From positions 36,679-100,678 of the forward strand of contig JAFWDK010000018.1 in NCBI GenBank assembly GCA_017513085.1: a stretch of 64,000 bases of DNA. The letters are read 5' to 3'. The position numbers and the translations under genes are program-made. The notes beneath the pieces were generated by a model. That model was not told where the DNA came from and ran no database searches. It was given only the letters and a program-made list of their open reading frames with translations. This document shows, in pieces, positions 1-64,000 of this stretch. Every line of letters starts with the position of its first letter. The first letter of the stretch is position 1. The stretch comes from Clostridiales bacterium. GTDB taxonomy: Bacteria > Bacillota > Clostridia > Saccharofermentanales > Saccharofermentanaceae.

Positions 1-498
1 ATACACTCCGTCAACCATAGTCGCCTTGCAGAAGATATCCGCTTCGATCTCGGTTGCACGAAGGGCACCTGCCGTATCCGTAGAGAAAAACGGGTTACCG
101 GTACCGCAAGCAAAGATTACGATTCTCTTCTTCTCCAGATGGCGTACTGCACGCTTACGGATATACGGCTCCGCCATTTGTCTGATTTCCACAGCCGAAA
201 GCACTCGCGTCACCGCGCCTTCCTGTTCAAGGGCATCCGAGATCGCCAATGCGTTCATCATAGTTGCAAGCATTCCCATATGGTCAGCGGTAACACGATC
301 CATATGTTCACTTGTACGCCCACGCCAGAAGTTTCCGCCTCCGACCACTACAGCGACCTCCACTCCGAGATCAGCAACTTTTTTAATTTGAGAGCAGATG
401 CTATGTACTGTAGCATCATCAATTCCGACCTTCTTATCACCCGCCAGCGCTTCTCCGCTGATCTTAAGAAGGATCCTCTTATAGACAGGTTCGCTCAT
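1..498 (-). CDS. pyrH: UMP kinase, 3' end runs off the window
   Basis: Manual translation (not in the ORF track): [18 protein letters not shown]...[11 protein letters not shown]...ADHMGMLAT...[11 protein letters not shown]; ATG at 498 with GAGG SD. Confidence 0.95.
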
Positions 499-594
499 AA
501 CCTCATCCTCCAATTCTTTACTTAGATTATTGTATCGTTAATTGCACTTTCTGAAAAGACAACACGAGGCATTTTTACATTTTTTTATGTGTGT

Positions 595-1317
595 TCAGTC
601 CTTGCGCTCGTTTTCATTTGTGAAGCACTCCCGGAAACGCCCGGAAAAACCAGGTTCCTGCCCAGCTGCATATAAGTGAGAAGTATCGCCAAAAGAAAGC
701 ATACGGAATTGCGCGATCCCCGCTCTACGTTCCTCTGTCACAACCGTTGTAATTGATGTCGGCGCCGCCATCGTTGCATGCCATAATACAAATGGTGAAA
801 GATTTAAAAGATACGACAAAAGCACGCACTCCAAGCCGAAATGGCAAAAAAACACGATCGTATCATTATTCGGCGCCAATGCCCGGAAAAGCTTTCCTTC
901 CTTCTTGTACCCGTGTTCGGAAAGAAACCGGTCAAATTCAGAATAGATCCAGTCGATTTCTTCTTTTACCTTTGCATCTTGAAAGGCAGGATACTCCGTC
1001 CAACGGTCCGGATCAAATGCATACGGCATATTCATCCAATCAGAGGGTACCCAGTCCCAGGCTACACCGAGCTTTTCAGGCCGTTGCACCTTAGGTGCAA
1101 ACTCACGAAGCCACAGGAGCTCCTCTGCCTCCATATTCATCTTCTTTAGACAAGGCTCTGCCGTCTGCTTTGCACGACCCAGTGGCGAGCAGAAACAAGC
1201 ATCTGCTTTAACATTTTTCATTCTCTCGGAAAGAAGCTCTGCTTCACGCTTGCCGGTCTCTGTCAGACTATCGTTGACATAATCCGGATCGCCATGTCGA
1301 ACGATCAAAAATTTCAT
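595..1317 (-). CDS. Histidine phosphatase (phosphoglycerate mutase) family protein
   Basis: N-terminal VRHG motif, SPLGRAKQTA, FCHFG second His. Confidence 0.85.
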   Translation of the reverse strand: MKFLIVRHGDPDYVNDSLTETGKREAELLSERMKNVKADACFCSPLGRAKQTAEPCLKKMNMEAEELLWLREFAPKVQRPEKLGVAWDWVPSDWMNMPYAFDPDRWTEYPAFQDAKVKEEIDWIYSEFDRFLSEHGYKKEGKLFRALAPNNDTIVFFCHFGLECVLLSYLLNLSPFVLWHATMAAPTSITTVVTEERRAGIAQFRMLSFGDTSHLYAAGQEPGFSGRFRECFTNENERKD

Positions 1318-1408
1318 ATATAAACCCTCATTTCGTTTCTTATCTTAACTTATTCTATCAAATAACATCATAAGGAAAAGACTTGACATCAGGCACAGAT
1401 TGGACAAC

Positions 1409-1436
1409 AAAAAAGGACTGTCCGAAGACAGTCCTT
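1409..1436 (-). terminator. Intrinsic terminator after tsf
   Basis: AAGGACTGTC-CGAA-GACAGTCCTT stem-loop followed by a T-run on the - strand. Confidence 0.85.
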
Positions 1437-1458
1437 CTCTCGTTATTGTTTGCTTAGA

Positions 1459-2397
1459 TTACTTGATCTGCTTCATAACTTCTTCAGCAAAGTTCTCTTC
1501 CTTCTTGGCAATACCCTCGCCCATTTCGAAGCGGGTAAAGCGGCGGATGGAAATGTTCTGACCCATAGCAGAAGACTTCTCCTTAGTGTATGTAGCGATA
1601 GACTTGGAATCATCCTTAACGAATTCCTGCTCTACGAGGCAGTTCTCTTTGTAGAACTTCTCGATGTTACCAGGAAGGATTCTCTCTCTGATGATCTTCT
1701 CCGGCTTACCTTCGTTGAGGTTCTTGTTAATGATGATCTCTGTTTCTTTCTCGATTTCCTCAGCCGGAACATCTTCACGTGTGAGCCACTTCGGATTAGC
1801 AGCAGCGATCTGCATAGCGATATCCTTAGCGAAGTCAGCGAACTCAGGCTTTGTGATAACGGAATCGTCATCAGTAGCGAGATCAACGAATACACCGATC
1901 TTACCACCCATATGGATGTAAGAAGCAACAGCGCCGTTGCCTTCTACTTCATATACAACAAATCTTCTGATAGAAGTATTCTCTCCGATATCAGCGATAG
2001 CTTCCTTCTGGAAGAGCTCTACTGTCTTAGACTCATCATTGAAAAGTGTCTGAGCCATAAGATCTTCAACAGAAGCCGGCTTCTTAGCAAGAATGTGATT
2101 CGCAACTGTATCTGCAAAAGCCTTGAACTTATCTGTGTTCGCAGCAAAGTCTGTCTCGATGTTGATCTCAACAAGAACACCGGACTTCTTGTCGTCAGCG
2201 ATCTTAGCGATTACTGCGCCCTCTGCAGCAACTCTAGCGGACTTCTTCTCAGCCTTAGCGATACCCTTTTCACGAAGCCATGCAACTGCCTTCTCAATAT
2301 CTCCATCAGACTCCTGAAGAGCTCTCTTACAATCCATAATACCGGAACCAGTCATATCGCGAAGTTCCTTGACCTGTGCAGCACTAATGTCAGCCAT
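1459..2397 (-). CDS. tsf: Elongation factor Ts
   Basis: VKELRDMTGSGIMDCKRAL, EINIETDF, NFAEEV motifs; follows rpsB. Confidence 0.98.
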   Translation of the reverse strand: MADISAAQVKELRDMTGSGIMDCKRALQESDGDIEKAVAWLREKGIAKAEKKSARVAAEGAVIAKIADDKKSGVLVEINIETDFAANTDKFKAFADTVANHILAKKPASVEDLMAQTLFNDESKTVELFQKEAIADIGENTSIRRFVVYEVEGNGAVASYIHMGGKIGVFVDLATDDDSVITKPEFADFAKDIAMQIAAANPKWLTREDVPAEEIEKETEIIINKNLNEGKPEKIIRERILPGNIEKFYKENCLVEQEFVKDDSKSIATYTKEKSSAMGQNISIRRFTRFEMGEGIAKKEENFAEEVMKQIK

Positions 2398-2454
2398 AGT
2401 TATATCCTCCGTATTTTCTATTTATTCTTATCTAGTTTAAATGTTGATCCGGAA

Positions 2455-3216
2455 TTAAGCTTCCTCAGCAGTAGCTTCCTCAGCAGCAGCTTCCTCAGCA
2501 ACCTCTTCCTCAGCAGCAGCCGGAACATCGATCTGCTCGCCCTGACGGCCTTCGAGAACAGCATCAGCAATGTGACCTGCAATCAGCTTTACCGCACGGA
2601 TAGCATCATCGTTACCCGGAATAACATAATCAACTTCTTCCGGATCACAGTTTGTATCAACGATAGCAACTACCGGGATACCAAGACGCTTAGCTTCAGC
2701 AACAGCCAGGTGCTCCTTCTTTGTATCTACAACAAAGAGGCAAGCCGGCAGGTTCTTCATGCCCTGGATACCACCAAGGTTCTTCTCGAGCTTTTCCATC
2801 TCGAGCTTAAGCTTAGCAACTTCCTTCTTTGTACGAAGATCAAAAGATCCGTCCTCGCTCATGATCTTGAGCTCAGCAAGACGTGCAAGACGCTTCTCGA
2901 TTGTCTTAAAGTTTGTGAGTGTACCACCGAGCCAACGGTTGTTGATGAAGTACATGTTGCAACGAACAGCTTCTTCAGAGATAGAATCCTGAGCCTGCTT
3001 CTTAGTACCTACGAAAAGAACATTACCGCCGTCTGCAGCGATGGAACGTACGAAATCGTATGCTTCCTCGATCTTCTTAACTGTCTTCTGCAGGTCGATG
3101 ATGTGAATGTTGTTGCGCTCCGTAAAGATGTACTCAGCCATCTTCGGGTTCCAACGACGGGTCTGGTGGCCGAAATGCACACCTGCTTCAAGAAGCTGCT
3201 TCATAGAAATAGACAT
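2455..3216 (-). CDS. rpsB: 30S ribosomal protein S2
   Basis: [31 protein letters not shown]; start placed at ATG 3216 behind GGAGG SD. Confidence 0.98.
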
Positions 3217-3335
3217 AATTAAATTCCTCCTGTTTTGTCTCTTCCACAGGACTGACTCCTTCATCCGGAGAACAAAAGAAACGCCTGTGTGTTTTTTAGC
3301 CTCATAATGTTACAATAAAGAAGCAATGTTGGCAA
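3217..3335 (-). promoter_or_regulatory. rpsB promoter and structured 5' leader (probable S2 autoregulatory element)
   Basis: TTGCCA-17-TAACAT (3335..3307); leader with CACAGG...CCTGTG pairing and an inner CTCC...GGAG stem. Confidence 0.6.
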
Positions 3336-3396
3336 GCGTTTTTCGAGAAAAATTTGCCAAAAATACTGAAATTATTATGTTTTAGGAGGATTTTCC

Positions 3397-4734
3397 ATGA
3401 ACAGACTCACCGATAGCGAGAAAACGCGTTATAACAAGATACTTTCCGAACTTGTATCCATCCGCAGCGAAAAAGGCGAAGAAGCCATCGACGCTCCATA
3501 CGGCATCGCTCCTAAACAGGCTTTATCCTATCTTCTTTCTCTCGCAGAGAAAGATGGCTTCATTACCGAAAACGTCGGAAACAAGGCCGGATATATACAG
3601 TGGGGTTCAAAAGGTCCTCTGGTGGCAGTGCTGGGCCATCTTGACGTCGTCCCGGAAGGATCCGGCTGGAAGACGCCTGCCTTTTCACTCGACAGCAGTT
3701 CCGATTACTTCATCGGACGCGGAGTAGTAGACGATAAAGGTCCTGTCGTAAGTACCTATATGGCGCTTTGCCGCTTAAAAGAAAAGTATCCGGATCCGAA
3801 CTGCCGTTTCCGTCTCATCTTCGGTACTGACGAAGAAAACGGTTCTTCATGCATGGAGCGCTACTGTGAAACGGAAGAGATCCCGGATATCGGCTTCACA
3901 CCGGACGCCGAGTTCCCTTGCATCTATGCAGAAAAAGGCATCTATCAGATGCATTTCGAAGGAACCACGACCGATAAGTTCACGCTTCACGGCGGAAATG
4001 CAGCCAATATGGTACCGGCCTATTGCGAGTGTATCGATTTTGCCGCAGATAAAGGAATCAGCGCAGACGGACTTCAGGCTCACGCCTCCCATCCGGATAT
4101 GGGTATCAACGCAATCGACCTTATGCTTTCGAAAATGCCGGAAGACTATGTCAATTCGACTTCTCTTCTCTCTCTGATGAAGAAGTACTTCAGCAAGTCT
4201 TCTTCAACACCATTTAGTCAGTTCTTCCCGGAAGACGAGTCCGGAAAAATGACTACCAATGTCGGTATGGTATCGATCAACGCCTCAACGGCAAGACTTC
4301 ATGTCGATATCCGTTTCCCGGTCACAGTCCCGACCGAGGCCGTTACAGCCAAGCTTCAGGAAATAGCGGATGAATTCGGATGTAAAGTCGTAGACGATTC
4401 CGTCTTACCGCCGCTTTTTAAAGATAAGAAGTCCGAACAGATCTCCGTTCTTACGAATATCTACGCAGGTTACAGAGAACTCTTTGCTTACGAGGCTGAG
4501 GAAGAAGCACTTCGTGAGAAATACCTATCCGAAGAACCGGAAGCCATCGCGATCGGCGGCGGCACATATGCGCGCACAATGGCAAATATCGTTGCTTTCG
4601 GTCCACAACTTCCCTGGAATAAAGACCAGTGTCACCAGGCCAATGAAAAAATGCTCAAAGAAAACCTGTACCTCCTCGTACCGATGTACGAAGAGGCACT
4701 GGAAAAGCTTTCTTCAGCTGTAATAAAGGATTAA
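3397..4734 (+). CDS. M20 family (PepV/Sapep-like) metallo-dipeptidase
   Basis: GHLDVVP, RGVVDDKGP, GTDEE, FTPDAEFP, GGGTYAR, CHQANE all intact. Confidence 0.88.
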   Translation: MNRLTDSEKTRYNKILSELVSIRSEKGEEAIDAPYGIAPKQALSYLLSLAEKDGFITENVGNKAGYIQWGSKGPLVAVLGHLDVVPEGSGWKTPAFSLDSSSDYFIGRGVVDDKGPVVSTYMALCRLKEKYPDPNCRFRLIFGTDEENGSSCMERYCETEEIPDIGFTPDAEFPCIYAEKGIYQMHFEGTTTDKFTLHGGNAANMVPAYCECIDFAADKGISADGLQAHASHPDMGINAIDLMLSKMPEDYVNSTSLLSLMKKYFSKSSSTPFSQFFPEDESGKMTTNVGMVSINASTARLHVDIRFPVTVPTEAVTAKLQEIADEFGCKVVDDSVLPPLFKDKKSEQISVLTNIYAGYRELFAYEAEEEALREKYLSEEPEAIAIGGGTYARTMANIVAFGPQLPWNKDQCHQANEKMLKENLYLLVPMYEEALEKLSSAVIKD

Positions 4735-6479
4735 ATATACCTTCTTACGGTTACCACATATCCCATTGGCAAACAATCTTCGACGATGCAGCCGTTTGCG
4801 GAAGATGCATGGACAATAACTCCGCCACCGCAGTAGAGGCTTACATGATCCACCGTGCCGTCACTGTTGTAGTCGTGGCAAAGAACATCTCCGGCTTTCA
4901 GACTCTGTCCGGAAACATCAGTGCCCATCTCGGCCATGGCAGCTGACTGATGCGGAAGTGATATTCCGTAATAATGTGCATAAACATACATCACGAATCC
5001 GGAACAATCCAGGCCTTCTTCCGGCGAGGAACCGGTATAGTTATACGGGATACCGATAAATGCTCGGGCATATTCAACCAGGCTGCATGTAGAAGGATCC
5101 GGAATCTTGATCGGCTTAGGAGTCGGCTTCGGCGCAGGAGTCGGTGTAGGCTCTGCCGGTGGTTCCGGAGTAGGCGTCGGATCCTGGTTCCCGGTCTCAG
5201 GAGTCGGTGTCGGATCCTTCTTGGACGGCACAGGCGTAGGCGTCGGAGACGGCTTATGCATCGGATCCGGAGAAACCAGTTCCGCGCTGACATATCCACC
5301 TCCATCGAGTCTAAACCAGCCATTGGTCGTCTTAGCCACTACATAGACCTTCTCGTTTTCGACAAGTTTTCTCAATACATCGTAATCTGTACCAGGACCG
5401 GATCTTACGTTGACATCTCCGATCGAGTAGAACGTACCATAGAACTCTTCTTCACCCGGCTTGCTCGGAGCAGGCGTCGGAGTCGGAAGCTCAGGCTCCG
5501 GGGTCGGCGTCGGATCTTCCGGCACAGGTGTTGGAGATGGTGTCGGCGACGGGGTAGGAGTTGCCGTTACCGGTGGCGCAACAGGTTCATCCGTCAGCAT
5601 GCTTCCGCTCACATATCCGCCGGTCGCAAGCTTGAACCAGCCATTGTCCGTCTTTGCAACAACTTCAACTTTCTCGTTTTCCGTCAAACGACCGATCACT
5701 TCATAATTCTTGCCCGGACCACTTCTGACATTTACCTCACCAACCGAATAAAGCGTACCGGTCCATGGTATTTCTTCAGCAGGTGCCGGCGTCGGAGTCG
5801 GTTCAGGAGTCGGCGTCGGAGTAGGCGTTTCAATCTTTATCTTCGGATCAGGAGTCGGAGATGGTAATTCAGTCTCCGGCACTTGAGAAGAAAGATCCGT
5901 AGAGATCACATAACCACGGAATGTCTCATCAGAATCCGGAACCGAATACTGAACATACGACCATACTGTTCCCATGCTTAGACGCTGGACCGAAGCATCC
6001 TTTTCAAGCGAAAGAATGACCTGGCTCTTATTATCAGCCTTAACATGCAGATCAGATGATTCTTTGGCAACATAAAGCTGATCGTCTGTCTCGGTAAAAG
6101 CACTCTCATCGAGCATCTCAAGTACCATACCGTCACGGTCCTTCTGCTCAATGATCATAAAAGTATTCTCTTTAACAACATCAATCGATGCTTCTTCAAT
6201 TTCAGGCTTCAGATCAATAAAATGAACATTGGAATTTTCACCTGTTCCTGAAGAATCCGGGAGTGTGGCTTCCACCGGAACCTGAAGACTGATATCCGAC
6301 GCATGGCCAATAGAAAGCACAGGAGTCGATACGGCAACCATAGACGACACCAAGAACAAAGACAGCATCTTCACCGTTCTGCGCGGATTGCGCGGTGCAG
6401 AATAATGCTTCCTTACTATTTCCAAGTTTTCATCATGTATATGCTTCTTCAAATGTACCTCCGTTTGTTTCAATCCCAT
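4731..6479 (-). CDS. NlpC/P60 (C40) peptidoglycan endopeptidase with SH3b domains and Pro/Thr linkers
   Basis: Two VNVRSGPG SH3b repeats plus one degenerate SH3; C-terminal GLDCSGF...HVSLY...VHAS triad. Confidence 0.9.
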   Translation of the reverse strand: MGLKQTEVHLKKHIHDENLEIVRKHYSAPRNPRRTVKMLSLFLVSSMVAVSTPVLSIGHASDISLQVPVEATLPDSSGTGENSNVHFIDLKPEIEEASIDVVKENTFMIIEQKDRDGMVLEMLDESAFTETDDQLYVAKESSDLHVKADNKSQVILSLEKDASVQRLSMGTVWSYVQYSVPDSDETFRGYVISTDLSSQVPETELPSPTPDPKIKIETPTPTPTPEPTPTPAPAEEIPWTGTLYSVGEVNVRSGPGKNYEVIGRLTENEKVEVVAKTDNGWFKLATGGYVSGSMLTDEPVAPPVTATPTPSPTPSPTPVPEDPTPTPEPELPTPTPAPSKPGEEEFYGTFYSIGDVNVRSGPGTDYDVLRKLVENEKVYVVAKTTNGWFRLDGGGYVSAELVSPDPMHKPSPTPTPVPSKKDPTPTPETGNQDPTPTPEPPAEPTPTPAPKPTPKPIKIPDPSTCSLVEYARAFIGIPYNYTGSSPEEGLDCSGFVMYVYAHYYGISLPHQSAAMAEMGTDVSGQSLKAGDVLCHDYNSDGTVDHVSLYCGGGVIVHASSANGCIVEDCLPMGYVVTVRRYI

Positions 6480-6532
6480 CCCAAACTTATTTCATTTTAA
6501 TTATAACCTAATAACCGAGCGTGCGGGGCTTT

Positions 6533-6549
6533 TGTGACACAACTGTAAC
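6533..6549. promoter_or_regulatory. WalR-like direct repeat upstream of the NlpC/P60 gene
   Basis: TGTGAC-ACAAC-TGTAAC, one mismatch to TGTWAH-N5-TGTWAH. Confidence 0.4.
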
Positions 6550-6622
6550 ATTAGAGGCCTTAAATTCACAAAGTGCACACATTCTGTTCTGATATTTTGA
6601 GTTACAAAATAATGTCAAAGAC

Positions 6623-6652
6623 AAAAAAGAGGTTGCCGTGTGGCAACCTCTT
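6623..6652 (-). terminator. Intrinsic terminator after ispH-rpsA
   Basis: AAGAGGTTGCC-GTGT-GGCAACCTCTT with T-run on the - strand. Confidence 0.85.
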
Positions 6653-6678
6653 GAAAAATCATTTGAATCAGAATCAGA

Positions 6679-8754
6679 TCACTCCGCTGCGTTCTCCGAA
6701 GCAGCCTCAGCAACCGGAGCCTCTTCAATTGCAGGAGCAGCTTCCTCAGCAGGAGCAGCCTCCTCAGCTTCCTCACCGGCTACAGGATTGATCGGAGCAA
6801 CGTCCTTGATCGAGATGCTGATACGACGGGAAGCAGCATTGACATCAAGAACCTTTGCTTCAACTTCCATGCCCTCTTTCAAAACATCCTGCGGCTTGTT
6901 CAGGCGGACATCAGAAATCTGGGAAACATGGCACAGAGCATCAAGGTTTGGCTCAAGCTCAACAAATGCGCCGAACTGGAACATGCGGACAACTTTACCG
7001 CGAACGATCGCGCCAACCGGGATACGCTCTTCGATGTTATAGAAAGGATCGTCTTCCGGCTTCTTGTAGCCAAGAGAGATTCTCTTCTTCTCAGGATCAA
7101 ATTCCTTTACATAAACGTGTACCGGATCACCTACAGAAACAACCTCCGAAGGATGACGGATACGGTTCCAGGAAAGCTCGGAAACATGGATGAGTCCATC
7201 CACACCGCCGATGTCTACGAAAGCACCGAAATCTGTAAGGCTTCTTACGACACCGTCATACTCCTTGCCTTCTTCGATGGAATTCCATACTTCTTCTGCC
7301 TTCGCCTTACGCTCATTGTTCAGAAGTGTACGTCTGGAACCGGAAACTCTCAAGCGGCGCTTCTCAGCATCGAACTGTGTGATCAATACTTCGATGGACT
7401 TGCCTTTGTATGCTTCCAGATCATTAACCGTATTCAGTTCCAACTGTGTGCGGTGGATGTAAATATCTACTCCGCCGTAATTACCGATTACGCCATCTTT
7501 AACTACATTGGTGATCTTAACTGTAACCGGTGTCTTATTCTCATAAGCAGCTTCGATCTCAGCCTTATTCTTGCTGAAGTCTACATGAGACTTGGAAAGA
7601 ACGATCTCTTTACCCATGTCCGTATTACGGATGCTGCGAACATATACTTCGATTTCTTGCTTCTCGTTGATTGCTTTGTCAAAGTCAAAATCAGGTTCGA
7701 ACTCGTCTTTTGGAATCCTGCCTTCCGACTTATCATGGACATCTACATATACGAAATCGCCATCATAGGACGTCAATACTCCCTTCACTGTAGCGTTCTT
7801 TCGAAGCTGTGGAATGCTTTCAATGTAATCGCCAAAATTAATGTCATTCGACTCTGGATTCGTGTTTACCCCGTTCTCACTCATGGTTTGGATAACCTCC
7901 CTGATAATACTGACCGGCGTTGATGCTCCTGCTGTCACACCGATCCGCTTGATTTCCTTTTCCCTCCACATAGGAATAAGATCTCGAACATCTTCAGGTG
8001 TCCCGACAAGATATGTCAGCGCACAACGATCTGAACATATGTCAAAAAGTTTCATTGTATTTGAGCTAGTCTTCGATCCTATGACGACCATAACATCGGA
8101 ATTACTTGCCAAATCCGCAGTTTCTCTCTGCCTATTTTCAGTCGTACTACATATTGTACCAAATATTTGCTCTTTTGCAATTTTTTTCTGCACGAATTCA
8201 CAAATTTTTTGGAATTCTTTACTTGAAAATGTGGTTTGCGATACCCAAACAGAGTCATTTTCAATGTTTGAAAGGGCCAGACACTCTTCATAGGAAGAGA
8301 CCACAGTGGCTGAATCTCTGCACTCTCCGCAGATTCCAACCACTTCCGGATGGCCTTTTGTACCCGTTATATAAACCGGATGTCCTTCCTCGTCCGCTTT
8401 ACGTACGATCTTATGTATCTTGTTTACAAAAGGACATGTGCAATCCACGATCCTGCAGTTTTTACGGGCCAGGACCTCTTCCACTCTCGGTGGCACACCA
8501 TGTGCGCGGATCAGCACGATACATCCGTCGTCCACTTCTTCCGGCTCATGGACCAGAAGCATTCCTTTAGACAAAAGATCACCCACCACATTCTCGTTGT
8601 GAGTGATCTCGCCAAGCATATAGATCTTACTGTCTGCGTTTTCTTCGAGGATGGAATAGGCTGTTTTAACGGCATTTTCCACGCCAAAACAGAACCCGGA
8701 TGATTTCGCTGATTGAATCGTCCAACCTTTCACTACTTTCTTTCCGCCTCTCAT
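6679..8754 (-). CDS. ispH: Bifunctional IspH (HMBPP reductase) / 30S ribosomal protein S1 fusion; start may be GTG 8733
   Basis: GFCFGV, RAHG, DCTCP, HPEV, SQTT, TIC, SSNT, TAGASTP followed by four S1 domains (DFGAFVDIGGVDGLIHVSELSW). Confidence 0.95.
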   Translation of the reverse strand: MRGGKKVVKGWTIQSAKSSGFCFGVENAVKTAYSILEENADSKIYMLGEITHNENVVGDLLSKGMLLVHEPEEVDDGCIVLIRAHGVPPRVEEVLARKNCRIVDCTCPFVNKIHKIVRKADEEGHPVYITGTKGHPEVVGICGECRDSATVVSSYEECLALSNIENDSVWVSQTTFSSKEFQKICEFVQKKIAKEQIFGTICSTTENRQRETADLASNSDVMVVIGSKTSSNTMKLFDICSDRCALTYLVGTPEDVRDLIPMWREKEIKRIGVTAGASTPVSIIREVIQTMSENGVNTNPESNDINFGDYIESIPQLRKNATVKGVLTSYDGDFVYVDVHDKSEGRIPKDEFEPDFDFDKAINEKQEIEVYVRSIRNTDMGKEIVLSKSHVDFSKNKAEIEAAYENKTPVTVKITNVVKDGVIGNYGGVDIYIHRTQLELNTVNDLEAYKGKSIEVLITQFDAEKRRLRVSGSRRTLLNNERKAKAEEVWNSIEEGKEYDGVVRSLTDFGAFVDIGGVDGLIHVSELSWNRIRHPSEVVSVGDPVHVYVKEFDPEKKRISLGYKKPEDDPFYNIEERIPVGAIVRGKVVRMFQFGAFVELEPNLDALCHVSQISDVRLNKPQDVLKEGMEVEAKVLDVNAASRRISISIKDVAPINPVAGEEAEEAAPAEEAAPAIEEAPVAEAASENAAE

Positions 8755-9422
8755 TGATCCTTCATTACTCTTTCAAGCACGATATTGATCATATCGTCGA
8801 TTGAAATGTGTGTCGTGTCGATCTCGACCGCATCTTTCACCTTCACCAGAGGAGATGAAGCACGAGTCGTATCCTGATGGTCACGGTACTTGATATCACG
8901 AAGAACATCTTCAAATGTCTGATCCGTTACACCCTTTGCCTGAAGCTCAGCCAATCTCCTTCTGGCACGCTCCTCCGCATCCGCAACCAGGAAAAACTTG
9001 TACTTAGCATCCGGAAAAACTTTGGAACCGATATCTCTTCCGTCGAGGATAACATTCTTGCCCTCTGAGATTTTTCTTTGCAGATCCACCATGGCTTCAC
9101 GCACGCAAGGGATCGCCGACACATCGGAAGCCGCAACAGAAACGCCAGGCATACGGATCTCTTCAGAAACATCTTCTCCATCGAGCCAGACATGCTGCGC
9201 GCCTTCTTCATGGGTAATATCGATATGAATATCTTTCATCATCTCTTCCACGGCCGCCTGATCTTTAGTAGAAATACCAAGTTTCAGTGCTTTGAGACCA
9301 CAAGCACGGTACATGGCGCCGGTATCCAGATACAGGATCCCGAGTTTTCCGGCCACACCTTTAGCCATAGTGGATTTTCCGGATCCGGATGGGCCATCGA
9401 TTGCAATCTGATAATATTCCAT
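8751..9422 (-). CDS. cmk: Cytidylate kinase
   Basis: IAIDGPSGSGKST, DTGAMYR, DGRDIG; start at ATG 9422 behind AAGGAGG. Confidence 0.96.
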   Translation of the reverse strand: MEYYQIAIDGPSGSGKSTMAKGVAGKLGILYLDTGAMYRACGLKALKLGISTKDQAAVEEMMKDIHIDITHEEGAQHVWLDGEDVSEEIRMPGVSVAASDVSAIPCVREAMVDLQRKISEGKNVILDGRDIGSKVFPDAKYKFFLVADAEERARRRLAELQAKGVTDQTFEDVLRDIKYRDHQDTTRASSPLVKVKDAVEIDTTHISIDDMINIVLERVMKDQ

Positions 9423-9435
9423 AATACGTTCCTCC

Positions 9436-9855
9436 TTAAATAGCACGGTGACCGAGACCGATCGCGATTTCATTCAAGTGCAGAAGTCCGATACCGAAAT
9501 ACACACAAACGCTGATATGATCGTTAAAACGTGCAATTCCGATCTTTCCTCCGACATTAAGGCCGATCGCCTTGGATGTGATCTGGGAAATCGCCTCACG
9601 AGCCGCGCCGGCCAGCGCACCTTCCTCATTATGATTATTTCCGATGATCCCTTCTCTTTGCGCGGCAACGACACATCTTTCAATGATCTTGGAAACCGAC
9701 GAAATAAACTCTCCGCCGAAATCGGCTGCAGTTGCAAGGATATTCTGTTCCTTCAAAGCATGCTTGAGGTCGCCCTCTTCTTCTCTGGTATTGGTCAGCG
9801 CAATGCGGATCGACGCGGATGCCGTAAGCTTACTGCTAGCGATCAGTTCTTTCAT
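9436..9855 (-). CDS. HutP-family RNA-binding protein
   Basis: AAQREGII...EEGALAGAAREA...GLNVGGKIGIAR...IGLGHRAI resembles HutP; start at ATG 9855 behind GAGGA. Confidence 0.75.
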   Translation of the reverse strand: MKELIASSKLTASASIRIALTNTREEEGDLKHALKEQNILATAADFGGEFISSVSKIIERCVVAAQREGIIGNNHNEEGALAGAAREAISQITSKAIGLNVGGKIGIARFNDHISVCVYFGIGLLHLNEIAIGLGHRAI

Positions 9856-10783
9856 TGCCGTTGTCCTCCTCTTCATCATTTTCCGGAAGATTTCTATCCT
9901 TGCCGGTATCGTAGACCTTATACTCCGCCCACAACGACTCAAGCGCCTCAAAAGATTCCTCGATATGGCTCTTCCTATGCATACCCAGTGCGACAAGCAA
10001 CGCATTGATCAACGAAAGAGGCGCAGTCAGGGAATCAACGAACGAAGCCATATCCGACCTTGCAAAAAGCGCTACATCCGCGTGTTCCGTCATAGGTGTA
10101 TCCGCTTTGTCGGTAATAACGATCACGTTTGCACCGCGGCTTCTCGCATACTGCATGGATTGGATCGTTCTGGAAGAATATCTCGGGAAGCTGATTCCGA
10201 TCATGACATCGCCCGGACCGATCGGCAGGATCTGCTCAAATACTTCGTTGGCACTATTACTATGGATATGACGTACATCATCAAAAAGAAGCGTCATATA
10301 AAAATGCATGAATGACGAAAGAGGCGAAGAACTGCGAAGTCCCATCAAATAGATCTTCTTGGCACCAAGTATAGTCTTTACAGCCTTACTGAATGCTTCT
10401 GTATCAAGATTCTCATAAGTATGCTTCAAGCTGTCAAGATCCGCCTGCATGATGGACTTCAATACTGACGCATCATCGGTAAAACGACTGGCAGCATTTA
10501 ATCTCTGCACTGAAGTAAGCTTCACCTTCAGTTCTTCCTGCAGGACTTTCTGGAAATGCGGATATCCTTCATATCCAAGCTCCATAGAAAAACGCACGAC
10601 TGTCGATTCACTGACCCCGGTAGCCTCTCCGAGTTTTGCCGCGGTCATATATGCGGCGCTTTCGTAATTGGACAGAATATAATTAGCTATAGCCTTCTGT
10701 CCCTTACTCATTGAATCGATTTCCTGCGCAATACGCTCCACTACCCCGCGCGGCGCATCCGTTCGCTTGTCATTTTGACTCAT
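9836..10783 (-). CDS. MurR/RpiR family transcriptional regulator
   Basis: HTH (GVSESTVVRF..LGYEGY) plus SIS domain (GISFPRYS, VITD). Confidence 0.93.
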   Translation of the reverse strand: MSQNDKRTDAPRGVVERIAQEIDSMSKGQKAIANYILSNYESAAYMTAAKLGEATGVSESTVVRFSMELGYEGYPHFQKVLQEELKVKLTSVQRLNAASRFTDDASVLKSIMQADLDSLKHTYENLDTEAFSKAVKTILGAKKIYLMGLRSSSPLSSFMHFYMTLLFDDVRHIHSNSANEVFEQILPIGPGDVMIGISFPRYSSRTIQSMQYARSRGANVIVITDKADTPMTEHADVALFARSDMASFVDSLTAPLSLINALLVALGMHRKSHIEESFEALESLWAEYKVYDTGKDRNLPENDEEEDNGNERTDR

Positions 10784-11442
10784 GTCTCTTCATCTCCTTT
10801 TTGACCATCCATCCAGTTCTCGATACTGATCTGGCGGTCATCGTTATTTCCGGCCGCATCATCGAGCGAATCTTCCAGATCCCGGATAGTCTTATACATC
10901 ATCAACTCCATAGCCGGCATCTCTGAAACAGAAGATATACCGAACTCCAATAAAAACTGTTGCGTCGTACGGAATAGCGCAGGTCTGCCCGGCGCATCAA
11001 GTGTTCCGCATTCTTCAACAAATCCGCGCTCGATCAATCGTGTCACGATCGAATCAGAACTGACTCCACGCACAGCTTCGATCTGCGCACGCGTCACCGG
11101 CTGGTTATACGCAATGACCGCTAACGTCTCATACGTCGCCTGCGACATAGGCGGGCGGTTCTTCGGCGCAAACATTCTCTCCAAAACAGGCTTCAATCCC
11201 GGCTTGGTACACATCACGTAATCATCATCGGCCTTACGGATCAAAAGACCTCCCCACGGGTTCGTCTCGAACTCTTTCATCATGCGGGTCAAGGTCTCTT
11301 CAACAACTTCTTTCGGCATATCCGTGATCTCGCACAAACGGGAAACCGAAATCGGATCGCCATGCGCGAAAAGAATTGCCTCTAATGCAGACGGCAATTC
11401 CTGCACGGTAAGTTTACTTTCTCTTTCCATGCTATCAGTCAT
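10780..11442 (-). CDS. scpB: SMC-Scp complex subunit ScpB
   Basis: LEAILF, ETLAVIAYNQPVTRAQIEAVRGV, PGRPALFRTT. Confidence 0.95.
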   Translation of the reverse strand: MTDSMERESKLTVQELPSALEAILFAHGDPISVSRLCEITDMPKEVVEETLTRMMKEFETNPWGGLLIRKADDDYVMCTKPGLKPVLERMFAPKNRPPMSQATYETLAVIAYNQPVTRAQIEAVRGVSSDSIVTRLIERGFVEECGTLDAPGRPALFRTTQQFLLEFGISSVSEMPAMELMMYKTIRDLEDSLDDAAGNNDDRQISIENWMDGQKGDEET

Positions 11443-12256
11443 ATGCGCGCAGCTCCTTATTCTCGCTGTCCTGGTTCAAACCGAATCTCTCCTCGTCCAG
11501 CTCATCTTTCTTAGGCTCGATCAGGATAACGTCAAAAGGCTTATCCTGCTCCGCCACGATCTGGTCACCGCGAAGAAGCTCCAAAACCGCCAGGAAACCG
11601 ACGATCCTATCCATCTTATCCACCTTATGCACCGGAAAGATCTCATGAAAGAAAACCTTTCCTCTGCTTTTAAGGCTGTTCCATACAAATTTTATTTTAT
11701 CACGAATCGAGAATTTGTCGCGCTTGAGGATATGTGTGATCTTGGCCGCAATATCAGCGAACCGGATCTCATTACGCTTACACACAGTATCAATGCCGGC
11801 ATAAAACGCATCATCGTCAACTGCGGCAGGCACATACTCCACTTCAATGCCCAGTTCGGAGGGAGTCTGTGGTAATCTATACATACATTTGGAATAATCA
11901 CGGTATCTGTCTTTGAGATCCCCGGCCAAAAGCTTACAACGGCGGTATTCCAAAAGACGTACGACCAGTTCTTCTCTCGGATCTTCTTCATCGGAATTTT
12001 CAGAGATCCTCTTGTCCGGAAGAAGCATACGCGACTTGATATGCACCAGAGTCGCCGCCATAAGAAGAAACTCGGAAGCGACTTCCATATCCAGAGAACT
12101 CATCTTATCCAGATAATCCATGTACTGATCGGTCACTTCCGCAATCGGAATATCGTAGATATCGATATCGTTCTTTTCGATCAAATGAAACAGAAGGTCC
12201 AGAGGACCTTCGAATTTTCTCAGTTTGACTTCAGGATTTGGATGCGCTACCGACAT
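11435..12256 (-). CDS. scpA: Segregation and condensation protein A
   Basis: FEGPLDLLFHLI, IKSRMLLP, DPREELV, FLAVLELL. Confidence 0.95.
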   Translation of the reverse strand: MSVAHPNPEVKLRKFEGPLDLLFHLIEKNDIDIYDIPIAEVTDQYMDYLDKMSSLDMEVASEFLLMAATLVHIKSRMLLPDKRISENSDEEDPREELVVRLLEYRRCKLLAGDLKDRYRDYSKCMYRLPQTPSELGIEVEYVPAAVDDDAFYAGIDTVCKRNEIRFADIAAKITHILKRDKFSIRDKIKFVWNSLKSRGKVFFHEIFPVHKVDKMDRIVGFLAVLELLRGDQIVAEQDKPFDVILIEPKKDELDEERFGLNQDSENKELRAYD

Positions 12257-12291
12257 GTACGTTTCCTTTCCAAAAGAACTCTCTTTGGTTC

Positions 12292-13290
12292 TTACTCATC
12301 AAAACCGATCTTTACGGCTTTTCTGACCTCACGGATCGTTTCTTCCGCTTTCTTAGAGGCCTTTTCCCTGCCCTGTCGCAGTATATCCAGAAGTTTCGGT
12401 TCATCCGCAAGAAGTGCCGTACGCTTCTCATAAATAGGAGTATGGAACTCAGAGATCTTTTCCTGGAGAATACGCTTGCAGGCTACGCAACCGATGCAAC
12501 CCTTCTTGCACTGATCTTCGATCTCCGGAACTTTGTCCTCATTGAAGACCTTGTGGAAAGCGTAGACAGTACAAATATCCGGATGACCCGGGTCATCTTT
12601 ACGGATACGGGCCGGATCCGTGATCATGCTCATAACCTTCTTCTTAACATCATCAGGAGTATCCGCCAACGCGATCGTGTTGCCATAACTCTTACTCATC
12701 TTACGTCCATCCGTACCCGGCAGAACTTTTGCCTTTGTAAAAAGCGGCTGCGGTTCAACCAGCACATCCGACTTATAAAGGAAATTAAAACGTCTGGCCA
12801 TCTCACGGGAAATCTCCAGATGAGCCGACTGGTCTTCGCCAACCGGAACATAACTTGCACGGTACATAAGAATATCTGCGGCCATCAATGCCGGATATCC
12901 CAGGAAGCCGTATGTCATAATATCTTTTTCCGACGACATATTCGCAATCATATCCTTATATGTCGGGCATCTCTCCAACCAGGAAAGCGGTGTATTCATT
13001 CCGAGAAGCAGGAAAAGCTCCGCATGCTGCTTAATATCGGACTGAAGGAAAATCGTAGCCTTCTCCGGATCCACTCCACTTGCAAGAATATCGGCCAAAA
13101 GTCCGAGAGTATTCTTACGAAGAACATCTGTCTCCGCATAGCCTGTTGTCAGTGCGTGCCAGTCTGCGATAAAGAAATAGCACTCATATTGATCCTGAAG
13201 ACGGACCCAGTTTTCAATAGCACCGAAATAGTTGCCAAGATGAATATTGCCCGTAGGACGTGTTCCAGATAGTACGATTTTGTTTTCCAT
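12292..13290 (-). CDS. trpS: Tryptophan--tRNA ligase
   Basis: PTGNIHLGNY, YPALMAADIL, VPVGEDQ, KMSKS. Confidence 0.97.
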   Translation of the reverse strand: MENKIVLSGTRPTGNIHLGNYFGAIENWVRLQDQYECYFFIADWHALTTGYAETDVLRKNTLGLLADILASGVDPEKATIFLQSDIKQHAELFLLLGMNTPLSWLERCPTYKDMIANMSSEKDIMTYGFLGYPALMAADILMYRASYVPVGEDQSAHLEISREMARRFNFLYKSDVLVEPQPLFTKAKVLPGTDGRKMSKSYGNTIALADTPDDVKKKVMSMITDPARIRKDDPGHPDICTVYAFHKVFNEDKVPEIEDQCKKGCIGCVACKRILQEKISEFHTPIYEKRTALLADEPKLLDILRQGREKASKKAEETIREVRKAVKIGFDE

Positions 13291-13339
13291 ATTTACCCCT
13301 TATTTTATAGCCTTTCGACTTTAAATTTTTGTTTTCGCA

Positions 13340-14083
13340 TCACAATCTGAAGAAAACCGGAACTTTCAAAAGATCATATAGTCCTTTTTCCAGGAACGAT
13401 ATCGGATAGCGGAACGGCCATGCGACCAGATCAATGATCTTGGAAAGAATATTCAGATTTCCGAATCTTCCCATCAAGAGCAAGGCAAAGAAAATGTAAT
13501 AACTGTATCTTGAAATATTCTCGAAGAATCTCCTGTGCTTGTATGGTATAAAAGTGGAAATAAAACGATATCCATCCAAAGGCGGCACCGGCAACAAATT
13601 AAAAGCCAGAAAAAGGAAACTGTACTCTCTTAAATAATAGAACAGTTTTAAGACCAGAGTGATAAACAACTGCATCTTTTCACTGCTTTCCGCACTGTGC
13701 CAGAACCAGCATACGATTACAGGAACAATGCAAGAAGCAACGATTGCCGTAATATAGTTTGCCGTAACACCGGCAAGACTGATCATGCGCTCGCAGGTCT
13801 GCCGCTTATACCGCTTCAGATTATTCGGATTATACTGGACCGGCTTCGCCCAGCCGAACCCTGCAAGCAGCATCATGATCGCACCCAGAGGATCAATATG
13901 AGCCAATGGGTTCAGCGTAATTCTTCCTTGATATTTAGGTGTGTCATCTCCACACTTCACAGCTACCCATGCATGAAAAAATTCATGAATCGAAAAGGTA
14001 AAGGACAAGACCATGACCAGCAAGGTCAGTTCCATGATCTTTTCTGCCATAGAAGCATCTGAATTAAAAATCGAAAACAACAT
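13340..14083 (-). CDS. Site-2 protease (M50) family membrane protein
   Basis: HEFFH, TLNPLAHIDP, NLLPVPPLDG and several TM segments. Confidence 0.9.
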   Translation of the reverse strand: MLFSIFNSDASMAEKIMELTLLVMVLSFTFSIHEFFHAWVAVKCGDDTPKYQGRITLNPLAHIDPLGAIMMLLAGFGWAKPVQYNPNNLKRYKRQTCERMISLAGVTANYITAIVASCIVPVIVCWFWHSAESSEKMQLFITLVLKLFYYLREYSFLFLAFNLLPVPPLDGYRFISTFIPYKHRRFFENISRYSYYIFFALLLMGRFGNLNILSKIIDLVAWPFRYPISFLEKGLYDLLKVPVFFRL

Positions 14084-14103
14084 ACCTCTTGTATTCCCTC
14101 AAA

Positions 14104-17100
14104 TCAAGCTTTTTTCAAAGAAAGGCGAACTTTCTCTCCGTTGATATCCCAATCCTTGGAAGAATCATCCTCGCCTTCCACGATCGTCGTAGCAAGAACA
14201 TCCGAAGCGATCTGCGCGCCGTATTTCTCGAAGACGCTCTTGAGTTTCGCATCACAGGAATAGCTCACAACGATGCGGTCAGTGATCTCAAATCCGGAAG
14301 ACTTACGCTGATTCTGGATCTTGGAAACGATCTCACGGACATAACCCTCCTCGACCAGCTCATCATTAAGCTTCGTGTCAAGAGAAACCGTAAAGCCCTT
14401 ATCCGACTGAGTAGACAGACCTTCCGGCTGAACATTCTCCACCAGCAGATCCTCTGTAAGAAGCTCGAAAGTCTCGCCATCCACTTCGATGCTGATCTTG
14501 CCATCTGCATCAAGAGCCGCCATCGTCTCCTTACCAGGCAGAGCAGCGATCACTTCTTTCGCAGCATTGAGTTTTGCGCCGAGCTTTCTGCCAAGTGTTC
14601 TCAGTTGAGGCTTAAACTTATAGTCAAGAAGTGACGAAGCATCCTTCAGGAAAAGCACTTCGTGCACGTTCAACTCTTCTTTGATGATCGAGCTGTATTC
14701 TTCCGGAAGCACATCTTCACATACAGCGTAAAGTTTGCTCAGCGGCTGACGGTTCTTGAGGTTTGCCGCCTGACGGCAGGAACGTCCGAGAGCCACGATC
14801 TTCTCTACATCATCCATATCACGCTCGAGTTCAGGTAAGATCCATTCTTTCTTGGCAACCGGATAGTCACACATATGGATGGACAGCGGAGCATCTGCAT
14901 TCACGGAACGTACGATGTTCTGATAGATCGACTCGGTCATGAACGGAATAAACGGAGCCGCCAGTCTGGAGAACTGTTCAAGTACTGTATACAGAGTCAT
15001 GAACGCATTGATCTTATCCTGCGTCATCTCCGGGCCCCAGTATCTCTCACGGCCACGACGTACATACCAGTTGGAAAGCTCATCCACAAAGGTCTCCATC
15101 AGACGTGAAGAGCCTGTGATATCATATGCCTGCATTTTGCTGTCGACTGTCTCGATCAAAGAATTCAAGCGGGACAGGATCCACTTATCCATAACGGACA
15201 GTTTCTCGTAATCCAGAGAATACTTGGTAGGATCGAACTGATCGATCTCTGCGTACATAACGTAGAAAGCATATGTATTCCAGAGCGTACCCATAAACTT
15301 ACGTTGGATCTCATCAACATTGGCATGATCAAAACGCGACGGCAGCCACGGCGCATTCGCACTATAGAAATACCATCTGGCTGCATCGGCACCCTGACGG
15401 TTCAGGATATCCCACGGGTCAACAACATTGCCCTTATGCTTACTCATCTTCAGGCCGTCCTTATCCTGGACAAGACCCATTACGATAACATTTTCGAAAG
15501 GCGATCTTCCGAACAACTGCGTGCTGATCGCAAGCAAGGAGTAGAACCAGCCACGTGTCTGGTCCAAAGCCTCGGAAATAAACTGACACGGATAGTGTGC
15601 ATCGAAGAATTCCTTATTCTCAAAAGGATAGTGGAACTGAGCGAAAGGCATCGCGCCGCTGTCAAACCAGCAGTCGATAACTTCCGGAACACGCGTCATC
15701 GGTTTACCGCACTTCTCGCAAGTAACGTGAACATTATCCACATAAGGCTTATGAAGCTCAATATCATCCGGGCAGTCCGTCGAATTCTTCTTGAGTTCCT
15801 CGATAGAACCGATACACTGACGGTGGCCACACTCGCACTCCCATACCGGAAGAGGTGTACCCCAGTAACGCTCACGGGAGATACCCCAGTCAACAACGTT
15901 CTCCAGGAAGTTACCCATACGGCCGTCACGGATCGTCTCCGGATACCAGGTTGCCATACGGTTGCTCTTAACAAGCTGATCCTTAACCTTGGTCATAGCG
16001 ATGAACCAGGAAGATCTTGCATAGTAGATGAGCGGCGTATCGCATCTCCAGCAGAACGGATAGTCATGCTCGTAAGGCATCTTCTTTAAAAGCTTGCCTT
16101 CCATATTCAATTTCTTGATGATAAGCGGGTCCGCATCCTTAACAAAGAGACCGGCGAATTCACCACACTCCTCCGGGAGTGTACCATCTTCTTTAACAAG
16201 CTGTACAAACGGCAGATCATTGTCACGGCCGACACGGGCGTCATCTTCACCGAAAGCCGGAGCAATATGAACGATACCGGTACCATCGCTCATGGTAACA
16301 TAGCTGTCAGCGCAAACTTTGAAAGCTTCTTTTTTGCTCTTCTCCACGCTGGAAGCGGAATAAGGCAGCAAGGACTCATATTTCTTGCCCACCAGCTCAG
16401 TGCCCTGATATCTCTCCAGGATCTCGTATTCGTCAAAAAGCTGCGGAACAAGGCATCCTGCCATATAATACATAACTTTCTTCTCGGTTCCATCAAGATC
16501 CTTTGGAACAGCGATCTTTACATACTCATCCGTCGGGCTGACGCAGAGAGCCACGTTAGACGGAAGTGTCCAAGGTGTTGTCGTCCATGCCGCAAAATAA
16601 GTATCTTCTTCGCCGACAGCCTTAAAGCGGACGAAAACGGAATTCTCTTTAACCGCCTTATAGCCCTGAGCAACCTCATGGCTCGACAAAGCCGTACCGC
16701 AACGCGGGCAATAAGGAACGATCTTGTGTCCCTTATAAAGCATGCCCTTGTCCCACATGGTCTTCAAAGCCCACCACTCGGACTCGATATAATTATTATC
16801 GTAAGTTACATAAGGATGTTCCATATCGGCCCAGAAACCAACGCGGTCCGACATCTGCTCCCACTCGGTCTTATATTTCCATACAGACTCTTTGCACTTC
16901 TTGATGAAAGGCTCTACACCATATTCCTCGATCTGAGGCTTACCGTTGATGCCCAGCATCTTCTCCACTTCCAGTTCAACCGGAAGGCCGTGTGTATCCC
17001 AGCCCGCCTTAAACTGTACGTGCTCACCCTTCATAGCGTGGTATCTCGGAACGAGGTCCTTAATGACACGGGTCTTAATATGTCCGATGTGCGGCTTGCC

Positions 17101-17256
17101 GTTAGCGGTCGGCGGACCGTCATAGAGCGTAAAGCTCGGTGTTCCGTCCTTCTCCGGGCGGATAGACTTCTTCTGGATGTCATTCTCTTTCCAGAAAGCC
17201 AGCACTTCCTTCTCGCGATCGATAAACTTCATATCCGGCGATACTTTTTTATACAT
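14104..17256 (-). CDS. ileS: Isoleucine--tRNA ligase, type 2
   Basis: DGPPTANGKPHIGH, GWDTHGLP, WTTTPWTLP, KMSKH; 1050 aa with type-2 C-terminal extension. Confidence 0.97.
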   Translation of the reverse strand: MYKKVSPDMKFIDREKEVLAFWKENDIQKKSIRPEKDGTPSFTLYDGPPTANGKPHIGHIKTRVIKDLVPRYHAMKGEHVQFKAGWDTHGLPVELEVEKMLGINGKPQIEEYGVEPFIKKCKESVWKYKTEWEQMSDRVGFWADMEHPYVTYDNNYIESEWWALKTMWDKGMLYKGHKIVPYCPRCGTALSSHEVAQGYKAVKENSVFVRFKAVGEEDTYFAAWTTTPWTLPSNVALCVSPTDEYVKIAVPKDLDGTEKKVMYYMAGCLVPQLFDEYEILERYQGTELVGKKYESLLPYSASSVEKSKKEAFKVCADSYVTMSDGTGIVHIAPAFGEDDARVGRDNDLPFVQLVKEDGTLPEECGEFAGLFVKDADPLIIKKLNMEGKLLKKMPYEHDYPFCWRCDTPLIYYARSSWFIAMTKVKDQLVKSNRMATWYPETIRDGRMGNFLENVVDWGISRERYWGTPLPVWECECGHRQCIGSIEELKKNSTDCPDDIELHKPYVDNVHVTCEKCGKPMTRVPEVIDCWFDSGAMPFAQFHYPFENKEFFDAHYPCQFISEALDQTRGWFYSLLAISTQLFGRSPFENVIVMGLVQDKDGLKMSKHKGNVVDPWDILNRQGADAARWYFYSANAPWLPSRFDHANVDEIQRKFMGTLWNTYAFYVMYAEIDQFDPTKYSLDYEKLSVMDKWILSRLNSLIETVDSKMQAYDITGSSRLMETFVDELSNWYVRRGRERYWGPEMTQDKINAFMTLYTVLEQFSRLAAPFIPFMTESIYQNIVRSVNADAPLSIHMCDYPVAKKEWILPELERDMDDVEKIVALGRSCRQAANLKNRQPLSKLYAVCEDVLPEEYSSIIKEELNVHEVLFLKDASSLLDYKFKPQLRTLGRKLGAKLNAAKEVIAALPGKETMAALDADGKISIEVDGETFELLTEDLLVENVQPEGLSTQSDKGFTVSLDTKLNDELVEEGYVREIVSKIQNQRKSSGFEITDRIVVSYSCDAKLKSVFEKYGAQIASDVLATTIVEGEDDSSKDWDINGEKVRLSLKKA

Positions 17257-17365
17257 AGTAAAACCTCAACTTTTCCAAAAGCTCCCGTCATTATAACATA
17301 CGAAACAGGGCCTGAGTATGTTTTTTATATTATAAAGAGAATTTCGTCAATTCCTCCAAAAACGT

Positions 17366-19360
17366 TCACATTTCATATTCTTCTCTTACGTCGGCAAAAG
17401 GACCCGCTATCGTGGATACCCCTCTGTCTTTTCCGAAATAGTCATATTTCAGAACGATATCGGATCCATCCGTGTTTTCAAAACGCTGATCCGGCTGGAA
17501 GGCTTTCCCGAGTATGTCGGTGTTTATGATCCCCAGCGGGAAATCCTCCACTTTCTTTATTATGTTGGTGGAAAGAATATATTTTCCGTTCTTCTCCGTA
17601 ACATCCGCCACAGCCTTGAATCTCTTTACGGTCAGGTTCTTCTCTTCCTTCTTCCATGCCTTCGCACCGTTCATGTACACATTGCCGTTGATCCAGACAG
17701 GAAGATGCTGGAAGTGCTTTTCCATGATCTTGTGTTCATAAGACATCGGCTCATCGAGATGGAAAGAATCGATCCATTCCTGATATGTCGGATATTCGTC
17801 AAAGATGAACGTGCCCGCTTCCTGCTTGTCGAAGAAATTCGGATCTTCATCCTCCGGACAGGTTTCGATCGGCCACTTCTGTACGAAAATATTATTGTAG
17901 ATACGGTCATCTCCGTGAAGGATACTCATAAAGCCCATCACTTCCGTTCTGTGCGGGAAATGGTAAGGTGTATATCTCGGCTGGTTCTTACCGGATACGA
18001 ATTCATCCGTTCCCTCGCCGATTGCCTGGAATGTTCCGCAGATCAGGTTATTGACCACAGCCACACCCTCCGTCGCCAGGCGAAGCGACGCTTTACTGAG
18101 CATGATGTTATTGTCGATAAGCGTAGGTCCATGGCTGACTTCCACAAAGATATCCTGACTCATGATCGTGCCGCGGATCCTCTTGGCAAAAGCAGGTGTA
18201 TGATTGTCATGCAGGAAATTCTGTGAAAGGATCGTGCCCTGCGCCTGCCAGTCACACCAGATACCCATCGTACAATGATGAATGTGGTTTCTTCTCATGA
18301 TCACATCGATCGCGGCATGCATCTTGATTCCGGCGATCTCCGCGCCACCGATCTCCATCATGTTGTTTATGTTATGGATATGGTTGTCCTCGATGATGGA
18401 GAAGACACCGCCCATACGACCGACAATACCGGTCTGTTCGCAGTGATGGATATGACAACGGCGCACGATATGCGAACCGATATTTTCCTTGAGCCATCCG
18501 TGATACTGGCCACGGCATACCGCGTCGCGCTCCATCTGCGTCGGACTCTTAACACGGTATTTCGTAAAGTAGTGGTCATTCTCCGGATCCAGATATTTGC
18601 CGAGAGAGATGCCGCAGCAACGGCTATGGCTGACTTCACAGTCTTCGATGATCCATCCCTTGCTCCAGTGAGGACCGATCATGCCGTCCTGGAATGCTGC
18701 CGGCGGAGCCCAGGTGGTGGCCGCTTTGTTCACGGTAAATCCGGAAAGCGTGATAAAGCCGACGCCTGTTTTGCTCGGGAAGAAGCAGTTTCTTCTGACA
18801 TTGATCTCAACCTTTTGCTTATTCGGATCTTTTCCCTGGAAATTAGCATAGATCACAGTCGTATTGCCATCCTGCTCACAATACCACTTGCGTGTGGAAT
18901 TCTCCGGCTCCCAGGAAGCGATATCTATTTCGCCTTTGAGGCATTCCTCTAGCGTATCCGTCTCATAAAGAGCCACGTCATTCATATATACGCAGCCTGT
19001 ATGCGGATAACGGTGCCAGAAATACCAGTCACCGCCGATACGTGTGGTATATGGGTTATACGCACCGAAAATGCCGTTATCGATACGCACTCTCCAGGTT
19101 TTTCCTTTATATTTCTCCCATCCCTTTACGATTTCCGCGCCTGTAATGACAGCCTTCAGCGGCTCTACGGAACGATACGTGATACGGGCATCTTCTGTTC
19201 CGGCGTTTGCCGGATCCACGTATTCACGATACACGCCGGGAAGTACAAGTACTTCATCACCCGGATTGGCAACTTTTGCCGCAGCAGAAATAGTCAGAAA
19301 CGGGTGTTCTTTGGTGCCACAGCCCTGGGACTTCGTGTTCTGGTCAACGTAGTAGATCAT
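17366..19360 (-). CDS. Right-handed beta-helix glycoside hydrolase, probable GH120 beta-xylosidase
   Basis: PFLTISAAA...PGVYRE, WAPPAAFQDG, KMHAAID, WCDWQAQG, FVEVSHGP, RYTPYHFPH resemble GH120 enzymes. Confidence 0.8.
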   Translation of the reverse strand: MIYYVDQNTKSQGCGTKEHPFLTISAAAKVANPGDEVLVLPGVYREYVDPANAGTEDARITYRSVEPLKAVITGAEIVKGWEKYKGKTWRVRIDNGIFGAYNPYTTRIGGDWYFWHRYPHTGCVYMNDVALYETDTLEECLKGEIDIASWEPENSTRKWYCEQDGNTTVIYANFQGKDPNKQKVEINVRRNCFFPSKTGVGFITLSGFTVNKAATTWAPPAAFQDGMIGPHWSKGWIIEDCEVSHSRCCGISLGKYLDPENDHYFTKYRVKSPTQMERDAVCRGQYHGWLKENIGSHIVRRCHIHHCEQTGIVGRMGGVFSIIEDNHIHNINNMMEIGGAEIAGIKMHAAIDVIMRRNHIHHCTMGIWCDWQAQGTILSQNFLHDNHTPAFAKRIRGTIMSQDIFVEVSHGPTLIDNNIMLSKASLRLATEGVAVVNNLICGTFQAIGEGTDEFVSGKNQPRYTPYHFPHRTEVMGFMSILHGDDRIYNNIFVQKWPIETCPEDEDPNFFDKQEAGTFIFDEYPTYQEWIDSFHLDEPMSYEHKIMEKHFQHLPVWINGNVYMNGAKAWKKEEKNLTVKRFKAVADVTEKNGKYILSTNIIKKVEDFPLGIINTDILGKAFQPDQRFENTDGSDIVLKYDYFGKDRGVSTIAGPFADVREEYEM

Positions 19361-19980
19361 TGTTTTTCCTCCAAGATGTATGCTGATTCGATGTCTGATG
19401 TATAAATTGCTACTACCGACGGGTAGATCTTAGCCGTTTCGGAAAAAGGATCCGGATAAGTGTTCTTGTCCGGTCCCATATGCAGACGGATCATAGCGTA
19501 TTCTTCAGCCGTTATGCGGATAAAATTCTGAATATAACAACAGGATTTTTCACCATGTCCGACCGGGAAATTGTCTTTGATCCCCCAAACTTCTTTTTCC
19601 ACCCAATTCGCGACTTCTTTGCCGAACTGGTTGATCTTCGTGCCTTCTTTAACGTTTTTCACTTCTTTGACATAGAAGTTCACTTTGCAAAGATCATGAA
19701 GAAGCGACGTGATAATAACGGTTTCCGGCTTGATCGAGATCAGGCCCTGCTCCACTTTCTCCGAAAGACGTTGATAAACATGAAGGCTGTGAAGCGCAAG
19801 TCCACCCTCGCAATTCAGATGATACTTCGTGGATGCCGGAGCACGGAAAAAATCCGTCTTATTCGTGATCCAGTCCAAAAGCCGGTCCATGCCGGGACGG
19901 TTGGTCGACAAAAGAAGGTCAGTGATCTTTTTCTTATTCTGCTCCTGCTCCTCTTTAGATATTGAAAACTCTTCTTCCAT
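19357..19980 (-). CDS. HD-domain metal-dependent hydrolase
   Basis: APASTKYH...GGLALHS, LLHDLCK, GHGEKS, IRLHMG. Confidence 0.8.
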   Translation of the reverse strand: MEEEFSISKEEQEQNKKKITDLLLSTNRPGMDRLLDWITNKTDFFRAPASTKYHLNCEGGLALHSLHVYQRLSEKVEQGLISIKPETVIITSLLHDLCKVNFYVKEVKNVKEGTKINQFGKEVANWVEKEVWGIKDNFPVGHGEKSCCYIQNFIRITAEEYAMIRLHMGPDKNTYPDPFSETAKIYPSVVAIYTSDIESAYILEEKQ

Positions 19981-19986
19981 TATTGC

Positions 19987-20691
19987 TCACTCCTTTGCAA
20001 ATTGATTCCATGGCTCTTCTTCCGAGAGCGGTATTTCAAATACCATCCGTTCTTTCGTAACCGGATGGTCCAGTTCAAGATGATACGACTCCAAAAGGAT
20101 GTCTCCGGCAAACCGGTTCGGTCCGGATCCGTATTTGCGATCACCAACGATCGGATGTCCGATGGAGGAAAGCTGCGCCCGGATCTGGTGTGAACGGCCT
20201 GTATGGAGTGTGATCGACAAGAGGGTGACCGGAACTCCGGCGACTCTTCCGTTCCCGACGACCTCATACTCCAGAAAACACTCTTTAGCATCTCGGGGCG
20301 CCTGTTCCTTGGCAGGAAAAACCTCAACAAGATTCGTCTTCGCATTCTTCAGAAGAAACGAACGGATCTCTCCCCTTTTTTCTTCAAAAGCACCATAGAC
20401 GACGGCACGATACTTCTTTCCGACTGTACGGTTTCGGATTTGTTCGCTGATGCGGGAAGCGCATTTGCTGGTCTTGGCAAAAACCATGACGCCGCGAACG
20501 GGACGGTCCAGCCGGTGTAACAGTCCGAGATAAGCTTCTCCCGGCTTGTGATATTTCTCAACGAGATACGATTTTAAAAGCGTAAGCATATCCGGCGCAC
20601 CGGAACTGTCGCTCTGCGAAAGCACACCGGCAGGTTTGACGGCCACAAGAAGGTGATTATCTTCAAAAAGGACCTTCGGTGTGTGGTTCAT
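19987..20691 (-). CDS. RluA-family pseudouridine synthase
   Basis: KPAGVLSQ, HRLDRPV, TGRSHQIRAQ, PIVGDRKYG. Confidence 0.93.
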   Translation of the reverse strand: MNHTPKVLFEDNHLLVAVKPAGVLSQSDSSGAPDMLTLLKSYLVEKYHKPGEAYLGLLHRLDRPVRGVMVFAKTSKCASRISEQIRNRTVGKKYRAVVYGAFEEKRGEIRSFLLKNAKTNLVEVFPAKEQAPRDAKECFLEYEVVGNGRVAGVPVTLLSITLHTGRSHQIRAQLSSIGHPIVGDRKYGSGPNRFAGDILLESYHLELDHPVTKERMVFEIPLSEEEPWNQFAKE

Positions 20692-20692
20692 A

Positions 20693-21601
20693 TCAAGCCT
20701 CCTCAGGTGTCCATCTGCCTGTTGATCCGCAAGGCAGTATCAGATCCATCTTCGTGCAAGGAAGGCCCAATTCTTCCGAAAGCACATTTCCCCCGTGTTT
20801 CGTCCTTATAGCAAGCCTCAGTATATCCTCGATCACCATAGAGGATAGTCCTGTCGTATAAGAATTGATCAGGAAGAACAACGGGTCATCGGAAAGGAGT
20901 TTCTCACATTTTTCGACCAACGGAAAAAGCGCATCTTCGAGTTTCCACATCTCACCGGAAGGTCCGCGTCCGTAGGCAGGCGGATCCATGATGATGCCAT
21001 CGTAAGTCCGGCCTCGCCGGATCTCCCTTTCCACAAAGCGGTTACAGTCTTCTACGATAAAGCGGATATAGCAATCCTCGAGTTTGGAAGCCACCATATT
21101 CTCTTTGGCGCGGCCGACCATGCCCTTACTTGCATCAACATGCACGACTTCAGCAGCGCCCGCCGCTGCAAAAGCCATGGTGGCGCCTCCGGTATAGGCA
21201 AAAAGATTCAGGATACGGGGCTTTTTTCCCTCTTTCACGGCTTTCTGGATCTTCTTTCCGCAAAAGTCCCAGTTAGCTGCCTGTTCAGGAAAAAGTCCTG
21301 TATGTTTAAAGCTGGTAGGTTCAATAATGAATGTTAAAGGACGTCCGACAGCATCGTAATGAATCTCCCACTTCTGCGGCATCGGCTTCTCCTTGCTCCA
21401 GTGGCCACCGCCGCTCTCGCTGCGATGATACATGGCATGAGGCTTAGGCCAGTACTGTTCTTTCATGCCGGCATAACCGGTCTTCGGCCAGATTGCCTGG
21501 GGATCCGGCCGTTGGAGATAAATGTCTCCCCATCGCTCGTATTTCTCCCCTTCACCGCTGTAAAGCAACTCGAAATCCGTCCATCTGTCCGCTAAAAACA
21601 T
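20693..21601 (-). CDS. Class I SAM-dependent methyltransferase (RlmI/RlmK-like catalytic domain)
   Basis: HTGLFPEQ, LNLFAYTGG, VHVDAS, IIMDPP. Confidence 0.85.
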   Translation of the reverse strand: MFLADRWTDFELLYSGEGEKYERWGDIYLQRPDPQAIWPKTGYAGMKEQYWPKPHAMYHRSESGGGHWSKEKPMPQKWEIHYDAVGRPLTFIIEPTSFKHTGLFPEQAANWDFCGKKIQKAVKEGKKPRILNLFAYTGGATMAFAAAGAAEVVHVDASKGMVGRAKENMVASKLEDCYIRFIVEDCNRFVEREIRRGRTYDGIIMDPPAYGRGPSGEMWKLEDALFPLVEKCEKLLSDDPLFFLINSYTTGLSSMVIEDILRLAIRTKHGGNVLSEELGLPCTKMDLILPCGSTGRWTPEEA

Positions 21602-21824
21602 ACTGTTCTCCTCTGTGCGAAATATCGTATTTCAGTATACCATTTCAAATAAATGGAAAAAAGAGAGCGTCACGGGAAACAATTTCGAATTTGTCATTTT
21701 CCTGACTCCCCCCAAATTACAGAATTTATCCCGAAAAACAAAAAAAATATGAAATTCATGTTCACAATTCACGCGGTTATATTATAATATATTGTAATGT
21801 AAACAATTATCGAGGTGTTAAGAA

Positions 21825-22514
21825 ATGGCTATTGCTCCACATATTCTTATTTGTGACGACGATCCGGTCGTACACGAGTCTCTTGGATTATATTTTGAAA
21901 ATGAACACTTCACGTATTCGAGTGCATATGACGGACGTGATGCGTTAGCTCATGTCGCTTCCGACAAGCCGGATCTCATTATCCTGGATGTCATGATGCC
22001 TGAAAAAACAGGTATCGAAGTTTGCCGGGAGATCCGTAAGACACTTTCTACGCCAATTATTATCCTTACTGCGAAGGGTGAAGAGATCGATCGTGTATTA
22101 GGTCTGGAACTTGGTGCGGATGATTATATTGTTAAGCCGTTTTCCCCGCGTGAAGTAATCGCGCGTATTAAGGCGGTTCTTCGCCGTATCACGGAACCGC
22201 AGGACAATTCTTCTCTTCTTCGTTTTGAAGGTCTGGAGATCAATCTGGATAACTATCAGGTGAAAGTCAAGGGTGAACTTGTTCCTTGTACCCCTAAGGA
22301 AGTGGAGATCCTCCACCTGTTGGCCTCACATATCGGTCAGGTCATGGATCGTGAACAGATCCTTTCTCAGGTATGGGGATATGACTATTTCGGTGATACC
22401 AGAACCGTAGACACACACGTGAAGCGTATCCGTCAGAAGGTATATTATGAGGGTGCTCCGTGGTCTCTCATTACAGTATATGGTGTAGGTTATAAGTTTG
22501 AGGTCAATCAATAA
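21825..22514 (+). CDS. OmpR/PhoB-family response regulator
   Basis: Receiver domain (DD, LDVMMP, KPF) and winged helix (RTVDTHVKRIR, VYGVGYKF). Confidence 0.95.
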   Translation: MAIAPHILICDDDPVVHESLGLYFENEHFTYSSAYDGRDALAHVASDKPDLIILDVMMPEKTGIEVCREIRKTLSTPIIILTAKGEEIDRVLGLELGADDYIVKPFSPREVIARIKAVLRRITEPQDNSSLLRFEGLEINLDNYQVKVKGELVPCTPKEVEILHLLASHIGQVMDREQILSQVWGYDYFGDTRTVDTHVKRIRQKVYYEGAPWSLITVYGVGYKFEVNQ

Positions 22515-24337
22515 TGTTCCGTAGCGTCTTTTTAAGAAAGATGGTAACTTTAGTGCTGGTGGCGCTTTGCTCATCGGCACTTCTTTCTGCATTCCTTTTT
22601 TCACTTGCCGCGAATGCCAGTTACCGTGTTACCACAGAGAATGCGATGATCGATAAGGCGACCTCTCTTTCAGCTTTTCTGACTTCCTATCTGGATAAGC
22701 ACGCTGAAAACAAGAAGAGTAATATCGATAATCTTCTCTTGGCTACCGATTCATATGGTGATCCTAACGTCCTCGGAGCCTACTTTCTTTTATATGACAC
22801 CGACGGGAAACAGTTGAAGACCGCCAACATCACTACATTTGACGATGCATCCATGATTTCTTCTCTGGACACATATGCCACCAGTTATATGCTGACCAAG
22901 AATACGAACATGAATCTTTTCAGCCGTATACCGAACTCCACCAAGAAAACATCGACATTCATCGTTCAGATCCCGATTTTTGTAGAAGATGATCCGATTG
23001 CTTTTCTGATCCTCGGAAGCGAAGAACCTCAACAGAGCGAGATCGTGAAGAACTTCAGCGATGTTCTTCTTCTCTCCACTTTTGTCGTTGCCTTTTTCAT
23101 GACTATTCCTGTCTATTTTGCATCGAAGCGTTTGATGCGTCCTCTTAGCAAAGTTGCAGATGTTGCGAATGCTTTGGGTCAGGGTGATTTTACCAAGAGA
23201 GCGGATGATTCCACCCGGGGCGAGATCGGTGATCTTGCCGCTTCGATCAATGAACTGGCGGAACGTCTTTCCAAATCGATCACCAGTGTTACCAATGAAC
23301 GTAACCGGCTGAAAGAAATCTTCGATATCATTTCCGAAGGTATCGTTTCCGTAGATATCAATCTCCAGCCGGACTATTCGAACAATGCTATCGCTACTCT
23401 CTTCGAGAAGGTACCGAGAAGAAATCTGTTTACGGAAAAACTGCAGCTCATTCCTTTTGAAGAAGTATGGGAAGATTTCGAAAACTGCATCAAGACCGGT
23501 GAGACTCTCGAGAGAACGATTGAAGCGAAAGATTGCGCATATATGTCCACGATCGTGCCTACCCGTGACAGTGATAAGATGATCATCGGCGCAACCGGAT
23601 TCTTCCGTGATATTTCCGAGCAGGAACGTCTTGAGCAGACACGCCGCGACTATGTGGCCAATGTATCTCACGAGCTTCGTACTCCTCTCACCGCCATGCG
23701 TGGTCTGGTAGAGCCTTTGGCGGACGGCATGGTTAAGAAAGAGGAAGACCGTCAGCGTTACTATGGCATCATCCTTCACGAGACCATGCGTCTTTCCCGT
23801 CTGATCGATGACATGTTGGAGCTTTCCCGTCTTCAGGCGAGAACGCTTGCATTTAAGACATTCCCGTTTGACCTGAACAAACTCCTTTCCGAATTTGAAA
23901 CCAAGTTTGCTCCGGTCATGGAAGAAGCCGATCTCGACTTCTCTGTTGAATACAAGACCGGTCCTCTGCCGACTGTTATGGGTAATCCGGACCGTGTGGA
24001 ACAGATCATCGTCATTCTTCTTGATAACGCGAAGAAATATACGCCGGCCGGAGGTTCTATCACCATTTCCACCGAGTATAACGACGAGACCGACCAGGTA
24101 CTCGTATCTGTCAGTGATACAGGTCAAGGTATCCATGAATACGACATTGATCATATTTTCGACCGTTTCTATAAAGCCGACCGTGCCAGAGGCAAGAAGG
24201 GTACCGGTCTGGGCCTTGCTATTGCCAAAGAGCTCTTAAGTTACATGGGCGAGACAATTACTGTGCAGAGCGAATATGGTGAGGGCACGACATTCACCTT
24301 CACACTTAAGCGTGTCACCGGAACAGTCTGGTATTGA
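22514..24337 (+). CDS. Sensor histidine kinase (2 TM, HAMP, PAS-like, HisKA, HATPase)
   Basis: SHELRTPL, DNAKKY, DTGQGI, FDRFYK, GTGLGLAI. Confidence 0.95.
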   Translation: MFRSVFLRKMVTLVLVALCSSALLSAFLFSLAANASYRVTTENAMIDKATSLSAFLTSYLDKHAENKKSNIDNLLLATDSYGDPNVLGAYFLLYDTDGKQLKTANITTFDDASMISSLDTYATSYMLTKNTNMNLFSRIPNSTKKTSTFIVQIPIFVEDDPIAFLILGSEEPQQSEIVKNFSDVLLLSTFVVAFFMTIPVYFASKRLMRPLSKVADVANALGQGDFTKRADDSTRGEIGDLAASINELAERLSKSITSVTNERNRLKEIFDIISEGIVSVDINLQPDYSNNAIATLFEKVPRRNLFTEKLQLIPFEEVWEDFENCIKTGETLERTIEAKDCAYMSTIVPTRDSDKMIIGATGFFRDISEQERLEQTRRDYVANVSHELRTPLTAMRGLVEPLADGMVKKEEDRQRYYGIILHETMRLSRLIDDMLELSRLQARTLAFKTFPFDLNKLLSEFETKFAPVMEEADLDFSVEYKTGPLPTVMGNPDRVEQIIVILLDNAKKYTPAGGSITISTEYNDETDQVLVSVSDTGQGIHEYDIDHIFDRFYKADRARGKKGTGLGLAIAKELLSYMGETITVQSEYGEGTTFTFTLKRVTGTVWY

Positions 24338-24360
24338 GTGCTTTTGCCGGAGAAAACATT

Positions 24361-25086
24361 ATGGCGGAAGATGAACGCAAAGAAAGCGTACGGATCAATA
24401 AATACATCAGTTCCAGCGGTTTTTGTTCCCGAAGGAAAGCAGATGAGCTTGTCGAACTGGGGATCGTCACCATTGACGGTCTGACTGCCGTTTCCGGAAG
24501 TCAGGTCTTTCCCGGTCAGACTGTCCTGATCAATGGTAAACCTGTGCTTCCCAATGATGACCATATCTATCTCGCTTTTCATAAGCCGTTGGGCATCACC
24601 TGTACCACAGACAGCCGCGATCCGGATAATATCATCGACTATATCGATTATCCGCAGCGCATCTTCCCTATCGGCAGACTCGATAAGAATTCTTCCGGCC
24701 TGATACTTCTGACCAATGACGGAGATATCGTGAACCGGCTTCTTCGCGCAGAGGGCCGTCATGATAAAGAATATGTTGTGGAAGTGAATAAACCGCTTGA
24801 TCCGGACTTTAAGAAAAACATGGAAAACGGAGTGCCGATACTGGATACCGTCACTCTCCCCTGCCAAGTCAAGATCGTGGGCAAATCGTCTTTCCATATC
24901 ATCCTGAACCAAGGCCTGAACCGTCAGATCCGTAGAATGTGCGAGTATTTCGGGTACAGAGTCGTACGTCTCAAGAGGATCCGCATTCTGAATATATCGC
25001 TGGGCGCGCTTCCCGTTGGCGAATACAGGAACCTCACACCGAAAGAGCGACGCGATCTCAAAGAGATCTTAGACAAAAGAAGCTAA
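24361..25086 (+). CDS. RsuA/RluF-family pseudouridine synthase
   Basis: S4 domain (RINKYIS..GFCSRRKAD), GRLDKNSSGL, GLNRQIRRMC; ATG 24361 behind GGAG. Confidence 0.92.
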   Translation: MAEDERKESVRINKYISSSGFCSRRKADELVELGIVTIDGLTAVSGSQVFPGQTVLINGKPVLPNDDHIYLAFHKPLGITCTTDSRDPDNIIDYIDYPQRIFPIGRLDKNSSGLILLTNDGDIVNRLLRAEGRHDKEYVVEVNKPLDPDFKKNMENGVPILDTVTLPCQVKIVGKSSFHIILNQGLNRQIRRMCEYFGYRVVRLKRIRILNISLGALPVGEYRNLTPKERRDLKEILDKRS

Positions 25087-25089
25087 TTG

Positions 25090-25121
25090 AAAAGGGCTCT
25101 CAAGATTTTTCTTGAGAGCCC
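25090..25121. terminator. Hairpin terminator between convergent genes
   Basis: GGGCTCTCAAGA...TCTTGAGAGCCC 12-bp stem. Confidence 0.8.
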
Positions 25122-25137
25122 AAATCGTATAGTGAAA

Positions 25138-28100
25138 TTAGAACTTTGGAGCAAAATAAACAGTTTGATCATATCGGGTGTTTTTACTCAATCCATGTTT
25201 TGAAACCACATCCGGACTTCGTTCAATACCCTTCATATAGAAATCAATATATAAATGTTGTTCATTCTCAACCGGGATCAATTCCTGATGTGCGTAGTCA
25301 TCGAGATCTTCCGGAACATACGGAATGCATGAGAATGAAAACGGTTCCTGGTGTTCTTTATAAACTTTTACGCCCAAACCATGATCGTGCTGCAAGACAA
25401 GCACGCGGGTATCGGCATGTCCTCCGTTCTCGGACGGACGGGCATATTCGTGATACAATGGCGAATCGACAGACGTAAACCAGCCGATACGCTGGGATTC
25501 CTTACGGTCAACATAAGACTCCCCGCTTCCTCGTCCATACCATCCGATCATTTCCTGAGGAAGGATCGGAACACGGAAACCATACCGGACCAGATCATAT
25601 TTCGGAACAAAACTTAAGCCTGTCGCAATCACGCCATCCGGGTGAACACGGTAATCTACAAGGATCGGTCCGCGCATACCGGATGATTTATACTTACAGA
25701 TCAGGTGGAAATCCTTGCCATCCATCTCATAGAAACTGCTTTCAAATTTGATTTCAGACTGAATGGTTCTCCAGTCTGTCTCATGCGAGAAAACAGTCTG
25801 CGAAAGAACATAGGATTTATCTGCACGGTCGATATTGGTCGCAGCACGATAGAAACTAGGAATGAACAAACCATCGAAGAATTCCTCACCATTAATGCGG
25901 ATCGAGCACAGACCACCTTCCTGTCTGCTGAAACCATAAGTGACGTTTCCGGCTTTAGCATATATGAATGCCGGCGCCGTAAGTATTTCTACCTTCTTTT
26001 CAGAAGAAGCATCGATCAACGCGCTATCCTTGGAAGATCCATCAATGATCCGAGTCTTCGCTTCTTCCGTACTCAAATAATTATCTTCGAAGATCTCATC
26101 CTGTTTTTTCGGATCGCAAACTTCATCAAGCAGCACCTGCTGATAAAACGCTACTTCATGACCGGAGCGGGCGTAATTCGTATCCGTTTCCAAAGTCAGA
26201 TGAATGTCCAGAACAAGTTCTTTGCACACAGCCTGCTGATAGATCTCGTTGGCCTTAGGATACAGTCTCCACCACGAAGGAGAAATAAACTCATTCACGT
26301 TAAACGGGAACTGCATTTCACGATTGCCCAAAGCCGAGATCGGCGGAACAACACCGGAACCACCTGTAAGACGAAGTCCACCGAGAAGGAGCTGCCAATG
26401 CAGGACCAAAGATGGTGTATAGCCGAACTGCTGAACATTATGAATGGTCAGGTTGGCAGGATTATCCGCAGACGAGAAGATCTTGATGCTTTCGCACTGC
26501 TTCTTAACTTCGTAGAAAATCGGATGCGGCTTGCGATTGGCATCCACAATGCCCTGCGCGATCGATACACCGATCTGCTCGGCATATTCAACCAAATCTC
26601 CCTGATGGATATACTTCAGATCCATCTGATCTTCCGGTCTGCGCGGACGAGCGATGATCGAATCAAAAAGCACTTTGTCTTTCTTCAATCGGGAACGCAG
26701 ATAAGGACGGTTCAGGCAAAGGTCGCACCACTCACCAAAAAGCATTCCTGCACGGTTCGGGAATGGTGGAAGATCCGAGACACGTCCGTAACGATCGATC
26801 TCACAATAGATCGGTCTCTTCGCATCGAAAGTCGAAATCTTCTCCTTGACTTCCATATATGCGTTCTCTTCAAATTTTTTACCGGTCATGGACCACATGA
26901 TAATACACGGATGATTGATCAGAGAATAAACTGTCAGCGGCAAGACCGCAGCGGCACTCTGCACGATCACGTACATACCATACTGATCACAAAGGTCGAA
27001 GAATCTGGGGTCCGTCGGATGATGCATGACAAAGATCGTATTGATATTCGCCTGCTTCATCATCAGGATATCCTGACGGTAACGCTCTAACGGAACCGAG
27101 ATACCGCTTTGCGGATCAAACTCATAGTATTTCACGCCATGAAGCGGAACAGCAACATCATTAATATGGATCACTTCTTCGGAATACGAAATGGTACGGA
27201 AACCGAAGCGTTGCTTCTTCACACAGATCACTTCGTCGTTTTTGTTCTTCACCTCAATGATGATGTCATAAAGGTTCGGCGTCTGATCCGTCCATGGCAG
27301 AACAAGCTTGGCATAAAACTCTGTTCCCAGGATCTTCACACCCTCTTTAGGAATAAGATCCTTGAGTTCTTTTCGCTGAGTAAGACGATGCTCCGGAAGA
27401 TTATACAAGTCATACTCTTCTCTTGCTTCCATCAGCCTGCAGTTAACCGTCACCTCATAATCATACTCGAGATGATTGCGAAGTTCGACCTGAATATTCA
27501 TACCCGCATCATTACGGATATCGGCATTCGGAAGGATCTCCTTCTCACGGTCCGTCTCACTGTCGGAGATACCGGAGCGGTAAAGACTTGAGATCAAAGC
27601 AGTTTTCGGTACAACGTCTCTGGCCAGAGTATCAGTCAGCCATGTCGACGTCAGCCGGACGGAAGAGATCTCGATCGGCGCTTCCGCTACGATATAAGGG
27701 AGCCGGAATAATCCTGAGAATCCAAAAGCACCCTGTGCGCGCATGATCTTATCATGCTGGTTTTTGTCGAAACGATAGACCTGAACCACGATCAGGTTAT
27801 TACCTTCATGGATATAATCATTCAAAAGGCACTTCGTTGTCGAGAATGTACTTCTGGACGACGAAGCAGATTGACCGTTCACGTAGATCTTATATCTTCC
27901 TACGATACCATCAGTCATGAAATATACAAAACGCGATACATACTGTTCCGGAAGATTGATCCAAACACGGTACACACCGACTTCATTATCGTTTTCAGTC
28001 GCGACACTGTCAGCGAGGCGCTGTTGCAAACGGCTGGTACGCTTGGCAAGCAAAGCGTTCTTCTCATAAACGAGTTCACTCGGATAACCATAACCTTCCT

Positions 28101-28332
28101 GCTGCCAGACACTCGGAACATCGATCACATCCCAGCTATCGTCGTTATAATCAAGACTCATGAAATCACCGGGGAGCTCCTCTGACGAACGCGCATGGAA
28201 AAACTTCCACTTCGGAAGATCAAGCTTCCAAAGTGACTTAACCTGTCCGAACTCCGGCTGTTGCTTCTCGCAATAGAGTTCGTCTATCGAATCATAAGGA
28301 TAAAAATATCCTTGTGCAGGTATCTGCGCCAT
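25138..28332 (-). CDS. LacZ-like GH2 protein with degenerate active site (putative pseudoenzyme)
   Basis: Full LacZ domain series (VPSVWQ..GY, FSGLFR, RFGFR, NHP.I.MWS, WYGRG..ESYVDRK, RPSENG) but no catalytic NE motif; start at ATG 28332 behind GGAG. Confidence 0.8.
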   Translation of the reverse strand: MAQIPAQGYFYPYDSIDELYCEKQQPEFGQVKSLWKLDLPKWKFFHARSSEELPGDFMSLDYNDDSWDVIDVPSVWQQEGYGYPSELVYEKNALLAKRTSRLQQRLADSVATENDNEVGVYRVWINLPEQYVSRFVYFMTDGIVGRYKIYVNGQSASSSRSTFSTTKCLLNDYIHEGNNLIVVQVYRFDKNQHDKIMRAQGAFGFSGLFRLPYIVAEAPIEISSVRLTSTWLTDTLARDVVPKTALISSLYRSGISDSETDREKEILPNADIRNDAGMNIQVELRNHLEYDYEVTVNCRLMEAREEYDLYNLPEHRLTQRKELKDLIPKEGVKILGTEFYAKLVLPWTDQTPNLYDIIIEVKNKNDEVICVKKQRFGFRTISYSEEVIHINDVAVPLHGVKYYEFDPQSGISVPLERYRQDILMMKQANINTIFVMHHPTDPRFFDLCDQYGMYVIVQSAAAVLPLTVYSLINHPCIIMWSMTGKKFEENAYMEVKEKISTFDAKRPIYCEIDRYGRVSDLPPFPNRAGMLFGEWCDLCLNRPYLRSRLKKDKVLFDSIIARPRRPEDQMDLKYIHQGDLVEYAEQIGVSIAQGIVDANRKPHPIFYEVKKQCESIKIFSSADNPANLTIHNVQQFGYTPSLVLHWQLLLGGLRLTGGSGVVPPISALGNREMQFPFNVNEFISPSWWRLYPKANEIYQQAVCKELVLDIHLTLETDTNYARSGHEVAFYQQVLLDEVCDPKKQDEIFEDNYLSTEEAKTRIIDGSSKDSALIDASSEKKVEILTAPAFIYAKAGNVTYGFSRQEGGLCSIRINGEEFFDGLFIPSFYRAATNIDRADKSYVLSQTVFSHETDWRTIQSEIKFESSFYEMDGKDFHLICKYKSSGMRGPILVDYRVHPDGVIATGLSFVPKYDLVRYGFRVPILPQEMIGWYGRGSGESYVDRKESQRIGWFTSVDSPLYHEYARPSENGGHADTRVLVLQHDHGLGVKVYKEHQEPFSFSCIPYVPEDLDDYAHQELIPVENEQHLYIDFYMKGIERSPDVVSKHGLSKNTRYDQTVYFAPKF

Positions 28333-28459
28333 AGTACTCTCCAAGCATAATCAAACATACTTTGTTAAGAGTATTGTAGCATTTCATCAAATCGCTGATG
28401 TATCAGACAGATTTCATTTTGAAGAAGTCAACGAAACATTCTGTCACATTGCGTCGCAC

Positions 28460-30916
28460 TCAATCGAGTTTATCCAGCTCTTTCTTTCTCTTACCTGCTT
28501 TTTTTCGTGCCCAGAGGCCTTTGAAGAAATGACCGTTCATCATCAGAATATAGGATTCCATCTCTTCGATCGAGATCCTTCCGAGACTAAAGCCCGCCAA
28601 AGTACGCAGCGGCATTTCCTTAGCCATGACCTCACGCATTTTCTTCTGGTCTTCCTGCTTCTCATTTTTATTCGCGCGTGAGATGCCAAACATGGTCGTC
28701 TTGTAGATGATTTTACCTACAATACCTCCTGATCTGGCTTCTTCGACCGTAGTATTCAAAGTAAACTCACCTTTTTTCGGTGGTTTCTCTTCATGGATCT
28801 GTCGACCGTATACCGCCTCGAACTGTTTCTTTTCGAAGATCTTCGTCTCAGCATTCAGATTGTAATAATGTGGCGCCAGTGCTCTATAATCCGGAACAGG
28901 AGCCGTCGGATTCTTCGACTGTACTTCAACTTCCCGACGAGCACGGATATCTCTGGACGAGGCGCCGATCTGGATCTCATATTTTCCGCTCTCGACATGC
29001 CAGTCTCCGATCTGCACGTTATAATAGGCAAAAGCTCTACGATCCAGCTTAAACTCCACCGTTCTTGTTTCCCCTCGCTGAATGAAGACTTTCTTGAATG
29101 CGCGCAACTCATGCACCGGCTTAAAGATTGCAGACGGCGGAGGCGCAACATAAAGCTGGACGACTTCTTTACCATCGACCTCACTGATATTCGTGACGTC
29201 GATCGACACCGTCAGGGTCTCGCTCTCCTCATAATTCGGGTTATCAAGCTTGATCTCGCCATAAGAAAACTTCGAGTACGACAACCCGTGTCCAAACGGG
29301 AAAAGCACCGGCATGTTCGCTGAGTCATAATATCTGTATCCGACAAAAACACTCTCACTGTAAAGAGTCTGTCTGGGATCGCCGAAATTCAGGAAAGATG
29401 GTGTATCCGAAAGCTTGATCGGGAAAGTCTCAGCCAGTTTTCCCGAAGGATTGATCTTGCCATACAAAATATCCGGGATTGCTCCGGCGCCTTCCTGACC
29501 TGGCAGATATGCCATCAGGACAGCCTTGACCTGCGAGATCCATGGCATCTCCACCGGAGAACCGGCATAAAGGACAACGCAAACATTACTGTTCTTTCTC
29601 ACCACCTCATCGATCAGACGCTGGTGGGACTTGGGCAGTTGCATATGGCTCCTGTCGAAAGACTCGCTCTCAAAACTGTCCGGAAGTCCGACAAAAATAA
29701 TGACAACGTCCTTATCTTTCGCCGCATCGACAGCCGCTTGAAGCAGTTTCTCATTGACTTCATCCTTTTCCAGATCATATCCGGGTTCATAAACAAAATT
29801 TTCGCTTCCGGTCGAAAAGCTCTGGAAGGCATGTGCCACATGAACAGGATTGATATGTGAACTTCCGCCACCCTGGAATCTTGTATTTTTGCACATAGCA
29901 CCAAGGACCGCCACACTCATTCCGGACGCGATCGGCAAGAGGCCATCATTTTTCAGAAGCACCGCGGACTCCTCGAAAGCCTGTCTGGCCAGCTGCATAT
30001 TATTCTGATAAGGCGATGAAGTCGGCTGTGGTTTATTCAAACCCTTTTCGATCATACTAAGAAGCCGCTCTGCGCTCCGATCCAGAAGAGTCTGGGGAAG
30101 TTTTCCGGATTCCACGGCTTCCGCGATCTGCCGGTTTCTCTCACCGGCAGAAGACGGCATCTCAAGATCCAATCCGGCAGCAAGCCCGTCAAGTCGGTTA
30201 TTCGTTGCGCCCCAGTCACTCATGACCACGCCGTCGAATCCCCACTCATCACGAAGGATCTCGGTAAGAAGCCTTCTGCTCTCACAGCAATAAGTACCGT
30301 TCAATCGGTTATACGCCGCCATGATCGTCCAAGGCTTAGACTCTTTCACAACCGTTTCAAAAGCTCTCAGATAGATCTCTCTCAGTGCTCTCTCATCCAC
30401 GATCGAGTCATTGGTCAGGCGCGAACGTTCCTGACTGTTTGCCGCGAAATGCTTCACTGAAGTACCGATCCCTCTGCTTTGAACACCGCGAACCAGCGCC
30501 GCGCCCATCTTTCCGGCAACAAGCGGATCCTCCGATACATACTCAAAGTTTCTGCCACAAAGCGGAGAACGTTTAATATTGATTGCAGGTCCCAGGACGA
30601 TCGATACATCCTGATCAATGGCTTCTTCTGCAATTGCTTTTCCGACTGCTTCCATGAGTTTCTCGTCAAAAGAATTCGCCGTAGTTGAAGCCGGCGGAAA
30701 ACAAGTCGCTTCACGGCTTGGTCCGTTACCTCTTCTTCCCTCGATCGTCTCCTGTTTTCGAAGACCATGCGGTCCATCCGTCATCATGATGGAAGGAATA
30801 TTATTGAGTGGAAGACGGCGCGTCCGCCAGAAATCACTACCCGAACACAACGACGCTTTTTGCTTGGCAGAAAGCGATTTCATAAGTTTGTTCACAAATT
30901 CAGAAGCCATACACAA
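28460..30916 (-). CDS. GH3 beta-glucosidase-like glycosidase with FnIII domain
   Basis: TDGPHGLR, GRNFEY.SEDP, KHFAAN, VMSDW nucleophile, FPFGHGLSY. Confidence 0.93.
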   Translation of the reverse strand: MCMASEFVNKLMKSLSAKQKASLCSGSDFWRTRRLPLNNIPSIMMTDGPHGLRKQETIEGRRGNGPSREATCFPPASTTANSFDEKLMEAVGKAIAEEAIDQDVSIVLGPAINIKRSPLCGRNFEYVSEDPLVAGKMGAALVRGVQSRGIGTSVKHFAANSQERSRLTNDSIVDERALREIYLRAFETVVKESKPWTIMAAYNRLNGTYCCESRRLLTEILRDEWGFDGVVMSDWGATNNRLDGLAAGLDLEMPSSAGERNRQIAEAVESGKLPQTLLDRSAERLLSMIEKGLNKPQPTSSPYQNNMQLARQAFEESAVLLKNDGLLPIASGMSVAVLGAMCKNTRFQGGGSSHINPVHVAHAFQSFSTGSENFVYEPGYDLEKDEVNEKLLQAAVDAAKDKDVVIIFVGLPDSFESESFDRSHMQLPKSHQRLIDEVVRKNSNVCVVLYAGSPVEMPWISQVKAVLMAYLPGQEGAGAIPDILYGKINPSGKLAETFPIKLSDTPSFLNFGDPRQTLYSESVFVGYRYYDSANMPVLFPFGHGLSYSKFSYGEIKLDNPNYEESETLTVSIDVTNISEVDGKEVVQLYVAPPPSAIFKPVHELRAFKKVFIQRGETRTVEFKLDRRAFAYYNVQIGDWHVESGKYEIQIGASSRDIRARREVEVQSKNPTAPVPDYRALAPHYYNLNAETKIFEKKQFEAVYGRQIHEEKPPKKGEFTLNTTVEEARSGGIVGKIIYKTTMFGISRANKNEKQEDQKKMREVMAKEMPLRTLAGFSLGRISIEEMESYILMMNGHFFKGLWARKKAGKRKKELDKLD

Positions 30917-30990
30917 ACCTCACAAGATAAGACATTTGTTGTTCTCATACATTATATACCAACGGTTCACTAATTCGGAAGAAAACACTC

Positions 30991-31019
30991 TTGAAAACCA
31001 CTATTTATTCATGTATACT
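30991..31019 (+). promoter_or_regulatory. Sigma-A promoter of ssrA
   Basis: TTGAAA-17-TATACT, 37 nt upstream of the tmRNA 5' end. Confidence 0.7.
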
Positions 31020-31056
31020 CATCAATCATAAAACCCGAAAATGAGAGATTGTATTT

Positions 31057-31435
31057 GGGGGCGCACTGGTTTCGACGGGGTCGTGGAGACTTAGAAAGCG
31101 GGTAGAGGATTCTCGTTGGCCTCTTAAAAAAACGAGAAATGCAAGTAATTGCAAACAACAACAATCTCGTAGCTGCTTAATTTAGCTACCATCTCCCCGT
31201 TCTATCTGTCGATCGGATCGGAGATGTCAGATGACAGACCTTACTTGCCGGCAGGTTAAACAAGACAACGTTTTGGGCTAAGCTTTGCGCGCAAGACGTA
31301 TCTATGAAGCTACCGGAGAAGGCATCCTGTTCGTGGGATCGTCTTTGAGGGGAATACTCCATACACGAACTGCACCCGGAGATGTCTTTGTTGACGTGGT
31401 TTCGGACAGGAGTTCGATTCTCCTCGCCTCCACCA
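31057..31435 (+). ncRNA. ssrA: tmRNA
   Basis: 5' GGGGGCG...GGTTTCGACGGG; 3' T-arm GGAGTTCGATTCTCC and CGCCTCCACCA; tag frame ANNNNLVAA* at 31151-31180. Confidence 0.97.
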
Positions 31436-31440
31436 AAGAT

Positions 31441-31510
31441 GAAAAAAGCCTTTTGCAACACATATATCCAGACACAAAGTCAGACGGATCGTTGCAAAAG
31501 GCATTTTTTT
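31441..31510. terminator. Long bidirectional hairpin between ssrA and the convergent CDS
   Basis: AAAAAAGCCTTTTGCAAC...GTTGCAAAAGGCATTTTTT. Confidence 0.75.
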
Positions 31511-32681
31511 ACTTAACGATGGTAATATTCTCTTTTCTCTCGTAGAAAAGCTTCAGATGGTTGGTAATATTCTCACCGACGCGCTGAAAAGTCTGCATAT
31601 TCAGTTGCATACCGTTCAAGTGCTCCTTCGCGACGCGGCCGATGGCACCGAAAATATCCTGATCTTCCTCAAGTGTATCCACAATGATCAGGTGGTCCTG
31701 ACTCTCTTCCTTACGAGTCTCCGACTTAGGATGCACCATAATACCATACCAGGCTCTCTGTACACGAGGTTCCTTGGCAAAATACTCCTTGACCGCATTG
31801 AAAAGTTCTTCCGGCTCCTTGCCTTCATTCGGTATAGCCAGCATGAGTGGTTCATTCTTATCGATTTTCTGCTCACGGATATTATTGTCGATATTCTTCT
31901 TCTGATGCTCGATACGATCGAGAAGTTCCTTAGGAACCACAAAGCCTTCCGTAGACGGATTCAGTGCCAGGCCATTGCAATCAGAATTGTCCACGATCGT
32001 CTTAGCTTCTTTAAAATCTAGAGGCTTGATCAGCTTCTCATTAATACCATTCGCCTGCTCAAGTTCATAAGTATCCGTGAAAGCAGGAAGGAATGTATTC
32101 TCACCATTTCTCAGAAGCGCCAGACCGATCTTGCCTTCTTCCTTACCGCCTTCCGGCGCATGCATCATAGGTGTGATCAGGACCGCTTCATTAACCAGGT
32201 ACTCGATCAGACGTCCCATATACTCATTATTGGTTATATGATCATTCGCTTTGACATCACGCAAAAGACCTGTCAGATACGGATTCACCACATCAGACGG
32301 TTTATCCTCTTCCGCAGACATACAGTTCACGGATGAAAGAACATCATACTTCACGATATCGCCCTGCTTCAGTCCATCGAGCACCAAAGAAGCATTGGTA
32401 TTCTCCTCGGCAACCGCAATCTTGCTGAGCATCTCATCCTGAATACTTCTGACCGTAGTTTTAAGCGATCTTCCGGAACGTCCCAGGAGGAACATCGTAT
32501 CGCCCACTTTAATATCTCCGCCATGAACATTACCAAGAACGGAAACCTCCGCCGATGTCAAAGCAAGGACATCCTCGATCACCAAGGTGACGATAGGAAA
32601 AATCCCATCCTTCTTCGGCACGATCTGTTCTTCATTTTTCTCGCCTTCCGGCTTTCCCTTTTTTCTGTCAAATAATCCCAT
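31509..32681 (-). CDS. SseB/SseB_C-domain protein with N-terminal EF-Tu domain II-like beta-barrel
   Basis: N-term IEDV...LGNVHGGDIKVGD...TTVRSIQ...GDIVKYDVL; middle PAFTD..EL...GLALNP (SseB); C-term SseB_C-like (AVKEYF...VQRAW...HLIIVD). Confidence 0.65.
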   Translation of the reverse strand: MGLFDRKKGKPEGEKNEEQIVPKKDGIFPIVTLVIEDVLALTSAEVSVLGNVHGGDIKVGDTMFLLGRSGRSLKTTVRSIQDEMLSKIAVAEENTNASLVLDGLKQGDIVKYDVLSSVNCMSAEEDKPSDVVNPYLTGLLRDVKANDHITNNEYMGRLIEYLVNEAVLITPMMHAPEGGKEEGKIGLALLRNGENTFLPAFTDTYELEQANGINEKLIKPLDFKEAKTIVDNSDCNGLALNPSTEGFVVPKELLDRIEHQKKNIDNNIREQKIDKNEPLMLAIPNEGKEPEELFNAVKEYFAKEPRVQRAWYGIMVHPKSETRKEESQDHLIIVDTLEEDQDIFGAIGRVAKEHLNGMQLNMQTFQRVGENITNHLKLFYERKENITIVK

Positions 32682-32726
32682 TTTTCCCTTATCCTTTAAT
32701 ATATTTATTTACGATGCTAACTTAGA

Positions 32727-33857
32727 TCAACCGTATTCAACTTCCGCCTTCACGATTCTTTCCCAAAGAACATTCACGCCATCCGACAAAGAATTGACGA
32801 GGATCGGAATGGATATTGAATTGGCATTGATCGGATTCAGTTTCACTTTATCGAATCGGTCTTTCCGAATAAAGAAATAATTCGAACATGTACTGTAAGG
32901 CGCTATGTATATCGTTTGCGAACCAAGCTCATCAAAAACAGTATCATCGACCATGATCGTCTTATCCTTCAGTTTCAACTGAAGATAGTCACCCGTCTTA
33001 TTTCGGAATGTATAGTGAATGATCATCTGAGAGTCGTTAAGATCAAAACTATCAATACTAAAAAGAGCTCCCTCCGTATCGACCAGGATATCAGCCGTAT
33101 CCGGCAATGCAGCTTCTTCGTATACAAAAGCATCCTCGCCCTGCGGGAAAAGATTCACCAGAACATAATTGCAGTTGTTATCCGAAATCGGGTAAATCGT
33201 ATTTTTGTTTTCAGGATCCGTAGCAAGAAGCAAGAACGAGATCCTGGTCAGATCCTGCCCATTATAGTTAGAGACACATTTGGCAAAATCTGTCGTATCT
33301 TGAAGAACAGATTTCGGCTCCATTGGCGCATCGATATAGAAATAGAAATCATTGGTTTCATTATCGACGGTCGGATTCATAAAACGAAGTCCAAAAGAAC
33401 TATCCGTCTTATTCTCGAATTCGCCGTGCACATAATAATGCTCGGCATCTTTTTCCACTTTAAAAATCGTATAACGGAAATACTGATTATCAATAACATT
33501 AACCTTTTCAAGGGTTCCGCTATAGTAACCTCTGCCATCATTACTCAAACCGAGAGGAGCCTGGGAAACAGGAATAGGAGTAGGCGTCGGCAAAACAACA
33601 TCTTCTGCAAAAATACTTCCGTCGCTGATAAACTGATCCAAAGAAAGAACATCCAGAGAAGGTTCAGAAACGGTCGCTTTAGTCGCCTTGGTCGTAGTTT
33701 CGTCCTCGTCCTCATCTTCATCGTCCTCGTCTTCCTCGGAAGCCGTAGACTTGGCCGCAACCTTATCCGTGTTCTTCTTACAGGCACTTAAAGAGAAAAG
33801 AAAAACAGATAAACTAAGGATCACAGAAAGAAACTGAATCAGCTTGCTTCTCTTCAT
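32727..33857 (-). CDS. Hypothetical lipoprotein with acidic linker and two Ig-like repeats
   Basis: Signal peptide with LSAC lipobox, EEDEDDEDEDEDE tract; start at ATG 33857 behind GGAGG. Confidence 0.7.
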   Translation of the reverse strand: MKRSKLIQFLSVILSLSVFLFSLSACKKNTDKVAAKSTASEEDEDDEDEDEDETTTKATKATVSEPSLDVLSLDQFISDGSIFAEDVVLPTPTPIPVSQAPLGLSNDGRGYYSGTLEKVNVIDNQYFRYTIFKVEKDAEHYYVHGEFENKTDSSFGLRFMNPTVDNETNDFYFYIDAPMEPKSVLQDTTDFAKCVSNYNGQDLTRISFLLLATDPENKNTIYPISDNNCNYVLVNLFPQGEDAFVYEEAALPDTADILVDTEGALFSIDSFDLNDSQMIIHYTFRNKTGDYLQLKLKDKTIMVDDTVFDELGSQTIYIAPYSTCSNYFFIRKDRFDKVKLNPINANSISIPILVNSLSDGVNVLWERIVKAEVEYG

Positions 33858-33930
33858 TTCGCCGCCTCCAAATACATATACTTCTATTGATTTTATCACA
33901 TATTCAGAAATGCACAACTAAACATATAGC

Positions 33931-33977
33931 AAGAAAAATGCCAGGTTACCTGATCTGTGGGGTACCGGGCATTTTTC
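33931..33977 (-). terminator. Terminator-like hairpin
   Basis: GAAAAATGCC.GGT.ACC...GGT.ACC.GGCATTTTTC imperfect stem. Confidence 0.6.
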
Positions 33978-34090
33978 ACGGATGCTGAAACAATATTTTG
34001 AGGACGATATCGTTTACTAGTATTCTAGCACTTATACCATATCTTGAAAAGTATCTTTTGAAAAATTCTTTCTAAATTTTTCCTTATGTT

Positions 34091-35260
34091 TTAATGGCGG
34101 GGCATAGTACTGATAAACTGCGCAATTCCCTGACAGATCGTAAATTGATACTCCTCTTTCAGAAGTTTTGCTTCCTCATCGCTATTGGAAAGATAACCCA
34201 TACGCACCATAAAAGCCGGAACATCCTGCGCCCAGTTCAATCCACTATAACTTCCGCTTTGCTTGCAACCATTAAAAGCACTTCCGGAAGAAACTGAGAT
34301 GTTCTTGCCAAGATTCTCGCCCCATGTCATCACTTCAGATGCATATTTTCCACCGGAAGGAACGATCACTTCACAACCATTCGTCGCCGAATCATTCGCA
34401 GCATTACAAAAGAGACGGATATAAAGGTCCGGATCATGCGATACCGCAAACTGAGCTCTTTCCTTATTGGATATATCTACATCATTGCTTTCTCTGGTAA
34501 CGTACACTTCACATCCGAGTGATTCGAGATACGATTTCAAAAGCAGCTCTACCGACAAATTGATCTCTGATTCATTGATACCACTGATCACTCCGGAGAA
34601 TCCTTCTGCCGATTTTGCTTTCGAGCCACCCATGGAATCAGACATCGCTTCCTGACTAAGATTAGCTACTTCCTGATGTCCGGCATCGATCACCACACAA
34701 TAGCCATTAAGATTCGGACCGCCGGCCGGGAACGGAGTCGTTGCCGGTGTTGGTGTCGCAGTGGGTTCTGCCGTTGTCGTCATCTCGGTGGTTTCAGAAG
34801 TTGTTACTTCGGACGTAGTCTCCTCCGAAGTCGCCAAAGTAGTGGTTTCAGTAGACGTAACGGTAGTCAGTGTAGTTTTCTTTTCTCCGCTGAAGTGTTT
34901 CACCAGAAAGAAGATACCTGTACCGATCAGTGCCAGGATCAGAATAGCCGCTGTGCCCAGAAGAATGGCTGCATTTCTCTTTCTGCGCCGTATCTCTTCT
35001 TTGCTTTTTCTGGGAGGCATAGTACGACGGGTCCCGGATACATGATGATTGGGAGATTCCGGCTTGTGCACCGGTGCTTTTGCCGGATGAGAGGGCGCTT
35101 GCGCTTTGGCAGGCTGCTGGGCTTTGGATACATTTGAATCTGCCGACACACGTCTGATGCCGGAGAGCATATTCTCTTGCTTCTTCTGGTTTATGTCAGC
35201 GGATTTCTTCGGGTCCGGGCGATTCTGATTTCCCTTTGGGTTGCCTTTTTCTTTATCCAT
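34091..35260 (-). CDS. Membrane-anchored Amidase_3 (N-acetylmuramoyl-L-alanine amidase) homolog, probably inactive
   Basis: Disordered basic N-term, one TM, Thr-rich stalk, then IDAGH...E...TR...RA; third Zn ligand site reads RLFCN and catalytic Glu site reads VRMGY. Confidence 0.82.
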   Translation of the reverse strand: MDKEKGNPKGNQNRPDPKKSADINQKKQENMLSGIRRVSADSNVSKAQQPAKAQAPSHPAKAPVHKPESPNHHVSGTRRTMPPRKSKEEIRRRKRNAAILLGTAAILILALIGTGIFFLVKHFSGEKKTTLTTVTSTETTTLATSEETTSEVTTSETTEMTTTAEPTATPTPATTPFPAGGPNLNGYCVVIDAGHQEVANLSQEAMSDSMGGSKAKSAEGFSGVISGINESEINLSVELLLKSYLESLGCEVYVTRESNDVDISNKERAQFAVSHDPDLYIRLFCNAANDSATNGCEVIVPSGGKYASEVMTWGENLGKNISVSSGSAFNGCKQSGSYSGLNWAQDVPAFMVRMGYLSNSDEEAKLLKEEYQFTICQGIAQFISTMPRH

Positions 35261-35466
35261 AGTATTTACCTCTTTTTCCCATTCAAAAGGATTGTAACAT
35301 AAACTCGTCTTCTCCTTTTTTACATTCTCTGTACTTATATTACAATTTGTCACCGATGCTATATCCGGGAAATAAGAAGTTTTCTCGAATTTCCACAAAT
35401 TGTTTTGATTTCTCGGACGCCGTAGTATACAATAACAAAGTACGTTGGTTTTATAAGGGGATTGTC

Positions 35467-36615
35467 ATGACCAAAGAAGCAATTGTTATCGGATTAGGCT
35501 TATCCGGATGTGTCGCCGCCAGACTTCTGGCAGATGCCGGTTATTCCGTTTCTTGTTTTGAAAAAGAATCCCATATCGGAGGAAATCTTTTTGAAGAGAT
35601 CCGACCGAACGGTCAACGCGTCCAGCTTTATGGTCCTCACATCTTTCACACGGATAATGAAGATGTCTACACTTTTTTGAAGCGTTTCGGGAATTTTTAT
35701 CCTTATACACATCGCGTTCTTGCCGATGTATCCGGTAAAGTAGTACCGGTTCCCGTTAATTTCACTTCTCTTTCCAAACTGTTCAATACCAGACAGGCGT
35801 CGATCCTTACAGAAAAACTGACAAGTGTTTTCGGCGTCGACAAACGGATTTCTCCGGATGAGCTACTGTCCAGCGGAGATAATACCTTGATCGGACTCGG
35901 GAAGTATTTAGTGGAGAACCTTCAGATCCCGAATATCAATCGTGTCAGTGAGGAATCCCAGATTGCCTGCGATGATTCCTATATGTATGATACTTTCGTT
36001 GAAACCGGAGATAATGACAATTATTATCCGGATAAATATCAGGCTATGCCGATCCTGGGCTTTCTCCCTCTTCTGGAGAATATGCTCTCTCACCCGAAGA
36101 TCTCCTACCAGACCAATACTGATGGGTTTGCGCGTCTTTCACTGGTGGAAGAGACAGGTTCTTTTCTGTTTGATGGAATCCCGTTTAAGGGTCCGGTCAT
36201 TTTCACCCCTTCTCTGGATATTCTTTTTGATTACCGTTTCGGGCATCTTCCCTTTAGAATATCCAATATCACACATGAGGACATCGATCAGGACTACTAT
36301 CTCGATAGTGCTGTTTTGACTAATGCCCATGATGCTTCTTGTGTTCGTATTTTTGAAAATAAGTATTTAACTCTGATCGATACGCCCGGCACGACCAGCA
36401 TCTGCAAGGAAAGTTCATACTCCAAGGTCATCAACAAGCAGTTTGAACCATTCGAACCGGCTATTAATAAAGAGAGCCTTCGTATCTACGGGAAATATGC
36501 ACGGCTTGCCGGTAAATTCCATTCCCTTATCCTGTTAGGCAGATTGGCTTGTTATAAGAATATGTCGATTTCTGATTGCATCGAGCAGGCCATGAAGGAA
36601 CTACCGGTTAAATAA
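35467..36615 (+). CDS. UDP-galactopyranose mutase (Glf)-like flavoprotein, divergent
   Basis: GLGLSG, HIGGN, YGPHIFHT, DKYQAMP, LGRLACY retained; substrate-binding motifs eroded; ATG 35467. Confidence 0.8.
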   Translation: MTKEAIVIGLGLSGCVAARLLADAGYSVSCFEKESHIGGNLFEEIRPNGQRVQLYGPHIFHTDNEDVYTFLKRFGNFYPYTHRVLADVSGKVVPVPVNFTSLSKLFNTRQASILTEKLTSVFGVDKRISPDELLSSGDNTLIGLGKYLVENLQIPNINRVSEESQIACDDSYMYDTFVETGDNDNYYPDKYQAMPILGFLPLLENMLSHPKISYQTNTDGFARLSLVEETGSFLFDGIPFKGPVIFTPSLDILFDYRFGHLPFRISNITHEDIDQDYYLDSAVLTNAHDASCVRIFENKYLTLIDTPGTTSICKESSYSKVINKQFEPFEPAINKESLRIYGKYARLAGKFHSLILLGRLACYKNMSISDCIEQAMKELPVK

Positions 36616-36646
36616 TCCGGATCCGTCATTTATTCTTCACCGTTTT

Positions 36647-38077
36647 TCAGTCGTTCTCCACCGAGTTTACGGAAACATAGATATCTTCCGGCTTTTGCAT
36701 GTCTACACGGAAATAAACGCTATCCGAACACTTCACTTTAATGAGCATATTCCAGGAACCGGTAGAATTTACCTCAGCAAAATCAATATATGCTTCAAGA
36801 TTAGAAGTATTCAGTTTATCGATCACATTCTTTCGGCCAACGATACGCACCGTGACTTCCTGAACGATCGGGTAATTGTTGACAGTCAGATTTCTCTCCG
36901 TCAGCATCGCATCATTTTCATAACGCAACGGAAGCGTGTACGTCTTCTCGGTAACCGGATTGGTCGTAACCTGAATATACATCCAAAGGAAAATAGAAAA
37001 CAAAAACGAAATCAGAAGAAGCCATACACGGCCGGACTTCTTCGCACCTTTTCTCGCCCGGCGCGAAGCAACGACCGGAACAGATTCGGCTTCTGCTTTT
37101 TTTGTATCGCTGTTCTTTGTTTCACTATTCTTGGCAGTAACAAGGATCGGCGCATCCTGAGCTTCCAGCTCCTGCTTCTTCGTCTTCTTGGAATTCTTCT
37201 TGGAACGTACGGTAAGACGGCCCTTGGAATTGGAAAGACCGAGCAGATAAGAAAGATTCTTCTTCAGTTCCTGTCCGTCCTTCATCTCATAGAGAACGCC
37301 CTCCACCGCAATGGACATCGTTCCTCTTTCCTCGGAAACAACGATCGCTATTGTATCTCCGATCTCACTTGCACCAACTGCCGCTCTGTGACGAGTACCG
37401 TATCTTTCCAGAGAATGGAAGGTTTCTGCTAACGGGACATGGCAACGTGCTGCCACGATCCTGCCGTCACGGATCAGCAACGCACCATCATGCATCGGAG
37501 AACCCTTGTAGAAGATCGACTGCAACATGGAATTGGTAACGGAAGAATCCAGTAACACAACATTCTCCTGTTTCAGCAATTCACCCAGGCGGGTACTCCT
37601 CTCGATCAGCATGATCGCGCCGGTATAGGTCTTGCTCATCTCTGTGCAAGCCTTGACGATCTCATCGACCATACTCACGAAACGAAGCTGTTCGTCACCA
37701 TCTTCATTTACGATCACGCTCGATAACGAAGAAAATGACTTTAAGCCGACCGTCTCCAGCGCATGACGGAGTTCAGGCTGGAAAATTACGACAAACAGGA
37801 TCGCAACAATGTAAAGAAGTTTATTGAACAAGTATCCGACCATTTCCAGTCCCAGGAAACTGCAGACTAAAATGAAACCCATGATCAGCAGGACACCTTT
37901 CAGAAGCTGCCATGCACGGGTATCGCGGATAATGCGAAGAAGACTGTACATTAAGAATGTGACCAGAAGGATATCGATGATATATCTGACAAGATCCAAT
38001 GGTCCGCCGAAAAAGAGGTAGCCGCTATCCAAACTTGAAAAGATCTCACGTACAAAATCCGAAAGCTTTTCAAACAT
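36647..38077 (-). CDS. cdaA: Diadenylate cyclase CdaA/DacA fused to a C-terminal TM + YbbR (CdaR-like) domain
   Basis: N-terminal TMs, FQPELR, MHDGA, GTRHRAA, VVSEERG; then ISFLFSIFLWMYI...NP...VTVRIVG...AYIDF (YbbR-like). Confidence 0.88.
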   Translation of the reverse strand: MFEKLSDFVREIFSSLDSGYLFFGGPLDLVRYIIDILLVTFLMYSLLRIIRDTRAWQLLKGVLLIMGFILVCSFLGLEMVGYLFNKLLYIVAILFVVIFQPELRHALETVGLKSFSSLSSVIVNEDGDEQLRFVSMVDEIVKACTEMSKTYTGAIMLIERSTRLGELLKQENVVLLDSSVTNSMLQSIFYKGSPMHDGALLIRDGRIVAARCHVPLAETFHSLERYGTRHRAAVGASEIGDTIAIVVSEERGTMSIAVEGVLYEMKDGQELKKNLSYLLGLSNSKGRLTVRSKKNSKKTKKQELEAQDAPILVTAKNSETKNSDTKKAEAESVPVVASRRARKGAKKSGRVWLLLISFLFSIFLWMYIQVTTNPVTEKTYTLPLRYENDAMLTERNLTVNNYPIVQEVTVRIVGRKNVIDKLNTSNLEAYIDFAEVNSTGSWNMLIKVKCSDSVYFRVDMQKPEDIYVSVNSVEND

Positions 38078-38141
38078 ATCCGTAACGTACCTCCTTCTCT
38101 AAAAGCTCATATAATTATAACATATCAATAAGAACGAATTG

Positions 38142-38843
38142 TTACGAATCTTCGTCCTTACTTTCTTTATCATCCTCAGAAATGATATGCTCCAGTCTGC
38201 TCCGATCTTTGATCCTGACTTTACGTCCTTCCACTTCAAGGATCCCTTCCTGACAAAGCAGTGCCAGTTCACGGGAAAAACTCGGACGCGGTATGGCCAG
38301 ATACTTCGCCAGCATCTCTCTTGACGCGGGAAGCGTTACTTCGTTCTGATCCTTGGAAACAAGAGATTCACGGATAAAACAGCAAACCTTCTGACGCAGG
38401 CTTTTCTGAGCAAGTATAGCTATATGCCGGTTCTTTTGAAGCAGACCGGACGATAGAAGTCTAAAAAAACACAATTGAAACTGCGTATTCTTATCGATAA
38501 GAGAGACGATCGCTTTTTTCGTAAAAAAGCAAAGTTCCGATGTTGAACAGGAAACCACGGTATAAGGAAAGCGGCTATCGTCTTCAAAAAGCAGTTCTTC
38601 CCCGATACAGGAACCGTTATCCAGAAGATCGACCATGACCGCATCACCTTCCTGATCGTAGATCTCGATGGCTACTTCCCCTTTGATGACCAGCGCCATG
38701 CCTTCGCAAGGATCTCCCTGAGCAAGGATCATACCGTCTTTCTTAAACGAACGCACTCTCGAGGCCAGACATAGTTCTTCCAGGCTTTTCTCATCCAGCC
38801 CGGAAAAGAGTTCTGTCTTACTCAAGATCTCTTTCAGCGTCAT
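38142..38843 (-). CDS. Crp/Fnr family transcriptional regulator
   Basis: cNMP-binding barrel (QGD...GEV...IGE) and HTH (SREMLAKYLAIPRPSFSREL). Confidence 0.9.
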   Translation of the reverse strand: MTLKEILSKTELFSGLDEKSLEELCLASRVRSFKKDGMILAQGDPCEGMALVIKGEVAIEIYDQEGDAVMVDLLDNGSCIGEELLFEDDSRFPYTVVSCSTSELCFFTKKAIVSLIDKNTQFQLCFFRLLSSGLLQKNRHIAILAQKSLRQKVCCFIRESLVSKDQNEVTLPASREMLAKYLAIPRPSFSRELALLCQEGILEVEGRKVRIKDRSRLEHIISEDDKESKDEDS

Positions 38844-38853
38844 GTTTTTCACC

Positions 38854-40023
38854 TTAAGCTGTGACTTCGGAAGAAGCATCGAATACGAGACGTCCTCGCA
38901 CCCATACTTTCTTTACATTGAATTCGTTATCAAAAGCAACCATGTCTGCGAATTTTCCCGGCTCAAGCGTTCCGACCTGCTTTTCGATCCCAAGGACTTT
39001 GGCCGGATTGATCGTACAGGCTTTCAGTGCTGCGCGTAACGGCATTCCCCAGGAAAGAAGGTTCTTAAACTCGGAAAGAAGATCCGTCGTGGATCCGGCA
39101 AGTTTTCCGTCTCCCATATCGGTCCGGCCATTTACCACACGCACCGGCTTGCCTCCAAGGGAATACTCACCATCCGGCATACCTGCTGCACGCATCGCAT
39201 CGGATACGACAACGGCCCTGTCTTCTCCCAGACTCTTCCAGGCTATGCTAAGTACGGAAGGATGAACATGCATGCCATCGCAGATCAGTTCGCATGTTGC
39301 CCGCTCATCAGTAAGCAAAGCACCGACAGCGCCGGGTTCATGGTGCGAAAGCGGACCCATGGCATTGAAAAGATGCGTACCGTGATGCACACCGGCATCG
39401 ATAGCAACTTTGGTCTGCGCATAAGTTGCATTTGTATGAGCTATAGACAGTATAAACTTATCTTTCATGTCTGCTATAAAAGCATCAGCGCCGGAGAGTT
39501 CCGGAGCCAGATCGACGATCTTAACCATATCTTCCGGGAAGCCGGCCAACAGGTCTTCCATATAAGAAACCGAAGGAAGTTCAGCATAGTCCGTATTCTG
39601 CACACCACACTTTTCTTTGGAAAGAAAGGGACCTTCCAGGCGAAGGCCGATCATCTTTGCGCCAAGGGTATCTTGCTCCTGAAATACCTCAGATGCCATA
39701 AGAACATGTTTGAGATCTTCTTTTGAGATCATCATAGTCGTCGGGCAAAAAGAAGTCACCGCATGCGAAGCCAGGTAACGTGAGACCGTCTCAAATCCTT
39801 GCACATTTGCATCCGACGTATCCGCACCATTTGCTCCATGGACATGGATATCTATAAAACCCGGAAAAAGAGTCAGACCTGACAGATCGATCGTCTCCTC
39901 ATCTGCCGGAACAGATAGTATCTCTTTTCCTATGCCCGTGATTCGTCCATTCTCGACAACCACGGTCATATCTTTCTTCATACTGAAATCAGGACCGATC
40001 AGATCCGCATGTGTAAATCTCAT
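38854..40023 (-). CDS. nagA: N-acetylglucosamine-6-phosphate deacetylase
   Basis: PGFIDIHVHG, LEGPF, AHT, THLFNAM, DGMHV, SDAM, LAGS, INPA. Confidence 0.95.
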   Translation of the reverse strand: MRFTHADLIGPDFSMKKDMTVVVENGRITGIGKEILSVPADEETIDLSGLTLFPGFIDIHVHGANGADTSDANVQGFETVSRYLASHAVTSFCPTTMMISKEDLKHVLMASEVFQEQDTLGAKMIGLRLEGPFLSKEKCGVQNTDYAELPSVSYMEDLLAGFPEDMVKIVDLAPELSGADAFIADMKDKFILSIAHTNATYAQTKVAIDAGVHHGTHLFNAMGPLSHHEPGAVGALLTDERATCELICDGMHVHPSVLSIAWKSLGEDRAVVVSDAMRAAGMPDGEYSLGGKPVRVVNGRTDMGDGKLAGSTTDLLSEFKNLLSWGMPLRAALKACTINPAKVLGIEKQVGTLEPGKFADMVAFDNEFNVKKVWVRGRLVFDASSEVTA

Positions 40024-40820
40024 TCTTCGTCTCCTTCGTGCATTCTGTTACATACCAGTTCCTCTCCTAACAAGGTATAACCTTGTCCGCTTCGGATAGT
40101 GTCCATGATATCCTTTATTCCGGAAGGTCTTTGATCCATTGCAAGACCGGCACCCATGTGATGGTCCGGCGCATGACAATCTGATCCGGATGTCATAGGC
40201 AGAGCATGTTCCTGCGCGTAATGAAGTGCTTTTGAATTATAAATCGGATCATGGTTTCCCAGATTTATCACTTCTACCGCATCAACAAGATCCGGATAGA
40301 ATCGATGCTCCGTGATATACCGTGCCTCACGGAACGGGTGTGCATGAATATTCATGCCGCCATGATCACGTATCAGTGTCAGGTAATCTTCTATCGGAAT
40401 CGTCATGATCTCAGGATGTGCCTTCAGCCAGTCTTTTCCTACACCCAGTGTAATAAATTCCGTAGTGAGATAATTGAACTCGAATCCAAAGAAAACAGAA
40501 AAACCGATCTCATCGCCGCACTGCTTCGCTTTCTCATAGGCCAGGCAGTATCGGTCGACCTGTTCTTCCCAAGGCAGTGATCTGTCGATACAGGAGTTTC
40601 CATTCATGAAATGATCAGTAACGATTATTCCGTCATATCCCGCTTGCTTATATGCAAGGACCATCTCCTCAGGCGTGCCTCGTCCGCAAGCAGAACTCTG
40701 AGATGTGTGCATATGTGTTTCCAGACAAAAGCAGTGTTCTCGCGGCTTGATCAAATGAAAGCTCTGCTCGTTTCGTTCGGATCTCATGGTCTTCCTCGTA
40801 TTCATCGGTATGTTTAACAT
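40020..40820 (-). CDS. PHP-domain phosphoesterase
   Basis: THMHT, VTDH, HAHPFR, GSDCH metal ligands. Confidence 0.85.
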   Translation of the reverse strand: MLNIPMNTRKTMRSERNEQSFHLIKPREHCFCLETHMHTSQSSACGRGTPEEMVLAYKQAGYDGIIVTDHFMNGNSCIDRSLPWEEQVDRYCLAYEKAKQCGDEIGFSVFFGFEFNYLTTEFITLGVGKDWLKAHPEIMTIPIEDYLTLIRDHGGMNIHAHPFREARYITEHRFYPDLVDAVEVINLGNHDPIYNSKALHYAQEHALPMTSGSDCHAPDHHMGAGLAMDQRPSGIKDIMDTIRSGQGYTLLGEELVCNRMHEGDEE

Positions 40821-41020
40821 TCTACCCCTAATATATCATTTTGTACACGAACACCTTTTGTATTTTCCCCTTGAAATCGGGTTTCTAACTGATATTAAGG
40901 GCATTTTTCTTCACGAATTTGCACCATTTCGACGAATTCGTAAATCTTGTACACCATTTTCCGGAAAAGAGACTATAATCTAAAGAAAAGATAAAATGAA
41001 AAATTAATAGGAGGATTATT

Positions 41021-42097
41021 ATGTTCCCAGAAATTTCGGTTACTAAGACAACCTCACCGAGACCGCATCCGCAGCCGGGTCAGCCGCTGCCGTTTGGTCA
41101 CATCTTCTCTGATCACATGTTTGTAATGGATTATGTGGAAGGACAGGGTTGGATCAATCCTCGCATCGTTCCTTACGGACCTTTCGAGATTGAACCTTCT
41201 GCTATGGTTTTCCACTATGGTCAGGCTGTATTTGAAGGTTTGAAAGCATATAAGTGCGAAGATGGTTCGATCAACCTCTTCCGTCCGGCTTGCAACTTTG
41301 AGCGTATGAACAACAGTAACGATCGTCTCGTTATTCCGAAGGTCGATGTTGATTTCTGCGTTTACGCTACCAAGAAGCTTGTCGAGCTCGATCAGGATTG
41401 GATCCCTTCCGGCAAGGGCGAATCCATGTACATCCGTCCGTTCGTTATCGCTACTGACCCGTATCTCGGTGTACGTGCTTCCAATACATATAAGTTCTTC
41501 ATCCTGCTCTCACCTTCCGGAGCTTATTACGCTCACGGAATCAAGCCGGTCAAGATCTATGTTGAAGACAAATATGTCCGTGCCGTTCGTGGTGGTACCG
41601 GTTTTACAAAGTGTGCCGGTAACTATGGCTGTTCTTTGATCGCCCAGACGATCGCTCATGATTCCGGTTACGAGCAGGTTCTCTGGCTCGACGGCGTTGA
41701 GCAGAAATATATCGAAGAAGTTGGCGCTATGAACATCATGTTCATCATCGACAACAAGCTGGTTACACCTTCTCTGGCTGCCGGTTCTATCCTGCCGGGT
41801 ATCACAAGAAGATCCTGCATTGAGATCGCAAAGGATATGGGTCTTGAAGTTGAAGAGCGCAAGATCTCCATCGACGAGGTTATCGAAGCCGGCAAGTCCG
41901 GTCGTATGCAGGAGTGCTTCGGTTGCGGTACAGCTGCTGTAGTTTCTCCTGTTGGTGAGCTCAAGTATGAAGACACCGTCATCACGATCAACAATGGCGA
42001 GATCGGTCCGATCACCCAGAAATTCTATGATACTATCACAGGTATTCAGAGCGGAAAAACAGAAGACAAATTCGGTTGGATTACGAAAGTAAACTGA
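41021..42097 (+). CDS. ilvE: Branched-chain amino acid aminotransferase
   Basis: HYGQAVFEGLKAY, YIRP, KCAGNY, EEVGAMN, ILPGITR, CGTAAVVSP. Confidence 0.96.
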   Translation: MFPEISVTKTTSPRPHPQPGQPLPFGHIFSDHMFVMDYVEGQGWINPRIVPYGPFEIEPSAMVFHYGQAVFEGLKAYKCEDGSINLFRPACNFERMNNSNDRLVIPKVDVDFCVYATKKLVELDQDWIPSGKGESMYIRPFVIATDPYLGVRASNTYKFFILLSPSGAYYAHGIKPVKIYVEDKYVRAVRGGTGFTKCAGNYGCSLIAQTIAHDSGYEQVLWLDGVEQKYIEEVGAMNIMFIIDNKLVTPSLAAGSILPGITRRSCIEIAKDMGLEVEERKISIDEVIEAGKSGRMQECFGCGTAAVVSPVGELKYEDTVITINNGEIGPITQKFYDTITGIQSGKTEDKFGWITKVN

Positions 42098-42134
42098 TCA
42101 GGTTTTTCCTATCACTCATTGATAAAAAAATCGA

Positions 42135-42178
42135 TAAAAAAGCAGGGTGTGATTCTTCCATCACACCCTGCTTTTTTA
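42135..42178. terminator. Bidirectional intrinsic terminator after ilvE
   Basis: AAAAAAGCAGGGTGTGAT...ATCACACCCTGCTTTTTT. Confidence 0.9.
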
Positions 42179-42300
42179 TGTCGTATTTTCTCAACTACAC
42201 GAACAGATTTCTGCACGATATTTCGTCTTGATTTTTTATATGAAGTTATCATCTTCAATCATTCGCCAATGCTGATATCTCAGCATTTTTCCAAGACATA

Positions 42301-42372
42301 AAAATAACCATCTGATATCTCAGATGGCCATTTCTGTAGTTACATAAATTCAGACAAATCTGTCGTCCTTCT
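42301..42372 (-). ncRNA. Candidate small RNA (unassigned)
   Basis: TTGTAT-17-TATCAT promoter with extended -10 (42407..42379) pointing at a hairpin plus U-tail, with no CDS between. Confidence 0.35.
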
Positions 42373-42454
42373 GTGAAGATGATACCATGTAATTCACAAA
42401 TATACAAGTACAAAAATTATTCTTCACAGAAATGTAAAAACACGGTAGTATTCA

Positions 42455-43030
42455 TCAGCCCAGATCGAAGATCTTATAGTGCTTCAAACCGAGAATATCG
42501 AAGTCAAGTCCAAGCTGCGAATGATAGTTCACGATGAAATAAACCAGGAGCACCAGACCGGTGAAAAAGATCAGCAAACCAATGAAGCGAGGTGTTCTTG
42601 TTGTGTTCGTAACATTTGTCTTTGCAGCATAATCATGGAATGTTTTGCTGTCGTAATTACCTGTCGCATGAACATAAGAAAAGATAGCCGGCAGGATCGT
42701 GAACAAACACAGTGTTTTAATAAAACTGCGGATGATATTGTGAAGGAAAGTATTTCCGGAATGGAAGTCAACATCACAGTTCATGCAAAGCTTACCCGGA
42801 GTGGTAGCCATCAATCTTGTACAGAGCACATCACAAATAAAGAATGCACCAAGAATCTCTCCAATCAAGATCAGTCTGCTTTCAAGAGACATCGTATCAA
42901 TATGGAATAAAAAACTTGACTCTGTTGCAGTAAACATCAACATGTTCAAGCCTACCAAAAAACCGAAAAAAGTGATCAAATCGAGGAAGACCGCAATCAA
43001 ACGGGTTCCCATAGTTGCATTCGTATTCAT
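42455..43030 (-). CDS. RDD-family membrane protein
   Basis: RLIAVFLD, TPGK, FHDYAAKT and hydrophobic segments. Confidence 0.8.
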   Translation of the reverse strand: MNTNATMGTRLIAVFLDLITFFGFLVGLNMLMFTATESSFLFHIDTMSLESRLILIGEILGAFFICDVLCTRLMATTPGKLCMNCDVDFHSGNTFLHNIIRSFIKTLCLFTILPAIFSYVHATGNYDSKTFHDYAAKTNVTNTTRTPRFIGLLIFFTGLVLLVYFIVNYHSQLGLDFDILGLKHYKIFDLG

Positions 43031-43130
43031 AACCGTTATCCCCTCCTAAATGCTTCTATGTTTAAATATATCACTACGAAAAAATCACGTCAATTTTCTT
43101 TATTACTGTAAGTATCCCGTTCATACGTCC

Positions 43131-43565
43131 TCAGTAATAGAAAAAGCACTTCAGCACATCGCCGGATTCCCAACGGAAGTTCAGAGTCTGAAATTGTCCC
43201 GGAGCAAGCGGCGTATACTTGTTGGCATCGTTACAATGCGTCATCTGCACATATTCCGGATCCTCCGGAATCTTGTCGGAAAAGAAACCGAGAAGCTCTT
43301 TGTCATTCAAAGAGATCTGCGCGTTCACGCAATTCTGCGGGATCAGGACATCCACACGGAAACGGCATGGTTTGTCCATAAGAAACAAAAGACCTAGTAC
43401 TTCACGATCTTCCTTAGGCTTTGTGACGCGCTGGGCTATTGTAACATGCGAGCCATCCAGATCAAACTCATAATCCGCGTCGATGTTTTCACCGATCACG
43501 ATGCCGGAAAACAGATCGCCTTCTAGTAAATGTCCTTTTTTTGGCGCCTGGAATTCATTTTCCAT
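43131..43565 (-). CDS. Hypothetical protein resembling a GH127/GH146 non-catalytic beta-sandwich domain
   Basis: FRVDVLIP...AQISLND...LNFRWESGDVL pattern; ATG 43565 behind GGAG. Confidence 0.5.
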   Translation of the reverse strand: MENEFQAPKKGHLLEGDLFSGIVIGENIDADYEFDLDGSHVTIAQRVTKPKEDREVLGLLFLMDKPCRFRVDVLIPQNCVNAQISLNDKELLGFFSDKIPEDPEYVQMTHCNDANKYTPLAPGQFQTLNFRWESGDVLKCFFYY

Positions 43566-44808
43566 TATGCTTCTCCTTTTTATCCTGACTCGTTTGTGTC
43601 GTAGATTCTTCTGATGCTGACTGTGTCTTTTTCTTTGGCTGAGCTGTTGGTTCCAACGTCTCACCTGCTTCGTAACGGGATACGGTTACACAATTCTGTG
43701 ATCCCTTCTCTACCGCTTTCACCACGATAAAAGCAACAACATTGATACGCACCGTCAAACGGTTCTCGTCAAGCGCATCTATTAACGTCTTATAGGAATC
43801 CAGATTCGTGCTGCGGATCTTTCCTCCATAATCCTGCAAGGCCAGGTTCTTCGTTTCTTTCATATCTTCGAGTTTGGAAAAATTATAATCCGAAGACTCG
43901 AAAAACACGATCGGTATCGATGCGTTATCAAAAGGCACAAAGTCGGATCTGACTTTCGTTACCTCACGATACATATCCTGCTTTCCATCCCCATCGACAT
44001 CAAAACTCAGTAAAGACATATTGTAGCAAAGATCCACACCGGTCTGCGAATTGACTGCATTCTCATATGCCACATCATACGCTTCGTAAAGTTTCCGTCG
44101 GAAAGAGTACTTCTTCCCGTCTTTTAACGAAGAAAGACCGGCATGCGCATACAGTTTGTCACCGGCATATATACTCTCGATACAATACATGCACTCGATT
44201 TTTTTCTTTTCCTCTTCAGTCAGGTTATTCAGGAAATAAGACGCTCCGGCGTAAGATGCCGATCCGGCGCCAAAAGCTACGATGATCACATCATAACCGT
44301 AAGTATGTCCGTACATCTGCTTGGCAATCGTCAGCAAAGCTCCGATACCGCAAGCATTGTTCTGGATACCATCGTAAGCAGGATACTCGAATCGCTGGTC
44401 ATACTTGACCGGAGAATCATAGTGCGCGCCGATCACGACCGTCTTTCTCACCTTGGAATATTCACCGAAAGAATCTCTCTGCATGAAACCTTCGCCATTA
44501 AGACGAACGATATAATTGGTCGATGTATCTCCACCGGTACGAAAAGATTGCGTCTCAACTTTATAACCGATCTTTTCCAGTTCATTCTGTATTAATGTAC
44601 CGGCACCCGCTTCTCCGGCCGAACCCGAATAACGGTAAGGAAACTCATTGGCGATCTTTATTGCGAGATCCGAACCATATGTACCATAGTCGGCAACTTT
44701 CTGCTTTTCTTTATCTTTTTTGCATGCCGCACACCAGGGCAGCATGCAAAGGCATATTGCCAGTGATACGATTCTTACTAGGAAATGTGTTCTGTTTCTT
44801 TCTCTCAT
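43555..44808 (-). CDS. M28 peptidase-like lipoprotein (Iap/aminopeptidase fold), probably inactive
   Basis: Lipobox AAC; GAHYDS kept, but QNNACG, FGAGS, RSDF and RST..D replace DDNASG, F.AEE, SDH and H...D. Confidence 0.8.
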   Translation of the reverse strand: MRERNRTHFLVRIVSLAICLCMLPWCAACKKDKEKQKVADYGTYGSDLAIKIANEFPYRYSGSAGEAGAGTLIQNELEKIGYKVETQSFRTGGDTSTNYIVRLNGEGFMQRDSFGEYSKVRKTVVIGAHYDSPVKYDQRFEYPAYDGIQNNACGIGALLTIAKQMYGHTYGYDVIIVAFGAGSASYAGASYFLNNLTEEEKKKIECMYCIESIYAGDKLYAHAGLSSLKDGKKYSFRRKLYEAYDVAYENAVNSQTGVDLCYNMSLLSFDVDGDGKQDMYREVTKVRSDFVPFDNASIPIVFFESSDYNFSKLEDMKETKNLALQDYGGKIRSTNLDSYKTLIDALDENRLTVRINVVAFIVVKAVEKGSQNCVTVSRYEAGETLEPTAQPKKKTQSASEESTTQTSQDKKEKHNGK

Positions 44809-44819
44809 TTCTTCTCCTG

Positions 44820-45860
44820 TCAGCGCCCACCGTGGAAATCTTCACAGATGATATCGAGTTTTTCCGAAAAAAACAACATCGCCTCGGCTGCCGTCATGGT
44901 CGCTTGCTTCACCGTACCATTTCCGGACGCGAGGATCACGGGAACTTCATCTTTATATGGGGCAATGTTTTTGCTGATCCTTCTGAGTAGAGAATCCTTG
45001 GAAACTCCTTCGAGTTTTCTCGGAAATCCAAGAAGATCATAAAGCCGGAAAAGCGCCTCAGAAGGATTCATCGCTGCCATTGCGAAGGCAAGTGCTTCTC
45101 CTTCCGAATACCGAAGGAAACGGAAATGCTCCAATATTGCCTCTTTCAATTCACGGCCAAAGTCAAAAGCATTGGCATTGGCAGCGGTAATGCGTGATTT
45201 GGCAAGATAACATTCGTCGATCGTAATAAACATATCGGAATGATTCACCAGACGGTTCAAAAGTGTGATCTGATCAAGCATGCCATATTGGATGATCTGT
45301 GCATAGCCGTTTTTAAGAAAATGTTCCGGAAGTGTGCTTAAAAATTCCACATCCATAATTACGGCAATCGGCTTACACTTCACGCTGACACAGTCTTTAT
45401 GACTCATATAATTCAAATAGGCCGTATCTGCTTCTGCCGACTCAAGCATGCCCAGAAGGGATGTCGGAACCAGACAATAAGGCAGACCGCCCAGAAATGT
45501 CGAAGCGACAAAAGCCGTGACATCAAGGATACTGCCGCCGCCCCATCCGACAAGAAGATCCTGTCCGGAGAAGGAAATATCCATCAGTCTTTCGAATACA
45601 TCCATAACAACATCGAAGTTTTTCGAAGACTGTCTTCCGTCGATCATGATCACCGTCGGAACGATGCCTTTATTCTCAAGTTCGGAAATGAAGCGAAGGT
45701 GGTGCAGACCATTGACTTCTTTATCCGTAACGATCGCAACTTTTACCGGTGCTAAGGAGGATCGCTCCTTTACGATTTCATAAAGACGCTCGTGTGCAAT
45801 TTCCCTTCCGCAAATGATCGGATAGTCGCACTTGGACTCAACACGTTTCAGACTTGGCAT
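44820..45860 (-). CDS. 3-dehydroquinate synthase (AroB)-like protein, catalytic residues lost
   Basis: YPI, IVTD, GGG..LD..AF.AST, VPTSLL, P.AV..D..FL.TLP, GEA scaffold; Zn ligands and catalytic Lys/Arg/His absent. Confidence 0.82.
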   Translation of the reverse strand: MPSLKRVESKCDYPIICGREIAHERLYEIVKERSSLAPVKVAIVTDKEVNGLHHLRFISELENKGIVPTVIMIDGRQSSKNFDVVMDVFERLMDISFSGQDLLVGWGGGSILDVTAFVASTFLGGLPYCLVPTSLLGMLESAEADTAYLNYMSHKDCVSVKCKPIAVIMDVEFLSTLPEHFLKNGYAQIIQYGMLDQITLLNRLVNHSDMFITIDECYLAKSRITAANANAFDFGRELKEAILEHFRFLRYSEGEALAFAMAAMNPSEALFRLYDLLGFPRKLEGVSKDSLLRRISKNIAPYKDEVPVILASGNGTVKQATMTAAEAMLFFSEKLDIICEDFHGGR

Positions 45861-46007
45861 CCGACGGATCCTCCCTTCCCTTTTTTGTCTGCTGATATGA
45901 TAACACTTTTACCCAAAACTTTGCAAAAATCCGAAAGGAAAGTGCTTTTTGAGAAATATATATGGTAGAATATGTATTTGCATATATAGGAAAGAAGGTT
46001 ATATACA

Positions 46008-47486
46008 ATGACTGTTGTAACAAATCCAGCAATTCGCACGCGTTTTGCGCCCAGCCCGACGGGTTTCATGCACGTGGGCAATCTTCGTACGGCTCTCTAT
46101 GAGTATCTGATCGCCAAATCTTTAGGCGGTACTTTTGTTTTGCGTATCGAGGATACAGACCAGGAACGTTATGTGGATGGCGCAGTGGACATTATCTACA
46201 AAACACTGAAGACCGCAGGACTGATCCATGATGAAGGTCCGGATATCGGCGGCGATTTCGGTCCTTATGTCCAAAGCCAGCGCATGGATCTGTATAAGCC
46301 ATATGCCGAAGAGCTTGTCAAAAAAGGACACGCTTACTATTGTTTCTGTTCTAAGGAGCGACTGGCTTCTCTTCATGAGGAAGGTGGCGCTGAAGCCGGT
46401 TATGACCGTCACTGCCGTGATCTGTCCCCTGAGGAAGTCAAGAAGAATCTGGATGCCGGAGTTCCTTACGTCATCCGTCAGAAGATGCCGCTTACCGGCG
46501 AGACCACATTTCATGACTGCGTCTACGGAGATATCACGGTTCAGAACAAGGAACTCGAGGATCAGATCCTTCTGAAGGCTGACGGTTATCCGACATATAA
46601 CTTTGCAAATATCATCGATGACCATCTCATGAAGATCTCTCATGTAGTCCGTGGCTCCGAGTACCTCTCCTCTACACCGAAATACAACCTCTGCTATGAG
46701 GCTTTCGGTTGGGAGATCCCGACATATGTTCATCTTCCGCTGATCATGGGTAAGAATGAGGATGGTTCTGTCAGCAAACTTTCCAAGCGTCATGGTTCCA
46801 CAGGATTCGAAGATCTTGTAGCACAGGGATTCCTTCCGGAAGCGATCATTAACTACATCGCGCTCCTCGGCTGGTGTCCGAAGGATAATCAGGAAGTATT
46901 CTCGCTTTCTGAGCTCTGTCAGGCATTCGACATCTCCGGCATCAGTAAATCACCGGCTGTCTTCGATTACGATAAACTCGAGTGGTTCAATGGTGAGTAT
47001 ATTAGAAAAATGAGTCAGGAGGAATTCATCGAGTTTGCCAAGCCTGAACTTGCCAAGTTCCCGATGATCACCCCTGATCTTTATCCTCTCTTTACAGAGA
47101 TCATGCAGCCTCGTATCACTAAGCTTCCGCAGATCAGCGAGAAGCTCGGATTCCTTCTGGAGCTGGCCGATTACGATCTGGAACTGTATGTTCACAAGAA
47201 GAGCAAGACTACCAAGGAAGGGTCTCTTGAGATGCTCAATACCGTAATTCCGCTTCTGGAAACGGTGGATTGGAACAAGGACGCTCTGTCTGAATGTATG
47301 ACCGGTCTGGCAGAAGGTCTTGGCGTGAAGAACGCACTGGTCATGTGGCCGGTTCGTATCGCCGCTTCCGGCACAGCTGTAACACCCGGTGGTGCAGTGG
47401 AAGTTCTTCTTCTGCTCGGCAAGGAAGAAGCCCTGAAGCGTATTGAATCCGGACGACAGCGTCTCTCCGCTGCATTGTCCCAATGA
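46008..47486 (+). CDS. gltX: Glutamate--tRNA ligase
   Basis: [32 protein letters not shown]. Confidence 0.97.
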
Positions 47487-47565
47487 TTGGAAAAGTTAAG
47501 AACAAGTGCTTTTCCTTAAGAATTGAAAACACGCATCCGTGTAATATAGAAAGCGAGAGAAAAAT

Positions 47566-49233
47566 ATGAGCGAATATAAAAGTTTTATCCATGAAGCAAT
47601 CGAAGAAGATATCGGACCGGGCGGACGTTACGAAGGTAAGACCGTCCATACCCGTTTTCCACCGGAGCCGAACGGCTATCTCCATATCGGTCATGCCAAA
47701 GCATTGGAGATCGATTTCGGAATGGCGGAACAGTACGGTGGTCTTTGCAATCTTCGTATGGATGATACCAACCCGACCAAAGAAGATGAAGAATATGTCG
47801 AGGCGATCAAGGAAGATATCAAGTGGCTTGGCCATGACTGGGACGACCGCTTCTATTATGCCTCTTCCTACTTCGATAAGATGTACGAGTATGCAGTTGA
47901 GCTGATCAAGAAAGGTCTTGCTTATGTTTGTCAGCTGACTCCGGAAGAAATGAAGGAACATCGTGGAGACCTGACTCATCCGGCAACAAGCCCTTATCGT
48001 GATCGTCCGATCGAAGAGAGTCTGGATCTTTTTGAGCGAATGAAAAACGGTGAATTCGAGGATGGCGCGATGACACTTCGTGCTAAGATCGATCTGGCAT
48101 CCGGTAACTTTAATATGCGTGATCCTGCCATTTACAGAATCAATCATATGCGTCATCATAACACCGGAGACAAGTGGTGCATCTATCCGATGTACGACTT
48201 TGCCCACCCGATCGAAGATGCACTGGAGGGCATTACACACTCTCTCTGCTCTCTTGAGTTCGAGGCGCATCGTCCATTGTACGATTGGGTGATCGAGAAC
48301 GTATCCGTTCCGTCTAAGCCGCGTCAGATCGAGTTTGCAAGACTCGGTATCACACATACGGTCCTCAGTAAGAGAAAACTCCGTAACATGGTCGAGACCG
48401 GACTTGTAGATGGCTGGGACGATCCGCGTATGCCTACCCTTTGCGGTCTTAGACGTCGTGGATATACACCTGCTTCGATCCATAACTTCCACTCCAGAAA
48501 CGGTATTTCCAAAGTGAATGCGGTAGTTGACTACGCTTTCCTTGAATACTGTTTGCGTGAAGATCTGAATGCTACTGCTAAGCGTGTCATGGGTGTTGTA
48601 CATCCGGTAAAGCTTATCATTGATAATTATCCGGAAGGCAAAACCGAGAGTTTTACAGTAGAGAATAATCCGGAAAGGCCGGAAGACGGTACCCGTGAAG
48701 TAACATTCTCACGTGAACTCTGGATCGAAGAAGATGATTTCATGGAAGTTCCGGAAAAGAAATATTTCCGTCTCTTCCCTGGAAACGAAGTTCGCTTGAA
48801 GTCCGCCTATGTCATTAAGTGCACAGGCTGTGACAAAGACGAAAACGGCAAGGTCACTGCCGTGCATGCTGAATATGAAGAATCCAGTCGTGGCGGTAAT
48901 CCGGCAGATGGACGCCGTATCAAGGCAACGATCCATTGGGTCGATACAAAAACTGCACTGGATGCTACCGTACGTCTTTACGACCGTCTCTTTACAGTAG
49001 AAGCTCCGGATCTTGCAGATTGCAATTATCTCGACTACATCAACCCGGATTCTCTTACGGTCGTCGAGGGTGCCAAAGTTGAAGCCTCCCTGGCCGATGC
49101 TAAGCCGGCAGACCGCTTCCAGTTCTTGAGACTCGGTTATTTCTGCATGGATACGAAAGACAGTAAGCCGGGTAACCTTGTCTTCAATCGAAGCGTTTCA
49201 CTTAAGGACAGTTACAAGCCGGAGAATAAGTGA
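47566..49233 (+). CDS. glnS: Glutamine--tRNA ligase
   Basis: TRFPPEPNGYLHIGH, YPMYDFAH, LSKRKL, WDDPRMPT, FQFLRLGYF. Confidence 0.96.
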   Translation: MSEYKSFIHEAIEEDIGPGGRYEGKTVHTRFPPEPNGYLHIGHAKALEIDFGMAEQYGGLCNLRMDDTNPTKEDEEYVEAIKEDIKWLGHDWDDRFYYASSYFDKMYEYAVELIKKGLAYVCQLTPEEMKEHRGDLTHPATSPYRDRPIEESLDLFERMKNGEFEDGAMTLRAKIDLASGNFNMRDPAIYRINHMRHHNTGDKWCIYPMYDFAHPIEDALEGITHSLCSLEFEAHRPLYDWVIENVSVPSKPRQIEFARLGITHTVLSKRKLRNMVETGLVDGWDDPRMPTLCGLRRRGYTPASIHNFHSRNGISKVNAVVDYAFLEYCLREDLNATAKRVMGVVHPVKLIIDNYPEGKTESFTVENNPERPEDGTREVTFSRELWIEEDDFMEVPEKKYFRLFPGNEVRLKSAYVIKCTGCDKDENGKVTAVHAEYEESSRGGNPADGRRIKATIHWVDTKTALDATVRLYDRLFTVEAPDLADCNYLDYINPDSLTVVEGAKVEASLADAKPADRFQFLRLGYFCMDTKDSKPGNLVFNRSVSLKDSYKPENK

Positions 49234-49258
49234 TCAGAAAATATATTGACGACAAACG

Positions 49259-49293
49259 GAAATGGCTGACTCATAATGAGCCGGCCATTTTTT
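49259..49293 (+). terminator. Terminator after glnS
   Basis: AATGGCTGACTCAT-A-ATGAGCCGGCCATT followed by T-run. Confidence 0.75.
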
Positions 49294-49336
49294 CACCCTA
49301 TATGATTACATGAAATCAGGATCACGCGTATAAACT

Positions 49337-49366
49337 AAAAGGACTGCCACTAATGGCAGTCCTTTT
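49337..49366 (-). terminator. Terminator after sepF
   Basis: AAAAGGACTGCCA-CTAA-TGGCAGTCCTTTT. Confidence 0.85.
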
Positions 49367-49396
49367 GGAAGTTAACATTGATTATTGAAAATTCAA

Positions 49397-49927
49397 TTAA
49401 AGAACCTGGCGATAAGCCTGCTGCTGATTCTGTGCTTCAGCCTGCTTAGCAAGAGCATCGCGATCCATCAGAGAAACATTTCTCGGAGCAACAACGAATG
49501 TCTTTCTGTTCTGGTCGATCGGCTTAACATTACCGTCGATAGAATAAGCAGCACCGGAGATATAGTCAATAACGCGCTGAGCAACGTTACGATCAACATT
49601 TTCAATATTGCAGATTACTGTATGGCCCTCACGGATATGATCACAAACAGCCTGAGAAGAACGAATGCTGTCCGGCTGGAGGATAACTACCTGGTTGGAA
49701 GAAGACTGAACACTCTTGATCGGATAAGAACGTGCACTCATCTGTGTGTCAACAACTTCTACTCTTGGCTGCTCAACGTAATCTGTATCTGCTTCACGAT
49801 AGCTGTCAAAAGATTCCGTCTCGTAATCGGACATTTCTTCGGAATCATACATTTCATTCTCGTCCCACTCTTCGTTCTCGTCGATACCTGCAACCTTGTT
49901 GAATACCTTCTTTAAAAAACCTGCCAT
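49397..49927 (-). CDS. sepF: Cell division protein SepF
   Basis: Amphipathic N-term, acidic linker, VICNIE...AQRVIDYISGAAYSIDG...FVVAP; follows yggS. Confidence 0.9.
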   Translation of the reverse strand: MAGFLKKVFNKVAGIDENEEWDENEMYDSEEMSDYETESFDSYREADTDYVEQPRVEVVDTQMSARSYPIKSVQSSSNQVVILQPDSIRSSQAVCDHIREGHTVICNIENVDRNVAQRVIDYISGAAYSIDGNVKPIDQNRKTFVVAPRNVSLMDRDALAKQAEAQNQQQAYRQVL

Positions 49928-50112
49928 ACTAACCTCCAAATTTCATGCATCAGTGTTTTCTCACTGGCTAATTTCACTATGGTGTCAGTATAGAACTACG
50001 AAATTTCGCTTGCAATAGATTGCGCGCATCGGTAAATAACATGTAATTTTTACACTTTCCCTTGTAATTTTTCCGAAACAATCAACGATATTTGTGTTAC
50101 TTTTGTGCAACA

Positions 50113-50841
50113 TTACACCGGATCCGGATAATCTCTTTTACCGAAAATAGCCGTGCCAATGCGAACATGCGTGGATCCGCATATAATAGCATCCTTAAAA
50201 TCGCCACTCATTCCCATGGAGAGCTTGTTCCACTTTTCCTTTTTTACACCAAGATGACTGATTTCATCAAAAAGCACCCGTGTTTTCTCAAAAATGGCAC
50301 GTGCTTCGCCTTCTTTATGCTGGATCGGCGCCATGGTCATTAATCCTTCAATTGACAGATTCGGCAGTTGTATCAGGGTTTCCAGCGAATTGATCACTTC
50401 TTCTTTGGAAAAGCCATGTTTACTTTCTTCCCCTGAAACGTTTACTTCCAGCAATATTGGTGAAACAATTCCTTTCGCTTCAGAACGCTTGGAAATCTCT
50501 TTGGCCAACGATAATGTATCTACCGAATGGATCAGATATGGTTCTCCGACTATAAGACGAACTTTTCTGGATTGAATCGTTCCGATAAGATGCCAGTTAG
50601 GATGTATTCCCTGTGGATCCAGAGTCTCTTTTTTGGCATGCATTTCTTCAGGACGATTCTCGCCAAGATCCGTAAGACCCAGTTCAAATGCTTGTCTGGC
50701 ATATTCTGCCGGAAAAAACTTGGAAACACCGATCAAAGTAATGTCAGAGGGATCACGTCCCGCCTCTTTTGCCGCTTCAGCAATGCTTTCACGTACCATA
50801 GCGATCTTCTCTTTCATAACTTCTTTACTGTACATTTCCAT
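50113..50841 (-). CDS. yggS: YggS-family PLP homeostasis protein
   Basis: GVSK, LGENR, WHLIG.IQSRK, GLMTM, LSMGMSGD, VRIGTAIFG. Confidence 0.95.
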   Translation of the reverse strand: MEMYSKEVMKEKIAMVRESIAEAAKEAGRDPSDITLIGVSKFFPAEYARQAFELGLTDLGENRPEEMHAKKETLDPQGIHPNWHLIGTIQSRKVRLIVGEPYLIHSVDTLSLAKEISKRSEAKGIVSPILLEVNVSGEESKHGFSKEEVINSLETLIQLPNLSIEGLMTMAPIQHKEGEARAIFEKTRVLFDEISHLGVKKEKWNKLSMGMSGDFKDAIICGSTHVRIGTAIFGKRDYPDPV

Positions 50842-50843
50842 GA

Positions 50844-52745
50844 CTATTTCTCCACTTTATCTCCAACCTTAACGGTGTTCGGATTTGTAATGACGATCGT
50901 ACTGATACTCGGAACACTTTGTCCTTCAACAGGAGCAATAATAGCATATTCACGATCCGAGTCGATTACAATGACCGTATATTCTCTTGCATAGCCGCTC
51001 TCATTGATATAGATGGAAGCAACTCCACGCTCCAGATCCGGATTGACCAGAGCAGATATCGGTACACGAAGTCCTCTGCTCTTTTCCTTACTTGTCTTCT
51101 GAACGATTTCGATCTTAACCGTACGGCGGTCCAGAAGTCTTTCCACCTGATTATTGGTCTCAAACAAAACGAAGAGTCCTTCTTCAGCATAGGATGCACG
51201 GATCACCTTGCACTCCGAGATCGATATACCTTCAGAAGGGATACGGATCACATGTTTAGACTCAAGCTGGAAATCAGCCAACGTTGCGCCGGGTATTGTG
51301 CAGGCGAAATACTGCACATCATTTTGAACAATACGTAATACCGGTTCATCTTTCTTGACGGAAAGGTCACCGCTGATGATGCTGCCGCACTTCTTACGCA
51401 TATCGGAAAACTGGTAATCCATCATACTCATCAATTGTGTCAGATCAACATCATTCTCATGACCATCAAGTTTATAGGATACGATACCCGGGATCTCTGC
51501 TTTGATTGATGCCGCCCTGGACTCAAGCTGATTCTTCAATCCGGTCTGTGTACGCTTCAAAACAACAAGTTCCTCATTATCAAAATCAATGCTCTCGATA
51601 TTGAGATCGCGCTTTTCCATCAATACGCGGATAGATGAAGAATAACTGGTCATATTGGTCAGATTACCGAGTATAGTATCTTTACGCACAGTAGATATGA
51701 TCGGAGAAATCTCTGAATTGATCTCATTAAAGATCGTCTTCGCCTCATCGACTTTACCTTTTTCCATAAGTTCGCGCTCAATATCAACGATCTGTCTTTC
51801 CACACTTCGAAGTTCTGTCAAAGTGCCCTCCATCTCTTCCGGAATAACCATGGCAAGAAGCTGGTCTCTGAAGACGCGGCTTCCTTCTGTTGCCTGAGTA
51901 AGAACATTACCGCTGTTCGTTGAAATAATTACTTTTTCATCTCTAAGGATCAAAGCTTCCGCTCCGATCGTGTGTTCGATCGAACCTTCTGTTACAAAAG
52001 CATACTTTGGCTTAGCTGCCACATAATCAACGACATAGAGGACAGCAATGCAGAGCACTCCGACCAGGATCGCTACACAGAGAAAAGCATTAAAAGACGC
52101 TTTCAGCGCATCTCTCTTTCTCTTTTTAGCCATGTGATTTCGTCTGACTTCATCCGAGTCAGCAATCTCGTCGACATAAGACGGCGCAGACTGCTCTTTC
52201 AAATCCTTCGGAGCCGAAGAATCATCCTTTTCGTCAATCTTTTTCTTCTTATCTTCGCGTTTTTTCTTCTTGTCCATGTCGGACGAAGCAACCGCACGCA
52301 AGGATCCGTTCTTCTTGTCCCGATCCTGGTTTGAACGGACAGACTCAGGAATACTATTCTCCTCTTCATGGCTCACACGCGATATCATGGGAATACCATT
52401 CTTTACAGATATCGGCTCATCAGCTCTTGCATCACGGATCGGATTTCTTCTATTCATCTTATAAGAAGCCGTATCAGAAGGACGATTGTTATCCGCGAGA
52501 CGTCTTCCCTCGATCGGGCGTCTTCCTTCGATCGGACGTCTGCCTTCTACAGGGCGTCTCTCTCCCCCCCGGACAGGCATCTGCCCCTCAACGGAAAGAC
52601 GCTTACCGGAAAACGGCATAACACCATCTTCAGAACGCTTCGGCATGGACGGACGACTTCCGTTGACATTGCGTTCCGAATTGGACGGACGGTTACCGTT
52701 ATTCGGTTTATTACCCTTACTTGGCTTCTTCTTCGCCATATTCAA
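50844..52745 (-). CDS. HlyD-like membrane-fusion/adaptor protein with long disordered N-terminus
   Basis: One TM, barrel-sandwich hybrid (EGSRV...IKAEIPGIVSYKLDG), coiled coil, GLRVPISAL; lies upstream of yggS-sepF. Confidence 0.7.
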   Translation of the reverse strand: MNMAKKKPSKGNKPNNGNRPSNSERNVNGSRPSMPKRSEDGVMPFSGKRLSVEGQMPVRGGERRPVEGRRPIEGRRPIEGRRLADNNRPSDTASYKMNRRNPIRDARADEPISVKNGIPMISRVSHEEENSIPESVRSNQDRDKKNGSLRAVASSDMDKKKKREDKKKKIDEKDDSSAPKDLKEQSAPSYVDEIADSDEVRRNHMAKKRKRDALKASFNAFLCVAILVGVLCIAVLYVVDYVAAKPKYAFVTEGSIEHTIGAEALILRDEKVIISTNSGNVLTQATEGSRVFRDQLLAMVIPEEMEGTLTELRSVERQIVDIERELMEKGKVDEAKTIFNEINSEISPIISTVRKDTILGNLTNMTSYSSSIRVLMEKRDLNIESIDFDNEELVVLKRTQTGLKNQLESRAASIKAEIPGIVSYKLDGHENDVDLTQLMSMMDYQFSDMRKKCGSIISGDLSVKKDEPVLRIVQNDVQYFACTIPGATLADFQLESKHVIRIPSEGISISECKVIRASYAEEGLFVLFETNNQVERLLDRRTVKIEIVQKTSKEKSRGLRVPISALVNPDLERGVASIYINESGYAREYTVIVIDSDREYAIIAPVEGQSVPSISTIVITNPNTVKVGDKVEK

Positions 52746-54028
52746 CCCTTATTCTTCAGCATTTCAGAGACAGCCAGCATAACTGCAAGCTTCACCTGTT
52801 CAAAAACAAGACCACCCTGCATATATACCATAAAAGGCGGCTTGACCGGTCCATCGGCTGAAAGCTCGATAGACGCTCCCTGTACAAAAGCACCTGCCGC
52901 CATTACGACCTGCGCATCATATCCCGGCATATCCCAAGGTTCCGGTGATACATAAGAATCAACAGGAGAGCAACTCTGTATCATTCTACAAAAGTTTACC
53001 ATTTGTTCCGCATTTGGGAAAGCGACACTTTGCACAATATCTCCGCGCTCGGAATCAAAAGAAGGGTCACATTTACAACCGGCCATAGAAAGCATAGCCG
53101 AAGCAAACACCGCCCCCTTCATGGCTTCTGCGACAATATGTGGGGCCATAAACAGACCTTGCGCAATATCACGATTAAATCCAAGACTCGGACCGACATG
53201 ACTTCCCAGACCAGGCGCCGTCACACGCTCTGCGACACGCTCAACAAGATCTTTTCGACCAGCCACATAGGCACCGGAAGGACAAAGACCGCCACCGGCA
53301 TTCTTGATCAAAGATCCTGCGCAAAGATCCGCTCCAAGAGCACATGGTTCCTGTGTTTCGACAAACTCACCATAGCAGTTGTCTACGAAAACGATTATAT
53401 CTTTTCGAATACCCTTGACCAGATCCACGACCGCCTTGATATCATCGGCGCGCAAGCATCTTCGGGTAGTATAGCCCTTCGATTTTTGAATAAATACAAC
53501 CTTTGTTTCCGGGCGGATCGCAGCACGGATAGCTTCAAGATCCGGAGATCCGTCCTCTTTTAGCTGTACCTCGTTATACTTCATCCCGTAATCCAGAAGC
53601 GAACCGGTAAACCCGTCATCTTCTTTATTCACGCCTAAAGCCGAAGCAAGCGTATCGTACGGACGTCCGCTAACCGCAAGCATTTCTTCGCCAGGCTTTA
53701 AAATGCCGAACAGGCAAGCCACCAGGATCTGCGTACCACATGTAACCTGGATACGGACATATGCCGCCTCTGCTCCGAAAAGCTCAGCATACATTTCTTC
53801 GATCTTTTCTCTTCCGATATCGTCATAACCATAGCCTGTCGTTGCACCAAGATGTGCTTCGGCAAAGCGTGCATGACGAAAAGCTTCCAGGACACGAAGC
53901 TGATTGATCTCGCGTGTTTTTTCAATCTTTTCAAATACAGATGAAGCGGTGGTCATCGCTTCATTAGCCATCTCAACCACCGCATCACTGATTCCGAACA
54001 TTGTTTTGTAAGGATCGATCTTCATCAA
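52742..54028 (-). CDS. Methionine gamma-lyase-family PLP enzyme (YnbB / aluminium-resistance type)
   Basis: TTGYGYDDIGR, FVDNCYGEFVE, GSLIKN.GGG, MAAGAFVQGASIELSAD. Confidence 0.9.
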   Translation of the reverse strand: MMKIDPYKTMFGISDAVVEMANEAMTTASSVFEKIEKTREINQLRVLEAFRHARFAEAHLGATTGYGYDDIGREKIEEMYAELFGAEAAYVRIQVTCGTQILVACLFGILKPGEEMLAVSGRPYDTLASALGVNKEDDGFTGSLLDYGMKYNEVQLKEDGSPDLEAIRAAIRPETKVVFIQKSKGYTTRRCLRADDIKAVVDLVKGIRKDIIVFVDNCYGEFVETQEPCALGADLCAGSLIKNAGGGLCPSGAYVAGRKDLVERVAERVTAPGLGSHVGPSLGFNRDIAQGLFMAPHIVAEAMKGAVFASAMLSMAGCKCDPSFDSERGDIVQSVAFPNAEQMVNFCRMIQSCSPVDSYVSPEPWDMPGYDAQVVMAAGAFVQGASIELSADGPVKPPFMVYMQGGLVFEQVKLAVMLAVSEMLKNKG

Positions 54029-54456
54029 ATACCATAAACCTCCTCAGGTTTCAATATCCTGATCCCGGCCTCTTCAAACTTCTTGATGACAGGATCGAAA
54101 TTCTGAACACGGATCACCATGACGGCATCGGAAGATGCACGTCCGACAAATCCATAGATATATTCCATAGACTCTCCGGTCTCCGAGAAAACCGAAAGTG
54201 CCTGATCAAGCGTACCGGCTCTATCAGGGATCGCAATTGCCAGCACCGGAGTCATACTTACCGTAAATCCGGATTCCGTCAAGACTGAAACAGCCTCTTC
54301 AGGCTTATCCAGGATCATTCGAAGAATTCCGTAATCTGATCCGTCTGCTACAAAAAGTGCACGGATATCAATATTAGCCTTGCCAAGTGTCTTCGTAACC
54401 TCTGCCAGGCGGCCGAAAGAATTCTCGATAAAGACGTTGATCTGTTTAACTAACAT
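54025..54456 (-). CDS. Tandem ACT-domain protein
   Basis: KQINVFIENSFGRL...NIDIRAL...YGILRMI; second ACT DRAGTL...EYIYGF; ATG 54456 behind GGGAGG. Confidence 0.88.
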   Translation of the reverse strand: MLVKQINVFIENSFGRLAEVTKTLGKANIDIRALFVADGSDYGILRMILDKPEEAVSVLTESGFTVSMTPVLAIAIPDRAGTLDQALSVFSETGESMEYIYGFVGRASSDAVMVIRVQNFDPVIKKFEEAGIRILKPEEVYGI

Positions 54457-54510
54457 ATTGGATCCCTCCCTTGCGCTTATATTCTCATTATACCGCAAAA
54501 GCACTTGTTT

Positions 54511-55107
54511 TTAGGAAAAAAGTGCGCGGCCTTTGTTAAATGCCTGTAAATTCATCGGGATCAGCTTGGCTTTAGAAGCAAACGCCTCATTGATCGCTTC
54601 CTCCCAGAGTGCCTGATCAATATCCATTCCGGCAGAAAGAGCACCTACCATTACCATATTTACAGCCTTGGAACTTCCACACTCGAGAGCTGCGGAAAGA
54701 GCATCAAATTCGAGTATCTTCGCCGAAGACATGTCAGCGCCCTTGAGAGATTCATAGATATTCTCCGGATACTCGGCATTACCGAGAAGTACCGGAAGAC
54801 TCTTGATCTTCTGGGAATTGACAAGAAGCGTACCGTCTTTCTTCAGGAGATTTGCCCATCGAACTGCCTCAACTTCTTCAAAAGCGAGAACATAATCAGC
54901 CATGCCTTCTTCCACGATCGGAGAATAGACTTTCTCACCCATTCTTACATATGTGATAACGGAACCGCCACGCTGGCTCATACCATGAACTTCAGATACC
55001 TTAATGTCCCAGCCGAGCTTCAGAGCAAGAATACCCAGGAGCTTTCCGGCGATCAAGGTTCCCTGTCCGCCAACACCGGCGAGTACGATCGAAACATTCT
55101 TTGCCAT
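54511..55107 (-). CDS. iorB: Indolepyruvate ferredoxin oxidoreductase beta subunit
   Basis: AGVGGQG, SEVHGMSQRGGSV, NMVMVGA, NLQAF. Confidence 0.93.
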   Translation of the reverse strand: MAKNVSIVLAGVGGQGTLIAGKLLGILALKLGWDIKVSEVHGMSQRGGSVITYVRMGEKVYSPIVEEGMADYVLAFEEVEAVRWANLLKKDGTLLVNSQKIKSLPVLLGNAEYPENIYESLKGADMSSAKILEFDALSAALECGSSKAVNMVMVGALSAGMDIDQALWEEAINEAFASKAKLIPMNLQAFNKGRALFS

Positions 55108-55108
55108 A

Positions 55109-56887
55109 TTATGCTTCCTCCTTCTTGCTGAGTGCATCGAACTTACACATATTGATGCAAAGACCACATGCGTTACATGCTTCCGGATCGATGACCGGCT
55201 TCTTATCAGGTCCTGCAACAAGTGCCGGACACATGATACGTGAGCAAGCACCACACTTCTTGCACTTCTCATCATCCAATACGATCGAAACACCCTTCGG
55301 CTTCTTTCCAGTCGGGATCAAAGCGCAAGGACGGCGAACAATGATAACGGAAACACAGTCTTTTGCGATCTCTTCTTTAACAACCTGCTCCACGCCGAAA
55401 GTATCGACCGGGTCTACAGTACGTACGGAAGTTACACCCACACTTCTGCAGAGAGTCTCCAGATCGATCGCCGGAGCCGGCTGCAAACGGATATTCTTTC
55501 CGGAAGCCGGATTCTGCTGATGTCCTGTCATACCGGTGATCGAGTTATCCAGGATCATAACGGTGATCGAACTCTGATTATATACAGCATTGATAAGGTT
55601 CGTAATACCGGAATGCAGGAATGTGGAATCGCCGATAACGGCTACCGTCTTCTTGCTGTCTGCTCCGTCAGAAGCCTTGTCGAAACCATGCGCCATACCG
55701 ACGGATGCACCCATGCACACGGAAACATCCATTGCAGAAGTCGGCGGGAGAGTACCAAGTGTATAACATCCGATATCACCCATGACCTGAACCTTCAGAC
55801 GATTCAGCGCAAGGAACATACCCTTATGCGGACAGCCGGCACAAAGAAGCGGCGGACGTCCCGGAGCGGTAGGAAGCTTGTCGAGGTCAAGTGCTTTTTC
55901 CGGAAGAGGCTCGGAAGACAATGCCGAGCGGATCATTCTTGCATTATATTCACCTTGAAGCGTGAACAGAGATTTGCCTTCGCAAGCAATGCCTGCAGCC
56001 TTGATCTCGGTTTCCATGAACGGGTCAAGTTCTTCAACGATGACCAGACGATCGACCTTGGACGCAAAATCACGGATCAGATCCATCGGCAACGGCCAAA
56101 CACAACCGAGCTTTAATACGGAAGCTTCCGGAGCGCCCTCTTTCACATACTGATACGAAGCACCGGCAGTAACAATACCGATCTTTGTATCGTTCATCTC
56201 GATCTTATGAATGCCCATACCCAGGAATTCTTCGTTGGAAGCCTTCTGGATATCCAATGTACGCTGCTCTACAACAACATGGCGCTTGATCGCCATCGCC
56301 GGCATCATGACGTACTTGCTGACATTCTTTTCATATGGACGCACGACGATATCCTCAGGCTCGCCAAGTTCCACGATAGAACGGGAATGAGAAACACGAG
56401 TATGCATACGAAGGATAACCGGAGTATCAAATCTCTCGGAAAGAGAAAATGCCATCTTGGCAAAATCCTTGCATTCCTGGCTATCAGAAGGCTCGAGGAT
56501 CATGAGTTTGGCAGCACGTCCGTAATTACGGCTGTCCTGCTCATCCTGGGAACTGTGCATGCCCGGATCATCCGCGACCACAAACACCAGACCACCATTG
56601 ACACCCTCATAAGCTGCCGTAAACATCGGGTCTGCCGCCACATTCATACCGACATGCTTCATGCACGTCATGGCTCTGGCACCACGAATACTCGCACCAA
56701 TCGCGACCTCTGAAGCAACCTTCTCGTTTGTTGCCCACTCACAATAAATGCGATCATACGTTGCGATGGTTTCCGTGATCTCTGTGCTCGGTGTGCCCGG
56801 ATAGGAGGATACTACCTTGACTCCTGCCTCAAAAGCACCACGCGCAACAGCTTCGTTACCTAACATAATCTGTTTCAATTTGCGCAC
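55109..56887 (-). CDS. iorA: Indolepyruvate ferredoxin oxidoreductase alpha subunit (start may be TTG 56878)
   Basis: LGNEAVARG, YPGTPSTE, SSQDEQD, RPPLLCAGCPH, GDIGCY, GDSTF, two C-terminal ferredoxin Cys clusters. Confidence 0.95.
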   Translation of the reverse strand: MRKLKQIMLGNEAVARGAFEAGVKVVSSYPGTPSTEITETIATYDRIYCEWATNEKVASEVAIGASIRGARAMTCMKHVGMNVAADPMFTAAYEGVNGGLVFVVADDPGMHSSQDEQDSRNYGRAAKLMILEPSDSQECKDFAKMAFSLSERFDTPVILRMHTRVSHSRSIVELGEPEDIVVRPYEKNVSKYVMMPAMAIKRHVVVEQRTLDIQKASNEEFLGMGIHKIEMNDTKIGIVTAGASYQYVKEGAPEASVLKLGCVWPLPMDLIRDFASKVDRLVIVEELDPFMETEIKAAGIACEGKSLFTLQGEYNARMIRSALSSEPLPEKALDLDKLPTAPGRPPLLCAGCPHKGMFLALNRLKVQVMGDIGCYTLGTLPPTSAMDVSVCMGASVGMAHGFDKASDGADSKKTVAVIGDSTFLHSGITNLINAVYNQSSITVMILDNSITGMTGHQQNPASGKNIRLQPAPAIDLETLCRSVGVTSVRTVDPVDTFGVEQVVKEEIAKDCVSVIIVRRPCALIPTGKKPKGVSIVLDDEKCKKCGACSRIMCPALVAGPDKKPVIDPEACNACGLCINMCKFDALSKKEEA

Positions 56888-56973
56888 CTCGATTCTATGT
56901 TATACGATTTACATCGATTTAAGACACTTTATCTATTGTATCACGAAACAGAGATTTGCGTGCGAAGAAATCA

Positions 56974-58605
56974 TCACTTCTCATCAACGGCCGACTTATC
57001 TACACCCGTCTTATCAAGTTTCGGGGAGATCACGTCTTCCGGCATGTCAGCAAAAGCTCTGTCGATGACTTTCTTGTCCAGTTTCGGTGAGATCCATGAA
57101 ACGATCGGAACCAGCACGATTCCAAACAACATGGCAAAAGCACCTGCATTGATCGGTGAGGCAAGGTTGATCGGAAGACCTGTCGGGAACTTGAAACTAT
57201 GTCCGAACAGTGCACCATTGCTGAGAATAAGGTGGGAAACCGTGATGCCGACACCACTGATAAAGGAAGCCCAGACCGCAGCTTTGGTAACACCCTTCCA
57301 GAAAAGACCGTAAAGGAACGGTGCCAGGAAGGAACCGGCCATTGCGCCCCAGGAGATAGACATCAATTTAGTAATGTACATATCGTTGGAACGGTAAGAA
57401 TAAATAGCCAGCATCATGGAAACCAGAACAAAGAATGCAAGGAGAAGACGGATAATGCTTACCTTCTTCTTCTCATTCATGTCCTTGATCACGTTGTCAG
57501 CCAGAACGTCCAGCGTAATCGTCGAACTGGAAGTAAGTACGAGAGATGTCAGTGTAGACATGGAAGCCGAAAGAACGAGAACAACGAGGATCGCTACCAG
57601 GATCTTCGGAACAGCCATATCCAGCATTTGCGGAACGATCGTGTCCATATTCAGTGCGCCCTTTGTGGCATCATGCTGGACGAAGATACGTCCGAAACCA
57701 CCCATGAAGTAGGATCCACCGGCAATGATCACTGCAAAGACAGTGGATACGATCGTAGCGGTATGAACAGACTTGTCATCCTTAATGGAATAGAACTTCT
57801 GCACCATCTGCGGAAGACCCCATGTACCCAAAGAAGTAAGGATCACCACGCCAAGCAGATTCAATGGTTCAGGACCGAACAGCGAAGCATACACGCCTTG
57901 GAAGGAAGAACCATTCGCTGCCGGGATCTGAGAAAGCTTCTCCATGGAAGACATCATTCCGCCGTTATAGTTCAGCACACAAAGGATCGTCATGGTAATA
58001 CCCACGATCATGATGAGACCCTGAATAAAGTCGTTGATTGCCGTGGACATATAACCGCCGAGAATAACGTATGTTGCAGCCAGAAGGCTCATTACGACAA
58101 TGCAGATCTCATATCCATAGGAAATACGATTCAGACGAAGCGCAGAGGTAAACAGGTAAGACAGACCATTGAATACCGATGCGGAATACGGGATCATAAA
58201 GATAAAGATGATCAAAGCCGCGGCAATGCGCAAAGCTTTGGAATTATAACGTTTTCCGAAGAAATCAGGCATTGTATTGGTATTCAGCGTCTTCGTCATG
58301 ATACGGCAACGCTTACCAAGTACAACCCATGCAGCCAGGCTTCCGACAAAAGCGTTTCCAAGACCGATCCACAATGCGGAAACACCGAAATCCCAACCGA
58401 ATTTACCTGCATAACCGATAAAAATAACAGCGGAGAAATATGTGGCACCGAATGAAAAAGCGGTCAGCCACGGGCCTACCTTTCTGCCTCCGAGTACAAA
58501 AGAAGAAACATCTTTCGTGTTCTTTCTCGAGTACACGCCTACTGAAATAATCATTGCGAAGAACACGACAATGACTACTCCGTACAATAAATCGAGAGTA
58601 TCCAT
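56974..58605 (-). CDS. Sodium:solute symporter (SSS) family transporter
   Basis: Many TM helices; FVLGGR..GPW, TMPDFF..RY, WGLPQMV.KFY, SASMST. Confidence 0.92.
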   Translation of the reverse strand: MDTLDLLYGVVIVVFFAMIISVGVYSRKNTKDVSSFVLGGRKVGPWLTAFSFGATYFSAVIFIGYAGKFGWDFGVSALWIGLGNAFVGSLAAWVVLGKRCRIMTKTLNTNTMPDFFGKRYNSKALRIAAALIIFIFMIPYSASVFNGLSYLFTSALRLNRISYGYEICIVVMSLLAATYVILGGYMSTAINDFIQGLIMIVGITMTILCVLNYNGGMMSSMEKLSQIPAANGSSFQGVYASLFGPEPLNLLGVVILTSLGTWGLPQMVQKFYSIKDDKSVHTATIVSTVFAVIIAGGSYFMGGFGRIFVQHDATKGALNMDTIVPQMLDMAVPKILVAILVVLVLSASMSTLTSLVLTSSSTITLDVLADNVIKDMNEKKKVSIIRLLLAFFVLVSMMLAIYSYRSNDMYITKLMSISWGAMAGSFLAPFLYGLFWKGVTKAAVWASFISGVGITVSHLILSNGALFGHSFKFPTGLPINLASPINAGAFAMLFGIVLVPIVSWISPKLDKKVIDRAFADMPEDVISPKLDKTGVDKSAVDEK

Positions 58606-58751
58606 ATACTACCATCCTTCTGCTGCCTATACCCCTTGGCAGCCCTACAATTTGATTTGCCTGAAAACAGGCACAAAAACTTCATTCTCATGATATCAGA
58701 GAACAGAAAAGATGCAAGTGATTTTGCCGAATTTGTATCGAAATGCGACGA

Positions 58752-59531
58752 TCAGATCTCGATCGTAACTCCTGCCGAGATGGAATGAAGTCTCGGACCG
58801 ACATTATCTTTCAAAAACAGATATTGCTCTTTACCGGTGCAGTGACACGTATAAAACTCTGCTCCGGAATCTTTCAGTGCCCGGGACACCTCCAGCAGAA
58901 GCTCTTCATCCCAGAGGACATCATATTTCATAGTATGCAGACCGCCGACAAAACAATCGAAAGATTTCCCGTAGATAAGATTTACGATTCCCTTATGGGT
59001 ACACCCACTAAAAATATATGTCTTATACCATTCCCGTATCTGAAGATACATCTCGTGATCGTAGGTTTCTTTCTCCATGTATTTTCCGCGTTTAACCTTC
59101 TGCCCGAACGTATCAGCAGCTTTTCTCGGTTTTTTCAACGTAACAAAGGAAATCTCGGGATCGATCGTAATGTCTTCTCTCACCTTGATCAGCCGCGGAT
59201 GGCCATCCATGGTCTCATCCATACCGATATACTCATTATTGCCATTGTAATGCGGTTCAAATACCTGCTCATGCATATAAATATTCGCATGCTTATTCAG
59301 ATCAAGGAAAGTCTCCATCCCGGTACTGTGGTCATTATGACCGTGAGATAAAAAAGCAATATCAACAGTGGACAGATCGATACCGAGTTTCACGGCATTT
59401 TCGGCAAAGACAGCACTATGACCAAAATCAAAAAGGATCCTATGCTTTCTTGTCTCTATATACAGACTAAGGCCATGCTCAGTAGCTAGACCACACTCGC
59501 TGGTATTCTCAGACAAAACAGTAACTTTCAT
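58752..59531 (-). CDS. MBL-fold metallo-hydrolase
   Basis: EHGLSLYIE, LSHGHNDH, GCTHKG, GGLH, CHCTG. Confidence 0.88.
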   Translation of the reverse strand: MKVTVLSENTSECGLATEHGLSLYIETRKHRILFDFGHSAVFAENAVKLGIDLSTVDIAFLSHGHNDHSTGMETFLDLNKHANIYMHEQVFEPHYNGNNEYIGMDETMDGHPRLIKVREDITIDPEISFVTLKKPRKAADTFGQKVKRGKYMEKETYDHEMYLQIREWYKTYIFSGCTHKGIVNLIYGKSFDCFVGGLHTMKYDVLWDEELLLEVSRALKDSGAEFYTCHCTGKEQYLFLKDNVGPRLHSISAGVTIEI

Positions 59532-59537
59532 ATTCAA

Positions 59538-60563
59538 TCAACCCATTATATCCATAGAGACCCAGAAATTCGCATATTCTACCATATAATCATCATTCTC
59601 CCTTGCCGTCTCAGGGATCTCTGCATAGACGATCTTATCTCCACACCAGTAATACAAATTAACGCCATCAAAACTCATATCCCGTGCATATCCCCATTCC
59701 TGAGACATATAGTAATACTGGATATCGTCCTGACCAGGATCAGAGTGCAGCTCAAAATAATTCTTCGCATCTTCCGTTGACGCAAAACAATATAACACAT
59801 ACTTTGCCTGGCTTTTTCCTCTTCCGGAATCCAGAATATATCGTACACTCTGCCCGTCCAAGCCATACTTCGTTACGTCATCACCTTCGATTTTGTTAAC
59901 GATAATATCATCTTTTCTAACAATATCTATGGCATAACGGAAATTCACATCATTAATTACCGCATGCCGGTAAAATGCCTGTGAATCCGCTTTAGAAGTC
60001 TCAAAAACAGTTCCGATCGGCGGAATGGTACGTCCTTCTGAAACGACCATAAACATTTCTCCGTATATATCTTCGATCAGTTCTTTGAGATTATTAACTA
60101 TCCAGACATTATATTTAATATTAAATACAACTGTTATTTCCGATGTTTTATACTTATTTTTACTCTGTTGTTCTATCGCTTGTGAATAATACTCCAAATC
60201 ACCCAAGGTAGGAGCTCCGCGATAAGCAGAAGTAAAATCCGGCAAAGTCAAGAACACATCAAAGTAGACTTTCTGATTGACCTGACGGACATTATCCATA
60301 TAAACGTCATATTGAGCTTTTTCCATGACCTTCGATACAAACGCATCTTCCTTATAACGTCTCAGGATAAGGAAATCATTCGCATCCATATATGCCTGTG
60401 CGGATAGTTTGTCCAGATCACGTGTTAAGACGTTTTCCATAAACTCATCAATATGTACCTGGCATTCTTCTCTTTCGAAATATACATTATTACATCCCGT
60501 CATCGAAAACATAACAGATAGAATGATCATTATACCTAAGCTTAATGAAAAGAGCCGCTTCAC
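59538..60563 (-). CDS. Hypothetical lipoprotein (paralog of the next gene)
   Basis: Lipobox MTGC; GTG start 60563 behind GGAGG; shares C..H.EEFM, PD[FY]..AY and WG motifs with 60624..61610. Confidence 0.7.
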   Translation of the reverse strand: MKRLFSLSLGIMIILSVMFSMTGCNNVYFEREECQVHIDEFMENVLTRDLDKLSAQAYMDANDFLILRRYKEDAFVSKVMEKAQYDVYMDNVRQVNQKVYFDVFLTLPDFTSAYRGAPTLGDLEYYSQAIEQQSKNKYKTSEITVVFNIKYNVWIVNNLKELIEDIYGEMFMVVSEGRTIPPIGTVFETSKADSQAFYRHAVINDVNFRYAIDIVRKDDIIVNKIEGDDVTKYGLDGQSVRYILDSGRGKSQAKYVLYCFASTEDAKNYFELHSDPGQDDIQYYYMSQEWGYARDMSFDGVNLYYWCGDKIVYAEIPETARENDDYMVEYANFWVSMDIMG

Positions 60564-60623
60564 AATAACCTCCAAAAGGATCCCTGCATTCCTTTATCAT
60601 TTTAGCATAAATCAAGTCATGGT

Positions 60624-61610
60624 TTATCCTGTAACCTTCAAGGCTGCAAAAAAGCGGAAAATCGCTTTTTTAGATGATGCTTCATTTTTGGTCTCCACGC
60701 AGATGATCGTATTTTCAAACCAGAACCAATAAGTTGCCGCTTCATCCTCATAATGTGCCACGAAGAATCCCCAGTTGTCCTTGATATTCTTCTCATGCTC
60801 TTTTCCACGGTCATAATAGTTATACACATCTGAAAAATAATCAGAAGCAGTTTGTACAGAGGGCATTGAAAAGTATTCGTATACAGTCGATGAATCAGCA
60901 CTATAAGCAGCCGCCAGCAAATTCTTATCCGCACCGGACTTGGAAGTATCCAAATCGTGATAATCTTTAAAAGCATCGTCACCGGTCAACTTGATCGCAT
61001 CTTTAAAGGTATCAAGAGTGACATGATCGGCAGGAATAATGAAATGAAGATCAGCATCATTCAGATCGTCATCCGATATGACAGGAATCTTTTTTTCTAC
61101 GAGGATAACATTCATTTTTACAAACAGATCCTGATAAAGTGACTCAACTTTAGTAGCAACCCAATAGCCTTCCTCTATACGGAAGCGTAATTGAAACTTC
61201 AACTCAAGATACTCCTCAATTGGTTGCTCTGCCAAAACAGCAGTAAAACTCTCCAGCGTACCATCTGAAGAGGTATATGCTTTTTCGTAATCAGGATATT
61301 TTAGAACACAATTACAGGAAGCTCGATTTGTTTTTTCATTTACAGAATCATGGTCGATCGTATATACCATCCGCTCAGTGACAGCATCTATATATTCATC
61401 CGCAGCAATATGCTTAATGGAATCAATATACCCATCACTAAGATCAGAAAGAATATGAACCAGGCGGTATTTTCTCGCAAGAAAAACATTCATAAATTCT
61501 TCTGCATGAATCTCGCAGGATGTCTTCTTGTCATCACCACAAGCAGACATAGAAAGAAGGATCAAGAAGGAAAGCAATATACAAATTGTCCTCTTCATTG
61601 TTTCTTTCAT
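60624..61610 (-). CDS. Hypothetical lipoprotein
   Basis: Lipobox MSAC; ATG 61610 behind GAGGAG (the ORF-track extension runs through the tRNA and is spurious). Confidence 0.7.
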   Translation of the reverse strand: MKETMKRTICILLSFLILLSMSACGDDKKTSCEIHAEEFMNVFLARKYRLVHILSDLSDGYIDSIKHIAADEYIDAVTERMVYTIDHDSVNEKTNRASCNCVLKYPDYEKAYTSSDGTLESFTAVLAEQPIEEYLELKFQLRFRIEEGYWVATKVESLYQDLFVKMNVILVEKKIPVISDDDLNDADLHFIIPADHVTLDTFKDAIKLTGDDAFKDYHDLDTSKSGADKNLLAAAYSADSSTVYEYFSMPSVQTASDYFSDVYNYYDRGKEHEKNIKDNWGFFVAHYEDEAATYWFWFENTIICVETKNEASSKKAIFRFFAALKVTG

Positions 61611-61672
61611 AGTACTCCTCCATGTATCAGAACCTAATGTAATTATACTCGAAAAAAACATATAGAATAAAC

Positions 61673-61705
61673 AAAAAAAGAGTTGTCTTTTATAAGACAA
61701 CTCTT
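61673..61705 (-). terminator. Terminator directly after tRNA-Leu
   Basis: AAGAGTTGTCTT...AAGACAACTCTT with T-run on the - strand. Confidence 0.85.
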
Positions 61706-61788
61706 TGGTGCGGCGAACGGGACTTGAACCCGTATGGTCGCCCACACGCCCCTCAAACGTGCGCGTCTGCCAATTCCGCCACCGCCGC
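61706..61788 (-). tRNA. tRNA-Leu(GAG)
   Basis: GCGGCGG acceptor, D-loop TTGG, anticodon arm CACGT-TTGAGGG-GCGTG, long variable arm, GGTTCAAGTCC T-loop, encoded CCA. Confidence 0.96.
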
Positions 61789-61807
61789 ATGGCTTAAAGC
61801 ATGAATC

Positions 61808-61836
61808 ATTATACAGATTGAAAGTGGTGATGTCAA
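61808..61836 (-). promoter_or_regulatory. Consensus sigma-A promoter for tRNA-Leu
   Basis: Perfect TTGACA-17-TATAAT on the - strand. Confidence 0.85.
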
Positions 61837-61851
61837 TAGCCGATTTTAAAC

Positions 61852-61886
61852 AAAAAAGGCAGTCTCTTTCGAAACTGCCTTTTTTT
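61852..61886. terminator. Terminator after the surface-protein gene
   Basis: AAAAAAGGCAGT...ACTGCCTTTTTT. Confidence 0.85.
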
Positions 61887-61905
61887 GTTTCATCCCTAAC
61901 AGGTA

Positions 61906-64000
61906 TTACTCCTGATCCTCTTCCTTCTTCTTTCTGGCCACTACTGTGATTGCAGCGCTAACAGAAATAGCGATGAATACAAGACCGGCAAGAAGTGTTG
62001 CATTGCTTCCTGTATCACCTGTCTTCGGAATTCTGGACTGACCAAGAACTCCAGTCGGAACAGGTGTCTGTGTCGGAGGAACCGGTGTAGTTGTCGGGAT
62101 AACCTCCTCTACAGGTGTTGGTGTAGGTGCCGATGTCGGAGTCGGAGCAATTGTCGGAGTCGGTTCAGAATCGATCGGCGACGTTGTCGGCTGCGGTATC
62201 GGTGTCGAAGTCGGGATTGGCGTAGCCGTCGGCTTCGGAGTAGGTGTATCTGTCGGTACAGGTGTCTCTGTAGGAACAGGTGTTTCTGTCGGAACAGGTG
62301 TCTCTGTAGGAACAGGTGTTTCTGTCGGTACAGGTGTAGGCGTCTCCGTCGGCAACGGTGTAGGTGTATTAGTCACCGTCGGGGTAGGTGTCGCCGTAAC
62401 TGTTGGCGTCGGCGTATCAGTCGGCGTCGGGAACGGAGTCGATGTCGGAACAGGTGTTGATGTCGGCATCGGTGTCGGCGTCTCTGTCGGAGTCGGAGTA
62501 GGTGTCTCCTCTACCGGAGTCGGTGTAGGCGTCTCTGTCGGAGTCGGTGTAGGCGTCTCTGTCGGAGTCGGTGTAGGTGTCTCCGTCGGAGTCGGAGTAG
62601 GTGTCTCTGTCGGAGTCGGTGTCGGTGTCTCCGTCGGAGTCGGTGTAGGCGTCTCTGTCGGAGTCGGTGTAGGTGTCTCCGTCGGAGTCGGTGTAGGTGT
62701 CTCTGTTGGTGTAGGTGTCGGCAACAGCTCATCCTTCATCGTAACGATAGCCGGATTACCATTGGCAGCCTCTGTTACATACTCAACATCACCCTTCACA
62801 ACACCATTCTCGATTGTGAAAATGATATCTGTGGTTACGTCATATCCAGCCGGAGCCGCATTCTCGGAAAGTGTATACTTACCATCCGGGAGATTCTTGA
62901 TCAACGTAGAAGTCTTACCGGAAGTAAACTTCACGCCAGTACCATTGTACTTCTCGTCAAGTACAGCTTCGTCGCCAAGAACTACATCATTCTTGTCAAT
63001 TACGATTGCCTTATTCTCAGTATCAAAACCAGCCAGGATAAGCTCTGCACCAACGAGTTCCTCAGAACCATCAATATTTGTCTTGCTGATTGCTACATCC
63101 GTCTTATACGGAGTAGGAGTATTTGTTGGTGTAGGTGTCTCCGTCGGAGTAGCTGTAGGTGTAGCTGTAGGTGTATTAGTAGGTGTCGGCAAGAGAGCAT
63201 CCTTCATCGTAACGATGGCCGGGTTGCCATTGCTTGCCTTAGTTACATACTTAACATCACCGTTCACAACACCATTCTCGATCGTGAAAATGATATCTGT
63301 TGTTACATCATAACCAGCCGGAGCTGCATTCTCGGAAAGTGTGTATACTCCATCCGGAAGGCCCTTGAACAATGTCGCAGAAGAACCGGATGTGAATTTT
63401 ACACCAAATCCTGTATACAATCTGTCAAAGTAAGCATCCTTGCCCAATTCAACAAGATTCTTATCGATCATGATATCAACACCGGTCTTATCCAAACCTT
63501 CGAGTGTCATCAAAGCACCTTCAAGTTCCTTGGAACCATCAATGTTTGTCTTGCTGATCGCTACATCTGTCTTATAAGGTGTAGGTGTAGGAGTATTTGT
63601 AGGTGTCGGTGTATTAGTCGGCGTAGGTGTATTGGTCGGTGTAGGTGTGTTTGTAGGTGTAGGTGTCGGCAACAAAGCATCCTTCATCGTAACGATTGCC
63701 GGGTTGCCGTTGTTTGCCTTAGTTACATATTTAACATCACCACTCACGACACCATTCTCGATTGTGAAAATGATATCTGTTGTTACATCATAACCAGCCG
63801 GAGCTGCGTTCTCTTTAAGTGTGTACTTACCATCCGGGAGATTCTTGATCAATGTCGCAGAAGAACCGGATGTAAATCTTACACCATTACCGTTATATGT
63901 TTTATCAAGAGATGCGCCCTTACCGAGAACAACATCAGCTTTGTTGATAACGATTGCTTTACCATTTGCATCAACACCGGTAAGTGTCATCAAAGCGCCC
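61906..64000 (-). CDS. Sortase-anchored surface protein with repeated SpaA/CnaB-like domains and Pro/Thr stalks (5' end outside window)
   Basis: At least three near-identical units (ISKT...GA...[15 protein letters not shown]...TMKD), IPKTG + TM + RKKK sorting signal. Confidence 0.9.
62490..62720. repeat. 24-bp tandem repeat encoding (TPTPTPTE)n
   Basis: About nine imperfect copies of GGAGTCGGTGTAGGYGTCTCYGTC. Confidence 0.9.

Follow-up and report, generated by a model that had tools for sequence, protein, structure and literature searches.

The stretch of DNA analysed here (hereafter the window: 64,000 nucleotides from a Clostridiales bacterium) harbors within 21 kb five genes assignable to five enzyme families, together with a tmRNA gene (Table 1). 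The five open reading frames (ORFs) are all open and match the GH2 domain, Amidase_3, GLF, Peptidase_M28 and DHQ_synthase models, and in alignments to solved or canonical homologues each is missing canonical catalytic, metal or substrate residues (the replaced residues being ones that we take to have active-site roles in the five families).

Table 1. Positions of the five genes and of the tmRNA gene, counted from the first letter of the window.
Feature	Position	Strand	Assignment
GH2L	25138..28344	(-)	LacZ-type five-domain GH2 homologue, 1068 aa
tmRNA (ssrA)	31057..31435	(+)	outside the five-gene set
Ami3L	34091..35398	(-)	membrane-anchored protein with an Amidase_3 domain
GlfL	35347..36615	(+)	type-A UDP-galactopyranose-mutase homologue
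M28L	43555..44808	(-)	lipoprotein with an M28 fold
AroBL	44820..45860	(-)	cytoplasmic protein with a DHQS fold

GlfL and AroBL, the only two of the five whose family is matched by an NCBIfam equivalog model, score below the respective cut-offs (234 vs 303.75 for TIGR00031; 107.9 vs 305 for TIGR01357), and the neighbouring NagA (288.9 vs 225.65) and CdaA (193.8 vs 188.8) pass theirs. In all 10 additional genomes of the genus to which the source genome belongs (g1), the five genes are intact and syntenic and the replaced motifs are fixed. The preliminary description of this locus, made from the DNA of the window, had regarded the five ORFs as full length and as having each lost catalytic, metal or substrate residues in a region free of general decay, and both points are borne out by the Pfam/NCBIfam matches, by the alignments (which recover the residue losses in all five) and by the open frames in 11/11 genomes of g1. 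We consider the five proteins, as far as their sequences can tell, to be conserved non-canonical homologues, which may be pseudoenzymes or may carry out new chemistry.

Purifying selection on the five genes

Estimates of dN/dS (NG86, five closest species pairs of the genus) range between 0.03-0.045 for GH2L, 0.10-0.15 for Ami3L (0.04-0.09 for its amidase domain), 0.06-0.09 for GlfL, 0.04-0.07 for M28L and 0.04-0.08 for AroBL; they are similar to those of the intact neighbours in the same pairs (GH3 0.03-0.04, NagA 0.05-0.12, CdaA 0.01-0.04) and are to be read as rough figures, since dS is near or above 1 in several pairs. Furthermore, the former active-site segments (omega 0.00-0.09) are constrained at least as strongly as the remainder of each protein. 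The folds of all five are thus maintained by purifying selection, as had been proposed.

That the genes could instead be relics in decay, or products of faulty assembly or ORF calling, is suggested by the acceleration of GlfL (a stem branch of 0.90 substitutions per site leading to g1, and an identity of 37.8% to the sister genera vs 52-63% among these) and by the over-calling of some N-termini in the mechanical ORF list (the true start of GlfL lies near Met41, and that of GH2L, which has no signal peptide, is probably Met5). Against this stand dN/dS values far below 1, in-frame stops that in the 11 genomes of g1 occur only before the true starts or where the genes truly end, and the presence of the same DNA in DNA runs from several studies. 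To a lesser extent, metatranscriptome contigs covering parts of GH2L, GlfL and the M28L/AroBL junction point in the same direction, although carry-over of DNA is possible; most of Ami3L (33892-35223) had no cover among the assembled contigs of two metatranscriptome runs, which is not proof of silence. We therefore regard decay or artefact as very improbable.

Phyletic ranges and spacing

Within a sample of 151 genomes of the order, the genes differ widely in their phyletic range: M28L is a core gene (149 genomes), AroBL is found in 55 (38/38 of family f1, 16/37 of f3 and 0/75 of f2 and f4), GH2L in 39 (38/38 of f1, and 0/112 in the other families) and GlfL-type orthologues in approximately 10, all from g1 and its sister genera g15-g18 (0/29 in g14 at that level). 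The residue losses likewise differ in age. In M28L they are order-wide (the catalytic EE pair is present in 0/26 orthologues, and a glutamate at the base position in 0/52 family representatives), 13/13 AroBL family members are non-canonical, GH2L is altered in 12/12 members across f1, and the loss is restricted to g1 and g16 in Ami3L and to g1 in GlfL.

The preliminary description had suggested that the five proteins possibly act in a shared lineage-specific process, and had named envelope assembly among their conceivable roles. Such a pseudoenzyme system would be in agreement with the occurrence of five such proteins within 21 kb in a gene order kept in every genome of the genus, with the presence in this stretch of three extracytoplasmic proteins (M28L, the domain of Ami3L and, encoded between these two, the lipoprotein hyp396), and with the position of the genes in g15 and g16, where all five fall within 62-70 kb, so that a degree of regional linkage predates the genus. 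The 21-kb clustering is, however, specific to g1. Outside it linkage is lost except for the AroBL-M28L and Ami3L-GlfL pairs: the genes are more than 500 kb apart in g14, they extend across 75-137 kb in genome G041, a single contig of G088 carries GH2L at 48.6 kb, Ami3L/GlfL at ~100 kb and M28L at 117.8 kb, and in two further genomes they lie at 197 kb vs 744 kb (G056) and at 285 kb vs 1003 kb (G150). Even within the window, housekeeping genes and the tmRNA lie among them, and they fall into no fewer than four transcription units distributed over both strands; the tmRNA, on the opposite strand, splits a long minus-strand gene run (between Ami3L-hyp396-SseB and GH3-GH2L). Moreover, the only conserved neighbour of GH2L is rluB; no other conserved partner was found, and the upstream genes vary (a H+-pyrophosphatase by Pfam, an aldolase-like ORF by eye). 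Given the unequal ages and ranges of the losses, the reading as one system fails: the five do not co-occur, a finding that the preliminary description had itself named as refuting it, and we assign it only a slim chance.

We favour, with a probability of roughly three in four, the reading that these are five independent, non-canonical representatives of as many enzyme families, each kept by selection; their canonical active sites disappeared at different times, and they lie within 21 kb only through the gene order of the genus.

GH2L and the two linked gene pairs

GH2L shows all five Pfam domains of the LacZ-type architecture above cut-offs, and it can be aligned with LacZ-type enzymes (T. maritima 6s6z, E. 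coli 1dp0, NF052611) over its N-terminal sugar-binding domain, the first barrel half and Bgal_small_N. In contrast to these, its alignment to PDB homologues breaks at residues 463-580, where the catalytic half of the TIM barrel is remodelled and the barrel shortened by ~50 residues: three elements seen in canonical GH2 proteins of the same order, namely NE (acid/base), DE..H and the nucleophile segment CEYAHAMGN, are replaced or deleted throughout f1, with WSMTGKK in the place of WS.GNES and the nucleophile segment absent in 12/12 family members. Judged by eye, the domain 5 tryptophan motif that we take to be GGDDSW also appears to be missing. The AlphaFold model (from a 12-sequence alignment; mean pLDDT 68.8) falls below 50 at residues 541-618, within the remodelled half-barrel, and is uninformative as to substitute pocket residues. 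GH2L, the sole GH2_C match of its genome, is in this reading a cytoplasmic LacZ-like protein devoid of both catalytic glutamates and of the Mg/Na site, retained as a single-copy core gene of f1, and its role may be a non-hydrolytic one in binding or regulation, or involve new chemistry.

AroBL lies 11 nt upstream of M28L, and in 79 of 80 loci M28L follows it downstream on the same strand (the 80th ends at a contig end). The modelled AroBL (pLDDT 88.7) adopts the DHQS fold (TM 0.77-0.85 to DHQS structures, including 5eks, 5hvn and 1dqs) and, similar to AroB, it keeps the glycine-rich dinucleotide-binding motif (GGG..D) together with PT(S/T)L. Unlike AroB, it has a 6-residue deletion and replacements of the GGK lysine, the AE.IKY glutamate and the GH..GH/HGE histidines, so that the Zn ligands (Glu, His, His) and the phosphate-binding Lys/Arg/Asn, presumed by us to coordinate the metal and to bind phosphate and DAHP, are replaced in 13/13 family members. 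A canonical AroB is encoded elsewhere in the genome (contig C24). A word-indexed search with AroBL returned 33 matches, which were close relatives only, and look-ups of AroBL and M28L in the ESM Atlas retrieved only generic DHQS and M28 clusters.

M28L shares its fold with M28 aminopeptidases (Iap-like PRK10199, and the passenger domain of 9oqa, with which it has GDK.YAHAG in common); its weak matches include the M28 fold of nicalin (7tm3), which is non-catalytic. In the source genome, the positions that we take to be the co-catalytic metal ligands (H, D, E, D/E, H) and the general-base glutamate read as a kept H, D to N, EE to GS, D to E and H to F. It differs from the aminopeptidases in having no catalytic glutamate and in being a bacterial lipoprotein, a core gene of one order and the partner of a DHQS-like gene. 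By these characteristics M28L would be a surface lipoprotein that lacks the catalytic glutamate in every sampled genome of the order, probably a binding or scaffold pseudo-peptidase, and AroBL a cytoplasmic DHQS fold with an intact dinucleotide motif and neither metal nor substrate ligands. As AroBL always lies directly upstream of M28L, both probably act in one process; the two are predicted to occupy different compartments.

The second pair, the divergently oriented Ami3L and GlfL, is present in 11/11 genomes of g1 and in 6/6 examined loci of g15-g18 (five genera in all); in one g15 genome (G127) GlfL was found and no match to Ami3L above the threshold. Ami3L consists of a transmembrane helix (~143-167), a Thr-rich linker and an extracellular Amidase_3 domain (230-435; 102.4 bits vs a cut-off of 27), in which the first His and the Glu Zn ligands are kept, the second Zn-His is changed to F/Y and the catalytic Glu to R (11/11 in g1). 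This loss is confined to g1 and the one g16 genome (1/1), with H and E kept in the orthologues of g15, g17 and g18 (5/5) and in two paralogues of the source genome (contigs C26 and C18). Because these paralogues nest among the sister-genus sequences in the tree, the orthology of Ami3L-like matches in g14 and f3 is ambiguous. The adjacent hyp396 and SseB-like genes were not detected in the sister genera by tblastn (1e-8), which for such fast-evolving genes does not imply absence. In losing metal and catalytic residues from a retained extracytoplasmic peptidoglycan-hydrolase fold, Ami3L resembles the LytM factors EnvC, NlpD and DipM, described as catalytically inactive regulators of wall hydrolases (PMC10336132, PMC8416486). 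It differs from them in its Amidase_3 rather than M23 fold and in the recency of its loss.

GlfL retains the fold of UDP-galactopyranose mutase (3hdq, 2bi7, TIGR00031), the GxGxxG FAD motif and the R280, E301, R343 and Y349 equivalents. It has lost, within g1 only, the YT.KQW motif, the RVP loop, PYYP and YxYxDMD, among which we presume the uridine-binding Y/T/W residues and the mobile-loop Arg to lie; these motifs are kept in 6/6 sister-genus orthologues and in the second, canonical (type-B) Glf. Only g1 carries such a second copy (20/20 genomes). In the sister genera the GlfL orthologue is the sole GLF gene and is followed by a GT2 gene, the ortholog of which adjoins, in the source genome, the type-B Glf on contig C14. 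These observations are consistent with a scenario in which the ancestral pair, as still typified by the sister genera, consisted of a wall amidase that appears to be active and the sole Glf, with GT2 downstream; in g1 a second canonical Glf would have become paired with GT2, the UDP-binding motifs would have disappeared from the old Glf, and a Zn ligand and the catalytic Glu from the amidase next to it. We infer displacement followed by repurposing, with a new role for both proteins.

A more far-reaching reading, which we consider rather doubtful, holds two things jointly: that AroBL-M28L is an obligate module new in kind (a nucleotide-binding, metal-less DHQS fold with a surface pseudo-peptidase, serving a non-catalytic envelope function in signalling or in wall/lipoprotein assembly) specific to Saccharofermentans/Mageeibacillus-type Clostridia, and that in g1 a whole wall-modifying pair, amidase and Glf, was turned after displacement into non-enzymes with a new role.

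Pseudoenzymes or new chemistry

The preliminary description had further proposed that the folds are kept for non-catalytic roles. The maintenance holds; the absence of catalysis is left unproven by the FAD motif of GlfL, the GGG..D motif of AroBL and the new invariant Asp, His and Arg of GH2L, so that new catalysis is possible. Some or all of the five might therefore be neo-functionalised enzymes with relocated residues or new chemistry: GlfL may be a flavoenzyme with a substrate other than a UDP compound, AroBL an NAD(P) enzyme that needs no metal, and GH2L may rely on Asp-based catalysis. In line with this are the kept cofactor motifs, the strong constraint on the remodelled segments, and the new invariant motifs of GlfL (ADDSY.ND), AroBL (AIEGHFRF) and GH2L (D524, W539, D541, R566, D572, H580 and D583 in the remodelled barrel). 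It is countered by the metal-ligand positions of M28L, which vary freely across the family, by the candidate nucleophile Glu of GH2L, in whose place distant members have Pro and one species of the genus has Gln, and by the much faster evolution of GlfL as compared to canonical Glf (50-57% vs 88-97% identity within the genus). We deem it a minority possibility, yet one to be taken seriously. Active counterparts, sought among paralogues in the genome, were recovered for Glf, AroB and Amidase_3.

Pseudoenzymes, like enzyme folds put to new use, constitute an already known category, to which this stretch adds members: a dead LacZ-like core gene across f1, an order-wide M28 pseudo-peptidase lipoprotein with a tightly linked DHQS-like partner, and a dated case in which a Glf lost its substrate site directly after its glycosyltransferase partner had passed to a second copy. 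In the literature searched we found no description of GH2L, of M28L and its DHQS-like partner, or of the Glf displacement. The locus is also a warning that odd-looking proteins clustered in one genome are not evidence of a system. Moreover, the automatic names encountered for such proteins ('beta-galactosidase', 'iron-containing alcohol dehydrogenase' and 'M28 family peptidase') would inflate the apparent capacity of these bacteria of rumen and gut for carbohydrate degradation, the shikimate pathway and peptidase activity.

Intact homologues with altered catalytic positions

The preliminary description had singled out five full-length open reading frames with eroded catalytic sites between 25138 and 45860, and this observation is confirmed: all five are open, find family matches and differ at the catalytic positions. 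The altered residues were located by alignment, and the roles of these positions (catalytic, zinc-ligand or substrate-binding) are those described in the literature. GH2L (a LacZ-like GH2 homologue) aligns to LacZ structures (HMMER) as far as residue 462 and again from near 581; set against three canonical LacZ-type genes of the same order, it is devoid of GVNRH, VIDE..LE.HG and WS.GNES, as well as of the whole segment bearing CEYAHAMGN. Ami3L (Amidase_3-like) keeps the first His and Glu and, compared with its relatives, carries F in place of the second Zn-ligand His and R in place of the catalytic Glu. GlfL (similar to Glf, the UDP-galactopyranose mutase) preserves GxGxxG together with a number of Arg, Glu and Tyr positions, and is without the motifs YT.KQW, PYYP and YxYxDMD and without the RVP loop. 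The changes in M28L (an M28-like lipoprotein) are D to N, EE to GS and H to F, while AroBL (resembling AroB, the 3-dehydroquinate synthase, DHQS) is missing the GGK lysine, the AE.IKY glutamate and three histidines, and has a six-residue deletion at the place of a substrate-binding Arg. GlfL and AroBL fall short of the cut-offs of their NCBIfam equivalog models, and the adjacent NagA and CdaA exceed theirs; PepV, which had also been named as a neighbour, does not occur in the stretch.

The altered motifs are fixed throughout the genus of the window's genome (g1), and the gene order is the same in 10/10 further g1 genomes, with all genes present but the PHP-domain one. In these genomes all five frames are intact (in-frame stops are found only ahead of real starts or at real ends), which, together with dN/dS values of 0.03-0.15 (see table), bears out the proposal that the proteins are maintained by selection. 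Within the former active-site segments omega is 0.00-0.09, a constraint equal to or stronger than that on the remainder of each protein. Contigs from two metatranscriptome libraries partly cover GH2L and GlfL, and one (44154-44947) spans the M28L/AroBL junction, DNA carry-over being possible in both cases.

Features of the GH2L to AroBL stretch (16 genes, both strands) and beyond, in map order; dN/dS by NG86 for the five closest species pairs of g1 (dS 0.1-1.3)
Feature	Position	Strand	dN/dS	Remarks
GH2L	25138-28344	-	0.03-0.045
GH3	28460-30916	-	0.03-0.04	neighbour
tmRNA (ssrA)	31057-31435	+		tag peptide ANNNNLVAA
SseB-like gene	31509-32681	-
hyp396	32727-33917	-		lipoprotein, 396 aa, no family match; downstream of Ami3L
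Ami3L	34091-35398	-	0.10-0.15
GlfL	35347-36615	+	0.06-0.09
CdaA			0.01-0.04	neighbour
Crp-family regulator
NagA			0.05-0.12	neighbour
PHP-domain gene	40020-40820	-
IlvE
RDD-family membrane protein
143-aa ORF	43131-43562	-		no Pfam family
M28L	43555-44808	-	0.04-0.07
AroBL	44820-45860	-	0.04-0.08
GluRS	46008-47486	+		beyond AroBL; followed by GlnRS
Type-B Glf and GT2	about 108104-109979			contig C14 of the same genome

Close homologues bear the source names 'Clostridiales bacterium' and 'Saccharofermentanaceae bacterium', and the runs in which this DNA occurs carry the labels gut and sheep-gut metagenome. In one metatranscriptome run the tmRNA is covered to a very high depth; just downstream of it strain variation is suggested, since DNA-run contigs break at 31400-31437. 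The PHP-domain gene, which lies between NagA and IlvE, was found in 1/10 other g1 genomes (G020) with all its neighbours conserved, and represents a variable insertion. The SseB-like protein, whose N-terminal segment resembles EF-Tu domain 2 (a weak NCBIfam match), and hyp396 are both fast-evolving (38-50% identity within g1).

Phyletic range, age of the losses and linkage

Each protein was searched for in one sample of 151 genomes from four families of the order (f1, to which g1 belongs, and f2-f4). M28L is present in 149/151 (129/129 of the high-quality genomes), AroBL in 55/151 (f1 38/38, f3 16/37, f2 0/38, f4 0/37) and GH2L in 39/151 (f1 38/38, other families 0/112). GlfL-type orthologues are confined to g1 and its sister genera g15-g18 (0/29 at that score level in another genus, g14), and Ami3L-like proteins occur mostly in f1, their orthology being blurred by paralogues.

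The residue losses differ in age, too. In M28L the Glu-Glu pair is missing from 26/26 orthologues, which represent all of the four families (one carries a single Glu), and when 1.84 billion representatives were searched with a profile, M28L came out as a family of its own, about 55 clusters in size, with Glu at the general-base position in 0/52 full-length members and metal-ligand positions that vary freely. AroBL is non-canonical in 13/13 members, as is GH2L in 12/12 members spanning f1, its candidate nucleophile Glu being Pro in distant ones. The Ami3L loss is restricted to g1 (11/11) and g16 (1/1): H and E are kept in 5/5 orthologues of g15, g17 and g18 and, in answer to the earlier call for active paralogues, in two paralogues within the window's own genome, which also encodes a canonical Glf on C14. 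The loss of GlfL motifs is confined to g1 (6/6 sister-genus orthologues look canonical).

Outside g1 the linkage of the five genes dissolves. Their positions are 48.6, about 100 and 117.8 kb on one g16 contig (G088) and range from 75 to 137 kb in a g15 genome (G041); GH2L and M28L are separated by 547 and 718 kb in two genomes of g14. The one gene that stays next to GH2L is the pseudouridine synthase gene rluB, in a tail-to-tail arrangement (25086/25138 in the window) also seen in four further genera of f1 (loci L078-L085); upstream of GH2L several genomes have an H+-pyrophosphatase gene. The preliminary description had interpreted the five as a candidate system, possibly in a shared lineage-specific process. 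This interpretation is not supported (ranges and loss ages differ, and linkage is gone outside g1), and it fails because the five proteins do not co-occur across the 151-genome sample, the comparison which that description had itself proposed.

The AroBL-M28L module and the displacement of Glf

An alignment scan of species-representative genomes returned 107 AroBL relatives, the named ones all belonging to Saccharofermentans, Mageeibacillus or unclassified Clostridia. M28L lies on the same strand just downstream of AroBL in 79/80 loci kept (the lone exception ends at a contig edge), with an inter-HSP gap of -100 to +400 nt in 78 of those 79; the gap is 11 nt in the window, and in one f3 genome the frames overlap by 4 nt. 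AroBL followed by M28L is a real module. As GluRS stands divergently beside AroBL in 66/80 loci (L092-L171), with GlnRS next in the window, the surroundings of the pair are stable and of housekeeping character. The predicted structure of AroBL is confident (pLDDT 88.7) and its nearest structures are true DHQS (TM 0.77-0.85, 17-22% identity); a lipoprotein-type signal peptide is found at the start of M28L and none on AroBL. In f2 and f4 M28L is present without AroBL, and at five such loci (L065, L073-L076) three ORFs come after it, about 160, 320 and 410 aa long, which by eye resemble an NfeD-like membrane protein, a protein of SPFH/stomatin type and an ATPase.

The divergently transcribed Ami3L and GlfL, adjacent in g1 and in 6/6 loci examined in g15-g18, likewise form a real module. 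In these sister genera that Glf (type A) is the sole GLF-family gene (5/5 genomes), scores 208-228 bits as against 106 bits for GlfL, and is followed by a GT2 glycosyltransferase gene. In the window's genome the GT2 orthologue (48-52% identity) is found on a different contig, where it immediately follows the second, canonical Glf (type B), with which it apparently makes up the working pair of g1. Type B is present in 20/20 g1 genomes (88-97% identity) and 20/21 g14 genomes (59-81%), and a search for it in g15-g18, g48 and g49 recovered the type-A gene only (33-41% identity to the type-B query). The family f1 has, therefore, two Glf lineages, and g1 is the sole sampled genus with both, since the other genera searched show one type. 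The g1 type-A copy has a long stem branch (0.90 substitutions per site) and 37.8% identity to sister-genus copies, which share 52-63% among themselves. The old Glf was thus displaced and then lost its substrate site, with purifying selection on it continuing.

Putative roles and relation to known pseudoenzymes

M28L may act as a surface-anchored binding or scaffold protein with an M28 fold, and AroBL as a cytoplasmic nucleotide-binding protein in the same process. GH2L would be a cytoplasmic, non-hydrolytic protein of LacZ fold; in its remodelled barrel, at residues 463-620, Asp, His and Arg residues have newly become invariant, which speaks for either a conserved ligand site or a new chemistry. 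Ami3L is probably a membrane-anchored, peptidoglycan-binding module devoid of amidase activity, and GlfL a putative flavin-binding remnant bearing a new conserved loop motif. That at least one of the five is a working enzyme with altered chemistry we consider rather unlikely.

Pseudoenzymes are widespread (PMC10211241), and the term M28 has 0 occurrences in a review of pseudo-metallopeptidases (PMC11266112). The closest functional analogy to Ami3L is offered by inactive LytM factors (PMC10336132). A limited literature search turned up neither a dead LacZ family nor an M28/DHQS-like pair, nor an inactive Amidase_3 of the Ami3L type. Two modest leads emerge, the pairing of AroBL with M28L and the displacement of Glf; the rest we regard as new examples within the known category of pseudoenzymes and altered enzyme folds.

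Follow-up and report, generated by a model that had tools for sequence, protein, structure and literature searches.

A conserved dehydroquinate synthase-fold protein of Saccharofermentanaceae predicted to lack the zinc site and substrate pocket

Dehydroquinate synthase (DHQS, or AroB) is well known from textbooks, and its active site hardly varies; the sugar-phosphate cyclases EEVS, DDGS, and DOIS sit in natural-product clusters. Here, we compare with such systems a protein, P0001, that is encoded at 44820..45860 on the minus strand of a 64,000-nucleotide window (the whole stretch of DNA analysed) from a Clostridiales bacterium of the Saccharofermentanaceae (GCA_017513085.1, contig JAFWDK010000018.1, positions 36,679-100,678, forward strand). 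With the DHQSs (TIGR01357 and PF01761; PDB IDs 5EKS, 6LLA, 3OKF, and 1SG6), P0001 has in common the two-domain fold, the GGG..D and PT[TS] motifs, and the equivalents of D44, K84, and K161, and its modelled N-terminal dimer is also alike. In contrast to them, however, it has no Zn ligands, 10 of the 11 pocket residues are changed, the R264 loop and a C-terminal segment are deleted, a new HFRF loop is present, the gene lies outside an aro operon, and the aroB score is 108 against a cut-off of 305. ValA/EEVS (4P53), DDGS (5TPR), and the DOIS BtrC (2D2X) are function-changed DHQS paralogues with the same fold (Z of 29-31); these are dependent on NAD and on a metal (Zn or Co in the structure titles), whereas P0001 is without metal ligands and without a cluster. 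Maleylacetate reductase (cd08177, DHQ-FeADH superfamily) has lost the metal site and kept the use of NAD(H), though it belongs to the FeADH branch and has essential His and Lys residues, while P0001 is DHQS-derived and has none fixed in the pocket.

Fold and active-site positions of P0001

The P0001 reading frame is intact (346 aa, with 0 internal stops) and matches PF01761 with 71.4 bits (cut-off of 24.2), staying below the equivalog cut-off for aroB in TIGR01357 (107.9 bits vs 305). With TIGR04425, which covers EEVS, DDGS, and DOIS, the score was 81 bits against the 400 needed, and the Fe-ADH-side profiles failed as well (PF00465, 22 bits vs 31.3; G1PDH, 36 vs 413; GldA, 25 vs 336). The best-ranking solved relatives were all DHQSs, and an AlphaFold2 model built from a 46-row family alignment (pLDDT of 92.5 and pTM of 0.89) superposed on DHQS 5EKS with a Z of 35.9 and a rmsd of 2.6 for 329 aligned residues, which is the whole length. 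Fe-ADH-type proteins gave a Z of 24.8 at most, against this 35.9 for DHQS. Moreover, Foldseek matched the model to the DHQS fold with an E of 1e-23, and the search of the ESM Atlas returned DHQS clusters only. These computations show that P0001, as modelled, retains the DHQS fold.

For the DHQS sites, including the Zn ligands Glu194, His271, and His287, we adopt as labels what we take to be the A. nidulans residue numbers. A sequence-only reading of this DNA had named four strings in P0001 as remnants of active-site motifs, and all four are indeed present and aligned in register with the motifs of the AroB from the same genome (DSSIGGKT, EVIK, LNFGHTWGHA, and HGEA). Here, and on the minus strand throughout, ESAEADTA (residues 140-147; 45420..45443) takes the place of DSSxGGKT, with K152 and both glycines lost, while QIIQ (residues 188-191; 45288..45299) takes that of ExIK, with Zn ligand E194 and K197 lost. 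Likewise, FDFGRELKEA (residues 232-241; 45138..45167) stands for LNFGHTxGHA, with N268, H271, and H275 lost and the R264 loop before it deleted, and EGEA (residues 253-256; 45093..45104) stands for HGEA, with Zn ligand H287 lost in P0001, though the equivalent His is present in 18 of the 52 family members in a non-redundant alignment. The alignment with M. tuberculosis DHQS gave the same register for ESAEADTA and QIIQ. In terms of single residues, E140 replaces D146, T146 replaces K152, D156 replaces N162, Q188 replaces E194, Q191 replaces K197, and D233 replaces N268, with further replacements at H271 (R236), H275 (E240), H287 (E253), K356 (I299), and R130 (G124), and so the Zn triad positions read Q188, R236, and E253. 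In the 140 aligned rows that do not carry the family motif, the old catalytic positions hardly vary (each conserved in 135-138 rows), and so the losses in P0001 are not due to chance.

PMC6262012 names 11 DAHP-pocket residues of DHQS; of these, one is identical in P0001 (K221, equivalent to K250 and the sole unchanged residue), one is conservatively replaced (E140), eight are otherwise replaced, and one is deleted. The same paper describes five single Ala substitutions that each nearly abolish the activity of M. tuberculosis DHQS, and all five of the residues concerned are replaced in P0001 (T146, D156, D233, R236, and I299). In addition, PMC9074039 reports that activity is lost when Lys replaces both of the last two histidines. 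At the level of sequence, computation shows P0001 to be without the Zn site and the DAHP/phosphate pocket. The earlier claim that the whole active site was removed holds for 10 of the 11 pocket residues and for H287, with K221 (K250) as the survivor, but the claim that GGG..D and PT.LL alone had survived was too sweeping, since D46 (D44), K80 (K84), K155 (K161), K221, D170, T176, and G254-E255-A256 are still present. The description of P0001 as a pseudo-DHQS is itself upheld, both by the five replaced Ala-sensitive residues and by a canonical aroB elsewhere in the genome (362 bits vs 108 for P0001).

Site rates were obtained for 52 representatives with less than 70% identity, drawn from a pool of 168. 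On the cofactor side, the loop G107-G108-G109...D113 (45522..45542, minus strand, as for the sites that follow) is invariant in 52/52, as is T133 of the PT[TS] motif P132-T133-S134 (45459..45467). At D46-K47-E48-V49 (45714..45725), D46, which we take to be the adenosine-side Asp, is kept, and residue 47 is a family-specific basic one (R in 51 of 52, K in P0001). In all, D46, K80, G107-109, D113, T133, T/S134, and K/R155 are found in every one of the 52 members. The 14 positions taken to make up the NAD site, with both the contact list and the roles assumed, have a median site rate of 0.15; the same median applies to the new loop (residues 243-255). For the 12 former DAHP/Zn positions the median is 0.79 against 0.83 for the whole protein, that is, background. 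The loop carries the family-specific signature HFRFLRY in P0001 (residues 245-251; 45108..45128), with R247 in 52, F246 in 51, and F248 and Y251 each in 50 of the 52 members, and its family-wide form, [HY]FRF[LM][KN]Y, is near-invariant among them. Other newly fixed family residues are R47 (51/52), D/E94, M138, and N184.

Among the 52 members, no new residue is fixed at the E194 position (Q/S/A/R/P/T), and the positions of H271 (R/Q/S/N/H/D) and H275 (D/E/N/A/S/H) vary too. The chemical class is nevertheless kept at D146 (D/E in 47/52), K250 (K/R in 41/52), K197 (R/K/Q in 47/52), and N162 (D/N in 51/52), and these class-keeping pocket positions could be the mark of a remodelled ligand or catalytic site. 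P0001 may have retained NAD(H) binding; conservation agrees with the earlier suggestion to this effect, with the presumed cofactor positions falling in the slowest rate class. Nonetheless, the E81-equivalent is not conserved (Q77 in P0001, E in 18/52), and so the ligand may not be NAD. The GGG, PT, and D113 elements may also have been kept for reasons of fold.

Distribution, selection, and origin of the subfamily

Homologue searches returned 33 close proteins; remoter ones came from a profile run against 1.84 billion representatives. The motif [HY]F[RK]F[LM] occurs in 86 of 226 aligned rows, these being partly redundant (protein and locus ids). Every one of the 86 has a gap at R264; H271 survives in 4, H287 in 18, and E194 in 12, and the full set of three Zn ligands survives in just one (P0073). 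At the level of the order (300 genomes, matches with E ≤1e-90), carriers make up 132 of the 141 genomes in family f1 (G000 left out) and 24 of the 54 in f3, with no match among the 39 genomes of f2 and the 65 of f4. Seven of the nine f1 genomes without the pseudo-DHQS are also without the adjoining M28 gene, which indicates assembly gaps, and an eighth has a gene fragment. For 30 of the 54 f3 genomes, among them the single-contig G682 and G683, no such gene was detected, and it is therefore dispensable in near kin. A class-wide search (398 of 400 genomes scored) gave 13 matches better than 1e-100, all from f1 or f3, and the other 21 of its 34 matches, known by score alone, lie in the canonical AroB range (1e-70 to 1e-75). 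By motif scan with one genome per species, 105 of 109 hits were confirmed; the titles of the 80 hits listed name Saccharofermentans, Mageeibacillus, and unclassified Clostridia, and one close homologue is labelled Saccharofermentanaceae. The carriers are anaerobic gut, rumen, and digester bacteria.

For the pseudo-DHQS, 22 genomes of the genus gave a median dN/dS of 0.083 (35 of 231 pairs with dS <1.5), against 0.060 for aroB in the same genomes (179 of 231 pairs unsaturated); saturation of dS limits the precision and leaves the conclusion of purifying selection unaffected. Protein identity within the genus is 73-92% for the pseudo-DHQS versus 86-97% for aroB, and reading frames are open in members down to 30% identity. 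Computation on these sequences shows the pseudo-DHQS as a real, conserved subfamily under purifying selection, and given the loss of catalytic residues across its orthologues it is classed here, as a working term, as a pseudoenzyme. Our literature search, with subscription journals and supplements outside its range, found no description of a pseudo-DHQS subfamily. An active-site-free DHQS subfamily in more than 150 genomes would be a clean case of an enzyme turned pseudoenzyme, with apparent intermediates on record from the intact P0074 through the Zn-keeping P0073 to the fully stripped P0001. Moreover, the database labels of its members, 'iron-containing alcohol dehydrogenase' or 'dehydroquinate synthetase', would mislead metabolic models of common rumen and digester bacteria, an effect confined to a part of this order.

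The genome that encodes P0001 has two PF01761 matches, the second of which, on contig C24, is a canonical aroB (TIGR01357, 362.4 bits vs the cut-off of 305) within a run of tyrA, aroE-aroK, aroB, aroA, and aroC. This genome search, proposed in the sequence-only reading, found both aroB and the shikimate genes. The remark that no other aro genes are near P0001 holds for the 10 flanking proteins scanned, the full operon being on C24. Nearly every carrier that was checked yielded a canonical aroB; the three misses, G001, G016, and G540, are fragmented or incomplete genomes in which aroC is missing or truncated by a contig end. In a 95-row quick tree, 34 family rows make up one side of a branch (SH-aLRT of 100) next to P0074, which computationally shows a single origin for the subfamily, as judged from its sequences. 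P0074 is an intact DHQS (317 bits) that has HYRYKKWLHGEA, and the C-terminal deletion is common to it and the family. The deep-branching P0073 (G661, L193:5935-6975, plus strand) keeps the E, H, and H Zn ligands along with H275, and is without K152, R264, N268, and K356, a pattern whereby the substrate Lys and Arg residues would be lost first and the Zn ligands afterwards. Such an order, from substrate residues to metal ligands, is suggested by a midpoint-rooted quick tree with long branches; P0073 is possibly an intermediate, or else a metal-dependent enzyme with another specificity.

As for its history, a xenologous second aroB resembling P0074 would have arrived beside an order-wide M28 gene, presumably in the ancestor of f1 and part of f3. 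The family is not nested among the resident AroBs of the order (63-row quick tree with long branches and a midpoint root). The possibility that the resident aroB had once stood before M28 is not supported: M28 has no DHQS-like ORF ahead of it in the non-carrier loci inspected, and in this tree the pseudo-DHQS clade falls outside that of resident aroB. In genus g2, the resident aroB (L203-L205 and L196) groups with unrelated lineages at two separate places in the tree, while the pseudo-gene, unlike it, follows the family. Separately, this aroB placement suggests that the aro genes of genus g2 were replaced by transfer.

Genomic neighbourhood and the M28 lipoprotein

Eleven nucleotides after the P0001 stop begins the gene for an M28-fold lipoprotein (43555..44808, minus strand). 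In all 20 loci of a first set, the pseudo-DHQS gene immediately precedes this M28 gene in the same orientation, and it does so again in 79 of 80 loci of a second, overlapping set, the 80th of which stops at a contig end. The gaps between the two genes range from -73 to +71 nt, and the stop and start codons often overlap. In G661, the two are convergent, with an alaX-like gene between them. The M28 fold was assigned by structure comparison, and the lipobox Cys (Cys29) is invariant and HYD is kept, though the two-zinc site HxD...D...EE...D...H is incomplete. By comparison with AaaA (9OQA), FGAG[S/N/T] is found in place of FGAEE (FGAGS in the window), and the last His is an Arg (R332); we assume that the former site corresponds to the general-base Glu and the latter to the final His of the Zn site. 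By pattern match, G or S replaces the first Glu in 71 of 79 proteins (AG in 64, AS in 7) and in 17 of 19, the pattern for the second Asp being excluded for partial mis-hits. From its sequence, then, the downstream M28 protein also looks non-catalytic.

All 184 high-quality genomes of the order have the M28 gene, and its general-base Glu is absent with or without a pseudo-DHQS in the genome. In non-carriers, M28 is at the same chromosomal place with no DHQS-like neighbour in each of the 15 loci inspected, out of 16 such loci. The M28 lipoprotein might be a pseudopeptidase throughout the order, and its gene a marker for it. It is single-copy and closest to the AaaA/Iap-type aminopeptidases, with orthologues in L034-L053 and L096-L194.

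On the other side of P0001, the divergent gltX-glnS pair (46008..49233, plus strand; adjacent and co-directional) represents its usual upstream neighbours and provides context only; glnS is less common in Bacillota genomes. Over 80 loci, the neighbours include gltX-glnS in 66, cdaA in 32, and an Rrf2 pair in 13, and no pathway genes are conserved around the pseudo-DHQS across these 80. The neighbourhood is no functional pointer for the pseudo-DHQS. The Rrf2 pair was rejected as an obligatory partner, being directly upstream in 13 of 80 loci and absent beside most carriers. These tandem Rrf2-family regulators (L038:7454-8357, L194:5201-6110, and L046:5446-6372) follow a metY-like gene and an AraC regulator.

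A GGGAGG stretch, like a Shine-Dalgarno sequence, lies about 8 nt before the P0001 ATG, and a promoter-like site, TTGCAA-18-TG-TATCAT (45897..45926, minus strand), 37 nt before the start is a consensus match only, in a scan that was weak (9 sites found vs 8.1 expected by chance). Assembled contigs from two RNA runs cover the P0001/M28 junction (X2, 44154-44947) and a part of P0001 (X3, 45548-45712); neither is evidence of transcription, nor the former of co-transcription.

Dimer model and possible roles

A homodimer model (two P0001 copies with NAD) scored 0.62 over its two protein chains against 0.00 for the best control; of 30 solved pairs 20 attained this mark, as did 1 of 23 single chains. 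Between runs, at least 95% of the contacts are the same, with a pLDDT of at least 91, and the modelled interface (residues 82-93, 100, 120-125, 146-161, and 301) is N-terminal, which we take to be the usual DHQS dimer type. The interface residues are not slow-evolving (median rate of 0.94), and the FRF loop (245-251) is not among the confident dimer contacts. P0001 is probably dimeric, as modelled, though the dimer pass may come from a likeness to, or memory of, solved DHQS dimers.

On balance, we favour an account of P0001 as a non-catalytic, nucleotide-binding, and probably dimeric DHQS-derived pseudoenzyme that acts as a sensor or scaffold. In such a protein, the N-terminal domain would still bind NAD(H) or a related adenine nucleotide, and the N-terminal domains would form the usual DHQS-type homodimer. 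The [HY]FRF[LM][KN]Y loop of the C-terminal domain, together with R47, D74, D94, M138, and N184, might then form the face that docks to a partner or to the membrane. Through the DHQS hinge, nucleotide occupancy would alter how the loop is presented, and so P0001 might be a redox- or nucleotide-state sensor or scaffold. The chief alternative, though rather unlikely, is a metal-free NAD(P)H-dependent enzyme, like maleylacetate reductase, with a new substrate held by R247 and the acidic and basic pocket residues; the sequence-only reading did not raise this prospect. The conserved cofactor site, the class-keeping at D146, N162, K197, and K250, and R247 in 52/52 members all agree with this, as do the maleylacetate reductases of the DHQ-FeADH superfamily, which work without metal according to PMC5125639. 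Against an enzyme, however, the old pocket has no fixed His, Lys, or acidic residue and its median rate is that of background, while maleylacetate reductase needs fixed His and Lys residues according to PMC5741723; nor do the 80 loci have conserved pathway genes.

Same-strand adjacency in 20/20 and 79/80 loci (overlapping sets) while flanking genes vary, along with an M28 protein that is without its general-base Glu, would fit a pair of repurposed dead enzymes forming a lineage-specific module for envelope sensing, yet we think this improbable. Here, the extracellular M28-fold lipoprotein would bind peptides or wall fragments, and the hinge of a cytoplasmic DHQS-fold nucleotide sensor would show the FRF loop to a membrane partner, for which the diadenylate cyclase CdaA is a candidate. 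If true, the DHQS fold would here have been turned to signalling, a use that we did not find described in the literature searched. However, M28 is in all 184 high-quality genomes of the order and stays in place without the DHQS-like gene, the G661 pair is convergent with an alaX-like gene between, and a lipoprotein signal is found on the M28 protein and none on P0001, making direct contact unlikely. We give even less credit to P0001 as a regulator of the resident AroB, i.e., as the dominant-negative or allosteric subunit of a heterodimer; although a DHQS-type interface can be modelled and nearly all carriers checked have a canonical aroB, the interface residues are not conserved, none of the loci inspected has the pseudo-DHQS inside an aro operon, and in genus g2 it follows the family while the resident aroB groups with unrelated lineages. 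Hardly credible at all is a decaying, functionless duplicate or a still-active divergent DHQS. The faster evolution relative to aroB and the apparent losses in f3 are what speak for these, but open frames down to 30% identity, a dN/dS of about 0.08, new invariant residues, and the replacement of all five individually essential DHQS residues have largely refuted both decay and retained DHQS activity. The regulatory Fe-ADH ErcA was also considered and set aside.

Elsewhere in the window, CdaA (36647-38077, minus strand) is over the TIGR00159 cut-off and has 476 aa, with a long C-terminal extension past the second hydrophobic segment; it is possibly a CdaA-CdaR fusion. In 32 of 80 loci, cdaA is at most 7 kb from the pseudo-DHQS. 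Beside M28 is the gene for a small conserved protein of about 150 aa (43131-43664, minus strand; e.g., L048:4302-4757), which weakly resembles the GH127 middle domain (E of 0.003), and this gene is co-directional with M28 in genus g1 and convergent in several other genera. Lastly, between the convergent ilvE and RDD genes lies a 20-bp inverted repeat without mismatches, flanked at either end by A/T tails (42134-42179); it is likely a bidirectional terminator that would end the minus-strand operon.
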